Positions 1 through 64,000 of a DNA stretch of 64,000 bases are shown in pieces; the first letter of the stretch is position 1; the number at the start of each line of letters is the position of its first letter. The stretch spans positions 43,428 through 107,427 of the forward strand of contig NIVC01002884.1 of NCBI GenBank assembly GCA_002269645.1. Reading direction: 5' to 3'. The DNA is from Macrostomum lignano. Its lineage: Eukaryota. The position numbers were made by a program, and so were the translations under genes. The notes under the pieces were generated by a model. That model was given only the letters and a program-made list of their open reading frames with translations, searched no databases and was not told where the DNA came from.

Positions 1-779
1 CATCACAAATAGTAATCTGCACTATATATACATGTATGGTTATCTGCTTATTATCCTAAATGTTTCGCCTGCAGTTTGCTTCCTCTTTCAAATTGAATAG
101 ATTAAAGAATTACAAGGGTTAATGGCGTCAATGTGATAACCAGGAGTACAAAAATTGCCCACGCGAAGTTTGCCAGCCGAATTTTGCAAATCGATGATTG
201 CCGAAGTGCACATAACATTTCCCTGGTTCTTTGACTCTAGTATGTCATTGTAAGATTGTAATACGAGTATAGCAACATGCGTTTAAGGTCGAAAATTAGA
301 CTATCGATCAATGGAAACTCGAGGCTACAACTAAATATAACTCGTACGCTAGTAGCATGTAATTTAGGTGCGTTATGTACATGTATGCCGATGCTTGCTT
401 TAATTTGTTAAAACGATGAGTGGGTGGGAAATCCAAGATGCGGGCAAATTAAGCGGGCAATCCTTGGTGGCAAATTTCCCACGGGCAATTTTCATAGACC
501 CGATGATATAATCTCTCTAATCGTTCAGTCCGCGTCATCCCTTTTTTCTTGATATCACCCTCCAACTCTTGTGAGTTTTGCCCCCCCCCCCGAATGAGCA
601 GTCTAATCTAAATATACTAAATCTCTAATATTTGTATGCTTGTCCATAACGCTCTAGTCCTATATACTAAATCCATAATACTAAAAAAGGTTTGTTGGTA
701 TGTGATCGAGTTCTGAAAAATTTTAATCTTAATAAAAGAGGATAAATGAAGTGCAGTTCATATAAGCGCAGCTTGTGGC

Positions 780-1163
780 CAAGGACCACTAGAAGTCTAG
801 AAGTTACCGTTGTATCAGGACGTAACACACTTAAATATTGCAAAATTATTTGAAGGCCCGCTTGTTTGCATCGCAGCTAAACTTTGGATCAGCTGCACTT
901 AAAATGACAATTTTTCGCCAGGTTGTTTGCAATTTCGTTTGCTTTAAGTTGACGCAAAGTTTGGCCTTATATCTACATGTAGGCGTGTAGAATAATGGCT
1001 TTACGCAATATTTCTTGCAGTTAAAAAGAATAAAGCTGGAGAGTCATTTTAACTATCATAAACATCGCTAAATACACTGTAAAACAGCGATCCTTCAAAT
1101 AATAATTTTGCAATACTTAAGAGTGTTACGTCCCGATGCAATGGTAACTTCTAGTGGTCCTTG
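780..1163. mobile_element. MITE / non-autonomous DNA transposon with about 80-bp imperfect TIRs
   Basis: CAAGGACCACTAGAAG...GGACGTAACACACTTAAATATTGCAAAATTATTTGAAGG at 780-856 is the reverse complement of about 1090-1163, with a few substitutions and indels. No coding capacity and no clean TSD. Confidence 0.7.
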
Positions 1164-3211
1164 AGTGTGACCCCTCCCGGTAAGACAAAACAGACTTTTT
1201 ATTTATTTTTCCTATATTTCTTCCTCTTTTGACTTTGTCCTCCAATTACCAGTCATCAAGATTGGACACAAGCTTACGAGTCTGCTAGTCTGCCAGTCTG
1301 CTGCTCATCCAAATCTCTTCCACCTGTTGAAGCTTTTACTCGGATCTGTGAAGAGTCCGTACACTCTCAAAACAGTAATCACCTTTCTGTCGCTGCTAAG
1401 TCGCTACTTGCTGCAGCCTCATCATCCGTGACGCATATCGGGGACCGCCGCTCCCTCCCTATCCCACTTGGCAAGCTGTGGGCAGTCCAGTACTCGAACT
1501 CTGAATGTTCCGCCTGCGATCGGTCCGCAGGGATGGAAGCGTAAAATATACAACAAAACCATTATCCATCAAGATAAAAATATTGCAATAATCCTAAATC
1601 CAAACTAAATACATTAACAGGTCGTATGACATTTATAAATTTCTCTGATTCATACTGACCAAACCTAATGACCTTTAACAAGAGGAGAAAAAGGACCACT
1701 TATAAGTAGGACGCGACACTGCTTATTCTCTAGCATATTCTAGCGTCACTTTCTCTAGCCTCGCTTGCTGTCTGGTAACATAAAAATACATATACTCAGC
1801 AACATTCAAAACCGCCGACCAAGAGCATTGCCTTTCCAACTCTCACTCAGACGCACTGGGTCAGACGCAGTTTGCAAGCTACGCTGACACTAATGAAGCA
1901 GTACTAGCTAGCAGAGACCAAAAATTAAAAAAGAAAAACTCAAAACAAACCATTGATTTATCTGGTCTGTCCTCGCTCTGTTTTGCAAAATGATCACATA
2001 ATTGAAATACAAAAATGATTCTGGCACTTTTGTTATTGTACAGGTAGGTTTTATAGGTATTCGGTAGTACGCTCTTGTTAATACGAGGGGTCACATGCGG
2101 AATTATTAGTCAAATAACAATAATTCATATACTACTTACTAAACAGTAGTTTTGAAGTTATTTGCATCAAGCGGTTCCCTTTGATGCGATAAACTTCACA
2201 AAGAAGCTGTCCTTAATTTTTATTCGGCACACACAACCGGTAACTTTATCAGGCATTAATAATTTTATCAATGTTCATTAAATTTGAAATTCGAAGTATA
2301 ATAAAATAATTTCGCCATGATTGGACGATTGCAGCGTTCTACTCTTAAAGGAACATAAAAATAAATAATATGAGAGGTCTGTAGTGGGCTTTCTATGGGC
2401 TGGAAAATAGCCTATGCCAATAGGAAGCTTGCCCTAGATATAATCAATACTAACTGCTGTAGCTAAACTAATTATTAAATATGAATATAGATTTCAAGCA
2501 ATAAGGATTACTACAGTATGCTGCATCTCAATCAATATTTCTATTAAACTAATTCAAAAGCTGTCCTTATTAATGCGACACCTGACTTTATGATCTATAA
2601 ATTTAACTTCTATTGCTGTTTAGCAATGGATTGGAATTTCCAACATCCCAAATCTTCAGATTCTCAAACTATACAATCTACCTCTACACAAAAGATGGAA
2701 TATGGTAACTGATTAAACAGCTCATACAGTACTTTACAAACAGAGCTTATGGTATATGAGCATAAACAATCTTAGGGCAGAAAGAAAAAAACAAAATCTA
2801 TGAGTGAGTGCATCAGGAAATTGCACTAACTGTCAGCATAAACAGTTCATACATAGAGAAAATAAAACTTTAACTAAATAATTACACCAATTGTTTGTAA
2901 ATCTTTGTGCAACCATAGTATTCATCATTAAAAAGGCCTCAAATCAATTTAGCCGCCCTAGATGAAAATTGAACATTCAATGAAGCCAAAAATGGAAGCA
3001 AGATTTAACAAGCTAGTCTATGTACCTGCTGTATGGGCTTGCTGGAACATGCTCGGAGGTGCATATGAGCAGAATGGGAATATATAAGAATACGAATAGC
3101 ACTGCACAGATGCTTGCAAAAAGCTTTGCTAATGGACGAGTGTGATTCGTTCTGACGGGCAATGCTCTGCTTTTGAAGAATTATCCGTGATTTTTGACGT
3201 GGAAACACATG

Positions 3212-6200
3212 TTACAGCTGCCTGAAATTCAATAATAATAGTGGCCTCGTTAAACATGCAATTTTTTTTTCAAATTAAGGCAGGAATGTCACACAATGAA
3301 TGGGTGACAGATACAGATACAGAATGTGTGACAGGTAGAGACACAGAATCGGTGACAAGTACGAGTAGAGACACAGAGTGAATGACAGGTAGAGACACAG
3401 AGTGGGTGACAGGTTAAAGACGCAGACTGGGCGACAAGTAAAGACAGAATGTGTGACAGGTTAGAGACACAGAGTGGATGAAGTGGATGACAGGTAGAGA
3501 CAGAATGGGTGACAGGTAGAGACACAGAATGGGTGACAGGTAGAGACACAGAATCGGTGACAGGTAGAGACAGAATGGGTGACAGGTACAGACACAGAAT
3601 CGGTGACAGGTAGAGACACAGAAAGGGTGACAGGTAGAGACACAGAATCGGTGACAGGTAGAGACAGAATGGGTGACAGGTAGAGACACAGAATCGGTGA
3701 CAGGTAGAGACACAGAATCGGTGACAGGTAGAGACAGAATGGGTGACAGGTACAGACACAGAATCGGTGACAGGTAGAGCACAGAATCGGTGACAGGTAG
3801 AGACAGAATGGGTGACAGGTACAGACACAAAATGAAACTCACCTGTTGTCAATCACCAGCGGATTAACCTGAGATCCAGCCGCCGCCGCCGTAGCGGTGG
3901 CAGTGGCGGCCGCCCGCCCGCTCTCGCCGCTCAAATACCATTTGAAGGTTTCGTACACCAGCCAGGAGATGGCGGTGCCGGGCATCTGGAAGACAACGCG
4001 AGCTTGGACGCCTTTGAAGTAGCCGGCGAAGCCCTCAAGTCTGTAGACGGTGCGCAGGGCGCTGCCGATTGAAGCTACGGGGCGGAGTCGGCCGGCCGCT
4101 TGCAGTGCGCACTGCTCCTGTGGAGAGTGGGGACGGGACCAGAGGGAGAAAATGTTTCAATGTGAGGGCAATTCTTTGGGTATCTGTGGGGCGATTTTTA
4201 GGGTATATGTGGGGCGATTCTAGGGGTATCTGTGGGGCGATTCTTGGGGTATCTGTGGGGCGATTCTTGGGGCATCTGTGGGGCGATTCTTGGGGTATCT
4301 GTGGGGCGATTCTTGGGGTATCTGTGGGGCGATTCATTGGATATTTATTGAAAGACTTCTAGTGTACCTCTAGGCGGAATTCTTTAAAGTACACGCCATT
4401 CTAAGGCCGCATGCAGGGCAATTTCAAATATTCTGACAGGCTATGTAATAGGCTACTCACCTGAGTATTAAGCAGAGTCTTGCACACGTCCAGAGGATTA
4501 GTGCAAGCCGCAGCGCAGGCGCCGGCAATAGCGCCGCTAATCACGTGAGTGCTAGGCGCGTAATGCCGCTCAGAATTCACATAGTCCTGAGCCAGTTCGT
4601 AAGCGTTGAAGTGTACAACGTGGAAAGGTATATTCATTACTAGCTGGGTTGTGTAGGCCCGGTAGAGTGCGGCCAGGCCTTCGCTTCGAAGTACAGCGCG
4701 AAAACAGTCGAGAGAGTTGGAGTAGGGCGAGCGATACACTTGAACTCGCTGCTTCACGGCTGGTTGGGAGATTGAAAATCAGATATTGCATATAGTCTCA
4801 TGGAAGAACCATGCAGTAAAAGAACACTTATAATTGTTTGGGCAATGTATTAGATGCTGGTATTAACAGTAGAAAGACCACGTTATTTTTCCACATGGGG
4901 AAAGACCACGGGGGTGTATTACAAATACACACGACCCATCTCACGATAGCTCGCAAACCGAATTACCGATTCGTAAAAGTCCTCCAAACGGATCAAAATT
5001 TCAACCCTTTCCGACGAACTAACTTTCAAAGTCATCCGACGTCAGCATCGTCGAGATATTCAACGATTCTTGTTGAAGACACTGGTGGCAAGGACAACCA
5101 ACACAACACTGTATAAACCCTTATGGTGAATCCATATTGGCTCAATAATCTGGGTCCATCTGTCTTAGAGGCCTTTGTTCTCAGCATCCCAGGCACCAGG
5201 GTCCCCTTCATCACCGTCTGGAGCATCGGCGGCGACCGTCGGGACCTACAACAAAAGCACCCCATCGGCATTTCATCGGCGTTCCCAAAGCTGAAATGGA
5301 AGAATCCTCTTCTGCATGCAGCATTCAGTCAGTGGACACAATCGGTGAATGAAATGGACGATGGCGACCCTCTAGGCTGACCTGTAGACATACAGGCGAC
5401 CTTCGGGACCTTCAACGGAGTGCCACCACGCGGCCCTGACGAGCTGGCACCCCCAACATCGTGATTTTTCTATCAAGGCACCAAACCAAATTTTAAATTG
5501 GAGAGCTACAGATTTAATTGGCGACTGAAAAATATAAAATATTTAAATTTCAAAAATGAAATCTGTAACTCTCCAATTTAACATGGGGCAAAAGCATTGT
5601 ATAATATGCAGACATGCCTGGTTTGGTGCCTTGATAGAAAAATCACGATGTTGGGGGTGCCAGCAACTGAGGATCTGGGAGGGACAGCCTAATTAGGCAA
5701 TCAACACATTTATTGGCCATGAACTGACACGGGACACAAATTACTCATTTATTTACCTATTTGTTAGGTTAGGAAAAAATTAAAGGCTACGGAATAATAT
5801 ATGAAAAATCGAGTCATAATTTAAACCGGTAAACCGGGAGTCGTTATCAAACGAATGGGAATAATTTGTCAAATTAAAATATTGTTGACTTTTTGTGACA
5901 AATGGTTTACATTAGATAAAGTGCTATTTTTACTACTGACTGATAGTGTTAGTAGCATCAGTAGCATATCAGTGTAAAACCTTAGCACTAGGGGTGTGCC
6001 GCTTAAAATTAAGATTAGATAGCGCAAAAAACTGACTGAAAAAACATAGCGAGCAACTATTTGTCATTAATAATATAGAATTCTATTCAACGCGTAACTA
6101 AATGCAGTAAGCCAAAGATAGAGCGAACACACAAACCCCACTATCTGTTTTTTTTGGCACATACATGTACATACATAGTACCGGTCTAGAAAGCTTTCTT

Positions 6201-8600
6201 ACAGATAGAAAACCAAATCTACTAACCTTCGATCCAATACCAGACAGCACTGCACTGCCTGCTTTACTTTTACTAATCAAAGCCAACGGCAATGAAAATA
6301 GCAAAATAAAACCAAGCCCCATTATAGATTTTAATTTACTTGCATGCTTAGGCATAACGCAAAAAAGGCGAGGAAACCCCACTAAGCCAGTAGCTGTCTT
6401 ATTAAATCAATAAAGCATAAACGCTACATTCAAGGACGATCAGTGTTAACCCCCCCCCCATAAGCAATAAGCAGTTTTATTACAAGAGGAACAATGGAAA
6501 TTTATTGCAGTATAGAAAACACACACAGAGCAGGTGGACTCATTTCTGTACTGGATCATGTGACAACGAATAAGCATACTTGCGTTTTCCATTTGGAATA
6601 ATGTATACAATTAACTACGAGCTGAACTGCGAATAAATAAGAGCGCCGAAAACTGTCTATGATATTTGAACTTATAGAAAACTGCGCCCGTAGTTCTTTT
6701 AACTAGATTATAGATTTGAAGCCGCAAAAAAAGCTTCTAAATCAGTAGCCCAGCAATTGAGGATCTGACTGGCCCAGCAACTGAGGACCTGGGAAGCTGG
6801 CCCAGCAACTGAGGATCTAAGAGGGTGGCCGAGCAACTGAGGATCTAAGAGGGTGGCCGAGCAACTGAGGATCTAAGAGGGTGGCCCAGCAATTGAGGAT
6901 CTAAGAGGGTGGCCGAGCAACTGAGGATCTAAGAGGGTGGCCGAGCAATTGAGGATCTAAGAGGATGGCCGAGCAATTGAGGATCTAAGAGGGTGGCCGA
7001 GCAACTGAGGATCTAAGAGGGTGGCCGAGCAATTGAGGATCTAAGAGGGTGGCCGAGCAATTGAGGATCTAAGAGGGTGGCCGAGCAACTGAGGATCTAA
7101 GAGGGTGGCCGAGCAATTGAGGATCTAAGAGGGTGGCCGAGCAACTGAGGATCTAAGAGGGTGGCCGAGCAACTGAGGATCTAAGAGGGTGGCCGAGCAA
7201 CTGAGGATCTAAGAGGGTGGCCGAGCAACTGAGGATCTAAGAGGGTGGCCGAGCAACTGAGGATCTAAGAGGGTGGCCGAGCAACTGAGGATCTAAGAGG
7301 GTGGCCGAGCAACTGAGGATCTAAGAGGGTGGCCGAGCAACTGAGGTTCTAAGAGGGTGGCCGAGCAACTGAGGATCTAAGAGGGTGGCCGAGCAATTGA
7401 GGATCTAAGAGGATGGCCGAGCAATTGAGGATCTAAGAGGGTGGCCGAGCAACTGAGGATCTAAGAGGGTGGCCGAGCAATTGAGGATCTAAGAGGGTGG
7501 CCGAGCAATTGAGGATCTAAGAGGGTGGCCGAGCAACTGAGGATCTAAGAGGGTGGCCGAGCAATTGAGGATCTAAGAGGGTGGCCGAGCAATTGAGGAT
7601 CTAAGAGGGTGGCCGAGCAACTGAGGATCTAAGAGGGTGGCCGAGCAACTGAGGATCTAAGAGGGTGGCCGAGCAACTGAGGATCTAAGAGGGTGGCCGA
7701 GCAACTGAGGATCTAAGAGGGTGGCCGAGCAACTGAGGATCTAAGAGGGTGGCCGAGCAACTGAGGATCTAAGAGGGTGGCCGAGCAACTGAGGATCTAA
7801 GAGGGTGGCCGAGCAATTGAGGATCTAAGAGGGTGGCCGAGCAACTGAGGATCTAAGAGGGTGGCCGAGCAACTGAGGATCTAAGAGGGTGGCCGAGCAA
7901 CTGAGGATCTAAGAGGGTGGCCGAGCAACTGAGGATCTAAGAGGGTGGCCGAGCAACTGAGGATCTAAGAGGGTGGCCGAGCAATTGAGGATCTAAGAGG
8001 GTGGCCGAGCAATTGAGGATCTAAGAGGGTGGCCGAGCAACTGAGGATCTAAGAGGGTGGCCGAGCAACTGAGGATCTAAGAGGGTGGCCGAGCAACTGA
8101 GGATCTAAGAGGGTGGCCGAGCAACTGAGGATCTAAGAGGGTGGCCGAGCAACTGAGGATCCGGAAGTGTAGCGGCAGTTCCTGTATGGTCACTCACCAT
8201 CCGCAGGTGTCATGATGGAATCGTGCAGGACGGTGGCACCAACAGCGCTCAGCCCGTAGCCAATCTGATCATTGAAGCCACGCCTAGCGCAGGCCAGCTT
8301 CATCTGCTCGTAGGAGGCAAAGTAGAGCGCGTGCGCCGGACCGGCGCCAAATACAACGGCGCCAACGCCGCGCAGAGTCCGGCCGATGCCTTCGGTGACA
8401 ACGATGGTGCGCAGGCCGTCTAGAAGGCCGCGATATCTGGCGCCTTCGAGCGGGCGCAGGCACTGCAGGCGGGTTTTGACGCAGTCAACCGGATAGACCA
8501 GGGTGTGCTCCATAACACCGGCGCAGGCCCCGGCAATCATGTGCTGAGCGGCCGAGCTCTGCTCGAGTAGAGACTCATATTCGTCTGGCTCTGAGCCCAT
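3212..8600 (-). CDS. mfrn: Mitoferrin (mitochondrial iron carrier, SLC25A28/SLC25A37 family), 3-4 exons, about 326-328 aa
   Basis: Exons 8600-8198, 4759-4461 and 4117-3843 (stop at 3839 if unspliced), plus a probable micro-exon 3221-3212. All junctions are GT-AG and in frame. Three SLC25 signature repeats ([33 protein letters not shown]) and mitoferrin-typical segments [48 protein letters not shown]. Confidence 0.93.
3290..3830. repeat. Minisatellite, 22-24-bp unit (GTGACAGGTAGAGACACAGAATCG)
   Basis: About 20 tandem degenerate copies immediately downstream of mitoferrin exon 3. Explains the repetitive ORFs 3289-3852 and 3414-3842. Confidence 0.95.
4170..4335. repeat. Minisatellite, 23-bp unit (TGTGGGGCGATTCTTGGGGTATC)
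   Basis: About 6-7 tandem copies in mitoferrin intron 2. Confidence 0.9.
5443..5664. mobile_element. MITE / foldback element
   Basis: Perfect inverted repeat of about 46 bp (GCTGGCACCCCCAACATCGTGATTTTTCTATCAAGGCACCAAACCA) plus an inner imperfect inverted repeat (TTAAATTGGAGAG.TACAGATTT). Confidence 0.7.
6745..8161. repeat. Satellite array, 28-bp unit (GCAACTGAGGATCTAAGAGGGTGGCCGA), about 50 copies
   Basis: Nearly invariant tandem copies with one recurring C/T variant (AACT/AATT). No spacers. Located in mitoferrin intron 1. Confidence 0.98.
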
Positions 8601-9536
8601 TTTGCTGCTGCGAATTGGGATGAATAGCGGCTAACCCTGAGCTAACCTAATGAGCTGCGGGAATGGCGGTTTTGTTTGTGGCTTGCTGCATTATGAGAGT
8701 TGTGGGGTGTTGTCACCAGGGGACATGTCAATGCTAAGTCCCATGCCCCATCCATGTGACCCATTATGGAAATCAAGAATTTTGCTTCAGATGGTAGATG
8801 TTACAATGAGTGCCTAGCCAATCAGTATTAACAATACCAATTCCCAAAATATAGGTGTTTAGGTGTTAAACTTTAGGATTCTTGGTTTGCCCCCCCCCCC
8901 CTATCATAAAATCCATGTGCTACCCACTGAGAGATATGAAATACATAGTCAATTATATTGCCATGAATCTGAATTACATTGTTAGTTACATTGTTAATTA
9001 TCCTTAATTACATTTCCCATCAAACTTTTCTTTTCAAGATTTGGCTACAGTACGATTTTTTATTAGTAAATAGCACACCAAGCCTTTCCTGCAAAGATTT
9101 TCCCACATTGCTTTCTTCTTATAATGCATTTAGCCACATTGCAAATTTTGTCTATATTAATTTTGCCCCTTGCTTACAAATCCTTATTCTGGTTTAAATG
9201 CTCATTTTTCTTGTGGAAAAGGTTTCAATTTCTGTATATATGTAGGAGTTTGTTATATGTGTATTAGTGAGTGCATTTAGCCATGCCGTCTTTTATGCCC
9301 TAAATCTTTATATTATTATATATTACTAAGTATGGTAGGGGCAAAATGCAAGTTAATGAAAAAATGTTTGCATGGCTAAATGCATTATGTAATAAACAAT
9401 TAAACAAAAAAATAAGCTAGAAACTAAGAAAAACATAGGGTAAATTAAATAGAAATAGCAAATAGTATATCTAAATATACTAATCTCAATTTTAGAATAT
9501 AGGCTTTTTGGTAGTGTCAAAGCATAGATCTATATA

Positions 9537-10098
9537 CCATAGTCCGGATCATGCTGGACTTACGCCAGAGGAAAAATCCAACATTTTTTGGCACTTACGC
9601 CAGACTTACGCCAACCAAAAAAAGGTCCCTCTGACTTATGCCACCCAAAAAAGGTCCCTCACAATTATTGTGAATAGAATAGAATAGAATAGATGATTTA
9701 CAATTAATCGGTGATTAATTAAATTCAGAAGTTGCAAATTCTGAATCAAGAATCAAAGTAAGCATCTTGAAGCTAAAAAACTTTTGCTATCCTATAATAG
9801 ATATTCTGCTATCTCATTTATACAAACTGCAATATTTTAATGAACTTTGTTTTAATGCTGCTCTTTAACATCATAATTAACGCAAATGTGTAATGTTTTA
9901 TAGTGATATATTTGATCGTGAATGATCTCATTTGTGCCAACATTTACGCCACTTGATTTATGCCATGTACTTACACCAAGCACTTATGCCAAGGCACATT
10001 TTGGCCTATACTTACGCCAAGCACTTATGCCAGCCTCCAATCCCAAACCAGATTTACGCCGGAGATCTCCGGCATAAACAACATGATCCGGACTATGG
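9537..10098. mobile_element. MITE with 17-bp perfect TIRs and 8-bp TSD
   Basis: TIR CCATAGTCCGGATCATG at 9537-9553 and its reverse complement at 10082-10098. Direct repeat TCTATATA at 9529-9536 and 10099-10106. Repeated subterminal CTTA(C/T)GCCA motifs. An 8-bp TSD fits hAT/P/Merlin-type mobilisation. Confidence 0.85.
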
Positions 10099-12527
10099 TC
10101 TATATAGCATAGTAAAGTATAATATAGTGATGTATTTAAGTTAGGTTTATATGTTCTAATAGGGATAATATAAATAAATAAAGATTAATTTTTGATTTTA
10201 ATGAAATACATAGTAAAACAAAAAGATATTTTATTTGGCTTTTATATAGACCTTAAGATAGGCCCTAAACATACATGTGCAACTCTTCTGATTTACACTG
10301 GCATTGTGACTTACTTTTTGACCAAAAATGCAACTTACCTATGAAAAAACTCCTAAAGCAAAATTAATGCAATTTTAGGTAAATGGCAGTAGTAACTATG
10401 GCTGTCTTATTAAGGCTATAGTATTATAAAAATATGGTATCAAATGTATTATAGATAGTTTTTAATGATATTTATATTAGCTAGCCAAATAATTAAATAA
10501 ATATTTATTGTTTTTAAAAGCTGCTTCTTAATATAATGTTGCATGTATGCATTCAGGCTATAGAAAAAATCATAGACAAAAGCCATGATAAAAGCCAGAA
10601 CCCTTTGTAAACTTAGATTCTGGTTAGGCCTAAAGGCTAGACTTATCATTAAAATACTCATTGCCATTATATCATATAAACTGTTTAAGGCAAGCTACCT
10701 AATTAAGATAGAACAAAAAAATTTGAGTTTTGACTAATATATTTAAAATAATTTTTTAAATCCCTAGATAAGTTCAAAGCTTTGATATTTTTAGACAAAA
10801 TATATGATAATGTACTAAAGAAAAGGACATGTGCAATTGCTAGCCCATTTGGCAAATTTTGTTGTCAAAAAGTCATAGGACTGACAGTCTCTATCAAATT
10901 AAACTTGCATGCCCAGACTCAGACTCACTGACTCAGAACAAATTTTGGAGATTGCATATATTATATGTTGACATTGATCAGATCCAATATGATATGTCAG
11001 AAAAGGCCTATCATGCCTATAAACTATGATGTAACATTCAATCACTTGCAAAACAAACAAAATTGTATTAGAATTAGAAACAATACTTTCCTATAATGCC
11101 TAGTTACCAATGCACTTAGCACTCCATAGGTTAAAATTCTATAAATATAATAATTCCAAATAAATTTATGGAAAAAAATGCAAGACATTTGAAGATATGA
11201 ATTAAGTTTAATCGTTTTTTGTCAAGTCTTTAAAATCTTTAGTTTAGTATTACAGTTGATTGATGCTAGCCAAAAATCAGTCTAATAATAGAAAGACATA
11301 TTAGACATAATAGAAAGAGATAAAAAACTTAAAAAAATCTTTTGACATGATCCACGATATCAAAAAGCGTAAATTAAAAATTGCAACCTAGTAAATCAAA
11401 TTTTTTATTGTTACTTTACCTTGCAACCGTTTATATACAAAAAGTGTATTAAAGTAAGGAAAAGTTTTACACGGTTAAATAAAAGACGGAAGTAAAAGGC
11501 AAGAAAATAATAGTACTATTCCACGTGTGCACTTTTTTAATATAGTAATTTGAAATCTTTTTCACTGTTTTAGGAATGTATACATGTTATGTATGAATGA
11601 TGGCCATGATATGATAACAAGTTAACAACAACAATAAATCAATGCCATATGTTCAGCTTCTCTTAAAAAGTTTCAGCATTATATAATTTCATATCTTTAG
11701 TAGTTTCATTAAAATATAGACAATTACTATTAGTATGATGTACATAGTTGACTGCAGAATGTATGCATAGAATGTATGTAAGCTATTAATTTAGTATTAA
11801 GCTAATTTTCGATATTGTCCTGTGTTTTTTCTTTTTTAGTCATTGGTATTTTTAGTATTTTATCAGACTAATAGCATTAGGCCTAGTAGTTTGTGATTAA
11901 TGTATTAAAAATTAAAGTTGCGCCATAGCTATGGATACCAATATAGCTACAGGAAGTTACTGATATAGAGGTTTTTTGGCAAAGCATATGGATATGGATA
12001 TGGTTACAGGAACACATACTTGCCATATGTAGTTCCTGTATATAGTGATATCACTTAACTAAGAATTGAAAGACTATTGGCATTAGAGCTATTGATTTGA
12101 TAGGGTTCAAGGTTCAAGTTCAAGCTCAAGCATCAGCGTAGATTATCAATGCCATGTCCACATTGTGGTTGGGGGTGGTAGGGGCTAAAGTTAAGATGAA
12201 TGTTTAAACTTTCAAAGGGAAGCTCTCAAGTCCTTGCATGAATTTGGGGAATTAGCAACAGAGTTTGGATGCCATATGCACACTTTGGTTGGATGGTGGG
12301 AGGCTAATATTAAGATGAATATTTTTACTTTCAATGCAAGGGGAGCTCTTAAGTCCTTGGGATTGGGGACAACAAAGTTTTGATACCATGTGTATATTTG
12401 GGTTGGGTGGTAGGGCTATAGTTGCAATAAACGTTTTTACTTTCAATGTGAGGGGAGCTCTTAAGTTGATAGAATTAGGGACTCAAGCAACAAAGACAGA
12501 AATGTTTGACATTGCATGTATATTAAG

Positions 12528-14582
12528 GGATGATGGTCATTTCATCAATTGGCATTTCGTCAACTCAGTTGATGAAGTGACCAAAGTGTAGAGGTGACTT
12601 TATTAATGGTTGACGAAGTGACCAATGCCTAGGTCTTTCCCATTTGCTTGTTGACGAAGTGACTAAAATTTTCATTATATGAATGATATATAGTAGCTGA
12701 TACAGTGGCATATCTTGTATATAGCTTACAATTATTGTTATATCTATGACTTATTTTATTAATTGCCTTATTTTTTAAAAATGAACAAATTTTGAAACTT
12801 TGCAATACCAGACTGCATTTCCATTAGGTTAAATGTTTTAATGCAAATATTTAATGCAAATGTGTCACCCCATGCGCACTCATGCCTATATGCATCTAGG
12901 CATTCATGAATCTTGAGTATTTGTGTGTTATGCGACCATACATGTGACTACATAACATGGGTATTTCTCCTATCAAAACGCATCAAGGATGCTATAAAGT
13001 CACCTATATATGGAGTCGTGAAAATTGGTGAACTGCGTGCACCTTCCCATCCTTCCACCCCGCTGTGCACTGCACAGTCAACCAAAGCCCCCGCAGCAAA
13101 TCTTGATATCCGGTAATGCTCTTAATTGGAGTATATAATTATGCACAATTTATGTGCGCTCATTGATCAATCATACCGTACATGTATAAGGTATTTCACT
13201 CCTATCACACTTAACACTAAAATGTACAATGTACTATAAGAAGGCACAAGCAGACACGAGCAGACAGACACAAAGGCATAGGCAGACACGCAAACCGATT
13301 GACAATATTGGGTGCAGTACCACAGCGGCATGCTCTTGATTCGTGCATTCCTGCTCATGTAGTTGCACAAGACTTGGCCATGTTTTGCGAGCCTTGCACT
13401 GTGAGCGAGAAATCTTTCAAGCCGCCAAAGGTGCTGCTGACCCCGACAAGGTGGCCATCCCAGATCGACATCTTTAGCAAACTCACGGCACTGGCGCCCC
13501 AGTCAATTGGACCACTGAAGTCACCTAAGCGCAGTCCTTGAAATGAGTGCAGTACAGTTGCGCAATGTTTGAATTAGTTGAAAATTTGAGCATTTTCAAA
13601 CTTTTGGCTATTCCAACACAGAATTGAATATTGGCCCTGGTTAATGTCATAATGCCACAAACTAATATAACAGCAGGAGTTTGGGTGCCCTTAGATTAGA
13701 AGAAATTATGTGCAATGTGCCCTCTCATCAAAAAGCCCCCCCCCCACTCTGAAATATGTTCTGACACTACTGGCTTGAGCTACAGTATATTTACATGTAG
13801 TCTGGGGGAGTCCTGCAGTCCGTGAGGCCAGCTAATTAATGTACAGCTGACCGCTTGAGCGCAGCATTGTTCCAGGCGAAGCGGTGATCAAGACCGTCCT
13901 GCTGTACAGTGTCAAGACCTGGACGCTGATGAAGTCGCTCGAGCAACAAGTTAACGTGGCGCACGCTGGCCTGCTGAACGCTGCCTTCAAGATCGCCTAC
14001 GCGAGTGACCAACGCGGCTTTTGTATCACCACGCCAACCTGTTCCGTCCAAGCGACCTGCTGCGCAGTCATACATGACCACATTCATGTATGTAATGGCT
14101 TGATTTGGAATGCTTTCTATATGTATGTTTTGCGAATAGAGGACCCGGCCACTTTAAGCGTTATCTTTGGTCTGAGTACTCCTCAACTACATGTACTACT
14201 TCTTAATTAACTTTGCATTCAAAATTTAAAATATACAAATGTGTAACACGGGATGTCAACCCCGTCGTGCTGCACGCGTTTCAAACACAAAAGCGCATTA
14301 TATTTTGTTAGTACATGTACAAGTGTACAACAGAGACGCATCGATCGAAAGCCGGCAGATGTTGCAGAAGGGTATGAATATTAATTAGCCTGTCAACTTA
14401 GTCATTTCAGGGTTCAGTTTTACTTTTTGACAAAGTGACAAAGTGACCAATGTTGGAACACTTCCTGTTGGCCAGTTGACGAAGTGACCGAGGTTTGAGA
14501 TTGCTTCATTGGCTAGTTGACGAAACGACCAGTGATAAAACTGAGTTGACGAAATGGCCAGTTGGCGAAATGACTAGGACCC
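12528..14582. mobile_element. Non-autonomous DNA transposon of about 2.05 kb (GG termini, 8-bp TSD; Merlin/MULE-like)
   Basis: ATATTAAG at 12520-12527 and 14583-14590. Imperfect TIRs of about 42 bp (GG..T..T.GTCATTTC..CAA.TGGC.ATTTCGTCAACTCAG). Subterminal GTTGACGAAGTGAC repeats near both ends. Confidence 0.72.
13800..14010 (+). mobile_element. Decayed RTE-type LINE fragment (region C-terminal to RT)
   Basis: Translation AVIKTVLLYSVKTWTLMKSLEQQVNVAHAGLLNAAFKI matches the V..VLLY..ETWTL.K.....L motif typical of RTE-like non-LTR retrotransposons (recognised from memory, not searched). Confidence 0.65.
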
Positions 14583-14974
14583 ATATTAAGATTGGAATAG
14601 AGGGGGTGAAGTGAAAGTAAAGATATTTTTTTAATTTCAAAGGGGAGAAAAAGAAAAAGGAGAGAAAAGAAGGCAATGAAAAGAGGAAAGGGAAGAAGGG
14701 ATAAAGAGAGGATGTTTGCCCTTGGCCTTGCCTGCATAGTCCCTGCAGCTTGATTGAGTAGCAGCAATTTATGTAGTGGCTTAGGGTAGCAGGCCTTTGA
14801 TCAGATGACATGGCTAGCCATAGCCAGTTGAAGTTGTTGCCTGTGCAACAGATTAGAAGGCCACATCAGGCATGCCCTTGTTAGAGTGCTGCATTGGTCT
14901 TGCTGTTTAGACTGATGCATACTCCAAATGCTGCATGTAGCATGGCTGGCATTGGCCATATATATGTAGAGACT

Positions 14975-15665
14975 CTTGCTATCCAGGGATACTTGCTAGC
15001 TGGGATTACTTGCTATTGGGGGGATGTTTGCTATTGGAAGGATGCTTGCTATCTGAGGTACTTGCTATTGGGAGATGCTTGCTCTTGGGGTATGGAAGGT
15101 ACTTGCTATTTGAGAGTGGGTTACTAGCTATCTATAAGGATTCTTTCAATGCAGGGATGCTTGCTATCTGAGGGATGCTTACTATCTGGGGTTGTTTGTT
15201 ATTGGGGGATTCTTGCTATTAAGGGATGCTTGCTATCTGGGGGATGATTGCTATCTGGGGTTGCTTGCTATTGGAGGATACTTGCTATCTGGAGGATGCT
15301 TGCTATCTGGGGGATGCTTGCTATCTGGGGGATGCTTGCTATCTGGGGGATGCTTGCTGTTTGGGATTGCTTGCTATCTGGGGGATGCTAAGATGCTTGC
15401 TATTTGGGGGATGCTTGCTATTTAGGGTTGCTTACTATTAGGGGATGCTTGCTGTTTAAGGTTGCTTACTATTGGGGGGGGATGCTTGCTATCTGGGGGA
15501 TGCTTGCTGTTTAGGGTTGCTTACTATTGGGGGATGCTTGCTATTTAGGGTTGCTTACTATTGGGGGATGCTTGCTATCTGGGGGATGCTTGCTGTTTAG
15601 GGTTGCTTACTATTGGGGGATGCTTGCTATCTGGGGGGGGGGGCAATGCTTGCCATCTGGGGAAT
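14975..15665. repeat. Minisatellite, about 18-bp unit (GGGGGATGCTTGCTATCT)
   Basis: About 35 degenerate tandem copies. Source of the repetitive ORFs in 14894-15754. Confidence 0.92.
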
Positions 15666-16830
15666 GCTTTCAACTTAGGGGGAATGCCTATTATCTTTGT
15701 GAAGGCTTTATTTTGTTGTGTACTTTTTTACTTTTAGACAAAAGAGATTCATAGCAAATATCTTTGTCCATGGCATTTTTACTCAAATAAGGTTATCTAT
15801 AAACTGAAGAAGGAATCAGTTCTCAAGAAAATGTGCTTCTTTAATGATTTGCATGAATAATTTTTGCTCCTTACTTATTTGGCAACCTGAAGGGGGACAC
15901 TAGATTGCTAGTAATATTATAAAATTAGTGCAATAATATAACTACAATAAAATTTTTTACAATGATCATCATTCTTAGATTTTTCATGAAATGTTTTTAC
16001 AATTAAAAAATAGCTATAAAAGTTAATTGACATAAATACAGTTTTGTTTTTTAATTCAAATTTGCTCAGTTAACAGTTAACAAGAAACAACAATAGAGTC
16101 TAGGGAGCTGGAAACAAATCTAAGGAACTGTGACCATGGATGTGGAGCCATTTTAGTGGGTAATAATGCGCTCATTGCTTAATAGATAGTACTTGACCAG
16201 CCACTTCATTTCTGTCAGCAAGTCAGCAGCCAGTATAAACAGATCTGTGTCAGGTTAAGTTCTATCAACTCCATAGATTGGCATACATCTCCAAGTGTGA
16301 TGATGCTCATAGGTGCAGGCAGATGTCCCACTGTCACAAGTTGTCAATTCTGAAATTTAGTGAGAATTAGCTCTGTGTCTATTGCCCAGTCTGCCTTGTC
16401 TGCATCTCTCCTGTTCTCCCCTCCCCATCAGCTTTTGTCATAGACAACTTGCCATTAAGAATTTAAATTTAATGAATAAAACTGTATTTATGCCCATTAT
16501 CTTTAATGAGGCTAATGATTTCTTTATTAGCTGATCTTTGATATTTTTACTACCTATATTAGCCTTATAGTAAGTTTTTTTCCCAATAGGTATCAAGTGG
16601 TTCAAGCCCAATAAATTAACTACATTGGTATGGTATTGACCTAGTAATATTTTATATTCTTTATTCCAAGTTTTAACTGATCTATTTTTAGTTATATAGC
16701 ATATTCATATAATATTCACTTTGCAGACATTTTAGAACTTAATATATTGATTAAGAATTTATAGCAAAGAAGCTATGTGGTAGCTCTATTAGCTACCCAA
16801 AGCTTACCAATTCTACAAACTTTTGTTGGC

Positions 16831-16920
16831 ATGGATGCAAATGATGAGCAGCTAGCAAGATTGAAAGAGATTATTCGTCATAATGAAGAGGAGCTAAAGC
16901 AGAAGGAGCAACAATATGAG
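16831..16920 (+). CDS. Giant golgin-like gene, exon 1 (MDANDEQLARLKEIIRHNEEELKQKEQQYE)
   Basis: ATG at 16831, coiled-coil-like peptide, donor GAG|GTATGT, phase 0 matching the next exon. Confidence 0.7.
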
Positions 16921-19900
16921 GTATGTAGTTTGTGCTATTGATTTGATTTGATTTGTATTGATTTGTATTATTAAATTTATTAGTAACTTTTGGATATATT
17001 CATTGTCTTGCCTATATATTATATATTCTTGACTTCTTACATTTAACTTCCATATTGAGTTTATGATACTACTTTATTTGTTGTCTCTCTGTCTACTCTC
17101 TATCTAGTTTGTTTTTTTGCTACCTTTATTGTCAAGTATGCTCTATGCTTATTTGCTTATTTGTCATCAATTTATGTTTAGAAGTTTACCTATTATTTGA
17201 TCAGTGTTGTGTTAATTTGCTGTAAATATAAGCTGTCTAGTGTTTTCAGTTAATTACCTATCACCTGTCCAAGTGTTTCCATTAGCATCTTGTTGTGAGT
17301 GAGAGGTTTGCCATAAATCCTAAACACTCAGGCCACGGTTGTACACATCTACCAGTCTTTAAGTTGTTCTTTAAGTTTGAATTTAATAACAACTTCTGGG
17401 TCAGTGGGGGGCACATAAGGAAAAAAAAACTGCCCTCTGGAGAGGCGTTTTATCACACATTGCTTGTCTGTTTAGTGTCTTTTAGCTGACCTGTCATTTG
17501 TCACATCATGTTGGTAGCTTCCCGTCGATGAGTTTCCAGTATCTGAAATGACTTTCCTGATATGTGTCCTCTGTTTTTATCAACCTTAACCTGCCAACCA
17601 TGAAATTCAATAATTGAGTCAGTAATTATGTACTCATTTGGCTCTGTAACTCAGGAACAGATCTCAGCCCTTCACGCTGCCAGCGTTTTCAAAGACGACC
17701 GCCTGTCCCAATTAGACAGTCAAATTCGTCAGCTAGAAGGCCAGGCTCACGAACTGCGGGAAAGCGTTGCTGAACAATTGCAAGTTGTTGAATCTCGCGA
17801 CGCCGCTATTAAATTGCTGCGCGAACAGCAGGCTGCCGCGTTGCAAGCCAAAGATGAGCAGTTTGCCGAGAAGCTGGCCGCTACACAACTCTATTTTGAG
17901 GAGTGCTTGGCCGAGAAAGAGGACGAGAAGTCGCGTCTAATGGATGCTATTAAGGTGCGGAAGTTATTTCCGTTCAAAGCCAGCAGAATTTTATGATCGT
18001 TCATAAGTAGTGTATTGAGTTTCATATCTTTAGTCCCAATATATTATTTTCTAAGCTGTCTTTTTGGTTTCGAATCTTCTTTTAGTCTTACTTGAGGTAC
18101 CAAACGTGATTTTCGATGGAGGTCGGTTTTCGCTGCAGAATGCATTAGCGAGACAGGAATTTTGTACCTGTCTCCCCTCAGTGTATTCTTTTAAGGATTT
18201 TCCAGCGCAGCTTTTTCTCTACTGACCCGCTAAAAATTCAGGTGCTTCTTCGTTTGCTTCTTGTCGGAATCGGCGCCGCTTCCAGAAACCGAAGGAGCAG
18301 CACAAAAAACTTCAGGGAAACTTTAGGTGGGTGGGCTTTGTCTGCTTCCTGCGCTGATTCCGCAATCAAAGGAACATCAATAGCTTCTTCAGTTGCTTCT
18401 TTTACACTGTCGAGATAGGGCTCCTCTCGGCTGGAGTTGCGTCACAGAAGCGAACGAAGAAACAGCCGAATTTTTTAGCGGGGAATTGTCTATGGCCAAA
18501 CCCCATTCAGCGCTATGCAAAGAGCTAATCTTTGCAAAGCCAGCTTAGGAAACAGCACTGTATTGTAAGCGTTGCCGGTCTCCAGTAACACGAGGTGTGG
18601 CCGAAAATTAACGATAATTTTGCCATGATCTGGTATTGAGCAAAACATGAATTATAATTTTTAACACGGCACCCCAATCGCTGATGCCAGCTCCCGATGC
18701 ATTCTTGGAAGCTCTCCGTCGAGATGCCTCGTAAGACTCATCATCTCGACTGTCGCATTGTTCTTTATGTCTTCCAGTTCTTCAAATCGTGATTCTTTGA
18801 GAGGTTGCTTTACCTTTGGAAAGAGCCAGAAATCGCACGGGGCCGTATCTGGCAAATAAGGTAGTTTGTGCGACTTATATTTCAGCCAAAAACTGTTACA
18901 GTGAAAGTGCTTTGTGCGCCGATGGGTTTTCGTGATGCAGCAACCAGGCATTGTTTCTCCTACTGTTCACGTCGAACCCACTGCATCCTCAGTATCAACC
19001 TCTCTCGAGAACTGCCCCTGTGGCACAAACTCGTGATGGATGCACGAGGCCATGCAAATAAAATTTTTAGTTACTTTTTCAGTCAAAATTCTGGATGAAC
19101 TGTGAGCGCATCCCAAACGAAACCCATGCTTGCTTTATGCTAAGTTCGAAAATCAGCCTCCAGTGAAAATTGCACGATTCGTGAGTGCAGCGTTATTCTG
19201 CTTCATTTTGCCATGATACTTCATGATAGTTCTTCAGGGGTTGTAGCTTATCGGTTACAGCGTCTGGCTAACGACCGTAAGGTCGGGGGTTCGATTCTCG
19301 ACCCACTCGGAACAATTTGTGTCCTTGAGCAAGACACTTAACTCTGCATTGCTTCAGTTCACCCAGCCGTAAAATGGGTGCCAGCATTAGCTGGGGTAAT
19401 TGAGGCTGTGTGTGGCGACCCCCCAGTCCTTGGACTGAACAGCCGTACGCAGCCTTCAGATGCGCCGCGCAATAGCTGCAGCTGAGCTGTCGAATCGAAT
19501 TTGAGGGAAATTTTACTCGTCATTTATTTTCCTGACAGAATTTTGGCTGAGTAGAAGGCATGAGGGGGCTTCTGGGACAAAATTTTTCACGTCCTCCATA
19601 ATCCACCTAAATCCATCCATATTATCCCTGACAGAATCAGAAAAAAAAGGGGGTCGCACTTGCTCCAAAAACTTCGAACGTAATCCCATTAAATCCATCC
19701 ATATTATCCCTGACAGAATCAGAAAAAAAGGGGGTCGCACTTGCTCCAAAAACTTCGAACGTAATCCCATTAAATCCATCCATATTATCCCTGACAGAAT
19801 CAGAAAAAAAGGGGGGTCGCACTCGCTCACAAAACATCCTCCATAATCCACCTAAATCCATCCATATTATCCCTGACAGAATCAGAAAAAAAGGGGGGTC

Positions 19901-22900
19901 GCACTCGCTCACAAAACATCCTCCATAATCCACCTAAATCCATCCATATTATCCCTGACAGAATCATGAAAAAGTGGAGGGGTCGCACTTGTTCTGAAAA
20001 CTTCGAACATAATCCTATTAAATCCATCCATATTATCCCCGACAGAATCAGACAGTGGACACCTGTTATGCTCGCTGACACTGACATAATCCACTGACAT
20101 CCACCCATAGCATGTTCGAAACAATCAGAAAATAATCTGCATTCTTCTCCCCACATTCAATTTGCAACGCGAAACCAGATCCCAAAGATTTTAAATTATC
20201 AGCGCAGGGTCCTTACCCTTTGAAAAAATTAAATTCTCAATAAAAATGTTTCCAGTTGTCTCTCCAGGTTCTTATTATACTCAGCCTAATCCATTGTACA
20301 AATCCAAGTACCAATGCAAACTTGAATGCAGCGAATACATGAGAAAATATTGGCCCAACGTTGATATCAATGTCCCTAATATTAATCTAGCTCTCCAAAG
20401 ACATTGGTTTCATAAGTATGGAGTAACCTATGTAAAAGATTACGATAGCTACTATAACTTTGCAGAAATCATTAGGCAATTGTGATTTCTTACATTCTCT
20501 CAATGATCAACGTCAATACAAACTCTTCCCCATTAAAATCAACGCCCATCCCATCTTCAGTCTCAAACTGTAGCACAATCTCGTGAATCTCTTTATTACT
20601 CAATACAACTCTTTTCACTGGATTTGGTTTCTCTACCACCATCTGTCCTCCAGCAACAGAGTTGGAGATGTTGTACAAAATATTCGTTCGCTTTCCCTTA
20701 AATACCCAATCAAGACTGAGATTGCTTCTGATTAGAATATTCAAACCCTTTACAATGTCTGCAATATTGGGTGCTAAGAACAAACCGCTTACACTTTCCC
20801 GGACCATTCTAACAGTCCCCGATGCTTGAGTGGCGGTCTGCGCCGCGGATTCTGCCTTATAAACTTTCTTCTCGAATCCTAGTTCCCTATACCAAGTGTC
20901 ATCTTTAAACTCAACCTCCGCATTTTTGTGAACTTGCATGACCACTCTCATTACAGTGAGATCATAGGTTAGTTTGACAGGGAACAGTTTCTTCTCTGGC
21001 TTACTCGCATCAGGTGTCTCAAAATGGCCTCTCTTAGTAAAGACATTTTCTAGAAAGTTATTGTAGGTATCCACACTTTGCGTGCTCACATGGAATACCA
21101 CAGGGTCTGCTGCTGCACCTTTCCATTTGTAATAAAACTTATTATTTGCTGCCATCACATTAGGAACGTTTGACCAACCGGTGAAGTCGTTAAGATAGAC
21201 ATGGTAATTAGCACCTGGATCCAGGCGAATCGCCTGCTCTAATTTTTCAACAAATATCCCGTTTGAGTCATTAATTCGCCCAGTTATTGTAATAGGAATG
21301 CTCTCCTTAGAGTGAGAAACAATATTATTTAGTCTTTCAGCAATCGCTTCCATTTTTTTCACAAAAAAAAATATTTAAACTTTACTGGATGAATTGTTGA
21401 TCATGTTAAGCTTCACCTTCCTCTCAAATGCATAGATAATGTACAGGTCCACGGGTGTTGCGGTAGTCCTTTCAATGTTAGTCACGATATTCACAGGGCT
21501 GTTATCAGTAAGCATTTGTCTGGCAGACACATCAGCGCCAAACATCGGATATAGAGTTCCATATTGAAGAGCAGTGATAGCAATTCCATTGTTCTCTTTC
21601 ACAGCCAAGTCGACCAACTCGCTGTAAAATTTGCTAATCTTGTTCTGACTGAAATCTCCATTTTGTGGCAGTGCAGGGTAAAGATTATCACTGATTTCAT
21701 GCTGAATGGACCGCACGTCTCCATGCATGTAGCGTATGATGCTATTTGGGTTTCTCATATTAATAATGATATACCTTGGATTGCTGCATGATCCCTCTTT
21801 AATGCAGATGTTTGTTCTAGTTTCGTTTCGCTCATCTCGACACATGTAGGCTGTGTATGCAACATCAATGTCCTTCTCTATTGCCTTAAGATAATCCGCT
21901 TTTAGTGCAGTCTTTGGCTCAATGACTTCCAAATACAGCTCGATTCCGGTTAGCTTCACCTCCATCCTTGTGTGGTCCGCCCCAGTCCACAACACTCTAC
22001 TGCGATCATCTCTAGTCATCCTAAATGTGTAGCTAAAGTTACTAGTCAGTCGATTAAATGTATTACAGAATCCACTCATGAATCTCAATGGTACAAATAC
22101 ATCAACAGACCGATACTGCGGGTTCTTAGCAGCATCATCTGCACCTTGCAATGCATAGTTGTATCTCTTCTTCCTATTTTTATAGCCACTGTCATTGATA
22201 TCTCCTTCTTTTTCATCTGCAATAAAACCCGCACCACTTCCCAATTGAATAAAATCAGGATTCTCGATCAAACAATGAGCGTCATAGACAATTCCAAAGT
22301 TGGCGATTCGCTCCAACTCGGTGCTCCCATTCGATACACTAAACTCCTTGAACATGTACGCCCAAAAGTTACTGATCAGAGCCACATCCGCATCATGCTT
22401 GTCAACGTTAGCACGAGCCGCATCCGCACCACCTTTTGTCTTGAATTGAAATGTCATATGGAAGCCGCTCTTAAGACTGTGCACACTAACCAGAGACGAA
22501 CATCCATTGTATGTAAATGTCAGTGTTTGACCTGGACCCAAATTAGTTTCATTCTGGTTCTCGTGACTCGGAACTCTAACTTGTGTCGCTTTGATTGTGC
22601 TATCATCACTCAAAATAGGCTTGTTAATTTTGTAGAAAACTGGTGTCAGTGGGTCGTTCATTTTTTAACTAAAAATAAAATAAAATAAGAAATGAAGCGG
22701 AAAAGTTCATATCATATCTCTGAACTAGAAAAGCTGGCGCAAGCAGAGAAACGAGTTACCGGACTAATCAACAAAGAACAACAATCTTACAATGAATTCG
22801 TCCAAGCAGCCACCGAATTTCACAAACCTGGATACACAGAAGCGAAGAAAAACATCGACACTGTGAAGGAAACAATTGATGATATTCAAGAGAGCCAGTT

Positions 22901-25900
22901 GCAAAACACATTGGGTAAAATCCCATCTTCACCGGGACAACCACAGGCTCAGCAACCAGGACAACCAGTGCAGATGAAAGTGACGGATAACTTTTTTGGC
23001 CCCGTAACGGATGATGGAAAATATATATTTGGAATTAGCGCCTGGCGAAAAAATATCACCGGGGAACCGGCGGATTACAACATTGAAGTGACGAAGGAAA
23101 CTATTTCAATCAATAAAGGCGCAGAAACTAAACGAAACCCCTTCACTCAAAGTTTACTCGACTACATGACTAAAAATCAGGAAAAAATATCCGAGAAGCA
23201 ATTAAAGAATTATAGAGATCTGGTTACCTTCGCTTTAGAGAGGGACATAGACATTCTCAAGAACAACGGTGTTTTGAAAGTTTTACATGAAAACAGGATT
23301 GACTTGAACAGGTTTAGAAAATACAAATACTTTAAACAATGGTTTGGTTTGCCGGATCAAGAAGAGGTCATAAGACAACAACCACAACAACCACAGCCAC
23401 AACAGCAGCAACCACAACAGCAGCAACCAAAACAACAACTACAACAACCACAACAGCAGCAACCACAAACACAACCACAACCACAACAACCTCCACCGCC
23501 ACAGCAACAAATCACACCCGAACAAGTACTAGAAGCGCTTGAAAAAGCAGGGCCAAATGAGATTTCCCAGTACAAAGATACAAACCCTGATACTTGGCGA
23601 CAATTAGAGCGGCTCTCCCCAGAACGAATGAAGCGAATCAATGACAGAGTATTCACACCTCAACAAAGACAAGCGCCACATGACAGTTCCTCCTCTGACC
23701 AATCATTCGAATCACCTCCAAGCTCTTCCGGAAAAGGCATGCCTGAATTCTACAAGCGGTTAGCTGTTCTTCTAGGAGCGGCAAAGACCGGAATGAAAGA
23801 CGAGAATAGAAAAGAATTTGTCAACATCCTGGACAAAATGCTTGAGAGAAAATATATCGATAAAAGAGCAAGAGAACTTTTGCTTTCACGGTTTAACAAA
23901 AAAAAAATTTCTATTTAAAAAGATGCCGATTATTTTTGAGAAAGACGTGGACAAATACTATGACAAAGAGGAACTTAATCTTATTAAACGCGGATCTGGA
24001 CTTTTCCCTGCAGGCCACTATCCAAGAAAAGAACGCTCTGGGAATGGCCTTGCCGATTTGATCGCTCAGGGGGCCAAGATTTTTAAGGTCATTGGAGAGA
24101 ACAAAGAGAACATCAAGAACGTTGCCGAAGCGGCTGGCAGTGTAGCCACAGCAGCCAAAAAGATAAAGGATACTGTAACACCTAAACAAGAGATTCAACC
24201 TCCACTGGCCCCGCTGGCCCCAAACCCAGACAGTGTGGACCCTGCAGTCTATGAGAAGATGAGAGCAAGCATTAAAAAAGGAAGTGGTTTCAAATTTGAC
24301 TAAAGGTACTTTCCGAGGGTACAAGAAATGTAAAGGTACAAGACTAGTCTCAAAATGACACATCTAAGTCCCAAAATGACACAATTAAGTACCAAAATGA
24401 CACATCTAAGTCCCAAAATGACACATCTAAGTCCCAAAATGACACATCTAAGTCCCGAAATGACACATCTAAATTATTTATTATTTAATTATTTTTTTCA
24501 TCATAGAAAAAAAATGGACTTTTCAAACGACTTCAATCCTCACTGGACGCGTAATCAGATTAAGTTTTCTCATCATGAGTCAATCCCGAGTCACTTCAGA
24601 TGCATTGTTGTTGGTTCATCAGGTTCAGGTAAAACATTCAGAGTCTTTAACATGCTTCTTAGACCTGGCTTTATCGACTATGACACTCTGCACATCTACT
24701 CTCCCACACTGTATCAAGATGAGTATAGAATGCTGATTGCAGGGCTTCAAAACAAGCTGAACAAAGAGGACATTATTCAATGTTTTAATAACCAACAAAT
24801 CCTTCCCAGTAACCCTGAAATTGTAGCTGCCGAATATGCAAAGCACCTCAAAGACAATGAAAAATGGCAGAACATTAAAGTGTTCACCTATGGAGATCCA
24901 CAGGCTGATCCAAAGACCAAACTTCTACCCCAACCAGATGAGCTAGAAAAGGGGAGAAAGCATTTGATCGTCTTTGATGATTGTATGACAGGCCCACAGA
25001 AGCAGATAGAAAACTATTTTACAAGAGGACGACATAACAATTGTAATGTAATTTACATTGCACAGAACTGGTTCGAGCTCCCGAACAAAACAATTCGCGG
25101 GAACTGCAATCTGATTCTCCTGTTTCCAACCATTCCACAGGACAGGTTAAAAAGATTTTACAATGAGGTCATTGCGCCTGCCTATTTCATAAATCCAACA
25201 AAAAACTCAAGCAGAAAGATTTCACAAGAGGAATTCGTTAATCTTTGCTATGACAAGTGGAATCAGCCTTACCAGTTTGTGATTATCAGCAAAGAAAAAA
25301 GAACTGTAATTTAAAATTTGCTATTAAAAGATGTCAATAAACTTTGCAGGTGAATCCATTTCTGGCAACAGCGCTCTTACATCAGCTCAAATATCCATAC
25401 TTGACAGGCGATATATCAACAGCGACGAAAAGATCCCAGAGATCAAACTGAATAAAAACAGACTGAAACAATTAGAGCGCTCCATGCACCAGCTACAGAT
25501 AAACATAGAAGATCTCCGCATAAAAGTAGCCAGGCAGAAGTTTGAAAGTGATAAGCTTTATGTACAGGTTGTACACGCAACTAATGAACTTAGGTCAGAA
25601 ATAACTTCGGCAGTCTCGCAAATCAATGGGTTAACATCGACAATTAATCTTCTGAGAAATTCCACTGATAGACGGATGCGTATTCTTGAAGAAGGAGTTT
25701 TCACAAACAGAGCTAAAGTAAATAATTTAGAAGAGTTCATGAACCAGTCAACAGCGTTGCATGATAGAATTAAAGAAAACGTCGCAACCAACACAGGTAA
25801 AGTGAGGAATTTAGAAGAGTTCATGACTCAGTCAACATCGTTGCATGATAGAATTAAAGAAAGACTTGATGCAATTAAAGTCTATTTAGATTTAATTTTT

Positions 25901-28900
25901 ACCGAATGGCAGAAATCGTTGAGAAGAATCAGTCGTCTTGAGGGAGTACACAATCTTCCTGATATTGATACTGTTGAAGAGGCACCACAGACCACAAGGG
26001 AAATAAGTGATCCAACCGACTTGACCACTGACCACAAATTTCGTGAGCCAACCAGTTTGACCACTAACCCAAAATTTCGTGAGCCAACCGGTTTGTTTGA
26101 GATCAAGTGTAGAATGGAGCGCATAGACAAATAAATAGGTAGATTCGAAGAGACCTGCTGGCGCCAACTGCAGACGAAACAATCAAACGTAAAACAAATC
26201 TAACCACCACCAACGAGTTGTCAATTTTTTTAAAAAATTCTCTAAAAATGGATGCTCAAAATTCTCTTTATGATCCGAACGCTCCCACAGCACCTAGTGC
26301 ACCCCAATATGAGCAGCAAAAACTCTACCCTGTTATTACTTGTAACTCTCAACAGTTTCGACTGGTGGAGATTCAAAAAATGCGCGATGATCTTGAAAAA
26401 AATATTTTCCACAACACAAAGAAAATTAAGCGCTATGACAACCACTGTAAATTTTTCGACTACAGCAATATGATTCTAGGATCTGTGTCTGTTCTATCTG
26501 GATCTGCTGCAGCTGTCTCAGTGTTGCCAGTCATCACAGACCCAATCGCAATCCCGCTCGGCTCTGTGGGTGCTGCATGTGGACTTATTTCAGCAATTAC
26601 TGGAGCATTAGCGCGAAACAGGCGAAAAAAACTAAAGCAGCTACAGGAGAAGCAAGTAAAAGAGAAAGGGGTGCACACTTCAATCATAGGGTACATTTCA
26701 AGGGCAATCGAGGATAAGTTCATTTCAGAGGATGAGTTCAAAACCATTCAGGATCTTTATGAACAATCAATTCGAATGAACTTGAACATGGTCGGTACTG
26801 ATGACATGAGTCAGCTGAGAAATGAACTGAGAAAGTTCTTCAACATTATGCGGAAAGAAGGACAACGAGAAGTACAACGAGGAATGCACAATGAACCCTA
26901 TGAAACACAGGTACGAATAATTTCCTTGTAGGTCTTTCGTGTTTTGGTCATTGCATACAAAACAGTCATGCACAGCTCACCGCAAATATCACTGCTAAGA
27001 CCTTGAGAATAAAGTCTGAGCGATAAATTTTTTTATTCTTTTTTCCCTTCATATAATTTCTTAGCTCTTCTGGTACTGCCGTCCCATAGCTATCGAAGTA
27101 ATAACACTTGTGCTTGCGATCGGGATCAATCACCCAGCAAACCCAATGAGATCCTGGCTTATCAGTGGTGTCAAAGTTCATGATGCCGCATTCTTTCTTA
27201 GAGGAAAATCAGGCAGAGTGTCCCTCATAAATATTCCTCTAAAGTTTGGGATTTCCAGTTCGTTAGCCAAATCTTCAAGAAAGTTATTTGTTGTCATTTT
27301 TTATGAGGTTTATTAAACTTTCTCTCAACCTAAACCCAATATCCACCTCCTAAACCTAACCTCCAGTGCCCGAACGGTAGACTGTTGATATTGTCATCAA
27401 AAATGAATCTCTTGTTATCTGCACCTGACAGTCCAATCTTCTTTTGCTGAATTGTGTGAATAATATGGTTTTTAGATTGTAGCTTTGAGAACTCATGTGA
27501 TGTCTTTTTGTTGCAATTCAAGGCGTCTCTGTATTCAGCTTCATTAATTTCCTTCCTAACCACACGTTTCGGAATTCCCTTTGATTTTTTATTGGGTCTG
27601 ACGACTCACATTTTATAAAATAGGACTTTGCTCTCAACCCAATGAATTCAGTGATTATGTCACCAGCAATCTCGTCCTTCATTTTCCCAATCACTTTCTT
27701 GTTAGTGGCGTCAAACACTTGATCACCATTCAGCGTCCTGCAAGATTCATCATACTCAGACAAGTCAAACAAATCTTTTTGCTGCAGCATGTCCTGATAA
27801 ATGTCTTCTGTTTGAATGTCCATAATAAAACTGTCTGTGTCAGTGTACAAGAGTTTCATTTTATCCTTGTACTGCTGCTTCATGCCATAGAAGAACTGGT
27901 ACATCAGACGTTTTGATTCGTCGAGAACAGTGACACCTGTATAGATCGGCTTGCGCAGCGTCACCTTGGTTTTGTAAAATATGATCACACCTAAGTAGCT
28001 ATTAAAGATATGGAGTTCTTTGAATGTTGGCTTTGACATATTTGCCTGAATAACAGCAGGCTCTGATGAGGTAACAAGTTTCAGGTTTGTTCTTTTCCGC
28101 TCATTCTCAAGAGTCTTGCCATAGACAGAGTTGTTGGCCAACTTAAAGAGGTTCTTGTCAAAGTCGTTGGTTGCTTTGGTCCTAAACTGGGTGTTCTTAT
28201 CAATGTAGGGTTTCATCCACGCTTCCTCTGTAAATGTAAGAGCCCTGTGAACTTTGGTGACCCTGCAACCAAGTGAGATAAAATACTGAAGCAGTTTGTA
28301 ATGGATTTTGTAACGTGTCTTGTTGTTTAGATTCTGTGTTAGTTTCTCTGTATGTTCTTTTTCTGTTCCTGACAGGTGCCAAGTTCCATTATTATCATTG
28401 GGAGTTTCGATTATTTTCGGGCACTTGATGTTCTCTGGGAAGGGTGGAAAGTCAGAGAAATAGTCGTGAAGCTCTGGTGGAATGTAAACATCAACCTCAT
28501 AAATGGCAGCCAATGAAAAGTCCCATTTGAATTCTGATGAGGGTAGCCATCGAAAATCTCTAACTGGAAGATCTTGACTCATCGCCCACCGTAGAGATTA
28601 TTAGCGTCCAAGTAAGTAATGTAGTTTGAGGGCTGCTCCTTATTGTAAGATTCAATGTAGGGATTGTTTGCTTTTGCATATCTATGCAAATTGAGATTCC
28701 CCCTCGCTTTGACGATTCGACAAAATTGTACATGTCAATGTCTGTAAGAAGTTCAATGTACCAATCTGGATCTTGATCCCATTTCATTTTAAGCAAAGAT
28801 TCCCAGCTAGTGGCAGGCAGAGACACATAATGTGCTGGATCGAGGCCATATGCTGTGTACCAGGTGTATCTGAAGGTTTCAAACACATCGGCCAGCAGAA

Positions 28901-31900
28901 ACACATCTGTGAAGAGGTAAAGCAGGTGATACTGGAAGAAGTTTTGACAATTAAAGTAATTATAGACATGCTTCGCGTGCTCATAGTCTTTGTCAGAGAT
29001 TCCAGAGTCTGTTAGCTTTGAAAAGAACTTCTCCTGTGGTGGTAAACCTTCTTCAAATACGTGATACCCAGTAATATTTTCATAGGGGTAGAAGCCTTTC
29101 TTTCTTAAAAGTTTAAATGATTCATCAGTGTTGTTAATTTTACTTGCAAACATCTTTGTATATGTACATTGTTCATCTTTTAGATTCTTGCTTAGTTCGT
29201 CTAGACTGGCAGCTAGAAATTGATATGAATCCTTCAGTCTTATTTTACCTGTACCCGAATTATCCTGTTTAATATCAACACACTTAAACTTCTCCTTGTT
29301 CTCTGCGATGCAATCAAGGTGTATGTCTGGAATCATGCCGATTTTTTCAACTATTAAATGCATGTCATAGTTCTTTGCGTTGTGACAAAATATCGTTAGA
29401 TCATGAATGTTCGATTTTAGCTTTAGATTACAGGTGTTATGCGCTGCACCTCTAAATTTCCCAGTAAAGTGGCAGTGGTCCTAACGGTGGGGTTTTTAAT
29501 ATTAGTGCAAGTTAAATGTTTCCTGCAGATGTGGCAATGAGTTGCTGATAGGAAATTGCTTTCATCCTCCTCAGACATACTTATTGGAACAGGTTGAAGG
29601 GTGCTAATTACTCTTTGCAACTCTAACATTCTGGCAATAAACTGCTCCACACACTGCTCTCCAAAGAAATAATTATACTCAACAAGTCCTTTTGTATTAA
29701 TAAAGGCATATGCTACTGAATTGGGGATATGTTTTTGAGTTTGAGTTTGTTTTTGAGTTGGAGTTTGTTTTTGTGTTTCCGGCACGATTGAGCATTCGAA
29801 ATCAGCATATACAACAAATGGGAGCTTCTCCATCTTATGATAGTTCTTAAACCGGAGATACTTCTCTTCAGCTGAAGGAAGAGAGCAGTTTGTTGGGTGA
29901 TCCTCGCATGATAATTCATGCTCTGCTAGTTTTTCAAAGCGTTCAGGTCCACTGTAATGCTTAAGGCACAAGCGGCAGATGGCAACAGCCTCGTGATGAT
30001 TATTCAACTGCTTGTGAATGAGTCTTGAAAGATCTTTAATCCAAACATAGTGAGCCTCCTCTAGTAAATTACCAATCACTAGAAGATCCACTTCAGTCCG
30101 CCTTTTCCCCTCGGGATCTAAAACGTCTTTGCTACATCTGACCGGTTGAACTTTCTCAGTTTTTTCACTCCACTCAAAGACTGTGATTCTAATTTTGTTA
30201 TTAAACACTTCTTCTAGCTTTGGGATCTGAGAGATCGCCAAGCCTCCTTTGTCAAACCTGATTCCCTTCTTTTCGCATTCGATGAGATAGTAGTTGAAAT
30301 AATTTTGATAATTTGAGGTTCTTTCGGGGTGGTGAGGGACACAAAAAAGTGCAGAAAGAACTGCCCATAGAGCACAGCAATTGTCTTTATTTTTAACATT
30401 TATGCAAGCTTTTTTGCCGGCTAGCTTGTGTGGGAGCTCTATATAAGAGGAGGCTTTAAGTGGGTCATATTTCATGACCATGACAGTCGCTCTTTGAATC
30501 CCTCCCACGACCCATCCGGAACCTCTGGATGTAAACGCTTCAATTTTCTTAGTGACATCTTGAAGGAAAGGATCCAGTGTGTCTGTTGGGGTGAATGGCT
30601 TTGCCTTTGTTGTCATGTAATACTCGAGATGCTCAGTGGGTTTCGCAGGCATATAAAACGCAATCTTGAATGATATCTGTAGTTTAAAGTCTTGCGTGTT
30701 TTGAGTGTGTGATCAACAACTGATTGGATGCTGTCTTTATAGTCGTAGATGTTTGCGGTGGTATCTTAATTGGGATTGTGTACTCTATGTAATGTTCTGT
30801 AAACTTCCTCTGTGCAAAATTAATCTCTTCAGTGGCAAGCTCCGACTCTTTTAAATGGATTAATTGCTCTAATTTCTCTTGTTCCTGCTTATTTTGTGGG
30901 TACTTTGCTTTTTCACCAGTGAGAGTTTCATATTTGTTAACTAAGTTGCGACTCCTCTCTTGGTGTTCCTTTGCAGGATTTTTTATAGGCGCATACTGGT
31001 TGGATTCTAATTGATTGATGATTTCCAACTGTTTTTCATAGCTTCCCAGGTGACCAGGGTCGGTGTTAAACTTTTGTTTACATGCTTCTCTTAGTAAATT
31101 ACTTTTGTCTTGAAATGAGACGCCTTTTGAAAAATATTTGTTGACTAAATCTTTTGCTGGATTGGCTTTTGGCATTTTTTTCTCTAAAATAAAAAAAATT
31201 TTTGAGGGTGACCACCCTGATAGAAAAGTTGAACTGTTTCTACATCCTATCAGTAGCGTTAGGTTTATGAAGCTGGATAAAGTGGGGTTTTAAACCTCAT
31301 CACATGCGCATTATTGTAAACCCAGCATTGTGCAGTGTCATGATTGCTTTGACAATGTCAGACTTGCTTACAGAATTTTCATTCTCACAATCATCACGAT
31401 CGGGGCAGCCCTCTCCTGCCTTAATTGTTATACCTTTGTCTCTTGCAATCTTTTGCAATTCCAGCTGGTGGGCTCTATCATTACCAGCTTTAACAGCAGT
31501 TGCTACACCTCCAGCTACACCACCTGCGGCACTTACAGCGCCTGCAATGATCGGAATAAGAGCTGCTAATGGTAGGATTCCTCCTGACTTTTCATCTGTG
31601 ATGCTGTGTCTTTGTTCATTACACTGAACTATTTGCTGCGTGGGATCGATTTTTACTTTGACACCTTTAATTGATATAATACCTGGTTTCTTTGATTCAA
31701 TGATTTATTGAGTTTATTGAGGTTCTGTTTCAATCTTTGTCATTTTTTATTTTAATATTTTAATTAATTTCTGTGTCAGCTGGTATCACTAGGAGTTCAG
31801 CTCTAGTGAATGACCGCGTGGGGGATTTAGGGTTAAAGGCTTGAGATAAAAAGTAATAGTCACCGGAGTCGGAGGTAAAATGTCTGTCTATTTTATGCAC

Positions 31901-34900
31901 ATCAAGGCTGAAGTATGGATCTGTAGCTCTTCTTTTGGTGTCTTTCTCTAGCTCTCCAGGTAGATATAAAAAGCGTAGAAACTCAGAGTTTGTCAGTATG
32001 TATGGTGATTCAACTCCTGGAAGCTTAGGGTAGTTCGAGGTGTGTTTTGTGTTGTGTGTGTTGTGTGGGGTTGTCGTGTTGTTGTCTGTTTTATGAGATG
32101 ACTTAAGTTCGACAGTGTCTTGTTTAATTGCATGGGATGGTTTCAATCCAGTCATGCGTGTGACTTCATTGTTCAGTTGCTCTATAACAGTGGGGAGTCT
32201 TTCTGTCCACTTGGTATAGTACTGACCACTTTTTAGTTTCAGCTCCTCTGCTGTCTGCTTAGTGAATAGCCTCTTGGCTAGAGTTAGATTGAATCTTTCC
32301 ACAAAAGCCTGATCTCTGTGGAGCTCAGTTCTGCCATAGCGAATCGCTGTATTTTTCTTTTCCATAAGTGATTTCACTGCACCCATGAATTCTTTACCAG
32401 GGTCGGTCTTAAAGATTTGGGGGTATGTGAGCGGAGAGTTTTTATAAATATCTTGGAGGGCGGTTGCAACTGCTTCTGACTTCTTCGTCTTGAGTGGGCG
32501 AGCTTCCTTATATCTGGAAGCAACGTCTGTAATTGTAAGAGCATACTTGTAGCCCGAGTCATTGGGGAGAAACAGAAGATCTGCTTGGTGTGCCTCATTA
32601 GGTTTATAAATACTGAAATGGGGCCTTTCAAATTTTACTGGTGGGAAATAGACTTGAAAGACAGCCTGCTTAGAGAGCCATTTTTCTACTGTAGCTTTTG
32701 GCTCCTTACTCAGCTCCATGAGTTTACTAACGGCATTTTTGCCTACAAAGAATCCTTTGTCGCTGTAGTAGAGTTTTTTAAGTTTCTGATCTGTCATTTT
32801 TTTAAAAAGAAAATTTTAAATAAAATAATGCAGCGCTCTGGTGGTAAAATAGATTCACATGGACTGATAGAAAAGCTTCCTCATCCAAACAAAGGCTGGA
32901 CACTTCCCGGCTATAAATATTGCGGGCCTTTGAATCCACTTGAAATACAGTTAGATAAAAACAATAATCCACATCCTGGGCATGAGCCTGTGAACGAGCT
33001 AGACTCTGTCTGCATGTGGCATGACATCAAGTATAGAGATTTTCCTGAGGAGAAGAATCGGTGGGACAAAGAAATGCTTAAGAGACTAGACAATATAGGG
33101 GTTTCAAGCGGATTTCGTGAGTCGATCGCTCGGAAGCTAGTTAAAGCTGTTATTTTTAGTAAGACAAAACTGGGGTTGGGGGTGTACGCCGAGGGCGGGT
33201 GTTTGGGGAGAGAGGGCGGGTGCACGGGGTGCTCGGGAACAGGGTTTATTTTGTGTGCTCCAAACGAGGAACTAGGAAGACTGCTGAAAGATATGGGGAT
33301 AGAGAGAGACGCTTGAGTCGGGAAGGATTTAAAAAAAAGACTCATCGATATTAAATTGTAATAAGTGAAGAGCTTGGTTAAATATTTTATTTTATGTTAA
33401 TAAACAAAAAAAACATTAATACAAAGTTGTTCAAAGTTACATATAATAATTTGCTTAATTAATTCATTCAGTTATTATTTCATTGAAAACTACTATGAGT
33501 AGGCTTAGCTTCGAAAAAGTTCTAAACACTTTCCTGGATCTCCAGGATTTTTTTCCAGGATTTTTTTTCCAGGATTTTATCCAGGATTTTATCAATGTAA
33601 GCCGCTCATAGTAGTTTTCAGGGTAAAATAACAGGATTATTTTTTTTAATTTTAATAAGTGAAGAGCATGGTTAAATATTTTATTTTATGTTAATAAACA
33701 AAAAAACATTAATACAAAGTTGTTCAAAGTTACATATAATAATTTGCTTAGTTAATTCATCCAGTTATTATTACATTGAAAACACTACGAGTAGGCTTAG
33801 CTTCGAAAAAATTCTAAACACTTTCCTGGATCTCCAGGATTTTTTTCCAGGATTTTATCAATGTAAACTACTCATAGTAGTTTTCTAAACACTTTCCTGG
33901 ATCTCCAGGATTTTTTTCCAGGATTTTTTTCCAGGATTTTATCAATGTAAACTACTCATAGTAGTCTTCTAACACTTTCCTGGATCTCCAGGATTTTTTT
34001 CCAGGATTTTATCAATGTAAACTAGTTTTCAAGGTAAAATAACAGGATGAATTTTTTTACGTTACAATTTGTTTAGTTTATTCATCCTTGGCTTAGTCGA
34101 CTGATGCAGTCGCCAACTCCATCGTAGTCTCCTCCAGCAAGGCGTCCTCGTTCTCTCCTTCAAACACGATGGCAATATCAGTCTCCAACTTGCAGCAGAA
34201 GTTGTCGTCCTGCTCCGCCTCTTTCTCGATCGCTCTTTTGTATGTGAGCAGCGACTCGAACGAGTACCCGGAGAAGACTAAATTTGGGTACTTCCTGATG
34301 AACCCGTGGAAGGTGTACAGTCGTTCGGCGAACTTGGGGTCGATGTCCAGTCGCTTGGCGGCTCCTTCTGTTGAGAGACCTTGGGTCTTAATAGACGCGA
34401 GGATCTCCGCCTGCTTTTTTCTCGCCAGACAGGTGAGCACCTCCAAGTCCCCAATGAAGGACTCTAAACTGGCGAACTGCGTCAACATTCCGTCCACATC
34501 CGTTTGAACGTCGGCCAAGCATAACGCTTTAGCGTTGTAGAAACTAAAAAAAAGCAATAACACGGAATCATAATGTAAAATATGTTTCGCTTTCTAGAAA
34601 TCATAAAAACCTTAAGTAATTTAAATCACGTTTTTACCAAGTCAAGGATTGCAAATAATAGAATAAGCAAAAAAAACTTACCGCGTCTTGATGTCGATCT
34701 GCTCATTTTTAATTTTTTTGAGACTCTCTTTTAGACGCGCTATGAAGCGTGCCTCTCGGCGCTCCTTGTCATTACTGGAGCGCTTGGCCTCGTCGGATTT
34801 CTCTTTTTTCAACGATTCACGATCGATTTTTTGCAAGCATTCAAACAGTGAGGCCTGCTCCTCTTCGTTAATGGCGGTAATCGCGACAGCCGTGCTTGCG

Positions 34901-37900
34901 ATGTCTTTGCTACTGATACTTTTAATTGTATCGATAATTTTTGTCGGCTGCTGTTTCGCCTTCGAATTCATGACAGAAGAGAGCAAGGTGAGGCTAGGCG
35001 AGGCAGGGCGAGTCGAGGCGGGGCGAGGTGCGGTGTGAATCGGCTGTTTATATACCCGGCAGTTGCATGTAGTTGCCAACTACAAGGTAGTACCTTGTAG
35101 TTGGCAACTACAAGGTACTACCTTATAACTTCAGCCAATGGAGAGAATGGAAAGCACATGTGGAGCGCATGGCATGGGTTTTATTTTTTACGTAGAACTT
35201 ACGTAAACAAGGTACTACCTTGTAGTTGGCAACTACGATCTGATTTCGCGTTGCGAATTGAATGTGGGGAGAAGAATGCAGATTATTTTCTGATTGTTTT
35301 AGAAATGTTATGGGTGGATGTCGGTGTCAATGAGCATAACAGGTGTTAGTGGACACCTGCTCTGATTCTGTCAGGGATAATAATGGATGGATTTAATAGG
35401 ATTATGTTCGAAGTTTTCGGAGCAAGTGCGACCCCTCCCCTTTTTTCAAGATTCTGTCAGGGATAATATGGATGGATTTAGGTGGATTATGGAGGATGTT
35501 TTGTGAGCGAGTGCGACCCCCCTTTTTTTTCTGATTCTGTCAGGGATAATATGGATGGATTTAGGTGGATTATGGAGGATGTTTTGTGAGCGAGTGCGAC
35601 CCCCCTTTTTTTTCTGATTCTGTCAGGGATAATATGGATGGATTTAATGGGATTACGTTCGAAGTTTTTGGAGCAAGTGCGACCCCCTTTTTTTCTGATT
35701 CTGTCAGGGATAATATGGATGGATTTAATGGGATTACGTTCGAAGTTTTTGGAGCAAGTGCGACCCCCTTTTTTTTCTGATTCTGTCAGGGATAATATGG
35801 ATGGATTTAGGTGGATTATGGAGGACGTGAAAAATTTTGTCCCAGAAGCCCCCTCATGCCTTCTACTTGGCTGACCTCGTACTCGAACTTTTTTATTCGA
35901 ATTTAGTTGTTTGAAAGGACGGAGGGTCAATCCCTATTAAGCATGGCCGCATAGCTTATCTTAAACGAGCAATATTTTTAGTCATTTACATAACCCCTTT
36001 ATTCATTCATTCAGCGAAAGCAAGAAGAGATCTCTATGAAAGACGACGATATGCTAATTCTGATGAAGAGTCACGAAGAATCCGTTAAAAAGCTGTTCAA
36101 TGGTGAGTGCCCGTGTTTAAAAAAGCAGAAATGCAATCAGTTTCTTCTATGTATATAATATGATCACTCAAATATGATATTGTCAGAGGCCAGCAAGCAA
36201 AATGTTGACACAATATTCGAATCGCAACTGCGCGACTGCCAAGAGGCTCTTCGACAGAAAATTGAACGACTTAAAGAGGCGGAAGCTCAGCTGTTGGAGC
36301 AGCAGAGTCAACTGGCTGAGAGAGACTTTGCTGTCAAAGAGCTCAAGAATGAGCTGAACAATTTAAGGGTAAATATGCTACTCTTAACAGATTTTAAGGC
36401 AGATGCAGGGCTTCACTGAAGAGTGAGCAGGCAGATGCAGGGCTTCACTGAAGAGTGAGCAGGTAGATGCAGGGCTTCACTGAAGAGTGAGCGGGTAGAT
36501 GCAGGGCTTTACTGAAGAGTGAGCAGGTAGATGTAGGGCTTCACTGAAGAGTGAGCAGGTAGATGCAGGGCTTCACTGAAGAGTGAGCAGGTAGATGCAG
36601 GGCTTCACTGAAGAGTGAGCAGGTAGATTTAGTGCTTCACTGAAGAGTGAGCAGGTAGATGCAGGGCTTCACTGAAGAGTGAGCAGGTAGATTTAGTGCT
36701 TCACTGAAGAGTGAGCAGGTAGATGCAGGGCTTCACTGAAGAGTGAGCAGGTAGATGCAGGGCTTTACTGAAGAGTGAGCAGGTAGATGCAGGGCTTCAC
36801 TGAAGAGTGAGCAGGTAGATGCAGGGCTTCACTGAAGAATGAGTGGGTAGATGCAGTGCTTCAATGTTAAATTATTTGAAAAAAAATTACGTATTTTTCT
36901 GTTGTATTCCAGAAATCCGAAGCTGCAGCATCTTCCGGAGCCGCTGAGGCGCTGGCAGCAGCGGACGAGGCGGCCCGCAAGGAGCTGCAGGCGGAGCGCA
37001 AGCGGCATCTGACCGCCAAAGCGAAGGTCAAATCGTTGGAAAAACAATTGGCTAAAGTTAAGGAGGAGCAGGCTGAGGTAAATCAGTGTTATTCTGCCGA
37101 TGTGATGATCACAATGATTAGATTGTTGTGTTCTGAATACAGCTTATATTGTTAATTGTTCTACCAGGCCGCTAGCCAATGGGCTCGCGAGGCGGACGAG
37201 CTTCGATCTAAGGCGGTCCAGTTGGAGACGGAGCGCAGCAGCCTGGAGCAGCGCCTCGCGCAGCTGCAGGCTGACGCAGACGCCGTTTCCGCTGCCGCCG
37301 TGGCGCCAAAGCCGGCGGAAGATCTGCGCGTCGAATTGCAAGCGGAAAAGAAGAAGCATTTATCAACTAAGGCTCGAGTGAAATCATTAGAGAAGCAGTT
37401 GAAAGCTTTGGATGCTCAGTTGCAGCAACAGCAAACAAAGGCGGGGGCAACACGGGTGAGTGTTTGTAGTATTTGGTGCTGAACTTCATGCAGTTGAACA
37501 AATTAAAATCAAACAATTGGATTTTCCCGATCAAGTGGATCCGGCTGAAAAAATCGATAAGAACACGTTAATAACTATTAGGCGGTGGTTATTTAATAAG
37601 TAAAGATACTCGTATTTTCAAACATTGTCATACTGAACATTTAGCATTGGTATTTAATGCATCCTTAAACCCCAAACTGGTTTGAAGTAAATGAGTATAC
37701 TCGAATGCGTTGACTATTGTCAATCTGATGCAAATCTCTATTGCAGGACACTGGTTCCGAAAGCAGCCCCGAGCATCCGATAGAAACCAGCGAAGTGCAA
37801 CAATCGGCTTCGAGTGGCGGACGCAGAGAAGATGCAGACGTTAGCGGACAGTTGTTGAGAGAGAAAACTGAAGAGCTAGTCAAGCTGCAAGACGCTTACT

Positions 37901-40900
37901 CGCAAATTTCTGCATCTTCGCTGTCTCTACAAAAGAAATATGATGAGCTCAAACAACTACATGAACGGCTAGAATCGGAGAATATACGATTAACTGAGCA
38001 AAACTCTGCTATGATTGAGCGCGTCAAATCAGCTGATAGTCGAATTGCTGAACTGACAGAATCTGTCGAACAGCTTGGCTCAGAAAATTCTTTGTTGCGG
38101 GAGCAAGCAGCCCAATTGAGCGATAGCGTCAAGGCTGCACAATCCAGCATCCATGAGCAAGTAGGAACGCTCAACTCTGAAAAGCTTCAACTAGCTGAGC
38201 AGAATACTCGATTGAATGAGCAAATACAAAGCTTGGAATCTGAATGCGCAAATTTCAAACAAGTTATCGAACAGCTGGAGTCAGAAAAACAATCCATGTC
38301 TGCGCGTAACTTAGAAATTGCAGAAAGGTTGACCGAGAATGAAGCGCTTGTTGACGAATTAAACCAAATGTCGGCTAAAGTAGACACCGAAAGGTCAGCG
38401 CTTTCTGTAGAGGTTACAAGGCTAAATGATGAGCTAGCGCAATCGAAATCCGGCTTTCAGGAGTTGAAACAACAATTTGAAGACTTGCAATCGGAGAAGC
38501 AGCTTCTTTTTGAACATAAAGACAGCTTGCAGTCACAGAAGTCTCAATTAGAAGTCCAAGTTGCAGATCTCAATGAAAAGCTGAGCTTTAGTGAATCTAA
38601 CTTCAGCGAGCTTAAACAACAGATTGACGGCTTGCAATCGGAAAAGTCTCAGTATGCTGATCAAGTTGCAGATCTCACTGAGAAGCTGAGCGTCAGTGAG
38701 GCCAACTTCAGCGAGCTTAAACAACAGATTGACGGCTTGCAATCGGAAAAGTCTCAGTATGCTGATCAAGTTGCAGATCTCACTGAGAAACTTAGCGTTA
38801 GTGAGGCCAACTTCAGCGAGCTTAAACAACAGATTGACGGCTTGCAATCGGAAAAGTCTCAGTATGCTGATCAAGTTGCAGATCTCACTGAGAAGCTGAG
38901 CGTTAGTGAGGCCAACTTCAGCGAGCTGAAACAACAGATTGACGGCTTGCAATCGGAAAAGTCTCAGTATGCTGATCAAGTTGCAGATCTCACTGAGAAG
39001 CTGAGCGTCAGTGAGGCTAACTTCGGCGAGCTTAAACAACAGATTGACGGCTTGCAATCGGAAAAGTCTCAGTATGCTGATCAAGTTGCAGATCTCACTG
39101 AGAAGCTGAGCGTCAGTGAGGCTAACTTCGGCGAGCTTAAACAACAGATTGACGGCTTGCAATCGGAAAAGTCTCAGTATGCTGATCAAGTTGCAGATCT
39201 CACTGAGAAGCTGAGCGTCAGTGAGGCCAACTTCAGCGAGCTTAAACAACAGATTGACGGCTTGCATTTGGAAAAGTCTCAGTATGCTGATCAAGTTGCA
39301 GACCTAACTGAGAAACTTAGCGTTAGTGAGGCCAACTTCAGCGAGCTGAAACAACAGATTGACGGCTTGCAATCGGAAAAGTCTCAGTATGCTGATCAAA
39401 TTGCAGATCTCACTGAGAAGCTGAGCGTCAGTGAGGCTAACTTCGGCGAGCTTAAACAACAGATTGACGGCTTGCAATCGGAAAAGTCTCAGTATGCTGA
39501 TCAAGTTGCAGATCTCACTGAGAAGCTGAGCGTCAGTGAGGCCAACTTCAGCGAGCTTAAACAACAGATTGACGGCTTGCAATCGGAGAAGTCTCAGTAT
39601 GCTGATCAAGTTGCAGATCTCACTGAGAAGCTGAGCGTCAGTGAGGCTAACTTCAGCGAGCTTAAACAACAATTAGACAGTCTGCAAGCGGAGAAGTCCC
39701 AGCTGGAAGACCAAGTAGCAGACATCACTGAGAAGCTGGGAATTAGTGAGTCTCACTCCAGTGAGCTGAAGCAACAGATTGAAGGTTTGCAGTCGGAGAA
39801 GTCTCAGTATGCTGATCAAGTCGCAGACCTCACTGAGAAGCTGAGTGTCGGAGACTCGAAGTCAAGTGATTTGAAGCAACAGGTTGACAGCTTACTGTCC
39901 GAGAAGTCCCAATTAGAAGAGCAAGTCTCAGGCCTCACTGAGAAGCTGACCGCTAGCCAGTCTAACTCCAGTGAGCTGAAGAAACAGATTGACAGCTTGC
40001 AGTCGGAGAATTTGCAATTAGAAGGCCACGCCGCGCACCTAAATGAAAAGCTCTCAGTCAGTGAATCGAACTCCAATGAACTAAAGCTACAGATCGATAC
40101 CTTACGGTCTGAAAAATCCTCAATAGTTGAACAATGTACTGACTTAAGTGAGAAGTTAAAAGCCCATGAATTAACTTCTAGTGATTTTAAGCATCAAAAA
40201 GACAGTTTGTCTGCCGAAAATTCTCAGTTGGCCGACCAAATTACAGTTCTCACCGAAAAGCTGAAAAGCAGCGACTCAAACTCAACTGAACTTAAACAGC
40301 ATATAGATCTTTTGTCGAAAGAAAAAGATCAATTCGCAAATGAAGTTGCTGATCTTACTGAAAAGTTGCGAAATAATGAGTTGAACTCTGAAGGGCTTAA
40401 AAAACAGATTGAAAGCTTTCAGTCGGAAAAATCCCAACTCACGGACAACATTATAGAACTTAATGAGAAATTGAGAGTTAGCGAGTTAAGCCTGAGCGAT
40501 ATTAAGCAGATTTCCGATAGTCTGTCTTCTGAAAAAGCTGCGTTAACTGAACAAGTCGCTGATCTCAACAAAAAGCTAAGTGAAAGTGAATTAAGTTCAA
40601 AGAAAATGAAGCTGCAAATCGATAGTTTACAGTCAGAGAATTCACAGTTCGTTAACCAAATTGCTGACTTCAGAGAAAAGCTGCAAGTTCACGAATCGAC
40701 TACCATGGACTTTAAAAATCAGATTGACGATTTGTCGTCGGAAAAATCTTTGCTGGCTAACCAAGTCGAAGCACTCACGAATAATGTGAACACCACCGAG
40801 TCCAACTGTAGTGAACTAAAGCTGCAAGTCGAAAACTTGTTGACTGAAAAATCTGAATTAGAAGACCAAGTTGCACATTTAACTGAAAAGTTAAGAGTCA

Positions 40901-43900
40901 ATGAGTCAGCATCAAGTGAAGTTACTGAACAGGTCGATATTTTATCAACAGAAAAGTCTAGACTTACTGACCAAGTCACAGAACTCAACAGTAAGCTAGA
41001 AGTGTACGAGTCAACCATGAATGAGCTGAAGCTGCAAATAGACAATTTGCAGTCGAATAGGTCACAACTCGTTGAGCAAGTCAGGGGGCTCGATGAGAAG
41101 CTACAGGCGAGTGAGTCGAACTCGAGCGAGATGAAACTTCAGTTGGACAGTTTGCAGTCGGAGAAGTCGCAACTCGTTGATCAAGTCAGAGAGCTCGATG
41201 AGAAGCTACAGGCGAGTGAGTCGAACTCGAGCGAGATGAAACTTCAGTTGGACAGTTTGCAGTCGGAGAAGTTGCAACTCGTTGATCAAGTCAGAGAGCT
41301 CGATGAGAAGCTACAGGCAAGTGAGTCGAACTCGAGCGAGATGAAACTTCAGTTGGACAGTTTGCAGTCGGAGAAGTCGCAACTCGTTGATCAAGTCAGA
41401 GAGCTCGATGAGAAGCTACAGGCAAGTGAGTCGAATTCGAGCGAGATGAAACTTCAGTTGGACAGTTTGCAGTCGGAGAAGTCGCAACTCGTTGATCAAG
41501 TCAGAGAGCTCGATGAGAAGCTACAGGCGAGTGAGTCGAACTCGAGCGAGATGAAACTTCAGTTGGACAGTTTGCAGTCGGAGAAGTTGCAACTCGTTGA
41601 TCAAGTCAGAGAGCTCGATGAGAAGCTACAGGCAAGTGAGTCGAACTCGAGCGAGATGAAACTTCAGTTGGACAGTTTGCAGTCGGAGAAGTCGCAACTC
41701 GTTGATCAAGTCAGAGAGCTCGATGAGAAGCTACAGGCAAGTGAGTCGAATTCGAGCGAGATGAAACTTCAGTTGGACAGTTTGCAGTCGGAGAAGTCGC
41801 AACTCGTTGATCAAGTCAGAGAGCTCGATGAGAAGCTACAGGCAAGTGAGTCGAACTCGAGCGAGATGAAACTTCAGTTGGACAGTTTGCAGTCGGAGAA
41901 GTCGCAACTCGTTGATCAAGTCAGAGAGCTCGATGAGAAGCTACAGGCAAGTGAGTCGAATTCGAGCGAGATGAAACTTCAGTTGGACAGTTTGCAGTCG
42001 GAGAAGTCGCAACTCGTTGATCAAGTCAGAGAGCTCGATGAGAAGCTACAGGCGAGTGAGTCGAACTCGAGCGAGATGAAACTTCAGTTGGACAGTTTGC
42101 AGTCGGAGAAGTCGCAACTCGTTGATCAAGTCAGAGAGCTCGATGAGAAGCTACAGGCAAGTGAGTCGAACTCGAGCGAGATGAAACTTCAGTTGGACAG
42201 TTTGCAGTCGGAGAAGTCGCAACTCGTTGATCAAGTCAGAGAGCTCGATGAGAAGCTACAGGCGAGTGAGTCGAACTCGAGCGAGATGAAACTTCAGTTA
42301 GACAGTTTGCAGTCGGAGAAGTCGCAATTTGTTGAACAGGTTGCACAACTCACCGAAAAGCTTAGCGTCGTTGAGATAGAGAAGGTTGAGGAAATCAGCC
42401 GTCTTAAGCTTAGTTCTGATGACTTGATGCTACAGTTAAATAATTTGCGGTCTTCTTCAGATGCATCTGTTCAAGAATTAGCGGCCAGATTGGAAGAGTC
42501 TAGCAAAATGGAGCAAGAGCTCAAATCTAGCCAGAAAGAAGTCTTAAGTTTGAAGGAACAGCTTCAAGTATCAGTCGAGCAGATCAACACTCTTACACAG
42601 GAAAAGTCTGATTTGATGGAGGATGCGATGGAAGCTAAGCGAGTTTTAGAAGAGGCATCTGATCGCATTGAAGATCTTGAATCAACGGAAGAAAAGTGTG
42701 CTGCGTTAGAACAAACTGTCGAAAATCTACAAGTCTCGCTTACTACTTCTGAGAATGAATGCCAGAGTCTTCGAACACTGTTGCAGACAGTTAGCGACTC
42801 AAAGGGCGATTGTGAAATGCAAATCTGGGAACTAGAGGAAACTAAGAAGTCTCTAATTACTCAGCTTTCCCAGGCAGATGCTGAAAGCCGGGAACTGTCT
42901 GAGAAACTTCAAAAGTCTGTGGTTGATCAAATCGGCATACAATCTGAGCAAGCTCACTTGCATAACCAACTAGATACTAGCGAGCGCAAACAACAAAAAC
43001 AAGCTGAAGAGATAGAACAGCTTAGAAAAAATTTAGACGAAGTAACTGAGCAGCTGGCTAACGTCATCCAACAGCGGGATCGAATTCAGTCCCTGCGCAG
43101 TGAAGAAGTAGAAGCTTTGAAAGCTGAATGCAAAAGCTTGGACAAGCAGCTTTATGAGAGGAATCACGAAGTTGAAAGCATTAAAGCTACACTGCAGAAG
43201 TTGAACCAGCAAGTCGAAATCATTGATGATCTAAGTCAACAAACTGTTTCGCTTCAAAGTCAACTTGTTGAAGCCCAAGATTCAATAGCTGAACTTAGCG
43301 AAGAGAATTCCAAGCTACGAGATCGATTACAAGCTTCTTTTGCGGAGAATTCCGATCTTAAAGAGTCGCTAAATTCCGTTACTTGTCAAGCTGATGAGTG
43401 GCATTCATCTTTGAGCAGCAGTCAGCGCGAGCTAGAGAGTTTGCAGAAAACGCTTGCTTATGCTGAATCAGAGTTTGCTGAAGCGCGGCAAGAGAATACA
43501 GGGTTTCAAGAAAAAATCACCCGAACTATGGAAGAAATGCGAGGGCTAAAAGAAAAGTGTGCTAGACAAGAAGAACAACTGCAGCGTATGGAAGATGAAA
43601 ACGCAAGTATGTCAGTGCAGTGTGCTAATCAGAAGAAGAATTGTCTGGAACTCGAGTCTCAGCTTGAATCAGCAAATGCCGAGCTTAAAGCTCTTCAAAA
43701 AGAACACTCTGCTTTAGAATCTTATAATGATGAGATTTCTGCAAAGTTTAAAGAGAATCAAGAACAGCTAGAACAGCTGGATGATCAACTAGACCGATTG
43801 ACGGCTGAAAAGCAAACGATGCTTCAAAATTACAAGCTTCTACAGGAAGAGAATCAATCGTTACACAGCCTTATTGACTCTCTTAAGTCGAGCAATAGTG

Positions 43901-46900
43901 AATTCCAAGACAGACTCGACTCATCCTTAGGCGATGTCAAGTCTTTGTCTGACAGTGTTAATGAGCTGAAGCAGAATGAAGACAAGTTGCAGGATGATCA
44001 GCGCAAATTAATTGCTACTAATGAGCAGCTAGAAGTCAAAATTTCTGGCTTAGAAGATGACAACTCCCAACTTAGGCAAGTAGTCAGCGATTTAAAAGCA
44101 ATGGTTGAAGAAGTGGAGACAAAACTCGCAGAGAAATCCATGGAAGCAAGCAACTATCAATCGGCCCAACAGCAAATGCAAGCCAATGTCGAACAACTGA
44201 GTGCCGATCTCCATAACAAAGACGAGATGATTTCGAAGGTAAGTTCAACAGCTTCTTTGAATTCAAATCTATTGGCTCGCGTAACTGACTCCCTATCAAG
44301 TTTACGAAGTTCGGTTGCTCAGCTGTGTGCCGAAACGAATTTAAATCTATCAGTGGAAACTACCGAAACGTCATTAGAAGGCACTGTTGAAAGCATTGCT
44401 CAGTTTATATCCTCATCTTCTAGTGCTTTAAGACATTTAGAAAGTCAGTTTACGAGCCAGAAGCTTCAACTTGAACAAGTAACCCGTGATTTGAATGAAA
44501 TTTCCAAAGAAAAAAGTGAATTAGAATCACTGCTAGAGGTCAGTCAAAAATCACTTGCGGCAAGTGAAAACCAAGTTAAAGAAATAACCGCTAATTATGA
44601 AAAGACGCATAACAGACTGGAAACGATGAAGCAAAAAATGAACAAAATCTGTCAAACTATATCTGATCAAGAAAGCACCAATCAGCAAATATCCTCTCAA
44701 AATGATCAATTGCAACAAACTATCATGAATCTTAAAGAACAACTTAAAATGCAAAAACAACAAGCTCGTGATGAGGCAGCAGCTAAAATATCTGAACTAA
44801 CAAGTTTACTTGAAAGTTCGGAAAGGACAGTAGATCAGCTACAGACCGAGAAACTTGATCTTGAGCAGTCCAATGAAAATTTGGCAAGGAGCTTGTCTGA
44901 GTCAAATGATGCCAAGAGCTCGATTGAAGAGCAACTCCGACTGCTTGGCGAAGCTAAGCAGCGAGACGAAGAGAAACTTGGTCGGGCTGCCGAAGTGCAC
45001 GAGAAAATGACAAACAAGGTGAAGAAAGTTGTGGAGTCAAACAAGATACAGAAGGCTAAGATAAAAGAGCTGGAAGAAACGGTCGGCGCTCTTCAGAGTG
45101 AGATTAGTGAGTCAAACGAGAAAATCTCAACTCAAAGCGCGATAATCCAAACACTGACAGAGAGAAAACGCGGTCTAGAAGAAGAGCTCGAATCGAAATC
45201 GAAGCGAGTCACAGAGCTGGAAGCCTCAGTCAATGAGCAGACTGACAAGAACAGTGCCCTGGTAGAAGAGCTTGAATCGAAATCCAAGCGAGTCACAGAG
45301 CTGGAAGCCTCAGTCAATGAGCAGACTGACAAGAACCGTGCTCTGTTAGAAGAGCTCGAATCGAAATCCAAGCAAGTCACAGAGCTGGAAGCCTCAGTCA
45401 CTGAGCAAGCTGAGAAGAACCGTGCTCTGGAAGAAGAGCTCGAATCGAAATCCAAGCAAGTCACCGAGCTGGAGGCCTCTGTCAATGAGCAGACTGACAA
45501 GAACAGTGCCCTGGTAGAAGAGCTCGAATCGAAATCCAAGCAAGTCACAGAGCTGGAAGCCTCAGTCAATGAGCAGACTGAGAAGAACCGTGCTCTGGTA
45601 GAAGAGCTCGAATCGAAATCCAAGCAAGTCACAGAGCTGGAAGCATCTGTCATTGAGCAGACTGAGAAGAACCGTGCTCTGGTAGAAGAGCTCGAATCGA
45701 AATCCAAGCAAGTCACCGAGCTGGAGGCCTCTGTCAATGAGCAGACTGACAAGAACCGTGCTCTGGTAGAAGAGCTCGAATCGAAATCCAAGCAAGTCAC
45801 CGAGCTGGAGGCCTCTGTCAATGAGCAAGCTGAGAAGAACAATGCTCTGGTAGAAGAGCTCGAATCGAAATCCAAGCAAGTCACCGAGCTGGAGGCCTCT
45901 GTCAATGAGCAAGCTGAGAAGAACAATGCTCTGGTAGAAGAGCTCGAATCGAAATCCAAGCAAGTCACCGAGCTGGAGGCCTCTGTCAATGAGCAAGCTG
46001 AGAAGAACCGTGCTCTGGTAGAAGAGCTCGAATCGAAATCCAAGCAAGTCACAGAGCTGGAAGCATCTGTCATTGAGCAGACTGAGAAGAACCGTGCTCT
46101 GAAAGAAGAGCTCGAATCGAAATCCAAGCAAGTCACCGAGCTGGAGGCCTCTGTCAATGAGCAAGCTGAGAAGAACAATGCTCTGGTAGAAGAGCTCGAA
46201 TCGAAATCCAAGCAAGTCACCGAGCTGGAGGCCTCTGTCAATGAGCAAGCTGAGAAGAACAATGCTCTGGTAGAAGAGCTCGAATCGAAATCCAAGCAAG
46301 TCACCGAGCTGGAGGCCTCTGTCAATGAGCAGACTGAGAAGAACTGTGCTCTGGTAGAAGAGCTCGAATCGAAATCCAAGCAAGTCACAGAGCTGGAAGC
46401 ATCTGTCATTGAGCAGACTGAGAAGAACCGTGCTCTGAAAGAAGAGCTCGAATCGAAATCCAAGCAAGTCACCGAGCTGGAGGCCTCTGTCAATGAGCAG
46501 ACTGACAAGAACCGTGCTCTGGTAGAAGAGCTCGAATCGAAATCCAAGCAAGTCACCGAGCTGGAGGCCTCTGTCAATGAGCAAGCTGAGAAGAACCGTG
46601 CTCTGGTAGAAGAGCTCGAATCGAAATCGAAGCAAGTCACCGAGCTGGAAGCCTCTGTCAATGAGCAGACTGAGAAGAACCGTGCTCTGGTAGAAGAGCT
46701 CGAATCGAAATCCAAGCAAATCACAGAGCTGGAGGCCTCTGTCAATGAGCAGACTGAGAAGAACCGTGCTCTGGTAGAAGAGCTCGAATCGAAATCCAAG
46801 CAAATCACAGAGCTGGAAGCCTCTGTCAATGAGCAGACTGAGAAGAACCGTGCTCTGGTAGAAGAGCTTGAATCGAAATCCAAGCAAATCACAGAGCTGG

Positions 46901-49900
46901 AAGCGTCTGTCAATGAGCAGACTGAGAAGAACCGTGCTCTGGTAGAAGAGCTCGAATCGAAATCCAAGCAAATCACAGAGCTGGAAGCCTCTGTCAATGA
47001 GCAGACTGAGAAGAACCGTGCCCTGGTAGAAGAGCTCGAATCGAAATCCAAGCAAATCACAGAGCTGGAAGCCTCAGTCAATGAGCAGACTGAGAAGAAC
47101 CGTGCTCTGGTAGAAGAGCTCGAATCGAAATCCAAGCAAATCACAGAGCTGGAAGCATCTGTCATTGAGCAGACTGAGAAGAACCGTGCTCTGGTAGAAG
47201 AGCTCGAATCGAAATCCAAGCAAATCACAGAGCTGGAAGCCTCTATCATAAAGCAGAGTGATTTGTCAGAAAAGCTTTCAGATGAATTGCAAATGCTGAA
47301 ATCTGCTAAGGACTCGGTTTCGACAGAACTGGACTCTGTAGTTCAATCAAAGTCGGATCTCGAAGCCAAAGTCGCAGATCTGACCTCTAATAATAACGCT
47401 CTAGAGCAGAGAGTTCGTGAGCTTGTGAACGAGCTCGATGGGTCAATCAAGTCTCTTTCTCAGCTACAGACCGAGAAGCTTGATCTGGAGCAGTCCAATG
47501 AAAAGTTGACAAAGAGCTTCTCTGAATTAAATGATGCAAAGAGCTCGATTGAAGAGCAACTCCGACTGCTTGGCGAAGCTAAGCAGCGAGACGAAGAGAA
47601 ACTTGGTCGGGCTGCCGAAGTGCACGAGAAAATAAAAAACAAGTTGAAGAAAGTTGTGGAGTCAAACAAGATACAGAAGGCTAAGATAAAAGAGCTGGAA
47701 GAAACGGCCAGCGCTCTTCAAAGTGAGATTAGTGAATCAAAAGAGAAAATCTCAACTCAAAGCGCGAGAATCGAAACACTGACAGAGAGAAACCGCGGTC
47801 TAGAAGAAGAGCTCGAATCGAAATCGAAGCGAGTCACAGAGCTGGAAGCTTCAGTCAATGAGCAGACTGACGAGAACCGTGCTCTGGTAGAAGAGCTCGA
47901 ATCGAAATCCAAGCGAGTCACAGAGCTGGAAGCCTCAGTCACTGAGCAAGCTGAGAAGAACCGTGCTCTGGTAGAAGAGCTCGAATCGAAATCCAAGCAA
48001 GTCACAGAGCTGGAAGCCTCAGTCAATGAGCAAGCTGAGAATAACAGTGCTCTGGTAGAAGAGCTCGAATCGAAATCCAAGCAAGTCGCAGAGCTGGAAG
48101 CCTCAGTCAATGAGCAGACTGAGAAGAACCGTGCTCTGGTAGAAGAGCTCGAATCGAAATCCAAGCAAGTCGCAGAGCTGGAAGCCTCAGTCAATGAGCA
48201 GACTGAGAAGAACCGTGCTCTGGTAGAAGAGCTCGAATCGAAATCCAAGCAAGTCACAGAGCTGGAAGCCTCAGTCAATGAGCAGACTGACAAGAACAGT
48301 GCTCTGGTAGAAGAGCTCGAATCGAAATCCAAGCGAGTCACAGAGCTGGAAGCCTCAGTCAATGAGCAGACTGAGAAGAAGATAAAAGAGCTGGAAGAAA
48401 AGATCACCGTTCTTGAAAATGAAATCAAAGAATCAAACAAGAAACTTGCTTTACAAGTTGAAAGTTTTTCTGAGCTGAAGAAGCTTAAGGCTAGTCAGGA
48501 AAGGAGCTTCTCTGAATTGCAAGAGGAATTTTCACGACAGGAGGCTCTTTCTCAGAAATTCGAAGCAATAAAGTTGTCCCAAAGCGAAAAGATTACTGAA
48601 CTAAATAAAATCAAAAGTTCCCAGGAGCAAGCTCTCTCCGACTTTCAATCCTTGGTATCTACTTTAGAAATCAGGATTAGCGAGCTTTCAGATGAGAATC
48701 GTTTAAAAGATGATCGGGTTGCTGATTGTCTCTCAAATCTTCAAGTCTGTGAAAGCGAGAAGCAGGCAAAGAGTAATCTTATTTCGGAGCTCGAATGCTT
48801 GCTTAATAGCGAACGTTCAAAACAATCAGAACTAGAGGGCCAAGTTAGACTTCATTTGGCTCAGTCTGGCGAACTGTTTTCATTGCTTCAAAAAGAGTTC
48901 AGTGACCTACACGGTTTTGAGTTCGCTGACGCCGCCCATTCGAACCATTCTGTGATAAATCATGAGAATCTAAAACTTATGCTCAAAAGAATTTCCGAGC
49001 TTTATCAGGAACGCAGTGCCGAAATTTTAGAAACGAAGTCTCTTTTAGTAAAGTCTCACGAAGCCTCTTCCGAACTAAACTGTGTGATGCAATCGCTTGA
49101 GAAAAGTGTGACTGTGCTTCAACGGACTGTAACAAGTCATGAGCAAAAGATCTCTGAGTTGGAAGAATTGACATCTTTGCAACAAGGACAGATTTCAGAG
49201 TTTCGGTCTATACGAAGTGTTAACGAAAAAGTAATTTCTCAGCTTCAGGATGTAAATTCTTCCCTGTCAACTGATATTGGCGAATGCCGTCAGTCATTGC
49301 AAAATGCGATAGAAATTAAAGATCAGTTAGAACGCAAGGTAAGTAAGCTTCAGGATGAATGCAGTATTGCCACTCGAAAATATGAAGAGTTGGTAGACAC
49401 CAAACGCTTTCTTGAGGGAGAGCTACTAGCTGTTAAGAACTCTCAAGTATTGAGTGAAGAAAAACTAAATTTTGCCTCAAAGACGAATGAGGATCTTTCA
49501 CATCAATTAAATAAAGCACTGGAAGAAAGAGAACAACGTTACCATGAAAATTTTGAACTGAAGAAGCAGAGCGAGGAGTATAACCGTGATATAATTGAAC
49601 TTCGCAATTCAAAAGCTGAGGCTGATAAAAAAGTTGAAGAGTTACAAAGCATCGTTGTAGCTCAAAGAAAAGCTGCGTCTGAACTGCAAGACACTAATTT
49701 CAAGCTAGAAAAGTCTGTTTCTGACTACGAAGAAATTTTGTATTCGCATGAGACTAACATTTTGTTGCTTCAGAAGACCAGCTTTTTGCAGGAAGACTCG
49801 ATCGCCAAGCTCAAAGAGTTGAATTCCGCACTGCGCAAGTCTATTGTGGAACTACAGGATGCTAACTCAAATATGGAAAAGCGGATAATTGAGTTAGAAG

Positions 49901-52900
49901 AGGAAGAGCAGAGGATGCATTCGGAAATCGGATCATATCTGGAAAGAATATCCGAACTAGAATCGCAGGTCAGTGAAGAACAAATTAGCAGAGTGAATCA
50001 ATTGCAAACTGCTAATACACAACTCACAGACGAGCTAAGCAAGCTAAAGGAAGAAAGGATGCATCTGAACCAAACTGTTGCTGATCTGGAATCAGAAAAG
50101 CTTAAACAACAGCAGGAAATAGAAGTGCGAGATGCGCAACTAATCCAACTCGAAGGTAATGCTGCGCATTATAAGGATGACCTCACAAAAGTATCGGACG
50201 AATTGGTCGAAGCGATGGCGTCAAAAGAGGAACTCGTAAAGGAAATCAGTACAATCGTACTCGCTAAGCAAGATTTTGAAACTCAGGTCTCTAAGCTGAC
50301 ACAGGAAAACTCAAATTTAGATGAGCAGAATAAAAAGCTTATTGTGGAACTGGAGCAGTCAGCAGAAGGATTTCGTTCTGCAAAGCAGGAGTTTGAGCGG
50401 TCAGTAAATGCATTAAAGTACGAATTAGAAACTCTGGAGAAATCAAACAGTTATCTGGATGGCCAGCTCCGGCAGTCCTCTGACAAGGCGTCAAATTTGG
50501 AATCCGAACTGCTATTGTTAGACAAGACCTATCAGGTACAAGAATTATAATTTTGTATTTTTTCATACAGTTAATAAAAGCTTAAATTATCACTTGCCTA
50601 TCGTATAAAAAATTAAAAACAACAGAAAAATTTAGACTACGTACAGTACTCTCTCTTATTCATCGTTTTGCATTAAGTTAAATTACTGTCACTTGTCGTA
50701 ACATAAGAATTTTTCTCTTCTTTTTAGGATGCGAAAGTGGACCTATGTGTACAGCTCCAAAGAGCAAAAGAGGAACTACAGCAAACGCAAATAGAAAATG
50801 TGGACCTTCAAACCCGAGAAAGTGCTTCACTTGACAGTGTCAGCACTCTAACTAAAGAGCGTGACGACCTAGCCACTGAGTGCAATCTCGTAGCCTCAGA
50901 AGCTGCCCAGTTAAAAGAAGCCAACTCAGACTTAAATAACAGGCTTGAGGAGGTCTGCGCCGAGCGAGATCGCATGAAAGAAAAGTGCGCTCGACTTGTG
51001 AAGCAGTGCCGCATTTTGAAGGAAGCGTCCAAGCAGAGCCAACAACGAGCAGAGACTGCGGACATTTGCTGTCAGACTGACGAAACCACTGAGTCAGAGG
51101 CTGCAGCTGGTACAGCATCTGCATCAGTATCAGATGCTGCAACTGAAACAGATGTAGTCATCTCTTCTGAGTCTTCATTTGAACCAGGAAGGTTGATGGT
51201 AGATGCTTGTACTGATGCAGAGCCATGTGAACTTGAAAGTCGAGTGTCTGAGCAAGATGTTGAGCAGTTATTATCGTCGAAGATGTCACTGACTGAGGAA
51301 GTATTCAAGTTGAAGCAGCAGCTCGCAGCTTTGGAGTCATCGAAGCAAGCTGCGGATTCAGAGCTTGACAAAGCGATGACTGTCATGTCAGCTCACGAAA
51401 AGCTCGTTTCAGAACACGAAGTGTTAATATCGGAGCGGGATTCATTGATGTCGGAACGCGACGCATTGGTCACGGAGCGCGAAGCCATTCTCTTCGATCG
51501 TGAAAATTTTTCATCAGAGCGGGATGCCTTGATAACAGAAAAGGAAGCTTTGGTGCTAGAGCGGAACACCTTGATAAGAGAACGGGAGACTTTGATATCA
51601 GAACGTGACTCCATGGCTACAGAGCGCGAGGCACTAGCCTCAGAGAACGCTCAGCTGATGGAATTCGCCACCCAGTTGAAGGAGAAGCATGACTCTGTCT
51701 GCACCGAGCGAGATCGCATGAAAGAAAAGTGCGCTCGACTCGTGAAACAGTGCCGCATTTTGAAGGAAGCATCCAAGCAGAGTCACCAGCAAACAGAAAC
51801 TGCGGACATGTGCTGCCAGACTGAAGCCGCCACCGAGTCAGTGGCTGCAGCTGGTACATCATCTGCATCAGTATCAGACGCCGCAACTGAAACAGTTATG
51901 ATAATCTCTTCAGAGTCGTCATTTGAACCAGAAAGGATGATGGTAGATGCTTGTACTGATGCAGAGCCATGTGAACTTGAAAGTCGAGTGTCAGAGCAAG
52001 AGGTTGAGCATTTATTATTGTCCAAGATGTCTCTGACTGAGGAAGTCTTCGATTTAAAGCAGCAGCTTGCAGCTTTGGAGACATCAAAGCAAACTGCGGA
52101 TTCAGAGCTTGAGAGAGCAATTAGTCTAATGTCCGAGCGGGACAGTTTAGCATCACAGTGCGATTCTGTAATATTGGAGCGCGACGCACTAATTTCCGGA
52201 CGTGAACGCCTGATCGCTGATCTTGAAAGCCTAGTATCCTCTCGTGATGCTCTGGTATTAGAGCGTGACTCTCTGGTAACAGAACGCGATACTCTAGTAT
52301 CAGGACGTGCTTCCCTGGTAACAGAACTTGACTCTGTAACAACAGAGCGCGAAACACTAGCCTCAGAAAACGCCCAAATAATGGAATCCGCCGCCCAGTT
52401 AAGGGAAAAGCATGACTCAGTGTGCACAGAGCGAGATCGGATGAAAGAAAAGTGCGCTCGACTCGTTAAACAGTGTCGCAATCTGAAGGAGGCTTCAAAG
52501 CAGAGTCAGCATCGAGCAGAGACCGCAGAATTCAGCTCTCAGACTGAACCGGACACCGTGTCTTTGGCTGCCGCGGGCGCTGTACTGACATCTGATGGTG
52601 GACCAATGCCTTCAGTGACTCAAGTAAATGTATCCACAGAAACCGATCTACTGTTGCAGCCAGAAAGACCGTTGGTAGATGTTGCCGCTGATGACGAATG
52701 GACTGGTGCTCTTACTAAAAGTTCAAAGCGCGAGTTAGAGAGCTTGTTAGCATCAAAGATTTCCCTAGGAGAGGAGGTATCTGACTTGAAGAATCAACTC
52801 ACCGAATCCGAGGCTGCTAGAAAGCTTGCAGAGTCTCAGCTGAAGAAATCATTGCAAAAACTACAAATAGTTGAGAATCTAGCGCAGCATGTGTCAAGTG

Positions 52901-55900
52901 GAGAGACACAGATTGAAGAGTTTCCGGAGTTGGAGACTGTGGTCAGCTCAGTTCGTGTCGCCCTACTTGTAAGTACTTCTTCCAAGTTTTGTACTCGTAT
53001 ATATTTTTAGCGATATTTCGGTTTTTATTTTATTGTTTTCTTCTCAATTTTTTAGAACACTCATTCCTCTAGGAGTCTTCAACAGTCAGAAATAGAACAG
53101 CTGCAATCAACGTTAAAAGGCTTGGAAAATATCCGGGACTCATTAACCAGCGAGCGCGACGCCTTGGCATCAGAACTACAAGCAATGGCGTCGCAACTTG
53201 AAGACATCGCAACTGAACGTGATTCGCTGAAGATGGATCGCAGCCTATTATCTTCTGAACGGGACACCTTGGCGTCAGAAAAAGTTCAGCTGATGGAATC
53301 TACCTCTCAAATAAAGGAGCAGCATGACGCGGTCTGCGCCGAGCGAGATCGCATGAAAGAAAAGTGCGCTCGACTCGTGAAACAGTGCCGCATTTTGAAG
53401 GAAGCATCCAAGCAGAGTCAACAACGCGCGGAGACTGCGGACATGTGCTGTCAGACTGAGACGACCACCGAATCAGTGGCTGCAGCTGGTACAGCATCTG
53501 CATCAGTATCAGATGCTAAAAATAAAACGAATATGATTATCTCTTCTGAGTCGTCATTCGAACCAGAAAGGATGATGGTAGACGCGTGTACTGATGCAGA
53601 GCCAAGTGGACTTGAAAGCCGAGTATCCGAGCAAGAGGTCGAACAGTTATTATCATCCAAGATGTCACTCACTGAGGAAGTATTCAAGTTGAAGCAGCAG
53701 CTCGCAGCTTTGGAGTCATCGAAGCAAGCTGCGGATTCAGAGCTTGACAAAGCGATGACTGTCATGTCAGCTCACGATAAGCTTGTTTCAGAACACGAAG
53801 TGTTACTATCGCAGCGTGATTCGTTGGTGTCGGAACGTGATGCATTGGTCACTGAGCGCGAAGCCATGCTCTCGGATTATGGAAATTTATCATCAGAGCG
53901 GGACGCCTTGATTAAAGAACGGGAGACTTTGGTATCAGAACGGAACGACTTTGCGTCAGAGCGTGACTCCATGGCTACAGAGCGCGAGGCATTAGCCTCA
54001 GAGAACGCTCAGCTGATGGAATCCGCCACCCAGTTGAAGGAGAAGCATGACTCAGTGTGCACCGAGCGAGATCGCATGAAAGAAAAGTGCGCTCGACTCG
54101 TGAAACAGTGCCGCATTTTGAAGGAAGCATCCAAGCAGAGTCAACAACGCGCGGAGACTGCAGACATTTGCTGTCAGACTGAGACGACCACCGAATCAGT
54201 GGCTGCAGCTGGTACAGCATCAGCATCAGTATCAGATGCTAAAAATAAAACGAATATGATTATCTCTTCTGAGTCGTCATTCGAACCAGAAAGGATGATG
54301 GTAGACGCGTGTACTGATGCAGAGCCAAGTGGACTTGAAGGTCGAGTGTCCGAGCAAGAGATTGAGCAGTTATTATCATCCAAGGTGTCACTGACTGAGG
54401 AAGTCTTCGAGTTGAAACAGCAGCTCGCAGCTTTGGAGTCATCGAAGCAAGCTGTGGATTCAGAGCTCGACAAAGCAATGACTGTCATGTCAGCTCATGA
54501 AAATCTCGTTTCAGACCGAGACAATTTACTGTCTGAACGGGAGAAGCTTGTCTCAATGTACAATAGTTTACTGTTAGAGCGTGACACGTTGATTAAAGAG
54601 CGCTCAGCTACGATCTCTGAGCTTGAAAACCTAGTATTAGAACGAAACGCTCTGGTTTCGGAACGTGACACGCTTGCGTTAGAGCGGAATACTTTAGCTT
54701 CAGAGAACGCTGCTCTGATGGAATCTGCCACCCAGTTGAAGGAAAAGCATGACGCAGTCTGTACTGAGCAAGATCGCATGAAAGAAAAGTGCGCTCGACT
54801 TGTGAAGCAGTGCCGCATTTTGAAGGAAGCATCCAAGCAGAGTCATCAGCGAGCAGAGACTGCGGACATTGGCTGTCAGATTGAAACAGCCACTGAGTCA
54901 GTAACTGCAGCTAGTGCGACAGCTACATCAGATGCTGCAACTGAAACAGATGTCATCTCTTCCGACTCTTTATTCGAACCAGTAAGGGTGATGGTTGATG
55001 CTAGTACTGATGTGGAATTCAATGAAGTTCACAGTCGAGTGTCCGAACAAGAAGTTGAGCAGTTATTGTTCTCTAAGATGGCACTGACTGAAGAAGTATT
55101 CGAGTTAAAACAACAACTCGCAGCTTCAGAAGCATCCAGAGAAGCGACAGATTCTGAACTTGCTAAAGTAAAGGTTCTAAACTCAGATCGAGAGGATTCA
55201 GTTTTAGATCGAGACACTTTGGTATTAGAGCGAGATTCGTTGTTAACCCAACGGGACAGCATACTTTTAGAGCGAGACACTTTGATTGCAGAGCGAGAGT
55301 CAATGCTTTCCGATCGGGAAAATTTAGTCGCAGAGCGGGACGCTTTAGCCTCTGAGAACGCTGCTCTAATGGAATCTTCTACCCAGTTGAAAGTGACGCA
55401 TGAGGAAGTCAGCACCGAGCGAGATCGCATGAAAGAAAAATTTGCCCGGCTTGTAAAACAGTGCCGAATTCTGAAAGAGGCAGCCAGGCAGAGTCAGCAG
55501 CGAGCAGAGACTGCGGAATGCAGCTGTCAGACCGAACCAGAAAGGGAGTCAGCGACTCTATCTGACGCAAACACCGCTTCAAATGCTAGGCCGGACGTTT
55601 CAGTTGCCGATGCATCAACAGAAACGGTTGCACTTTTACCTCCCGAGGCTTCATTCGAAAAAGAGAACCCGACAATTTCTGAGTCTCAGACCGTTGAAGT
55701 TTTCTATCGCGCTTTTGACGATGCTATTAGAGCTGCTGGACTTTCATACCGCGAAGTGAGTCTCCCATCTCCGCCCTCGTTGTTGTCAATGTCCGAGCTT
55801 TCAGAATGGATTACTAACCTTGTTAGCGTAAGTTTCAATGAGTTTTCATTTTTTGTACTGAAATTTCTTCACTTAATACTGCAATTTTATGAAATTTTTG

Positions 55901-58900
55901 TCATTATTCTAATACAGTGCGTGGCCAGTCAGCATCAACAGTTGGTAAATACTGGCGAGCGCTGCGAAGGCTTGGAGCAGACTATCGCCGAGAAAGAGGA
56001 GTCCCTAACTGAGATGATGGAGCGCCTTGAGATAGCCAACAAGCGAGCGATTACCACAGGCTCCGCCAGTTGGATTTCCAGCCGTCCTGCCACCTCGGTT
56101 GCCAGCCGTCAAGTTGAATGCGACCTTACTCAGCCGCTTATTGATGAGCTGGAGGCGACGCTGGCTAAACGCGACGGCAAAATTGCCGCTATGGAGCGGG
56201 ACAGTCGCGAACTCAACCGGAAGCTGGAGTCCCATCTGCAAACTATGCGTCGAATGGAAGCTCGACTCCAGGCTTCGAGTCGAATGCTGCGCACTAGGCT
56301 GGTTGATAGCGCCGAGGCTGAGCAACTGGCGGTTGAGGTTGGTGCAGTGCTTTTGTAGGGGTTTGTAAAAACGGTGCTCACCTAACACTAGAAAAATTTC
56401 GGAAAGCTTGGAAAAACTGCTATAGCAGCATTCCAACGAAGCTCTCTACGTTCGTACATTGTAAAAGAGGATGTCAACTTTTGCGGCGAAGTAAAGCTCT
56501 GGACCCAACCAACTACATTTTTTATAACTTTTCGGATCAATTAACAACTTGTAAAGAAACGCCAAGGCATCTCATCTGGTTCGCTCCTTTGTGCTCCCAG
56601 GGTTTGTTGGTCCAGAGCTTTACTTTCGACTCCATTCGGGTGCTCAAGTTGACATCAACTATCTGTTTATTGACGTTTGTAATTGATACGTCGTAGAAAC
56701 GTCACAAATCTATTAATTGGGGGATTTAGCTTAGTGGTTAGAGCGTCGGACTCACGACTTAAAGGTCGGGGGTTCGATTCCCGATCTCACTGGAACAATT
56801 TGTGCTCTTGAGCAAGACGCTTAACTCTGCATTGCTTCAGTTCACCCAGCTGTAAAATGGGTGCCAGCATTAGCTGGGGTAATTGAGGCTGTGTGGCGAC
56901 CCCCCCCCCCCAGTCCTTGGGCTGAACAGCCGTACGCAGCCTTCAGATGCGCCGCACAATAGCTGCGGCTGAGCTGTCGGTTGTATATCTTCCCAATCGG
57001 GGTAGGTGTAATCAGTTATTATTATTATTATTATTATTATCATCATCATTATTATCATTATCATCATCGTCATGATTATCATTATCATTAATAAATGATA
57101 GAACCGCTTACTGCTTACTGTTTTACGATATGAAAGATCCAGTTTGTTAAATTTCTAATTAATGAAGTTAAGCAGTGCTTTTACATTCTGAAAGTTCTAG
57201 TTTCTGAAGCGATCTCACCCCAATGCCATCCAGCTGTCTTTAGCTCTTTCTTAACCTTATTATACACAATAAATCATATTGAAAAGGCCTCTTCAATCAA
57301 TTCCAGGTGGAGTCTTTGTTCGCGCAGCTCGACGCAGCCGAAGAAGAGGTTGGCCAGCTGCGCTTGACCCTGCGGGACCGGGACAATGAGCTGCTCCGGC
57401 TAGCCGACCAGCTGCGCGTCGAATCCGAGGCCAAGCGGCTCGACCTGTCAACTATGCGCGAGCAGTCCCGTCTGTACGAGGCGGAGGTGCGTCGCCTACG
57501 TTTTGAATTGGACGCCAAAGAGGAAATGCTGACGCTGACTCGCGAGGCCGCCACCACCGCCACCCCCGCAGCCGCCGCGTCCACTTCGTCGGGTTGCGGC
57601 AGAGAGGACACGGCGGGGGATGGGGAGCTGGACAATAGTGCCGCATTTTATAAGCGCCGTACGGACGAACTCACTGTTGAACTCAACAATGCTAGAAATT
57701 CTATTCAGCGGCTGACTGGCGAGTTAAAGGAAAATTCTATTGCGGCTGAAGCTGCCGTTGAAAAACTGCGCGCCGAGCTGTCGGTCACCGTTGAAAGCAA
57801 AGAGTTACTAAACAGAGAATTAATTGAAGCCAAAACTGCTTGCGACAGTTTGACTATTGAAATAGCCGAAGCCAAAGAAGATGGAAGCATTATAGAAAAG
57901 CTTAACTCAGAATTGGCAACGGCCTCAGATGACAAAGAGTTGTTGAACAAAGAGCTGTTTGAAGCTAAAGCTACAATTGACAATCTGACGGCTGAATTAG
58001 CTAAAACAAAGACTGAAATCGAGCTTGTGGGTGATTCTAATTCAAAACTGACCAATGCCATCAGAGACAAAGAGTTACTAAGCGAAGAATTGAGTAAAGC
58101 TAAAGCTACAATTGACAATTTGACCGCTGAATTGGCTAAAACAAAGACTGAACTCGAGCTTGTGGGTGATTCTAATTCAAAACTGACCAATGCCATCAGA
58201 GACAAAGAGTTACTAAGCGAAGAATTGAGTAAAGCTAAAGCTACAAATGACAATTTGACTGCTGAATTGGCTAAAACAAAGACTGAACTCGAGCTTGTGG
58301 GTGATTCTAATTCAAAACTGACCAATGCCATCAGAGACAAAGAGTTACTAAGCGAAGAATTGAGTAAAGCTAAAGCTACAATTGACAATTTGACTGCTGA
58401 ATTGGCTAAAACAAAGACCAAAGTGGACGGCGATGCTAGTGAAGCGCTGGGCAATTTAAACTCTGAATTGACGGTCGCTTTAGAAGAAAAAGAAAAAGAA
58501 CTAAGCGAGACAAAAGTTCTAATAGACAATTTGACGGCCGAATTGACCAAAGCCAAAGAAGACATGGTTATTGAATCTACAGAAACTAGAAGCATCATTG
58601 AACAACTTGCAAAGGACAAGGAAAATTTAAATCAACAACTAACTGCGGCTAACAATGGAATTGACAGTTTAAACATCGAATTTGTCAGGACTAAGGAGGA
58701 TTTGAATAATAGACTGGCTGAAGCTGAATGCACGATCGATAATCTGCGCTCTGAGCTGGCCAGTGCGGCTACCGCTAATGATAATTTATGCAACGAATTG
58801 GCAGAAGCTAAAATATTAATCGATGAGCTGAGAAATGAGCAAAAAGAAGTTGAAAAACCTACTTTGGCTACTGTAAGTTGCGCCAGCCAGACTGAAGCGG

Positions 58901-60603
58901 TCCCGGAAGCTGCAGGTCTCGAACAGCAGCGACTGTATGGCGCTGGTCAGGACACCGCCGATGGTGAAAGCGAAGCCAGTCTGCGCAGTCGTTTGGCTGA
59001 GAAAGAGCGCCTGGAGCAGCGCTACGCCGCTCTGGTAAAGAAGCTCCGACAGCAGCGACAGGAGACACTGCAGCAGCACCGTAATCAGCTGGCTGAAGTT
59101 CAGTCAGCAGCCGCTGCTGAGGTGGACGAGCTGCGTCGACGATTGGAAGCCAGCGAAGCTGAGCTCGATTCGGCACGGATGTCCCTGGCTTTAGCACCGC
59201 CACCGCCGCCACCTCCGCCGCCTCCGCCTCAGCAGCAGGCAGCCGAATCGGAGCTGCAGTCTCTGCGTGCTGTGCACTCGCGATGCCAAGGACAGCTGGA
59301 CCAGGTTCGAGCCGAGCGCAATCGAATTCAACAGGAGTTCGACAGGCTGCGGCGGCGGCTAGAAGAGAGGCCTTTGTCGTCAACTCCGCCACCACCGCCT
59401 TCGCAGCCGATCGAGCGCTTACAGCAGTCTTCATCTCCGACGCCGTCACCGCCGCCCCTGCATGCTCCAACAGCTGAAGCATCGGCGGTTGATGCCGCTG
59501 CGGCTGCAGCAGCCGAGGATGAAGTTCTAACACTGCGCTCCGAGAACGAAGGCTTGCGCTTTAAAGTGAGCGTGCTAGAGACCAAAGCCAAGAAGATGGA
59601 GTTCCGACTTAGGGCTGAACGCGACAAGATTGACAAGCTGCAGCTGCGGCTCGACGAGAAAGACGTGGAACTGGACCAGCTGGTTGACAAGCTTCGCGCC
59701 AGCCGGGGCCAGCTCGAATCTGAGCGCAGTCGACACCTCAACGAAGCCAAACGGCTCAGCGCAGCGCTTGAGGCTGAAGAGGCTCGGGCCGGCAAGCTCG
59801 AGCGTCGACTACGCGACGGCAGCTCCGAGTCGGCGACGGCCGCCCTCGCCGAGGAGGCGGCTGCGGCTCGCGAAGCAAAACGCCAATCGGAGCAGCGCCT
59901 GCTAGCGGAGGCGGCCGATCTGCGCGGCCAGCTGGACGAACTGGCGGCTGACAATCGCGATTTGCGCAGCCGACTTGAAGCGGCCGCCCCGTCTGGCTCT
60001 GGCGCCTCCGCCGGGGTCAGCGCGAGCGACTGTGCCGAGTGTAGGCGTCTGCGCGAGGCTGTCCGAGTGCTGGAGCTTCAACAGGCCTCGAGACGTAGCA
60101 GGCAGCCAACTTGCGAGACCAAGTCTGTTGGCACCGAGGCGGTGTCAGTTGATGAGGCTGCCTGTCAGACATTGGAACCTGACGAAGAGAATGATGCAAT
60201 GCAGCGGCGATTAAACGAGCTAGAGTTGGCGGCTGTGGAGTGCGAGTCGCTTCGGGCTCTGGTGAAGCAGATGGAGGAGTCTGCGGCGCCTTGTGCTCCA
60301 ACGCCGACACCGCAGCCGCTGCGACCGTCGCCGTCGCCGCCACCTCCAGACTCGGAGGACACTTTGTCGGCGTCTCAATCAGCTTTGGACGAGTCATCAG
60401 TGCTGATTCCAATGCTGATGGACGAGCAGCAGGCCCTCGCGGGCTTACAATCGACAACAACACCAACGATGGCGTTGGTTCGACGACTTCGTCGATGCCT
60501 TCAACCGTGGCGATCGTTGAGGCTTCGGCCGAGCGCGCGCAACGCCGTCATCGCATATTTGTTTGGCCTGCACTGCCTGTTGCTGTACTGGTTGCTGCTC
60601 TGA
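16831..60603 (+). CDS. Giant tail-anchored coiled-coil golgin (giantin/GOLGB1-like), 11 exons, about 7,543 aa predicted
   Basis: Exons 16831-16920, 17655-17954, 36015-36102, 36187-36368, 36913-37077, 37168-37455, 37747-50535, 50728-52968, 53056-55827, 55918-56337, 57307-60603. All are GT-AG and phase-compatible; total 22,632 nt. E/K/Q/L-rich heptads throughout. C-terminal hydrophobic segment RNAVIAYLFGLHCLLLYWLLL has the Y-x4-H motif of giantin, golgin-84 and CASP anchors. Further upstream exons cannot be excluded. Confidence 0.8.
17655..17954 (+). CDS. Giant golgin-like gene, exon 2
   Basis: Acceptor CTCAG|GAA, donor AAG|GTGCGG, 300 nt, coiled-coil translation (within ORF 17628-17996). Confidence 0.82.
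18225..18485. mobile_element. Probable MITE with about 40-bp imperfect TIRs
   Basis: CCCGCTAAAAATTCAGGTGCTTCTTCGTTTGCTTC versus the reverse complement of GAAGCGAACGAAGAAACAGCCGAATTTTTTAGCGGG. Confidence 0.45.
18589..19549 (-). mobile_element. Decayed mariner (Tc1/mariner) element, interrupted by a SINE and by the Polinton; its last bases lie at 35874-35881
   Basis: Transposase remnants (LPYLPDTAPCDFWLFPKVK, like mariner HPPYSPDLAPxDF; WLLHHENPSAH in another frame) at about 18660-19150. TIR-like ends ACGAGGTGTGGCCGAAAATT (18590) and, after removing the Polinton, TACGAGGTCAGCCAAAATT on the minus strand. Confidence 0.7.
19237..19495 (+). mobile_element. tRNA-derived CORE-type SINE, copy 1
   Basis: A-box TAGCTTATCGG, B-box GGTTCGATTCT, then TGTGTCCTTGAGCAAGACACTTAAC...CAGCCGTAAAATGGG resembling the MIR/CORE domain. 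A second similar copy is at 56719. Confidence 0.85.
19550..20181 (+). repeat. Left TIR of the Polinton, with internal about 81-bp tandem units
   Basis: Reverse complement of 35237-35867. Outer about 400 bp nearly identical (only A/T-run lengths differ); inner about 230 bp visibly diverged. Confidence 0.96.
20246..20485 (+). CDS. Small Polinton ORF (79 aa), unknown function
   Basis: ATG in the element's typical AAAAATG context. Converges on the penton gene with a 4-bp gap. Tyr/Trp-rich. No family recognised. Confidence 0.55.
   Translation: MFPVVSPGSYYTQPNPLYKSKYQCKLECSEYMRKYWPNVDINVPNINLALQRHWFHKYGVTYVKDYDSYYNFAEIIRQL
20490..21353 (-). CDS. Minor capsid protein (penton, single jelly-roll), about 287 aa
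   Basis: Polinton penton-like motifs AIRLDP..NYHVYL..F..WSNVPN...NNKFYY and C-terminal NILYNI...AGG..VVEKP...I.EIVLQF....G..VDFNGE..VLTL.I. Immediately downstream of MCP on the same strand. Recognised from memory. Confidence 0.8.
   Translation of the reverse strand: MEAIAERLNNIVSHSKESIPITITGRINDSNGIFVEKLEQAIRLDPGANYHVYLNDFTGWSNVPNVMAANNKFYYKWKGAAADPVVFHVSTQSVDTYNNFLENVFTKRGHFETPDASKPEKKLFPVKLTYDLTVMRVVMQVHKNAEVEFKDDTWYRELGFEKKVYKAESAAQTATQASGTVRMVRESVSGLFLAPNIADIVKGLNILIRSNLSLDWVFKGKRTNILYNISNSVAGGQMVVEKPNPVKRVVLSNKEIHEIVLQFETEDGMGVDFNGEEFVLTLIIERM
21375..22661 (-). CDS. Major capsid protein (double jelly-roll, hexon-like), 428 aa
   Basis: Size, beta-rich pattern and Polinton MCP-like motifs (D.TIK..Q..P...N..NL, VFVPL.F.SGF, LYP.LP...DF..N....FY, YPMFG.DVS.RQ). 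Intact ORF. Confidence 0.85.
   Translation of the reverse strand: MNDPLTPVFYKINKPILSDDSTIKATQVRVPSHENQNETNLGPGQTLTFTYNGCSSLVSVHSLKSGFHMTFQFKTKGGADAARANVDKHDADVALISNFWAYMFKEFSVSNGSTELERIANFGIVYDAHCLIENPDFIQLGSGAGFIADEKEGDINDSGYKNRKKRYNYALQGADDAAKNPQYRSVDVFVPLRFMSGFCNTFNRLTSNFSYTFRMTRDDRSRVLWTGADHTRMEVKLTGIELYLEVIEPKTALKADYLKAIEKDIDVAYTAYMCRDERNETRTNICIKEGSCSNPRYIIINMRNPNSIIRYMHGDVRSIQHEISDNLYPALPQNGDFSQNKISKFYSELVDLAVKENNGIAITALQYGTLYPMFGADVSARQMLTDNSPVNIVTNIERTTATPVDLYIIYAFERKVKLNMINNSSSKV
22692..23918 (+). CDS. Polinton accessory/structural protein with poly-Q/P tract, 408 aa
   Basis: Intact ORF divergent from MCP. C-terminal RLAVLLGAAKTG...EFVNILDKMLE..YI resembles a helical motif I recall from metazoan Polinton accessory (PZ-like) proteins; unverified. 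Confidence 0.75.
   Translation: MKRKSSYHISELEKLAQAEKRVTGLINKEQQSYNEFVQAATEFHKPGYTEAKKNIDTVKETIDDIQESQLQNTLGKIPSSPGQPQAQQPGQPVQMKVTDNFFGPVTDDGKYIFGISAWRKNITGEPADYNIEVTKETISINKGAETKRNPFTQSLLDYMTKNQEKISEKQLKNYRDLVTFALERDIDILKNNGVLKVLHENRIDLNRFRKYKYFKQWFGLPDQEEVIRQQPQQPQPQQQQPQQQQPKQQLQQPQQQQPQTQPQPQQPPPPQQQITPEQVLEALEKAGPNEISQYKDTNPDTWRQLERLSPERMKRINDRVFTPQQRQAPHDSSSSDQSFESPPSSSGKGMPEFYKRLAVLLGAAKTGMKDENRKEFVNILDKMLERKYIDKRARELLLSRFNKKKISI
23923..24303 (+). CDS. Putative virion core / membrane-lytic precursor, 126 aa
   Basis: ATG in AAAAAGATG context. GxG motifs (RGSG, SGNG, KGSG) flank an amphipathic helix LADLIAQGAKIFKVIG. Confidence 0.7.
   Translation: MPIIFEKDVDKYYDKEELNLIKRGSGLFPAGHYPRKERSGNGLADLIAQGAKIFKVIGENKENIKNVAEAAGSVATAAKKIKDTVTPKQEIQPPLAPLAPNPDSVDPAVYEKMRASIKKGSGFKFD
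24350..24470 (+). repeat. 21-bp tandem repeat (AAAATGACACATCTAAGTCCC), about 6 copies
   Basis: Directly visible. In frame with the ATPase ORF, giving MTHLSPK repeats. Confidence 0.95.
24514..25314 (+). CDS. Genome packaging ATPase (A32/FtsK-HerA family), 266 aa from the likely start MDFSND
   Basis: Walker A GSSGSGKT, Walker B HLIVFDD, A32 signature FTRGRHNNCNVIYIAQ.WF.LP.KTIR.N. Confidence 0.96.
   Translation: MDFSNDFNPHWTRNQIKFSHHESIPSHFRCIVVGSSGSGKTFRVFNMLLRPGFIDYDTLHIYSPTLYQDEYRMLIAGLQNKLNKEDIIQCFNNQQILPSNPEIVAAEYAKHLKDNEKWQNIKVFTYGDPQADPKTKLLPQPDELEKGRKHLIVFDDCMTGPQKQIENYFTRGRHNNCNVIYIAQNWFELPNKTIRGNCNLILLFPTIPQDRLKRFYNEVIAPAYFINPTKNSSRKISQEEFVNLCYDKWNQPYQFVIISKEKRTVI
25331..26134 (+). 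CDS. Coiled-coil Polinton protein (possible fibre/spike), 267 aa
   Basis: Long heptad region with a 21-aa internal duplication (KV.NLEEFM.QST.LHDRIKE) and C-terminal 10-aa repeats. Function is inferred only. Confidence 0.7.
   Translation: MSINFAGESISGNSALTSAQISILDRRYINSDEKIPEIKLNKNRLKQLERSMHQLQINIEDLRIKVARQKFESDKLYVQVVHATNELRSEITSAVSQINGLTSTINLLRNSTDRRMRILEEGVFTNRAKVNNLEEFMNQSTALHDRIKENVATNTGKVRNLEEFMTQSTSLHDRIKERLDAIKVYLDLIFTEWQKSLRRISRLEGVHNLPDIDTVEEAPQTTREISDPTDLTTDHKFREPTSLTTNPKFREPTGLFEIKCRMERIDK
26248..26931 (+). CDS. Membrane-associated Polinton protein, 227 aa (family resembling the adintovirus so-called GasderminX ORF)
   Basis: FRL.EI...R..LE motif, two Gly/Ala/Ser-rich hydrophobic helices, basic RNRRKK, and IS.AI.D..IS.DEF motif. 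N-terminal PTAPSAP. Family assignment from memory. Confidence 0.75.
   Translation: MDAQNSLYDPNAPTAPSAPQYEQQKLYPVITCNSQQFRLVEIQKMRDDLEKNIFHNTKKIKRYDNHCKFFDYSNMILGSVSVLSGSAAAVSVLPVITDPIAIPLGSVGAACGLISAITGALARNRRKKLKQLQEKQVKEKGVHTSIIGYISRAIEDKFISEDEFKTIQDLYEQSIRMNLNMVGTDDMSQLRNELRKFFNIMRKEGQREVQRGMHNEPYETQVRIISL
26898..27297 (-). CDS. Adenain-like cysteine maturation protease, about 133 aa, with two frameshifts
   Basis: FRGIFMRDTLP / ECGIMNFD...PGSHWV / YYFDSYG / QGLSSDICGELC (catalytic His, Asp, Gln, Cys) recovered after adding one base at about 27195 and one at about 27005. Confidence 0.9.
27330..31175 (-). CDS. polB: Protein-primed family B DNA polymerase (pPolB), about 1,283 aa, with six frameshifts
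   Basis: GSGW...SYIELP...INVKN.DN.C N-terminal block, exonuclease YADFEC and HNAKNYD, DHCHFTGKFRGAAH, RGG, YLDANNLYGWAM, KLANNSVYGK, YTDTDS, KSKGI. Five ORFs join into one after single-base additions at about 30766, 30687, 29480, 28686, 28588 and 27587. Confidence 0.96.
31300..31743 (-). pseudogene. Adenovirus pX-like core protein precursor with disrupted 5' end (missing from the ORF track)
   Basis: Manual translation gives ...EKSGG-ILPLAALIPIIAGAVSAAGGVAGGVATAVK..., compared with human adenovirus pX RGG-ILPLLIPLIAAAIGAVPGIASVAL. ATG at 31743 in TAAAAAATG context is followed by two in-frame TAA (codons 10 and 13). Confidence 0.75.
31760..32797 (-). CDS. int: Retroviral-type DDE integrase (Polinton INT), 345 aa
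   Basis: HQADLLFLP (D), KTDPGKEF (D), FVERFN.TL (E). Intact ORF. No C-terminal chromodomain recognised. Confidence 0.96.
   Translation of the reverse strand: MTDQKLKKLYYSDKGFFVGKNAVSKLMELSKEPKATVEKWLSKQAVFQVYFPPVKFERPHFSIYKPNEAHQADLLFLPNDSGYKYALTITDVASRYKEARPLKTKKSEAVATALQDIYKNSPLTYPQIFKTDPGKEFMGAVKSLMEKKNTAIRYGRTELHRDQAFVERFNLTLAKRLFTKQTAEELKLKSGQYYTKWTERLPTVIEQLNNEVTRMTGLKPSHAIKQDTVELKSSHKTDNNTTTPHNTHNTKHTSNYPKLPGVESPYILTNSEFLRFLYLPGELEKDTKRRATDPYFSLDVHKIDRHFTSDSGDYYFLSQAFNPKSPTRSFTRAELLVIPADTEIN
32828..33316 (+). CDS. Parvovirus-type phospholipase A2 domain protein, 162 aa
   Basis: LPGYKYCGP.N Ca-binding loop and P.NELD.VC.WHD..Y catalytic HD motif, typical of the parvoviral VP1u PLA2 fold. 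ATG at 32828 divergent from integrase. Confidence 0.92.
   Translation: MQRSGGKIDSHGLIEKLPHPNKGWTLPGYKYCGPLNPLEIQLDKNNNPHPGHEPVNELDSVCMWHDIKYRDFPEEKNRWDKEMLKRLDNIGVSSGFRESIARKLVKAVIFSKTKLGLGVYAEGGCLGREGGCTGCSGTGFILCAPNEELGRLLKDMGIERDA
33355..34060. repeat. AT-rich non-coding block with a direct duplication of about 290 bp and repeated TCCTGGATCTCCAGGA / TTCCAGGATTTT motifs
   Basis: 33355-33620 is repeated at about 33652-33880. The hairpin-forming TCCTGGA-TC-TCCAGGA occurs four times (about 33532, 33824, 33895, 33978). Confidence 0.9.
34093..34971 (-). CDS. Spliced two-exon Polinton gene, 246 aa, unknown function (possible HTH)
   Basis: Exon 1 34971-34682, intron 34681-34544 (CG|GTAAG...TTTTTTTTAG|T), exon 2 34543-34093. 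Phase-2 junction joins ORFs 34678-35079 and 34093-34563 in frame (KTR-FYNAK). Confidence 0.8.
35047..35054 (-). promoter_or_regulatory. TATA box for the spliced Polinton gene
   Basis: TATATAAA on the minus strand about 80 nt upstream of ATG 34971, embedded in GC-rich sequence. Confidence 0.6.
35068..35112. other. Perfect 45-nt palindrome with internally palindromic arms
   Basis: TGTAGTTGCCAACTACAAGGTA-G-TACCTTGTAGTTGGCAACTACA: 22-bp stem and 1-nt centre. Partial repeats at about 35105-35128 and 35206-35236. Confidence 0.92.
35237..35867 (-). repeat. Right TIR of the Polinton
   Basis: Reverse complement of 19550-20181, with the same order of internal repeat units. Confidence 0.96.
36015..37455 (+). 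CDS. Giant golgin-like gene, exons 3-6 (36015-36102, 36187-36368, 36913-37077, 37168-37455)
   Basis: Four short exons with canonical splice sites and phases 0/1, 1/0, 0/0, 0/0. Exons 5 and 6 share an ELQAE.K.HL..KA.VKSLEKQL repeat. Confidence 0.82.
36398..36862. repeat. Minisatellite, 32-bp unit (GCAGGTAGATGCAGGGCTTCACTGAAGAGTGA), about 14 copies
   Basis: Tandem copies in intron 4 of the giant gene, starting about 30 nt after the donor. Confidence 0.96.
37747..50535 (+). CDS. Giant golgin-like gene, exon 7 (12,789 nt, 4,263 codons)
   Basis: Uninterrupted ORF 37741-50550. Acceptor TTGCAG|GAC and donor CAG|GTACAA. Confidence 0.93.
38560..42350 (+). repeat. Two coding arrays of 105-bp (35-aa) repeats
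   Basis: ELKQQIDGLQSEKSQYADQVADLTEKLSVSEANFS, about 11 copies (38560-39870), degenerate copies to about 41050, then EMKLQLDSLQSEKSQLVDQVRELDEKLQASESNSS, about 12 copies (41070-42350). Confidence 0.96.
45175..48380 (+). repeat. Coding arrays of 84-bp (28-aa) repeats
   Basis: EELESKSKQVTELEASVNEQTEKNRALV, about 25 copies (45175-47250) and about 7 copies (47805-48380). The preceding block (about 44830-45200) is duplicated at about 47460-47830. Confidence 0.96.
50728..52968 (+). CDS. Giant golgin-like gene, exon 8
   Basis: Acceptor TTTTTAG|GAT, donor CTT|GTAAGT, in frame with ORF 50737-53010. Confidence 0.9.
50950..55540 (+). repeat. Seven about 220-250-aa coding modules anchored on ERDRMKEKCARLVKQCRILKEA
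   Basis: The anchor motif recurs at about 50977, 51721, 52444, 53355, 54078, 54781 and 55433. Confidence 0.93.
53056..56337 (+). CDS. Giant golgin-like gene, exons 9-10 (53056-55827, 55918-56337)
   Basis: Acceptor TTTTTAG|AAC. A 90-nt in-frame intron (AGC|GTAAGT...ATACAG|TGC). Final donor GAG|GTTGGT. Confidence 0.87.
56719..56980 (+). mobile_element. tRNA-derived CORE-type SINE, copy 2
   Basis: A-box TAGCTTAGTGG, B-box GGTTCGATTCC, CORE-like body closely similar to 19237-19495. Followed by an (ATT)n/(ATC)n tract at 57017-57090. Confidence 0.88.
57307..60603 (+). CDS. Giant golgin-like gene, last exon (coiled coil, Pro-rich hinges, tail anchor)
   Basis: Acceptor TTCCAG|GTG. ORF of 1,098 aa ending in the transmembrane segment with no luminal tail. 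Confidence 0.9.
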   Translation: MESLFAQLDAAEEEVGQLRLTLRDRDNELLRLADQLRVESEAKRLDLSTMREQSRLYEAEVRRLRFELDAKEEMLTLTREAATTATPAAAASTSSGCGREDTAGDGELDNSAAFYKRRTDELTVELNNARNSIQRLTGELKENSIAAEAAVEKLRAELSVTVESKELLNRELIEAKTACDSLTIEIAEAKEDGSIIEKLNSELATASDDKELLNKELFEAKATIDNLTAELAKTKTEIELVGDSNSKLTNAIRDKELLSEELSKAKATIDNLTAELAKTKTELELVGDSNSKLTNAIRDKELLSEELSKAKATNDNLTAELAKTKTELELVGDSNSKLTNAIRDKELLSEELSKAKATIDNLTAELAKTKTKVDGDASEALGNLNSELTVALEEKEKELSETKVLIDNLTAELTKAKEDMVIESTETRSIIEQLAKDKENLNQQLTAANNGIDSLNIEFVRTKEDLNNRLAEAECTIDNLRSELASAATANDNLCNELAEAKILIDELRNEQKEVEKPTLATVSCASQTEAVPEAAGLEQQRLYGAGQDTADGESEASLRSRLAEKERLEQRYAALVKKLRQQRQETLQQHRNQLAEVQSAAAAEVDELRRRLEASEAELDSARMSLALAPPPPPPPPPPPQQQAAESELQSLRAVHSRCQGQLDQVRAERNRIQQEFDRLRRRLEERPLSSTPPPPPSQPIERLQQSSSPTPSPPPLHAPTAEASAVDAAAAAAAEDEVLTLRSENEGLRFKVSVLETKAKKMEFRLRAERDKIDKLQLRLDEKDVELDQLVDKLRASRGQLESERSRHLNEAKRLSAALEAEEARAGKLERRLRDGSSESATAALAEEAAAAREAKRQSEQRLLAEAADLRGQLDELAADNRDLRSRLEAAAPSGSGASAGVSASDCAECRRLREAVRVLELQQASRRSRQPTCETKSVGTEAVSVDEAACQTLEPDEENDAMQRRLNELELAAVECESLRALVKQMEESAAPCAPTPTPQPLRPSPSPPPPDSEDTLSASQSALDESSVLIPMLMDEQQALAGLQSTTTPTMALVRRLRRCLQPWRSLRLRPSARNAVIAYLFGLHCLLLYWLLL
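57930..58420 (+). repeat. Coding 135-bp (45-aa) repeats, 3-4 copies
   Basis: GACAAAGAGTTACTA recurs at 58066, 58201 and 58336 (DKELLSEELSKAKATIDNLTAELAKTKTELELVGDSNSKLTNAIR). Confidence 0.93.
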
Positions 60604-61639
60604 TTTGTACTTGTTAGCTTGGAATATTCTTTCAGCGTACTAATAGTAGCGTAATATATGCCGAACAATTTGGCTCACTACCCTACCCTGGCTACTCGTG
60701 GCACGCAAAATTCAAGATTTTAGGCCGTCAGCATTCAGTAACATCGAAAAATTCTATTAGAACTGAAGGATTTTACGTGCCTGCGAGACTCTCCTGTCGT
60801 GTGGGCGAGAGGAATTGTAAGACTTTAATTATGAATTCGTACTAGGTAAGGCAATCATTTTCTATGGTTACGCGGCTGTTAATTAAAGCTGTTTTGAGGT
60901 TTAGGAATTTGATCTTTAGTATATTGAATTTCGCTGGCTAATAGGTACTAGCTTAATTATATATGCTTTTGACAAGTATGCATTGTCCAATTTTATCTGT
61001 GGTTGTTGTTCTGCTCAAATTGTTGATTGTTGATAATATTTTCAGCTTAACGTCAATATATCTTCCTTATTGTTGCTATTCATATGCAATACATGTATAA
61101 GATATCGTTGGCACAGTTCAGTTTATAGATAACTTGAGTGCTAGCTGTGAGCTCAAGACATTTCATTGCTCATTCAGACTAATCCATGTACCACTCTCGA
61201 ACTCCCAATAGGCCAACTTGATTTTTGTTTGGTGTTTCTCTTGAATGTAATAATTGGTAGAAAACTACTCACTTCATAATCATATCGTTACAAAAATTCA
61301 TTGAGCCTCCAATAAATAAAAATGTAATTTGCGCTCTATATACTATGCATTATCTGAAATTGATACTTGTTTTGAATTCCTTTCACTAGTTGAATTGTTT
61401 AATGGTGACACTTGTACAAAAATATATCCTTTTAAATTAGTGCGTTAGTTTATCACTGTTCGCCTTTATCGGTTGTTTTGTGTATCGTTGTTTGGCAACT
61501 GTATAATAAAACTGTTTTGAATTTGGCCTATTCTTTTTTCAACTCAAAAAGTAGGTATATTAAAAGTACTAACTTCACCTATTGTGCTTGGAAACCGAGG
61601 GCCGAATCCTGTAACCTGTAATAGCCTGGAACAGCGCCG

Positions 61640-61935
61640 CCCTCTGGCGGTCAGGTAGGGTCTTGGACTGCAGGACTGCCACTGTTTGGTTTGAACTTGA
61701 AAGGAGGCTTTTGGGTGCTGCCGCAAATCAAGGCGACAGCCATCCTTCAGCCCTACGCGCACTACGCACACGAGGATGCCGATACTTGCTTTCTTATCGT
61801 CAAGCATGCATAATGCTGTGAACTGAGAGTTGTCACACATGGTTCAAGCGGATTCGAACCCCAATCTAATGTAGCCAAAGACTTTGAATCGAACTCAAAG
61901 GCTTTGGTCGCTACTCAGCCCATGCACCACGGTTA
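61640..61935 (-). mobile_element. Probable second-family tRNA-derived SINE
   Basis: Minus-strand B-box GGTTCGAATCC (about 61852-61862) and a tRNA-like 5' region. Body unrelated to the CORE SINE. Family not identified. Confidence 0.5.
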
Positions 61936-62449
61936 TTTCCCGATTTTACGCTTTACCATAGACGGCTATATTTACTGCCTAGAACGAGCTTAAAAAGTAC
62001 TATCATATAGCAAGTGAATTTATAATTGTGTTCAGTTTAATAAAATAGTAATTAAAAGAATTTTACTTGAGTCTCAAGGCAAAGAATTTGAATTCCGACA
62101 GACAGTGAAATCTGTGTAACTACCATTTTTTATCGCCAGCTGACTAAACTTGAGTAAAACATGCACCATCTAGCTCACTGCGACCACAGTGCATCGCAGG
62201 CTAGCCGACCTATGTCGCCGAGCACGCAGTTGAAGTTTCTGCTGGCCTGGGGCCAGGGACGCAACTCCCAAGAAAGCCCGTCCCGCTCAGCAGTGGTCAT
62301 AGGCTCCGCTCGAAGCTGTCAAACAACGCTCAGCTGGACGGATCGGCTTCTTCAAATCCTAGGCCGAGTGGTCGACGAAGGCGGTCACTGACCTATGTTC
62401 CGGTGTCCGCCTGGGTCAAAGACTTCAAGGATGAAGACGAGATCGACGG

Positions 62450-63238
62450 GTGCAGCATGAGGACGGCAGGAAGCCGCAGATCACGAGTACCGGAAGATTT
62501 TCAGCCGCGTCAAGGAGCGCCTCCATTGGTGACCGGATAACATCAGTTTCGTCCAGGCAGTCGGTTGCCATGCCGCATGAGCCGACGGAGTCGCCGGCGC
62601 CTCCGCTTCCGCCGCCTCGAGCGTCACGCGCGTCGCGGCCGGCTGAACGGAGTCCGCCACCGCCGCTTCCGCCCCGACGGGCACCCCGGCCGGCTCCTCG
62701 GAAAACTCTACCACCGCTGCCGCCTCGGAAAAAGCTGCCACCGCCGCCGCCACCGGAGCAGTTGCTTTCGCCCCCGATGCCGTCTCAGACTCCGCCACCG
62801 ACGCCACCTCCAAAGACTCTGACACCGCCACCGCCGGCGCGCGTTGCGTCTTCTTCTGCTAAAGCCTCTGTTGCAGCTGTTGCTGTCACCAGCCAACGCC
62901 ACCGCACGAATCGCCATTCTTCAACACTATCTCAGGCTGAGCTACGGGAGGTTCTGGCTCGCAGTGCAAGTCGCGCTGAAGCCTATCAGTCCATCGCAGA
63001 TGCAGCTCCATCTGCCGGTGCCTCGATAGCAGAGTGCTCTAGAAAACGCCGCGAGCTTCGGCGGCCGTCAGACGTAGCAACTCTACTACACGAGATACTC
63101 GCTGGTAGAGCAAGCCGCTTAGGTGCCGGGGAAACTTTAGAAGTCGCCTCGCCAGCGCGGGCGCGGCTAGCGCTAAAACAAATAAATCAACTCACGGCTC
63201 TGGGGCTGGTCGAGCTCTTAAAAATGAGGACGATTTAA
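62450..63238 (+). CDS. Proline-rich ORF, possibly an exon of a downstream gene
   Basis: 262-codon GC-rich ORF with PPLPP motifs and a helical C-terminal part. No confident start, splice structure or family. Confidence 0.4.
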   Translation: MQHEDGRKPQITSTGRFSAASRSASIGDRITSVSSRQSVAMPHEPTESPAPPLPPPRASRASRPAERSPPPPLPPRRAPRPAPRKTLPPLPPRKKLPPPPPPEQLLSPPMPSQTPPPTPPPKTLTPPPPARVASSSAKASVAAVAVTSQRHRTNRHSSTLSQAELREVLARSASRAEAYQSIADAAPSAGASIAECSRKRRELRRPSDVATLLHEILAGRASRLGAGETLEVASPARARLALKQINQLTALGLVELLKMRTI

Positions 63239-63306
63239 ACAAGCAACGAAAAAAGTGGTACAAGAAGTCGACAAAGTCGCGCAGCTACTCCTCTGAATCG
63301 AACATA

Positions 63307-63858
63307 GTGGACACGCTGGCGGAGATCATTGCTGAGAAGATCAGTCGCGCCGATAGGCGCAGGCAGAAGTATGACAGCAAAGGTGACGAACGCCTTAAGT
63401 TTGCAGCATCTTCGTCCAATCATCACAAAGACAAGCCAGATTGCGTTCCTGGGACCGAAAGAAAAGTTGTTAAAGTTAAACGGCATAGTAAGCGAACCAG
63501 CACTGCCACAGATAGTTCGCTTAGTAGGCAGCAGCAAAACTGCAACAACTGCTATGAAAAGCCACCAAGAAGAAAAACAAGGCAGTTCTGTCACACTCAC
63601 GTTGTGAATATTCAGTCAGCTAATGGTGTTCACAGTCGAAGTGGCGATGGTTGGAATTTTGCGTCCAAATATGGAAGCCAAGAACTTTTCCGTAAATGTG
63701 GGCTTTCAAATAGATCGAATGCAGGAAACTACAGACCATGTGATCAGCTCTTCTTGATGGCAGTTTTGAGCAAGCGCAGATTCGTGCAACTGCAACGCCA
63801 GTATCTGAGCGCAGCCTGTCTGAGCGATTCAGCGTTGAACGAATTCAAGGCGAGTTAG
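63307..63858 (+). CDS. Hypothetical ORF (183 aa)
   Basis: Open frame only, no recognisable domain. May be an exon (ACATAG|TGG at the start) or non-coding. Confidence 0.25.
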   Translation: MDTLAEIIAEKISRADRRRQKYDSKGDERLKFAASSSNHHKDKPDCVPGTERKVVKVKRHSKRTSTATDSSLSRQQQNCNNCYEKPPRRKTRQFCHTHVVNIQSANGVHSRSGDGWNFASKYGSQELFRKCGLSNRSNAGNYRPCDQLFLMAVLSKRRFVQLQRQYLSAACLSDSALNEFKAS

Positions 63859-64000
63859 TCTATCAAAATGTCGATAATATCGGCACTAGCACTTGTTCAA
63901 CAGATGAGGAAATTAGCAGCGAACAACGTCCAACCAATGTGTCTCAGCTGAGCACGCAAGCGTTGTATCATCACCGGTTCAGCGGTGCTGAAATCTCTTC

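Follow-up and report, generated by a model that had tools for sequence, protein, structure and literature searches.

Giantin is a Golgi-rim golgin of vertebrates whose partners include p115, Rab1/Rab6 and GCP60, and to our knowledge only three tail-anchored golgin families (giantin, golgin-84 and CASP) possess an unusual membrane anchor built around a tyrosine and a histidine. Lava lamp, a Drosophila golgin of ~2,800 aa, was once proposed as a homologue of giantin. The anchors of the three tail-anchored golgins are similar to one another and have in common the Tyr and, at the same position in each, the His (PMC5840792, PMC6633398), the Tyr being functionally important (PMC5840792), and giantin, golgin-84 and CASP all bind TRC40 (PMC6633398). 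Giantin itself has been reported as chordate-specific, in a survey whose main text makes no mention of platyhelminths (PMC5840792). Given that silence, a spiralian protein that combines a golgin-type anchor with a core the size of giantin is a real lead.

Here we describe a candidate of this sort from the flatworm Macrostomum lignano, a species in which both transgenesis and RNAi are available. The locus lies within a 64,000-nt stretch of genomic DNA ('the window', to which all positions refer), and we lean, if only by a little, towards the reading that it encodes a rod-like coiled-coil protein with a tail anchor, of the same kind as the Golgi-rim golgins and closest in design to giantin. An earlier note on this DNA had proposed eleven exons and a coding sequence of about 22.6 kb. 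Our independent rebuild, in which every gap was scanned for frame-keeping GT…AG pairs, returned exactly that span: eleven GT-AG, phase-compatible exons on the forward strand at 16831-60603, with a coding sequence of 22,632 nt including the stop codon and a product of 7,543 aa (Table 1). The largest open frame, which contains exon 7, continues for 4,273 codons without a stop, a length that rules out chance as its source. Nine of the ten introns are in phase 0 and the tenth in phase 1. Introns 3, 5, 8 and 9 measure 84-90 nt and intron 7 measures 192 nt; GC content is 23-25% in introns 7-9 and 32-33% in introns 3 and 5. Intron 2 reaches 18,060 nt because it houses a 16.3-kb mobile element of the Polinton type.

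Table 1. Features of the M. lignano locus, in window coordinates.
Feature	Position	Strand	Details
Exon 1	16831..16920	+	aa 1-30; putative start ATG at 16831, donor GAG|GTATGT
Alternative in-frame ATG for gene start	17628
Exon 2	17655..17954	+	aa 31-130; best frame-compatible acceptor/donor, coiled-coil composition
Polinton double-jelly-roll capsid	21375-22661	-
Polinton A32-type ATPase	24355-25314	+
Polinton protein-primed polymerase B	27518-30652	-
Polinton rve integrase	31760-32797	-
Exon 3	36015..36102	+	aa 131-159; phase 1 at end; downstream of Polinton-bearing intron 2
Exon 4	36187..36368	+	aa 160-220; donor AGG|GTAAAT
Exon 5	36913..37077	+	aa 221-275; contains motif RKRHLTAKAKVKSLEKQL
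Exon 6	37168..37455	+	aa 276-371; second copy of exon 5 motif, KKKHLSTKARVKSLEKQL
Exon 7	37747..50535	+	12,789 nt, aa 372-4634; proline-free coiled-coil rod
35-aa (105-nt) repeat zone	38557..42335	+	Tandem Repeats Finder
28-aa (84-nt) repeat zone	45180..48380	+	Tandem Repeats Finder
Exon 8	50728..52968	+	aa 4635-5381; open frame begins exactly at TAG| acceptor
~240-aa module, seven copies	50792..55546	+	start-to-start spacing 651-912 nt
Exon 9	53056..55827	+	aa 5382-6305; 3' junction WITNLVS|CVASQ matched by PAA69455.1
Exon 10	55918..56337	+	aa 6306-6445; both junctions matched by PAA69455.1
Exon 11	57307..60603	+	aa 6446-7543 and stop
45-aa (135-nt) repeat	57962..58418	+	3.4 copies, 97% matches (Tandem Repeats Finder)
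Most conserved cytoplasmic block	59533..59727	+	aa 7188-7252, …LETKAKKMEFRLRAERDKIDKLQLRLDEKD…
Basic juxtamembrane segment ALVRRLRRCLQPWRSLRLRPSARN	60472..60543	+	aligns with giantin …WKRVLRSLCHSRTRVP…; helix in AlphaFold2 model
Transmembrane anchor AVIAYLFGLHCLLLYWLLL	60544..60600	+	last 19 residues, stop directly after, no residue beyond

Two of the ten junctions (exon 9/10 and exon 10/11) have external support, from the GenBank protein PAA69455.1; for the other eight we relied on the reading frame and the splice consensus. That protein, 1,591 aa long and labelled 'hypothetical protein, partial', corresponds to part of exon 9 together with exons 10 and 11, and agrees with the model at …WITNLVS|CVASQ…, at …LAVE|VESLF… and at the C-terminus. 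Its coding span omits 270 nt, equal to two 135-nt repeat units. Such a skip is what one would expect of a mapped transcript with fewer copies, and the two junctions therefore probably rest on RNA. A further partial gene call of 578 aa lies inside exon 8. The gene is thus present in GenBank only as fragments, its annotation having been broken up by assembly breaks in the repeats. Positions 48887-64000 match another M. lignano contig, NIVC01001321.1 of assembly GCA_002269645.1, at 99.9% identity over its first 15,120 nt; that contig begins inside exon 7. A second M. lignano contig carries another copy of the gene at 97.6-98.9% identity; we set it aside as evidence on the exon 7/8 junction or on dN/dS, since it starts only at 55654 and most of its differences are single-base indels of the sort that assembly errors produce.

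We infer that exons 1-11 are joined in one mRNA, and regard it as possible, if on the unlikely side, that the locus gives rise to two or more mRNAs, or to an anchorless isoform through polyadenylation in 'intron 7'. If the gene were split, exons 1-7 would encode a cytosolic coiled-coil protein of ~4,640 aa ending …KTYQVQEL at its stop codon, while exons 8-11 would encode a tail-anchored protein of ~2,900 aa from an mRNA trans-spliced at the acceptor 50727/50728, translated from the ATG that the spliced leader itself supplies. Trans-splicing affects 30% of M. lignano genes, and 15% are organised in operons whose spacers are typically ~100 bp; the spliced leader, 35 nt long, has ATG as its last three letters (PMC8629364). 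An mRNA could thus begin even at a phase-0 acceptor that lacks a nearby ATG, and the boundary between two genes could fall in the 192 nt that separate exon 7 from exon 8; for the same reason we dropped the missing in-frame ATG at the start of exon 8 as an argument for a single gene. The gap is 25% GC, an in-frame stop occurs 4 codons past the exon 7 donor, and an AATAAA follows at 50573, 25 nt after that stop. The donor itself (CAG|GTACAA) scores low, the exon 8 acceptor is in phase 0 so that a leader ATG would be in frame, and the GenBank annotation divides the region into separate partial genes. Other points weigh against a split. Introns 8 and 9 are equally AT-rich and just as short, and intron 9 (90 nt) is confirmed as cis-spliced; the exon 7 donor is no weaker than GAG|GTTGGT, the confirmed donor of exon 10; and in a 192-nt stretch with 75% A+T, one AATAAA or ATTAAA would be expected from chance alone. 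Exon 8 has TAG as its acceptor, whereas [T/C]TNCAG is enriched at trans-splice sites (PMC8629364), and the partial GenBank models are explained by a contig that starts inside exon 7 together with fragmentary transcripts. One gene is also more parsimonious than two neighbouring giant coiled-coil genes that share a frame. Further downstream, exons 8 and 9 are tied together by a series of ~240-aa modules that continues across intron 8. Were the split version true, the claim of a 7,500-aa, 1-micrometre protein would fall and the golgin-like reading of the 3' part would stand.

Taken as a single product, the protein is made up of 15% E, 13% L, 12% S, 8% Q and 8% K, with 1.0% Pro and 1.4% Gly, and proline is absent from ~aa 405 to ~4740. 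A crude heptad-register test over the whole 7,543 aa (35-residue windows scoring above the 99th percentile of composition-matched shuffles) placed 82% of residues in heptad-patterned windows, which, together with the 1% Pro, bears out the expectation that almost all of the protein is coiled coil. The residues failing the test belong to seven acidic Ser/Thr-rich linkers of ~65 aa each, to runs of ERDxLxS heptads, with which this scoring copes badly, to a short non-repetitive stretch at ~aa 6208-6291, to two Pro-rich hinges near the membrane (aa ~7134-7174 and ~7440-7470), and to the tail.

Much of the rod consists of internal repeats. The 35-aa zone holds two young arrays (38557-40007, 13.8 copies at 90% matches; 41041-42335, 12.3 copies at 97% matches) with diverged copies between them, and the 28-aa zone holds arrays at 45180-47248 (24.6 copies, 94% matches) and 47791-48380 (7 copies, 95% matches). 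The array periods of 105, 84 and 135 nt are all multiples of three, and the copy number of the 135-nt repeat varies among other M. lignano contigs and transcripts. Each ~240-aa module comprises runs of ERDxLxS heptads, the block ERDRMKEKCARLVKQCRILKEA and an acidic Ser/Thr-rich linker of ~65 aa. Overall, 56% of residues have a counterpart elsewhere in the protein at 50% identity or more, and 41% have one at 80% or more; ~4,500 aa remain once every residue at least 80% identical to sequence elsewhere in the protein is removed, and the unique core amounts to ~3,300 aa, roughly the size of giantin. The extreme length is mostly the result of recent, lineage-specific internal amplification and not of a longer ancestral rod. 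The description of the protein as over twice human giantin accordingly stands as regards the model, which is 2.3 times longer, with the qualification that the excess is mainly young repeats added to this core.

The element in intron 2 is a complete-looking Polinton/Maverick of 16,318 bp (19550-35867). Its terminal inverted repeats include a 267-nt stretch that is 100% complementary, with tandem units of ~82 nt, its target-site duplication is 6 bp (TGGCTG), and the insertion looks recent. The polymerase B coding sequence is divided among three open frames that are out of phase with one another (29423-30652, 28560-29363 and 27518-28582, all on the reverse strand), reflecting either two frameshifts or short introns, a split that is odd given the perfect terminal repeats. 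An exact look-up of the capsid returned no identical record. Another Polinton ORF (32585-33316, forward strand) contains a phospholipase A2-like domain (Pfam Phospholip_A2_4, E 1e-13), which we take to be of the type found in parvovirus capsid proteins. Elsewhere in intron 2, an ORF at 18661-18951 on the reverse strand looks, on visual inspection, like the C-terminus of a Tc1/mariner-type transposase (…PYLPDTAPCDFWLFPKVKQPLKE…) and is probably a decayed element. An interspersed repeat of ~260 nt occurs at 88% identity in intron 2 (19237-19492) and intron 10 (~56719-56978), and is also present in the second M. lignano contig, while intron 4 contains a minisatellite (36397-36863) with 14.6 copies of a 32-nt unit at 94% matches. 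Outside the gene, the divergently transcribed upstream neighbour is a mitochondrial carrier gene, with exons at 4401-4757 and 8190-8600 on the reverse strand (Mito_carr, E 1e-23). About 1.8 kb past the stop codon, a proline-rich open frame on the forward strand (62450-63238), with no Pfam match, falls within a 938-aa M. lignano gene call (contig NIVC01001321.1, 13277-16093). Low-complexity tandem repeats at 3289-3852 and 14900-15750 generate long spurious open frames on both strands.

Repeats and a mobile element on this scale raise the alternative that the length is an artefact of mis-assembled arrays, or that this copy of the gene is dead, for example inactivated by the Polinton. We consider this very improbable. 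Contig NIVC01001321.1 does break inside exon 7, the number of 135-nt repeats does differ between contigs and the annotated transcript, and a 16.3-kb element with perfect terminal repeats does occupy intron 2, where it may affect this gene copy. Against this, the frame stays open through all 22.6 kb including every array, each period is a multiple of 3, and ~4,500 aa are still left after removal of all residues at least 80% identical elsewhere. The window and contig NIVC01001321.1 agree at 99.9% over 15 kb, and the Polinton insertion is intronic.

At the other end of the protein, a Kyte-Doolittle scan over the full length found a sole hydrophobic peak, which reaches 2.15 and is formed by the last 19 residues (the highest unrelated segment elsewhere scores 1.0), and YLFGLH (Tyr-x4-His) lies inside it at aa 7529-7534 (60556-60573). 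An AlphaFold2 model of the last 350 aa comprises long confident helices, a disordered Pro-rich stretch, the basic helix and, at the very end, another helix of pLDDT 84-89. The predicted topology is that of a tail-anchored protein whose bulk lies entirely on the cytoplasmic side, in keeping with the earlier claim of a tail anchor.

For comparison, giantin tails were collected with an approximate sequence of the human giantin C-terminus as query; the matches were named GOLGB1 fragments, as much as 90% identical to it, and diverged ones at 43-52%. These tails read …IYFLMIHVLL…, with the motif variants YFLMIH, YLLALH and YLLLIH, and the GOLGB1 fragments all finish …PLL..(I/M/V)Y(F/L)L..HVLL.LC(F/L)(T/S)GHL. 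When the giantin profile was aligned to the flatworm pair with hhalign, Y fell on Y and H on H (P = 2.7e-4 over 25 columns and 1.3e-3 over 37 columns, the second with a probability of 19%; hhalign probabilities ranged over 19-41%). Shuffles that kept composition reached the observed score in 0/200 trials when the transmembrane columns were shuffled and in 3/200 when 35 columns were. Among Pfam families only CASP_C (PF08172) touched the tail, covering its transmembrane positions 225-245 only, with 11.3-12.7 bits (E 0.22-0.083) against a gathering cut-off of 28 bits; as a control, real giantin tails gave either no match or CASP_C at E 4.9. The profile check of the tail against golgin anchors that had been proposed thus came out in part as expected, with the giantin Tyr and His in register and CASP_C touched, and in part not, since CASP_C stayed below threshold. 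Taken together, the in-register alignment, the beaten shuffles, the contact with CASP_C and the literature uphold the earlier identification of the Y-x4-H segment as an anchor of the giantin/golgin-84/CASP type. These comparisons support placing the anchor in the golgin class; they do not show membership of the giantin, CASP or golgin-84 family.

Relatives of the protein are few. A HMMER scan with the last 600 aa against 1.84 billion representatives found three real ones: an M. lignano fragment, a 350-aa protein encoded on a 1.1-kb contig of run SRR28338165 (P0002), and a 3,468-aa coiled-coil protein from an AT-rich genome (P0003; UniParc UPI00060FFEC7). P0002 is 39% identical to the flatworm model overall and 49% over 168 coiled-coil residues, a stretch that includes an invariant CAEC(R/K)RLREAVRVLE block, and its C-terminus, …RGLAIAYLCAVHLGLLYCLLA (…IAYLCAVH…), keeps the anchor Tyr and His. 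P0003 is collinear with the model in two blocks, aa 6322-6433 and aa 7188-7252, with exon 10 aligning to P0003 residues 2239-2361, and the P0003 protein model has no terminal anchor. The second block is the most conserved part of the cytoplasmic region: it is 45% identical to P0003 (E 4e-10) and is overlapped by the 168-residue stretch of P0002. A metagenome scan with the flatworm alignment found no relative, and no PDB sequence matched at E <= 1. A word-indexed search with the first or last 420 aa gave no match among its best 8,000 candidates; in that index, the identical GenBank fragment belongs to a cluster whose representative, a 295-aa piece, fails to cover the query.

Alternatively, the protein might belong to some other membrane (the ER, the nuclear envelope or an organelle specific to flatworms), with its Tyr/His anchor convergent, as a motif of ~20 residues could be. 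We find this doubtful. It would fit the restriction of the golgin similarity to ~25-37 residues at a low hhalign probability, the lack of any golgin Pfam family above threshold, and a family otherwise unknown, with its three relatives among 1.84 billion representatives. It fits poorly with the conservation of Tyr and His in P0002 at 39% overall identity, and with a Tyr/His arrangement that beats composition-matched shuffles. In Pfam, no KASH, kinectin or other anchor family matched the tail, and the protein ends at the membrane helix without the ~30-aa lumenal peptide of a KASH domain. A single KASH-named entry appeared in the search, on exon 8: KASH_CCD, which models the coiled-coil region of CCDC155 and scored 16.5 bits where 43.3 are required.

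No Pfam family exceeded threshold on any exon translation, which returned only sub-threshold coiled-coil noise, and Golgin_A5 (PF09787) was not matched by the last 68, 150, 420 or 1,098 aa at E cut-offs of 10, 10, 10 and 0.1, respectively. Homology to giantin outside the anchor was likewise not found: hhalign stops after 25-37 columns and nothing upstream aligns. A BLAST comparison of the N-terminal 420 aa with an approximate giantin sequence gave a best match at E 0.01 with 27% gaps, which is not significant. A candidate N-terminal likeness to giantin (LKEIIRHNEEELKQKEQ against LKDIIRQKDVQLQQKDE, and a KAKVKSLEKQL-type motif) was rejected, having E 3.1 or no alignment. The whole model against human giantin, again in approximate form, reached 36.6 bits in BLAST against 28.9 bits for the reversed control; these are weak coiled-coil matches that pair the ERD-rich modules with ERD/DRD-rich segments of giantin.

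The giantin orthology suggested by the earlier note therefore found no support beyond the anchor, where the profile alignment ends and with an N-terminal resemblance that is not significant. That the protein is nevertheless a true orthologue of vertebrate giantin (GOLGB1), its rod diverged beyond recognition and giantin older than the chordates, we hold to be unlikely. Such an origin would account for the Tyr-x4-His in register, the basic juxtamembrane stretch and the near absence of a lumenal tail, and for a unique core of ~3,300 aa set against the ~3,260 aa of giantin; the margin of the whole-model BLAST score over its reversed control, against an approximate giantin sequence, is a lead only. 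In favour of orthology, the chordate-specific survey leaves platyhelminths out of its main text; against it, that survey found no giantin outside chordates (PMC5840792). Besides the alignment ending at the anchor and the insignificant N-terminal matches (E 0.01 with 27% gaps; motif E 3.1), it also tells against orthology that the flatworm tail is nearer to the CASP model than real giantin tails are. A more elaborate form of this idea, to which we give still less credence, would have a pre-chordate giantin lineage of which the flatworm protein is a spiralian orthologue with the Tyr/His anchor kept, the anchorless P0003 type, and perhaps Lava lamp, being derived. As far as sequence can tell, that the protein works like a tail-anchored rim golgin is supported, and that it is giantin is not.

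We return, then, to the tail-anchored, rim-golgin-like protein that we favour. By analogy with characterised golgins, we infer for it Golgi localisation, the route of insertion, a dimeric rod and tethering, along the following lines. The C-terminal anchor would be inserted post-translationally into the ER by the GET/TRC40 route, and the Tyr/His transmembrane helix would then allow the protein to leave the ER and be retained at the rims of Golgi cisternae, behaviour reported for CASP, golgin-84 and giantin. Some 7,500 N-terminal residues would project into the cytoplasm as a parallel coiled-coil rod, for which ~0.148 nm per residue gives an upper-bound length of ~1.1 micrometres, ~0.9 micrometres of it heptad-patterned. 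About seven acidic Ser/Thr-rich linkers and the two membrane-near Pro-rich hinges would break the rod and could make of it a flexible tether or a rim scaffold. The tandem 35-, 28- and 45-residue units and the seven ~240-residue modules were amplified recently on the ~3,300-aa unique core. Functionally, the rod might tether vesicles or bridge cisternal rims, as is thought for giantin.

If the single 7,543-aa product is real, no known golgin would come near it in length: a ~1-micrometre tether arising from recent repeat amplification. The locus also amounts to a natural experiment on tether length, in which a rod has been approximately doubled by very young in-frame repeats. As to origin, giantin-like proteins may be older than thought, with a rod evolving too fast to be recognized, or the anchor may have been recruited onto a different rod.

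Set beside the known systems, the flatworm protein is closest in design to giantin (GOLGB1). Both are tail-anchored with essentially no lumenal tail, both place an Arg-rich stretch before a Tyr-x4-His in the same register (IYFLMIHVLL in giantin, AYLFGLHCLL in the flatworm), and both consist of a coiled-coil rod that exceeds 3,000 aa and has a hinge containing Pro close to the membrane. The flatworm protein's unique core is similar in size to giantin, the full model being longer by virtue of its young tandem arrays. They differ in that no homology is detectable outside the anchor, and in that giantin is reported to be chordate-specific while the host here is a platyhelminth. With CASP, the alternative product of CUX1, the matched segment has in common the conserved Tyr and His, but the ~200 CASP_C residues upstream of the anchor are unmatched and CASP is ~10 times shorter. 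Golgin-84 (GOLGA5) is likewise a tail-anchored rim golgin with the anchor Tyr and His, according to the literature, at ~730 aa. Lava lamp, compared by description alone, is similarly a giant coiled-coil Golgi protein of an invertebrate; it is peripheral and has no transmembrane anchor, unlike the flatworm protein, and in this it resembles the P0003 model, which is also anchorless.

Follow-up and report, generated by a model that had tools for sequence, protein, structure and literature searches.

According to the available text of the reports on Polinton/Maverick elements (PMC4028283, PMC8097293, 10.64898/2026.06.19.733378), these elements are 15-20 kb long, carry terminal inverted repeats (TIRs) and a 6-bp target-site duplication (TSD), and encode a protein-primed DNA polymerase B (PolB), an RVE integrase, an ATPase, a protease and a double-jelly-roll (DJR) major capsid protein (MCP) with an adjoining candidate penton, all of which are shared by the element described here. 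In the same text, intact vertebrate Mavericks are intronless and the maximum in one fish is 38 intact elements. For adintoviruses, the available part of PMC8502044 already lists PLA2, pX and a membrane protein in the gene set. The available parts of the flatworm surveys (PMC10748475; 10.1101/2025.04.19.649669) count 748 Polinton-type PolB-integrase pairs, distributed over 8 of the 73 flatworm genomes, and also record Orthopolintovirales insertions in Rhabditophora. The host in question is Macrostomum lignano, a genus to which the names of the nearest proteins most likely point as well; the available text of PMC8717057 presents it as the only flatworm for which stable transgenesis exists.

The stretch of M. 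lignano DNA that was analysed (the window, 64,000 nucleotides) contains an element of 16,318 bp (19550-35867) with the ends AGTAG...CTACT (Table 1). By its gene content it is a Polinton/Maverick (adintovirus) with all core genes, the penton being putative; the identity proposed in an earlier note on this DNA was borne out by the ends, TSD, PolB, integrase, ATPase, protease and DJR MCP. We consider it probable that the element is a recent copy of a young family that spreads by protein-primed replication and integrase, and that likely still packages at times.

Table 1. Features of the element and its host locus (positions in the window; pN/pS from variants shared among copies)
Feature	Position	Strand	Remark
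Predicted host intron holding the element	17955-36014	+	~1.7 kb when empty
Left TSD, TGGCTG	19544-19549	+	single copy at three empty sites
Left TIR with ~82-bp subrepeats	19550-20181	+	
79-aa ORF, no family	20246-20485	+	pN/pS 0.17
Open 287-aa ORF, putative penton (minor capsid protein)	20490-21353	-	pN/pS 0.15
MCP, double jelly roll, 428 aa, open	21375-22661	-	pN/pS 0.06
408-aa Gln/Pro-rich ORF, open	22692-23918	+	pN/pS 0.18 on 5 copies
126-aa basic ORF, three K/R-x-G-x-G motifs	23923-24303	+	pN/pS 0.02
A32-like packaging ATPase, Walker A + B	24514-25314	+	Pox_A32 E 6e-6, above cut-off; pN/pS 0.05
267-aa coiled-coil-like ORF, no family	25331-26134	+	
227-aa ORF, moderately hydrophobic Gly/Ala-rich hairpin	26248-26931	+	maximum 19-residue hydropathy 1.85
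Adenain-like cysteine protease, three frames here	26900-27300 (approximate)	-	Peptidase_C5
Protein-primed PolB, at least five frames here	27330-31175	-	DNA_pol_B_2 + motifs; pN/pS of pieces 0.10-0.35
pX-like core protein encoded on its own, 5' end broken here	31300-31750	-	Adeno_PX E 3.7e-7; pN/pS 0.15
RVE integrase, 345 aa, open, D-D-E motifs	31760-32797	-	rve E 1.8e-9, above cut-off; pN/pS 0.09
Parvovirus-type PLA2, 161 aa, YxGP + HD motifs	32831-33316	+	Phospholip_A2_4 E 1.4e-13; pN/pS 0.13
AT-rich internal direct repeats, downstream of arm gene	33351-34059		
Variable right-arm gene, predicted two exons, 246 codons	34093-34971	-	unnamed helical family
TATA box + upstream palindrome array	35047-35236	-	TATA 83 nt before arm-gene ATG
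Right TIR	35237-35867	-	
Right TSD, TGGCTG	35868-35873	+	

Ends, insertion and host locus

The length of the element lies within the 15-20 kb range of Polintons, its TSD is 6 bp long and its TIRs measure about 630 bp. In the alignment of the two ends the outermost 254 columns are identical, the next 166 contain 1 substitution and 2 gap columns, and the inner 225 contain 10 substitutions and 25 gap columns. Thus, the perfect TSD and the nearly identical outer TIRs reported earlier were both found. Three other copies of the host locus lack the element and hold one TGGCTG, so that the insertion is polymorphic, with filled and empty alleles, and therefore recent; the recency claimed in the earlier note is better evidenced by these empty alleles than by TIR identity. 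A 6-bp duplication was also present at 6 of 6 paired ends of family copies (5 distinct sites), whose flanks varied.

The left flank of the element resembles the TIR subrepeat over 11 bp. Target-site specificity, as suggested by this likeness, was rejected since the 30 ends examined had varied flanks and just one other site adjoins the same host repeat.

The element is flanked by a GT donor (17955) and an AG acceptor (36014), whose splicing would connect two open, coiled-coil-like frames in phase 0. By these splice signals and frames the element likely sits in an intron of a host gene; the location within a gene, as claimed before, stands as a prediction, and no reads across the 17955/36014 joint were seen. 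The next host intron was seen spliced in contigs of three runs, out of four that were compared with the empty host site.

Gene content and state of the reading frames

The MCP matched the DJR-like family PF21738 in Pfam with an E-value of 3.5e-5, under the curated cut-off, and the best Atlas cluster of an MCP homologue was DJR-like (0.97). The structural model is of low confidence (pLDDT 54), and its nine best solved matches in VIA, all with high rmsd values where listed here, were without exception DJR capsid or scaffold proteins, among them the faustovirus MCP (Z 10.0, rmsd 7.8 over 314 aligned), the poxvirus scaffold (Z 9.3, rmsd 8.2 over 287) and PBCV-1 (Z 8.9, rmsd 7.7 over 283), which agrees with the jelly-roll fold assumed earlier. 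Two word-indexed searches yielded 12 unnamed relatives of 41-77% identity, the searches against PDB sequences and IMG/VR gave no match, and the best 50 BFVD matches, obtained with this weak model, were all at most 12% identical and included no close adintovirus hexon. It is plausible from these comparisons that the capsid represents an undescribed lineage.

The neighbouring protein is a putative penton, a name that we take from its position and a familiar sequence pattern. This protein, named as penton in the earlier note, lies next to the MCP and is conserved; it matched no Pfam family, its Atlas matches were unnamed viral clusters alone, and its single-sequence model (pLDDT 35.6) is unusable for a fold call, so that the assignment is kept as putative. 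We take the C-terminus of the 408-aa product to resemble Polinton PZ, and the 126-aa product would be a candidate protease-cleaved core protein. The ATPase frame starts to be open at 24355 and runs through a 21-bp repeat, the 267-aa ORF has a different 3' end in most other copies, and in several other copies the 79-aa ORF is found at either end, inside a TIR that is longer (~930 bp). The 227-aa membrane ORF gave no Pfam match above the cut-off; its hairpin is presumably PW/cupiennin-like, and we regard this small membrane-active candidate as similar to the 'cupiennin'/PW of Beta adintoviruses.

PolB, integrase, ATPase, protease, pX and PLA2, all listed in the earlier note, have Pfam matches, whereby that of the protease fragment (Peptidase_C5, E 8.4e-4) is under the curated cut-off; 15 of 30 copies have all three protease motifs, His and Cys among them, in a single frame of 133 aa. 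PolB comprises an N-terminal part, OTU-like Cys/His motifs, an endonuclease-VII-like insert, Exo I-III and the Pol B and C motifs. One fragment matched DNA_pol_B_2 (PF03175) with an E-value of 2.5e-11 and 43.6 bits, the polymerase fragment gave no PF03175 match, and the endonuclease VII matches are weak; the insert and the motif pattern presumably resemble those of group 1 polymerases. A separate terminal-protein gene at 30684-31175 was rejected because, in 1 of the 17 copies covered, a single frame (27345-31175) runs through the PolB region from end to end, which makes this ORF the front of PolB. Of the four or more orphan ORFs counted before, this one is thereby removed and two others (34678-34971 and 34093-34593) are probably the exons of one gene, while four further ORFs are indeed without a family name.

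The description of the element as complete did not hold for the reading frames of this copy. All frames in 20490-26931 are unbroken, whereas the protease is split over three frames, PolB falls into at least five stop-bounded pieces, of which the longest makes up 34% of the gene. The start of the pX frame is missing here; among the 17 copies covered, this frame is open in 6. As assembled, this copy is predicted to be unable to make its own polymerase or protease. We lean towards assembly error as the source of most breaks. Private indels were about as frequent as private substitutions among copies (96 vs 79 in 76 kb, and 44 vs 41 in a second stretch of 33 kb), they were mostly single-base, and in-frame stops were few. 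A less probable reading, which still deserves weight, is that this copy is really dead or non-autonomous and that the enzymes of another copy accomplished its copying and insertion. The clustering of its breaks in 26900-31750 beside the unbroken 20490-26931 would fit this, as would the lack of a clear homopolymer bias: 35 of 70 single-base indels in protease and PolB lie in base runs, against a background of 48%. Since there is no enrichment and a host frame of 12.8 kb in the window is unbroken, real decay keeps a share of the probability. Against it stand the 5 private substitutions beside 3 single-base indels that this copy alone shows over the 4.3 kb of protease and PolB, an odd ratio for natural decay given established mutation spectra, and the similar scattered breaks in every fully covered copy, all eight core frames being open in 0 of 11. 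If the breaks are real, this copy would depend on other copies.

A young family with an exchangeable right-end cassette

An MCP DNA search returned 347 candidates, and the 40 that were scored were all 98-100% identical. In a protein search with 663 candidates, 96 of the 98 scored genes were full-length and stop-free, whereby these 98 were ranked by score and are thus biased toward intact genes. The family is therefore young and high-copy, with at least 96 stop-free full-length MCP genes. Comparison of the copies shows purifying selection on the capsid-module genes (Table 1), although the shared variant counts are inflated since the compared stretches overlap and include duplicated insertions. 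Near-identical sequence is present in runs under a second organism label. In three runs presumed to be RNA and in one DNA run, contigs covered 30 of 30 bins of 20200-33300; as contigs lack strand and level, and hundreds of copies may appear via read-through or DNA, no conclusion on expression is drawn.

This selection suggests that the family likely still makes particles, as the earlier note had surmised, but it may also reflect a recent viral ancestor. It appears rather unlikely that the family is now transposon-only and that its capsid genes are relics of a recent viral invasion. In assembled form none of the copies examined is open throughout, a single burst would account for the hundreds of candidates at 97-100%, and in several genes private variants are less constrained than shared ones (e.g. 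pN/pS 0.48 vs 0.15 for pX, 0.49 vs 0.19 for the membrane ORF), all of which would speak for such relics. The constraint on the MCP is nevertheless stronger than that on PolB, and the many stop-free MCP genes as well as the occurrence under a second organism label are likewise at odds with capsid genes that are relics.

Otherwise near-identical copies exchange a right-end cassette of about 2 kb. No DNA match was found among 7 arm types, while PolB was 97.4-99.9% identical over 98 pairs scored as different-arm, of which a few are of the same type (type d), the top PolB pairs being unaffected. In this copy the arm gene is predicted to consist of the exons 34971-34682 and 34543-34093, separated by a GT-AG intron of 138 nt. 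The product of most versions is a divergent representative of a single helical protein family, which has no name and counts 235 relatives at the 50% cluster level. In a leave-one-out test of the likeness across versions, 6 of 7 versions beat all 500 shuffles, one of them marginally, and the remaining one did not. Scanning of 89 members gave no Pfam family, HTH-type families matching one member each with E-values of 1e-4 to 7e-3, and no match with an E-value below 0.1 came out of the PDB profile searches. DUF3102, considered because of a likeness, was discarded as no such Pfam match occurred in 10 proteins or the 89 members. Palindromic operator arrays for every arm type were likewise discarded, being clear in only 2 of 8 upstream regions.

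Short arms occur, as do arms with other genes, e.g. for a RING finger, and close arm homologues are listed as host hypothetical proteins in public gene models. The variable arm could accordingly be passive cargo from the host or other elements, without module function, which we regard as unlikely: unrelated arm DNAs encode the same protein family in the same place, as the shuffle test indicates, this family is large, and the arm versions form groups of near-identical open copies. The arm gene may instead be an early regulator transcribed by the host polymerase and swapped via recombination between co-resident copies, upon which the outer TIR would be re-copied from the other end. An even bolder reading, for which we see little probability, is a Polinton virus of a laboratory flatworm that forms particles at present and has a capsid clade of its own, and in which the terminal cassette serves as an exchangeable control or immunity module. 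If true, divergent versions of one DNA-binding regulator with their own upstream sites would define incompatibility types, like the repressor regions of temperate phages.

Proposed life cycle and comparison with known systems

We return to the recent copy of a young family, whose spread likely relies on a linear form that replicates by protein priming and is inserted by the integrase. By analogy with Polintons and adenoviruses, the vOTU would release the terminal protein, which would prime PolB at the TIR ends, the ATPase would fill the MCP/penton shell, the protease would mature the core proteins (pX and the 126-aa product), and PLA2 would aid entry. Particles are worth looking for in this family, which has about 100 or more capsid genes without stops, insertions that are polymorphic and selection acting on the entire virion module, and the cassette points to an unnamed protein family that may control switch-on of the element.

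No earlier description of the family or the cassette was found in the literature searched, with RepBase and subscription journals outside its scope, so that a prior name is possible; the examined portion of the Starrett supplement contains no flatworm term. In their available parts, the flatworm surveys give counts by accession rather than family descriptions and may include this family. The Alpha adintoviruses, in the available text of PMC8502044, share with this element the parvovirus-type PLA2, a pX-like protein, the OTU-like PolB domain, integrase, adenain and the FtsK/A32 ATPase. They have a PLA2X fusion, whereas here PLA2, which gave no Adeno_PX match, and pX are separate on opposite strands with the integrase in between; their archetype has a Mayetiola-class hexon and a PolB of the pfam03175 type, the latter being matched here weakly and on one fragment. 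To the Beta adintoviruses and group 1 Polintons of the same text it may be similar in a divergent PolB; observed here were the OTU-like Cys/His motifs, the weak endonuclease VII matches and a membrane ORF without a family match. It differs from them in its PLA2, said there to mark Alpha modules, and in its pX frame, which, unlike GasderminX (pX with a gasdermin C-terminal domain), gave no gasdermin match and ends after about 150 codons at the integrase stop. Fish Mavericks, as far as the available text of PMC4028283, PMC8097293 and 10.64898/2026.06.19.733378 describes them, show purifying selection on core genes, as here, and most copies are broken; the open capsid genes of this family far exceed the fish maximum, although the measures differ. 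The gene inventory is ordinary; of more interest are the capsid, for which the two word-indexed searches gave only 12 unnamed relatives, the young, high-copy family with purifying selection on its capsid module, and the terminal cassette, which is swappable and whose gene is probably spliced, in contrast to the intact vertebrate Mavericks, described as intronless.

Insertion site and age of the element

The element starts with AGTAG, ends with CTACT and is flanked on both sides by the 6-bp sequence TGGCTG. Its terminal inverted repeats (TIRs) are about 630 bp long, whereby the outer 254 alignment columns are identical between both ends, the next 166 contain 1 substitution and 2 gap columns, and the inner 225 contain 10 substitutions and 25 gap columns. 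The right flank occurs four times in the genome assembly, and the three other locus copies carry a single TGGCTG without the element, which proves the target duplication. Thus, the insertion postdates the split of these 95–100% identical host-locus copies, and both the duplication with near-identical outer TIRs and the recent integration described in the earlier note were confirmed. Among 30 element ends examined, the flanks varied, and a 6-bp duplication was present in all six end pairs lying on the same contig (five distinct sites, one being that of the window). In several of the other copies the TIRs extend to about 930 bp and take in a 79-aa ORF at both ends. The copy in the window thus resembles a mosaic in which the outer ends became identical at a later stage; TIR identity by itself would therefore be a poor clock.

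The element is bracketed by a GT and an AG; joined at these sites, two coiled-coil-like frames continue in phase 0. Splicing was seen in contigs of three runs at the next host intron, but in none at the 17955/36014 joint, so that the element very probably lies within a host intron. The host protein may be giantin/golgin-like.

Features of the window and of two other element copies
Feature	Position	Strand	Remark
Mitoferrin (SLC25A28/37) gene exons	3842-8630	-	
Tandem arrays	6630-8300; 36301-36972		28-bp and 32-bp units
Host gene	17604-60603	+	giant repetitive coiled-coil protein; 28- and 35-residue repeats; hydrophobic C-terminus
Bracketing GT; AG	17955; 36014		
Transposase remnant	18661-18966	-	in the same probable intron as the element; also at empty sites; mariner-type motif
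Short host repeat	~19250-19490; 56720-56979		first adjoins insertion site
Polinton/Maverick element	19550-35867		16,318 bp
Second variable spot	25880-26298		coiled-coil ORF to membrane ORF; different sequence in most other copies
Arm gene	34093-34971	-	variable right end
Host open frame	37729-50550		4,273 codons, unbroken
RING finger gene, copy L087	L087:1975-2247	+	C3HC4; Pfam E 2e-9
352-aa arm ORF, copy L085	L085:901-1959	+	weak QRICH1-domain match; possibly a nested Crypton-like element

One exon of the neighbouring mitoferrin gene is metazoan, and the protein most identical to it (71%, over 38% of the query) comes from Macrostomum lignano. Together with the names of the arm-protein relatives below, this makes M. 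lignano or a closely related flatworm the most likely host. Three RNA-containing runs cover the short host repeat, possibly a SINE, at very high depth, and a fourth run covers it at lower depth. The element was found in 20 runs from 8 studies, of which 19 carry one organism label and one a second; the latter (X17) contains the element at ~98–99% identity, and a sister species, a shared culture or a mislabel are the alternatives.

Gene content, family and broken frames

Pfam matches were above the cut-off for integrase, PolB, the A32 ATPase, pX and PLA2, and below it for the major capsid protein (MCP) and the protease. Catalytic motifs were found in ATPase, integrase, PLA2 and PolB. PolB also carries OTU-like Cys/His motifs and an endonuclease-VII-like insert; a TP-vOTU-Exo-Pol layout has been described, in which the vOTU is proposed to release the terminal protein (PMC11161782). 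An MCP model built from 13 sequences reached a pLDDT of 54. Compared with 48,161 solved chains, the model had double-jelly-roll capsid or scaffold proteins as all of its nine closest matches (top match Z 10.0, rmsd 7.8 over 314 residues), and it had 122 matches in BFVD at E<=0.001, the best 50 of which were mostly major capsid proteins at 6–12% identity. Structural matching thus supports the proposed MCP as a predicted double jelly roll, at this low pLDDT and sub-threshold Pfam score. The penton gave no usable structure model, and its Atlas matches were viral clusters without names; it stays putative by position, conservation and a sequence pattern. Word-limited searches beyond the host genome gave 9 MCP relatives with a single sequence as query and 12 with a profile (identities of 70–77% and 41–44%), none informatively named.

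The family is large. A DNA search with the MCP gene gave 347 candidates, and all 40 that were scored were 98–100% identical; the protein search gave 663 candidates, and among the 98 scored, 96 were full-length, stop-free and 97–100% identical. Several copies reach 19–23.5 kb through unrelated insertions of 2.4–7 kb (L081, L083-L084, L088, L090, L093-L094). For variants shared by several copies, pN/pS was 0.06 (MCP), 0.15 (penton), 0.05 (ATPase), 0.09 (integrase), 0.15 (pX), 0.13 (PLA2), 0.02 (126-aa ORF) and 0.20 (protease middle piece, 7 variants only), counted in 57 overlapping stretches from 27 copies, where duplicates inflate the counts. The same selection argument has been used for fish Mavericks (PMC8097293). 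These values show that the virion module mattered in the lineage's recent past; particle making at present would go beyond what they show.

The virion module had been called complete. As assembled, however, the window copy has the protease spread over three frames, PolB in at least five pieces and pX without a start. Protease motifs lie in one frame in 15 of a set of 30 copies to which the window copy, with its broken protease, also belongs. In a survey of 20 copies, picked from 40 search matches because their contigs left enough room, the covered copies showed a single open frame for MCP (8/15), penton (9/15), ATPase (10/17), protease (9/20), integrase (11/16), PLA2 (11/15), pX (6/17) and PolB (1/17), and a full set of eight open core frames was seen in 0 of the 11 copies that were fully covered. 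Such breaks could represent real decay, and it would fit that those in protease plus PolB have no clear base-run excess (35/70 vs 48%) and that the long host frame nearby is intact. However, natural decay should yield many more neutral substitutions than indels, and private indels, mostly single-base, are about as frequent as private substitutions (96 vs 79 in 76,129 bp; other counts 42 vs 48, 44 vs 41 and 80 vs 47), while private PolB substitutions still give a pN/pS of 0.16–0.29. Thus, the frame breaks more likely stem from assembly error in a repeat that is hard to polish than from real decay. Defects in all copies, the refuting case named in the earlier note, may accordingly be real or an artefact of this assembly.

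The exchangeable right end

The arm gene of the window copy had no DNA match in 27 other fetched copies; a genome search found it at 12 places at >=93%, this copy included. In 24 stretches with both PLA2 and the right TIR, the arm is 0.6–5.2 kb long. Seven arm types have no mutual DNA similarity, whereas PolB across them is 97.4–99.9% identical. Arms are swapped among copies. Most encode one helical protein of 200–270 aa, six versions being 11–30% identical to that of the window copy; when each of 7 versions was left out of the profile in turn, 6 scored above all 500 shuffles, one of these only narrowly. One type splits again at 36%, and in one arm a RING finger gene takes the place of this protein. 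The window gene is predicted to have two exons, a 138-nt, 75% AT GT-AG intron that keeps the frame, and 246 codons; an intronless homologue carries the same residues across the exon joint. Upstream lie a TATA box and a palindrome array. A search of 1.84 billion representatives gave 235 relatives of the arm family, which has no name in Pfam or PDB; single members match HTH families weakly. Of 10 relatives looked up, four belong to clusters that bear M. lignano protein names, the rest being unnamed or "hypothetical protein". In public records arm homologues appear as multi-copy host gene models, which weakly hint at transcription; no named capsid-protein record was returned. As a guess, the arm protein might be an early DNA-binding regulator that would be exchanged by recombination.

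Comparison with known elements

The gene inventory is ordinary for Polintons, and frames of the window copy are broken in the assembly. What gives the element its value is a family that is young, under selection and present in many copies in a host that is likely tractable, together with its divergent capsid and the terminal gene that copies exchange. Searches of openly accessible papers found no published description of this family or cassette, and a prior name is possible. Surveys have already counted Polintons in flatworms (PMC10748475 supplement; 10.1101/2025.04.19.649669). An MCP, a penton, an ATPase and a protease are usual in Polintons of 15–20 kb, and MCP genes could be recognised in >80% of 72 elements (PMC4028283); our element shows the Polinton features tested apart from the penton, which is putative. 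Adintoviruses have been described with PLA2, pX-like domains and cupiennin-like membrane proteins (PMC8502044), and a further source treats adintoviruses, Mavericks and Polintons as a single group, in which a phospholipase is common among members of group 2 (10.64898/2026.06.19.733378). The element shares PLA2 with Alpha adintoviruses but lacks the PLA2X fusion, lacks the GasderminX of Beta adintoviruses, and has a divergent PolB; it matches neither adintovirus class cleanly.
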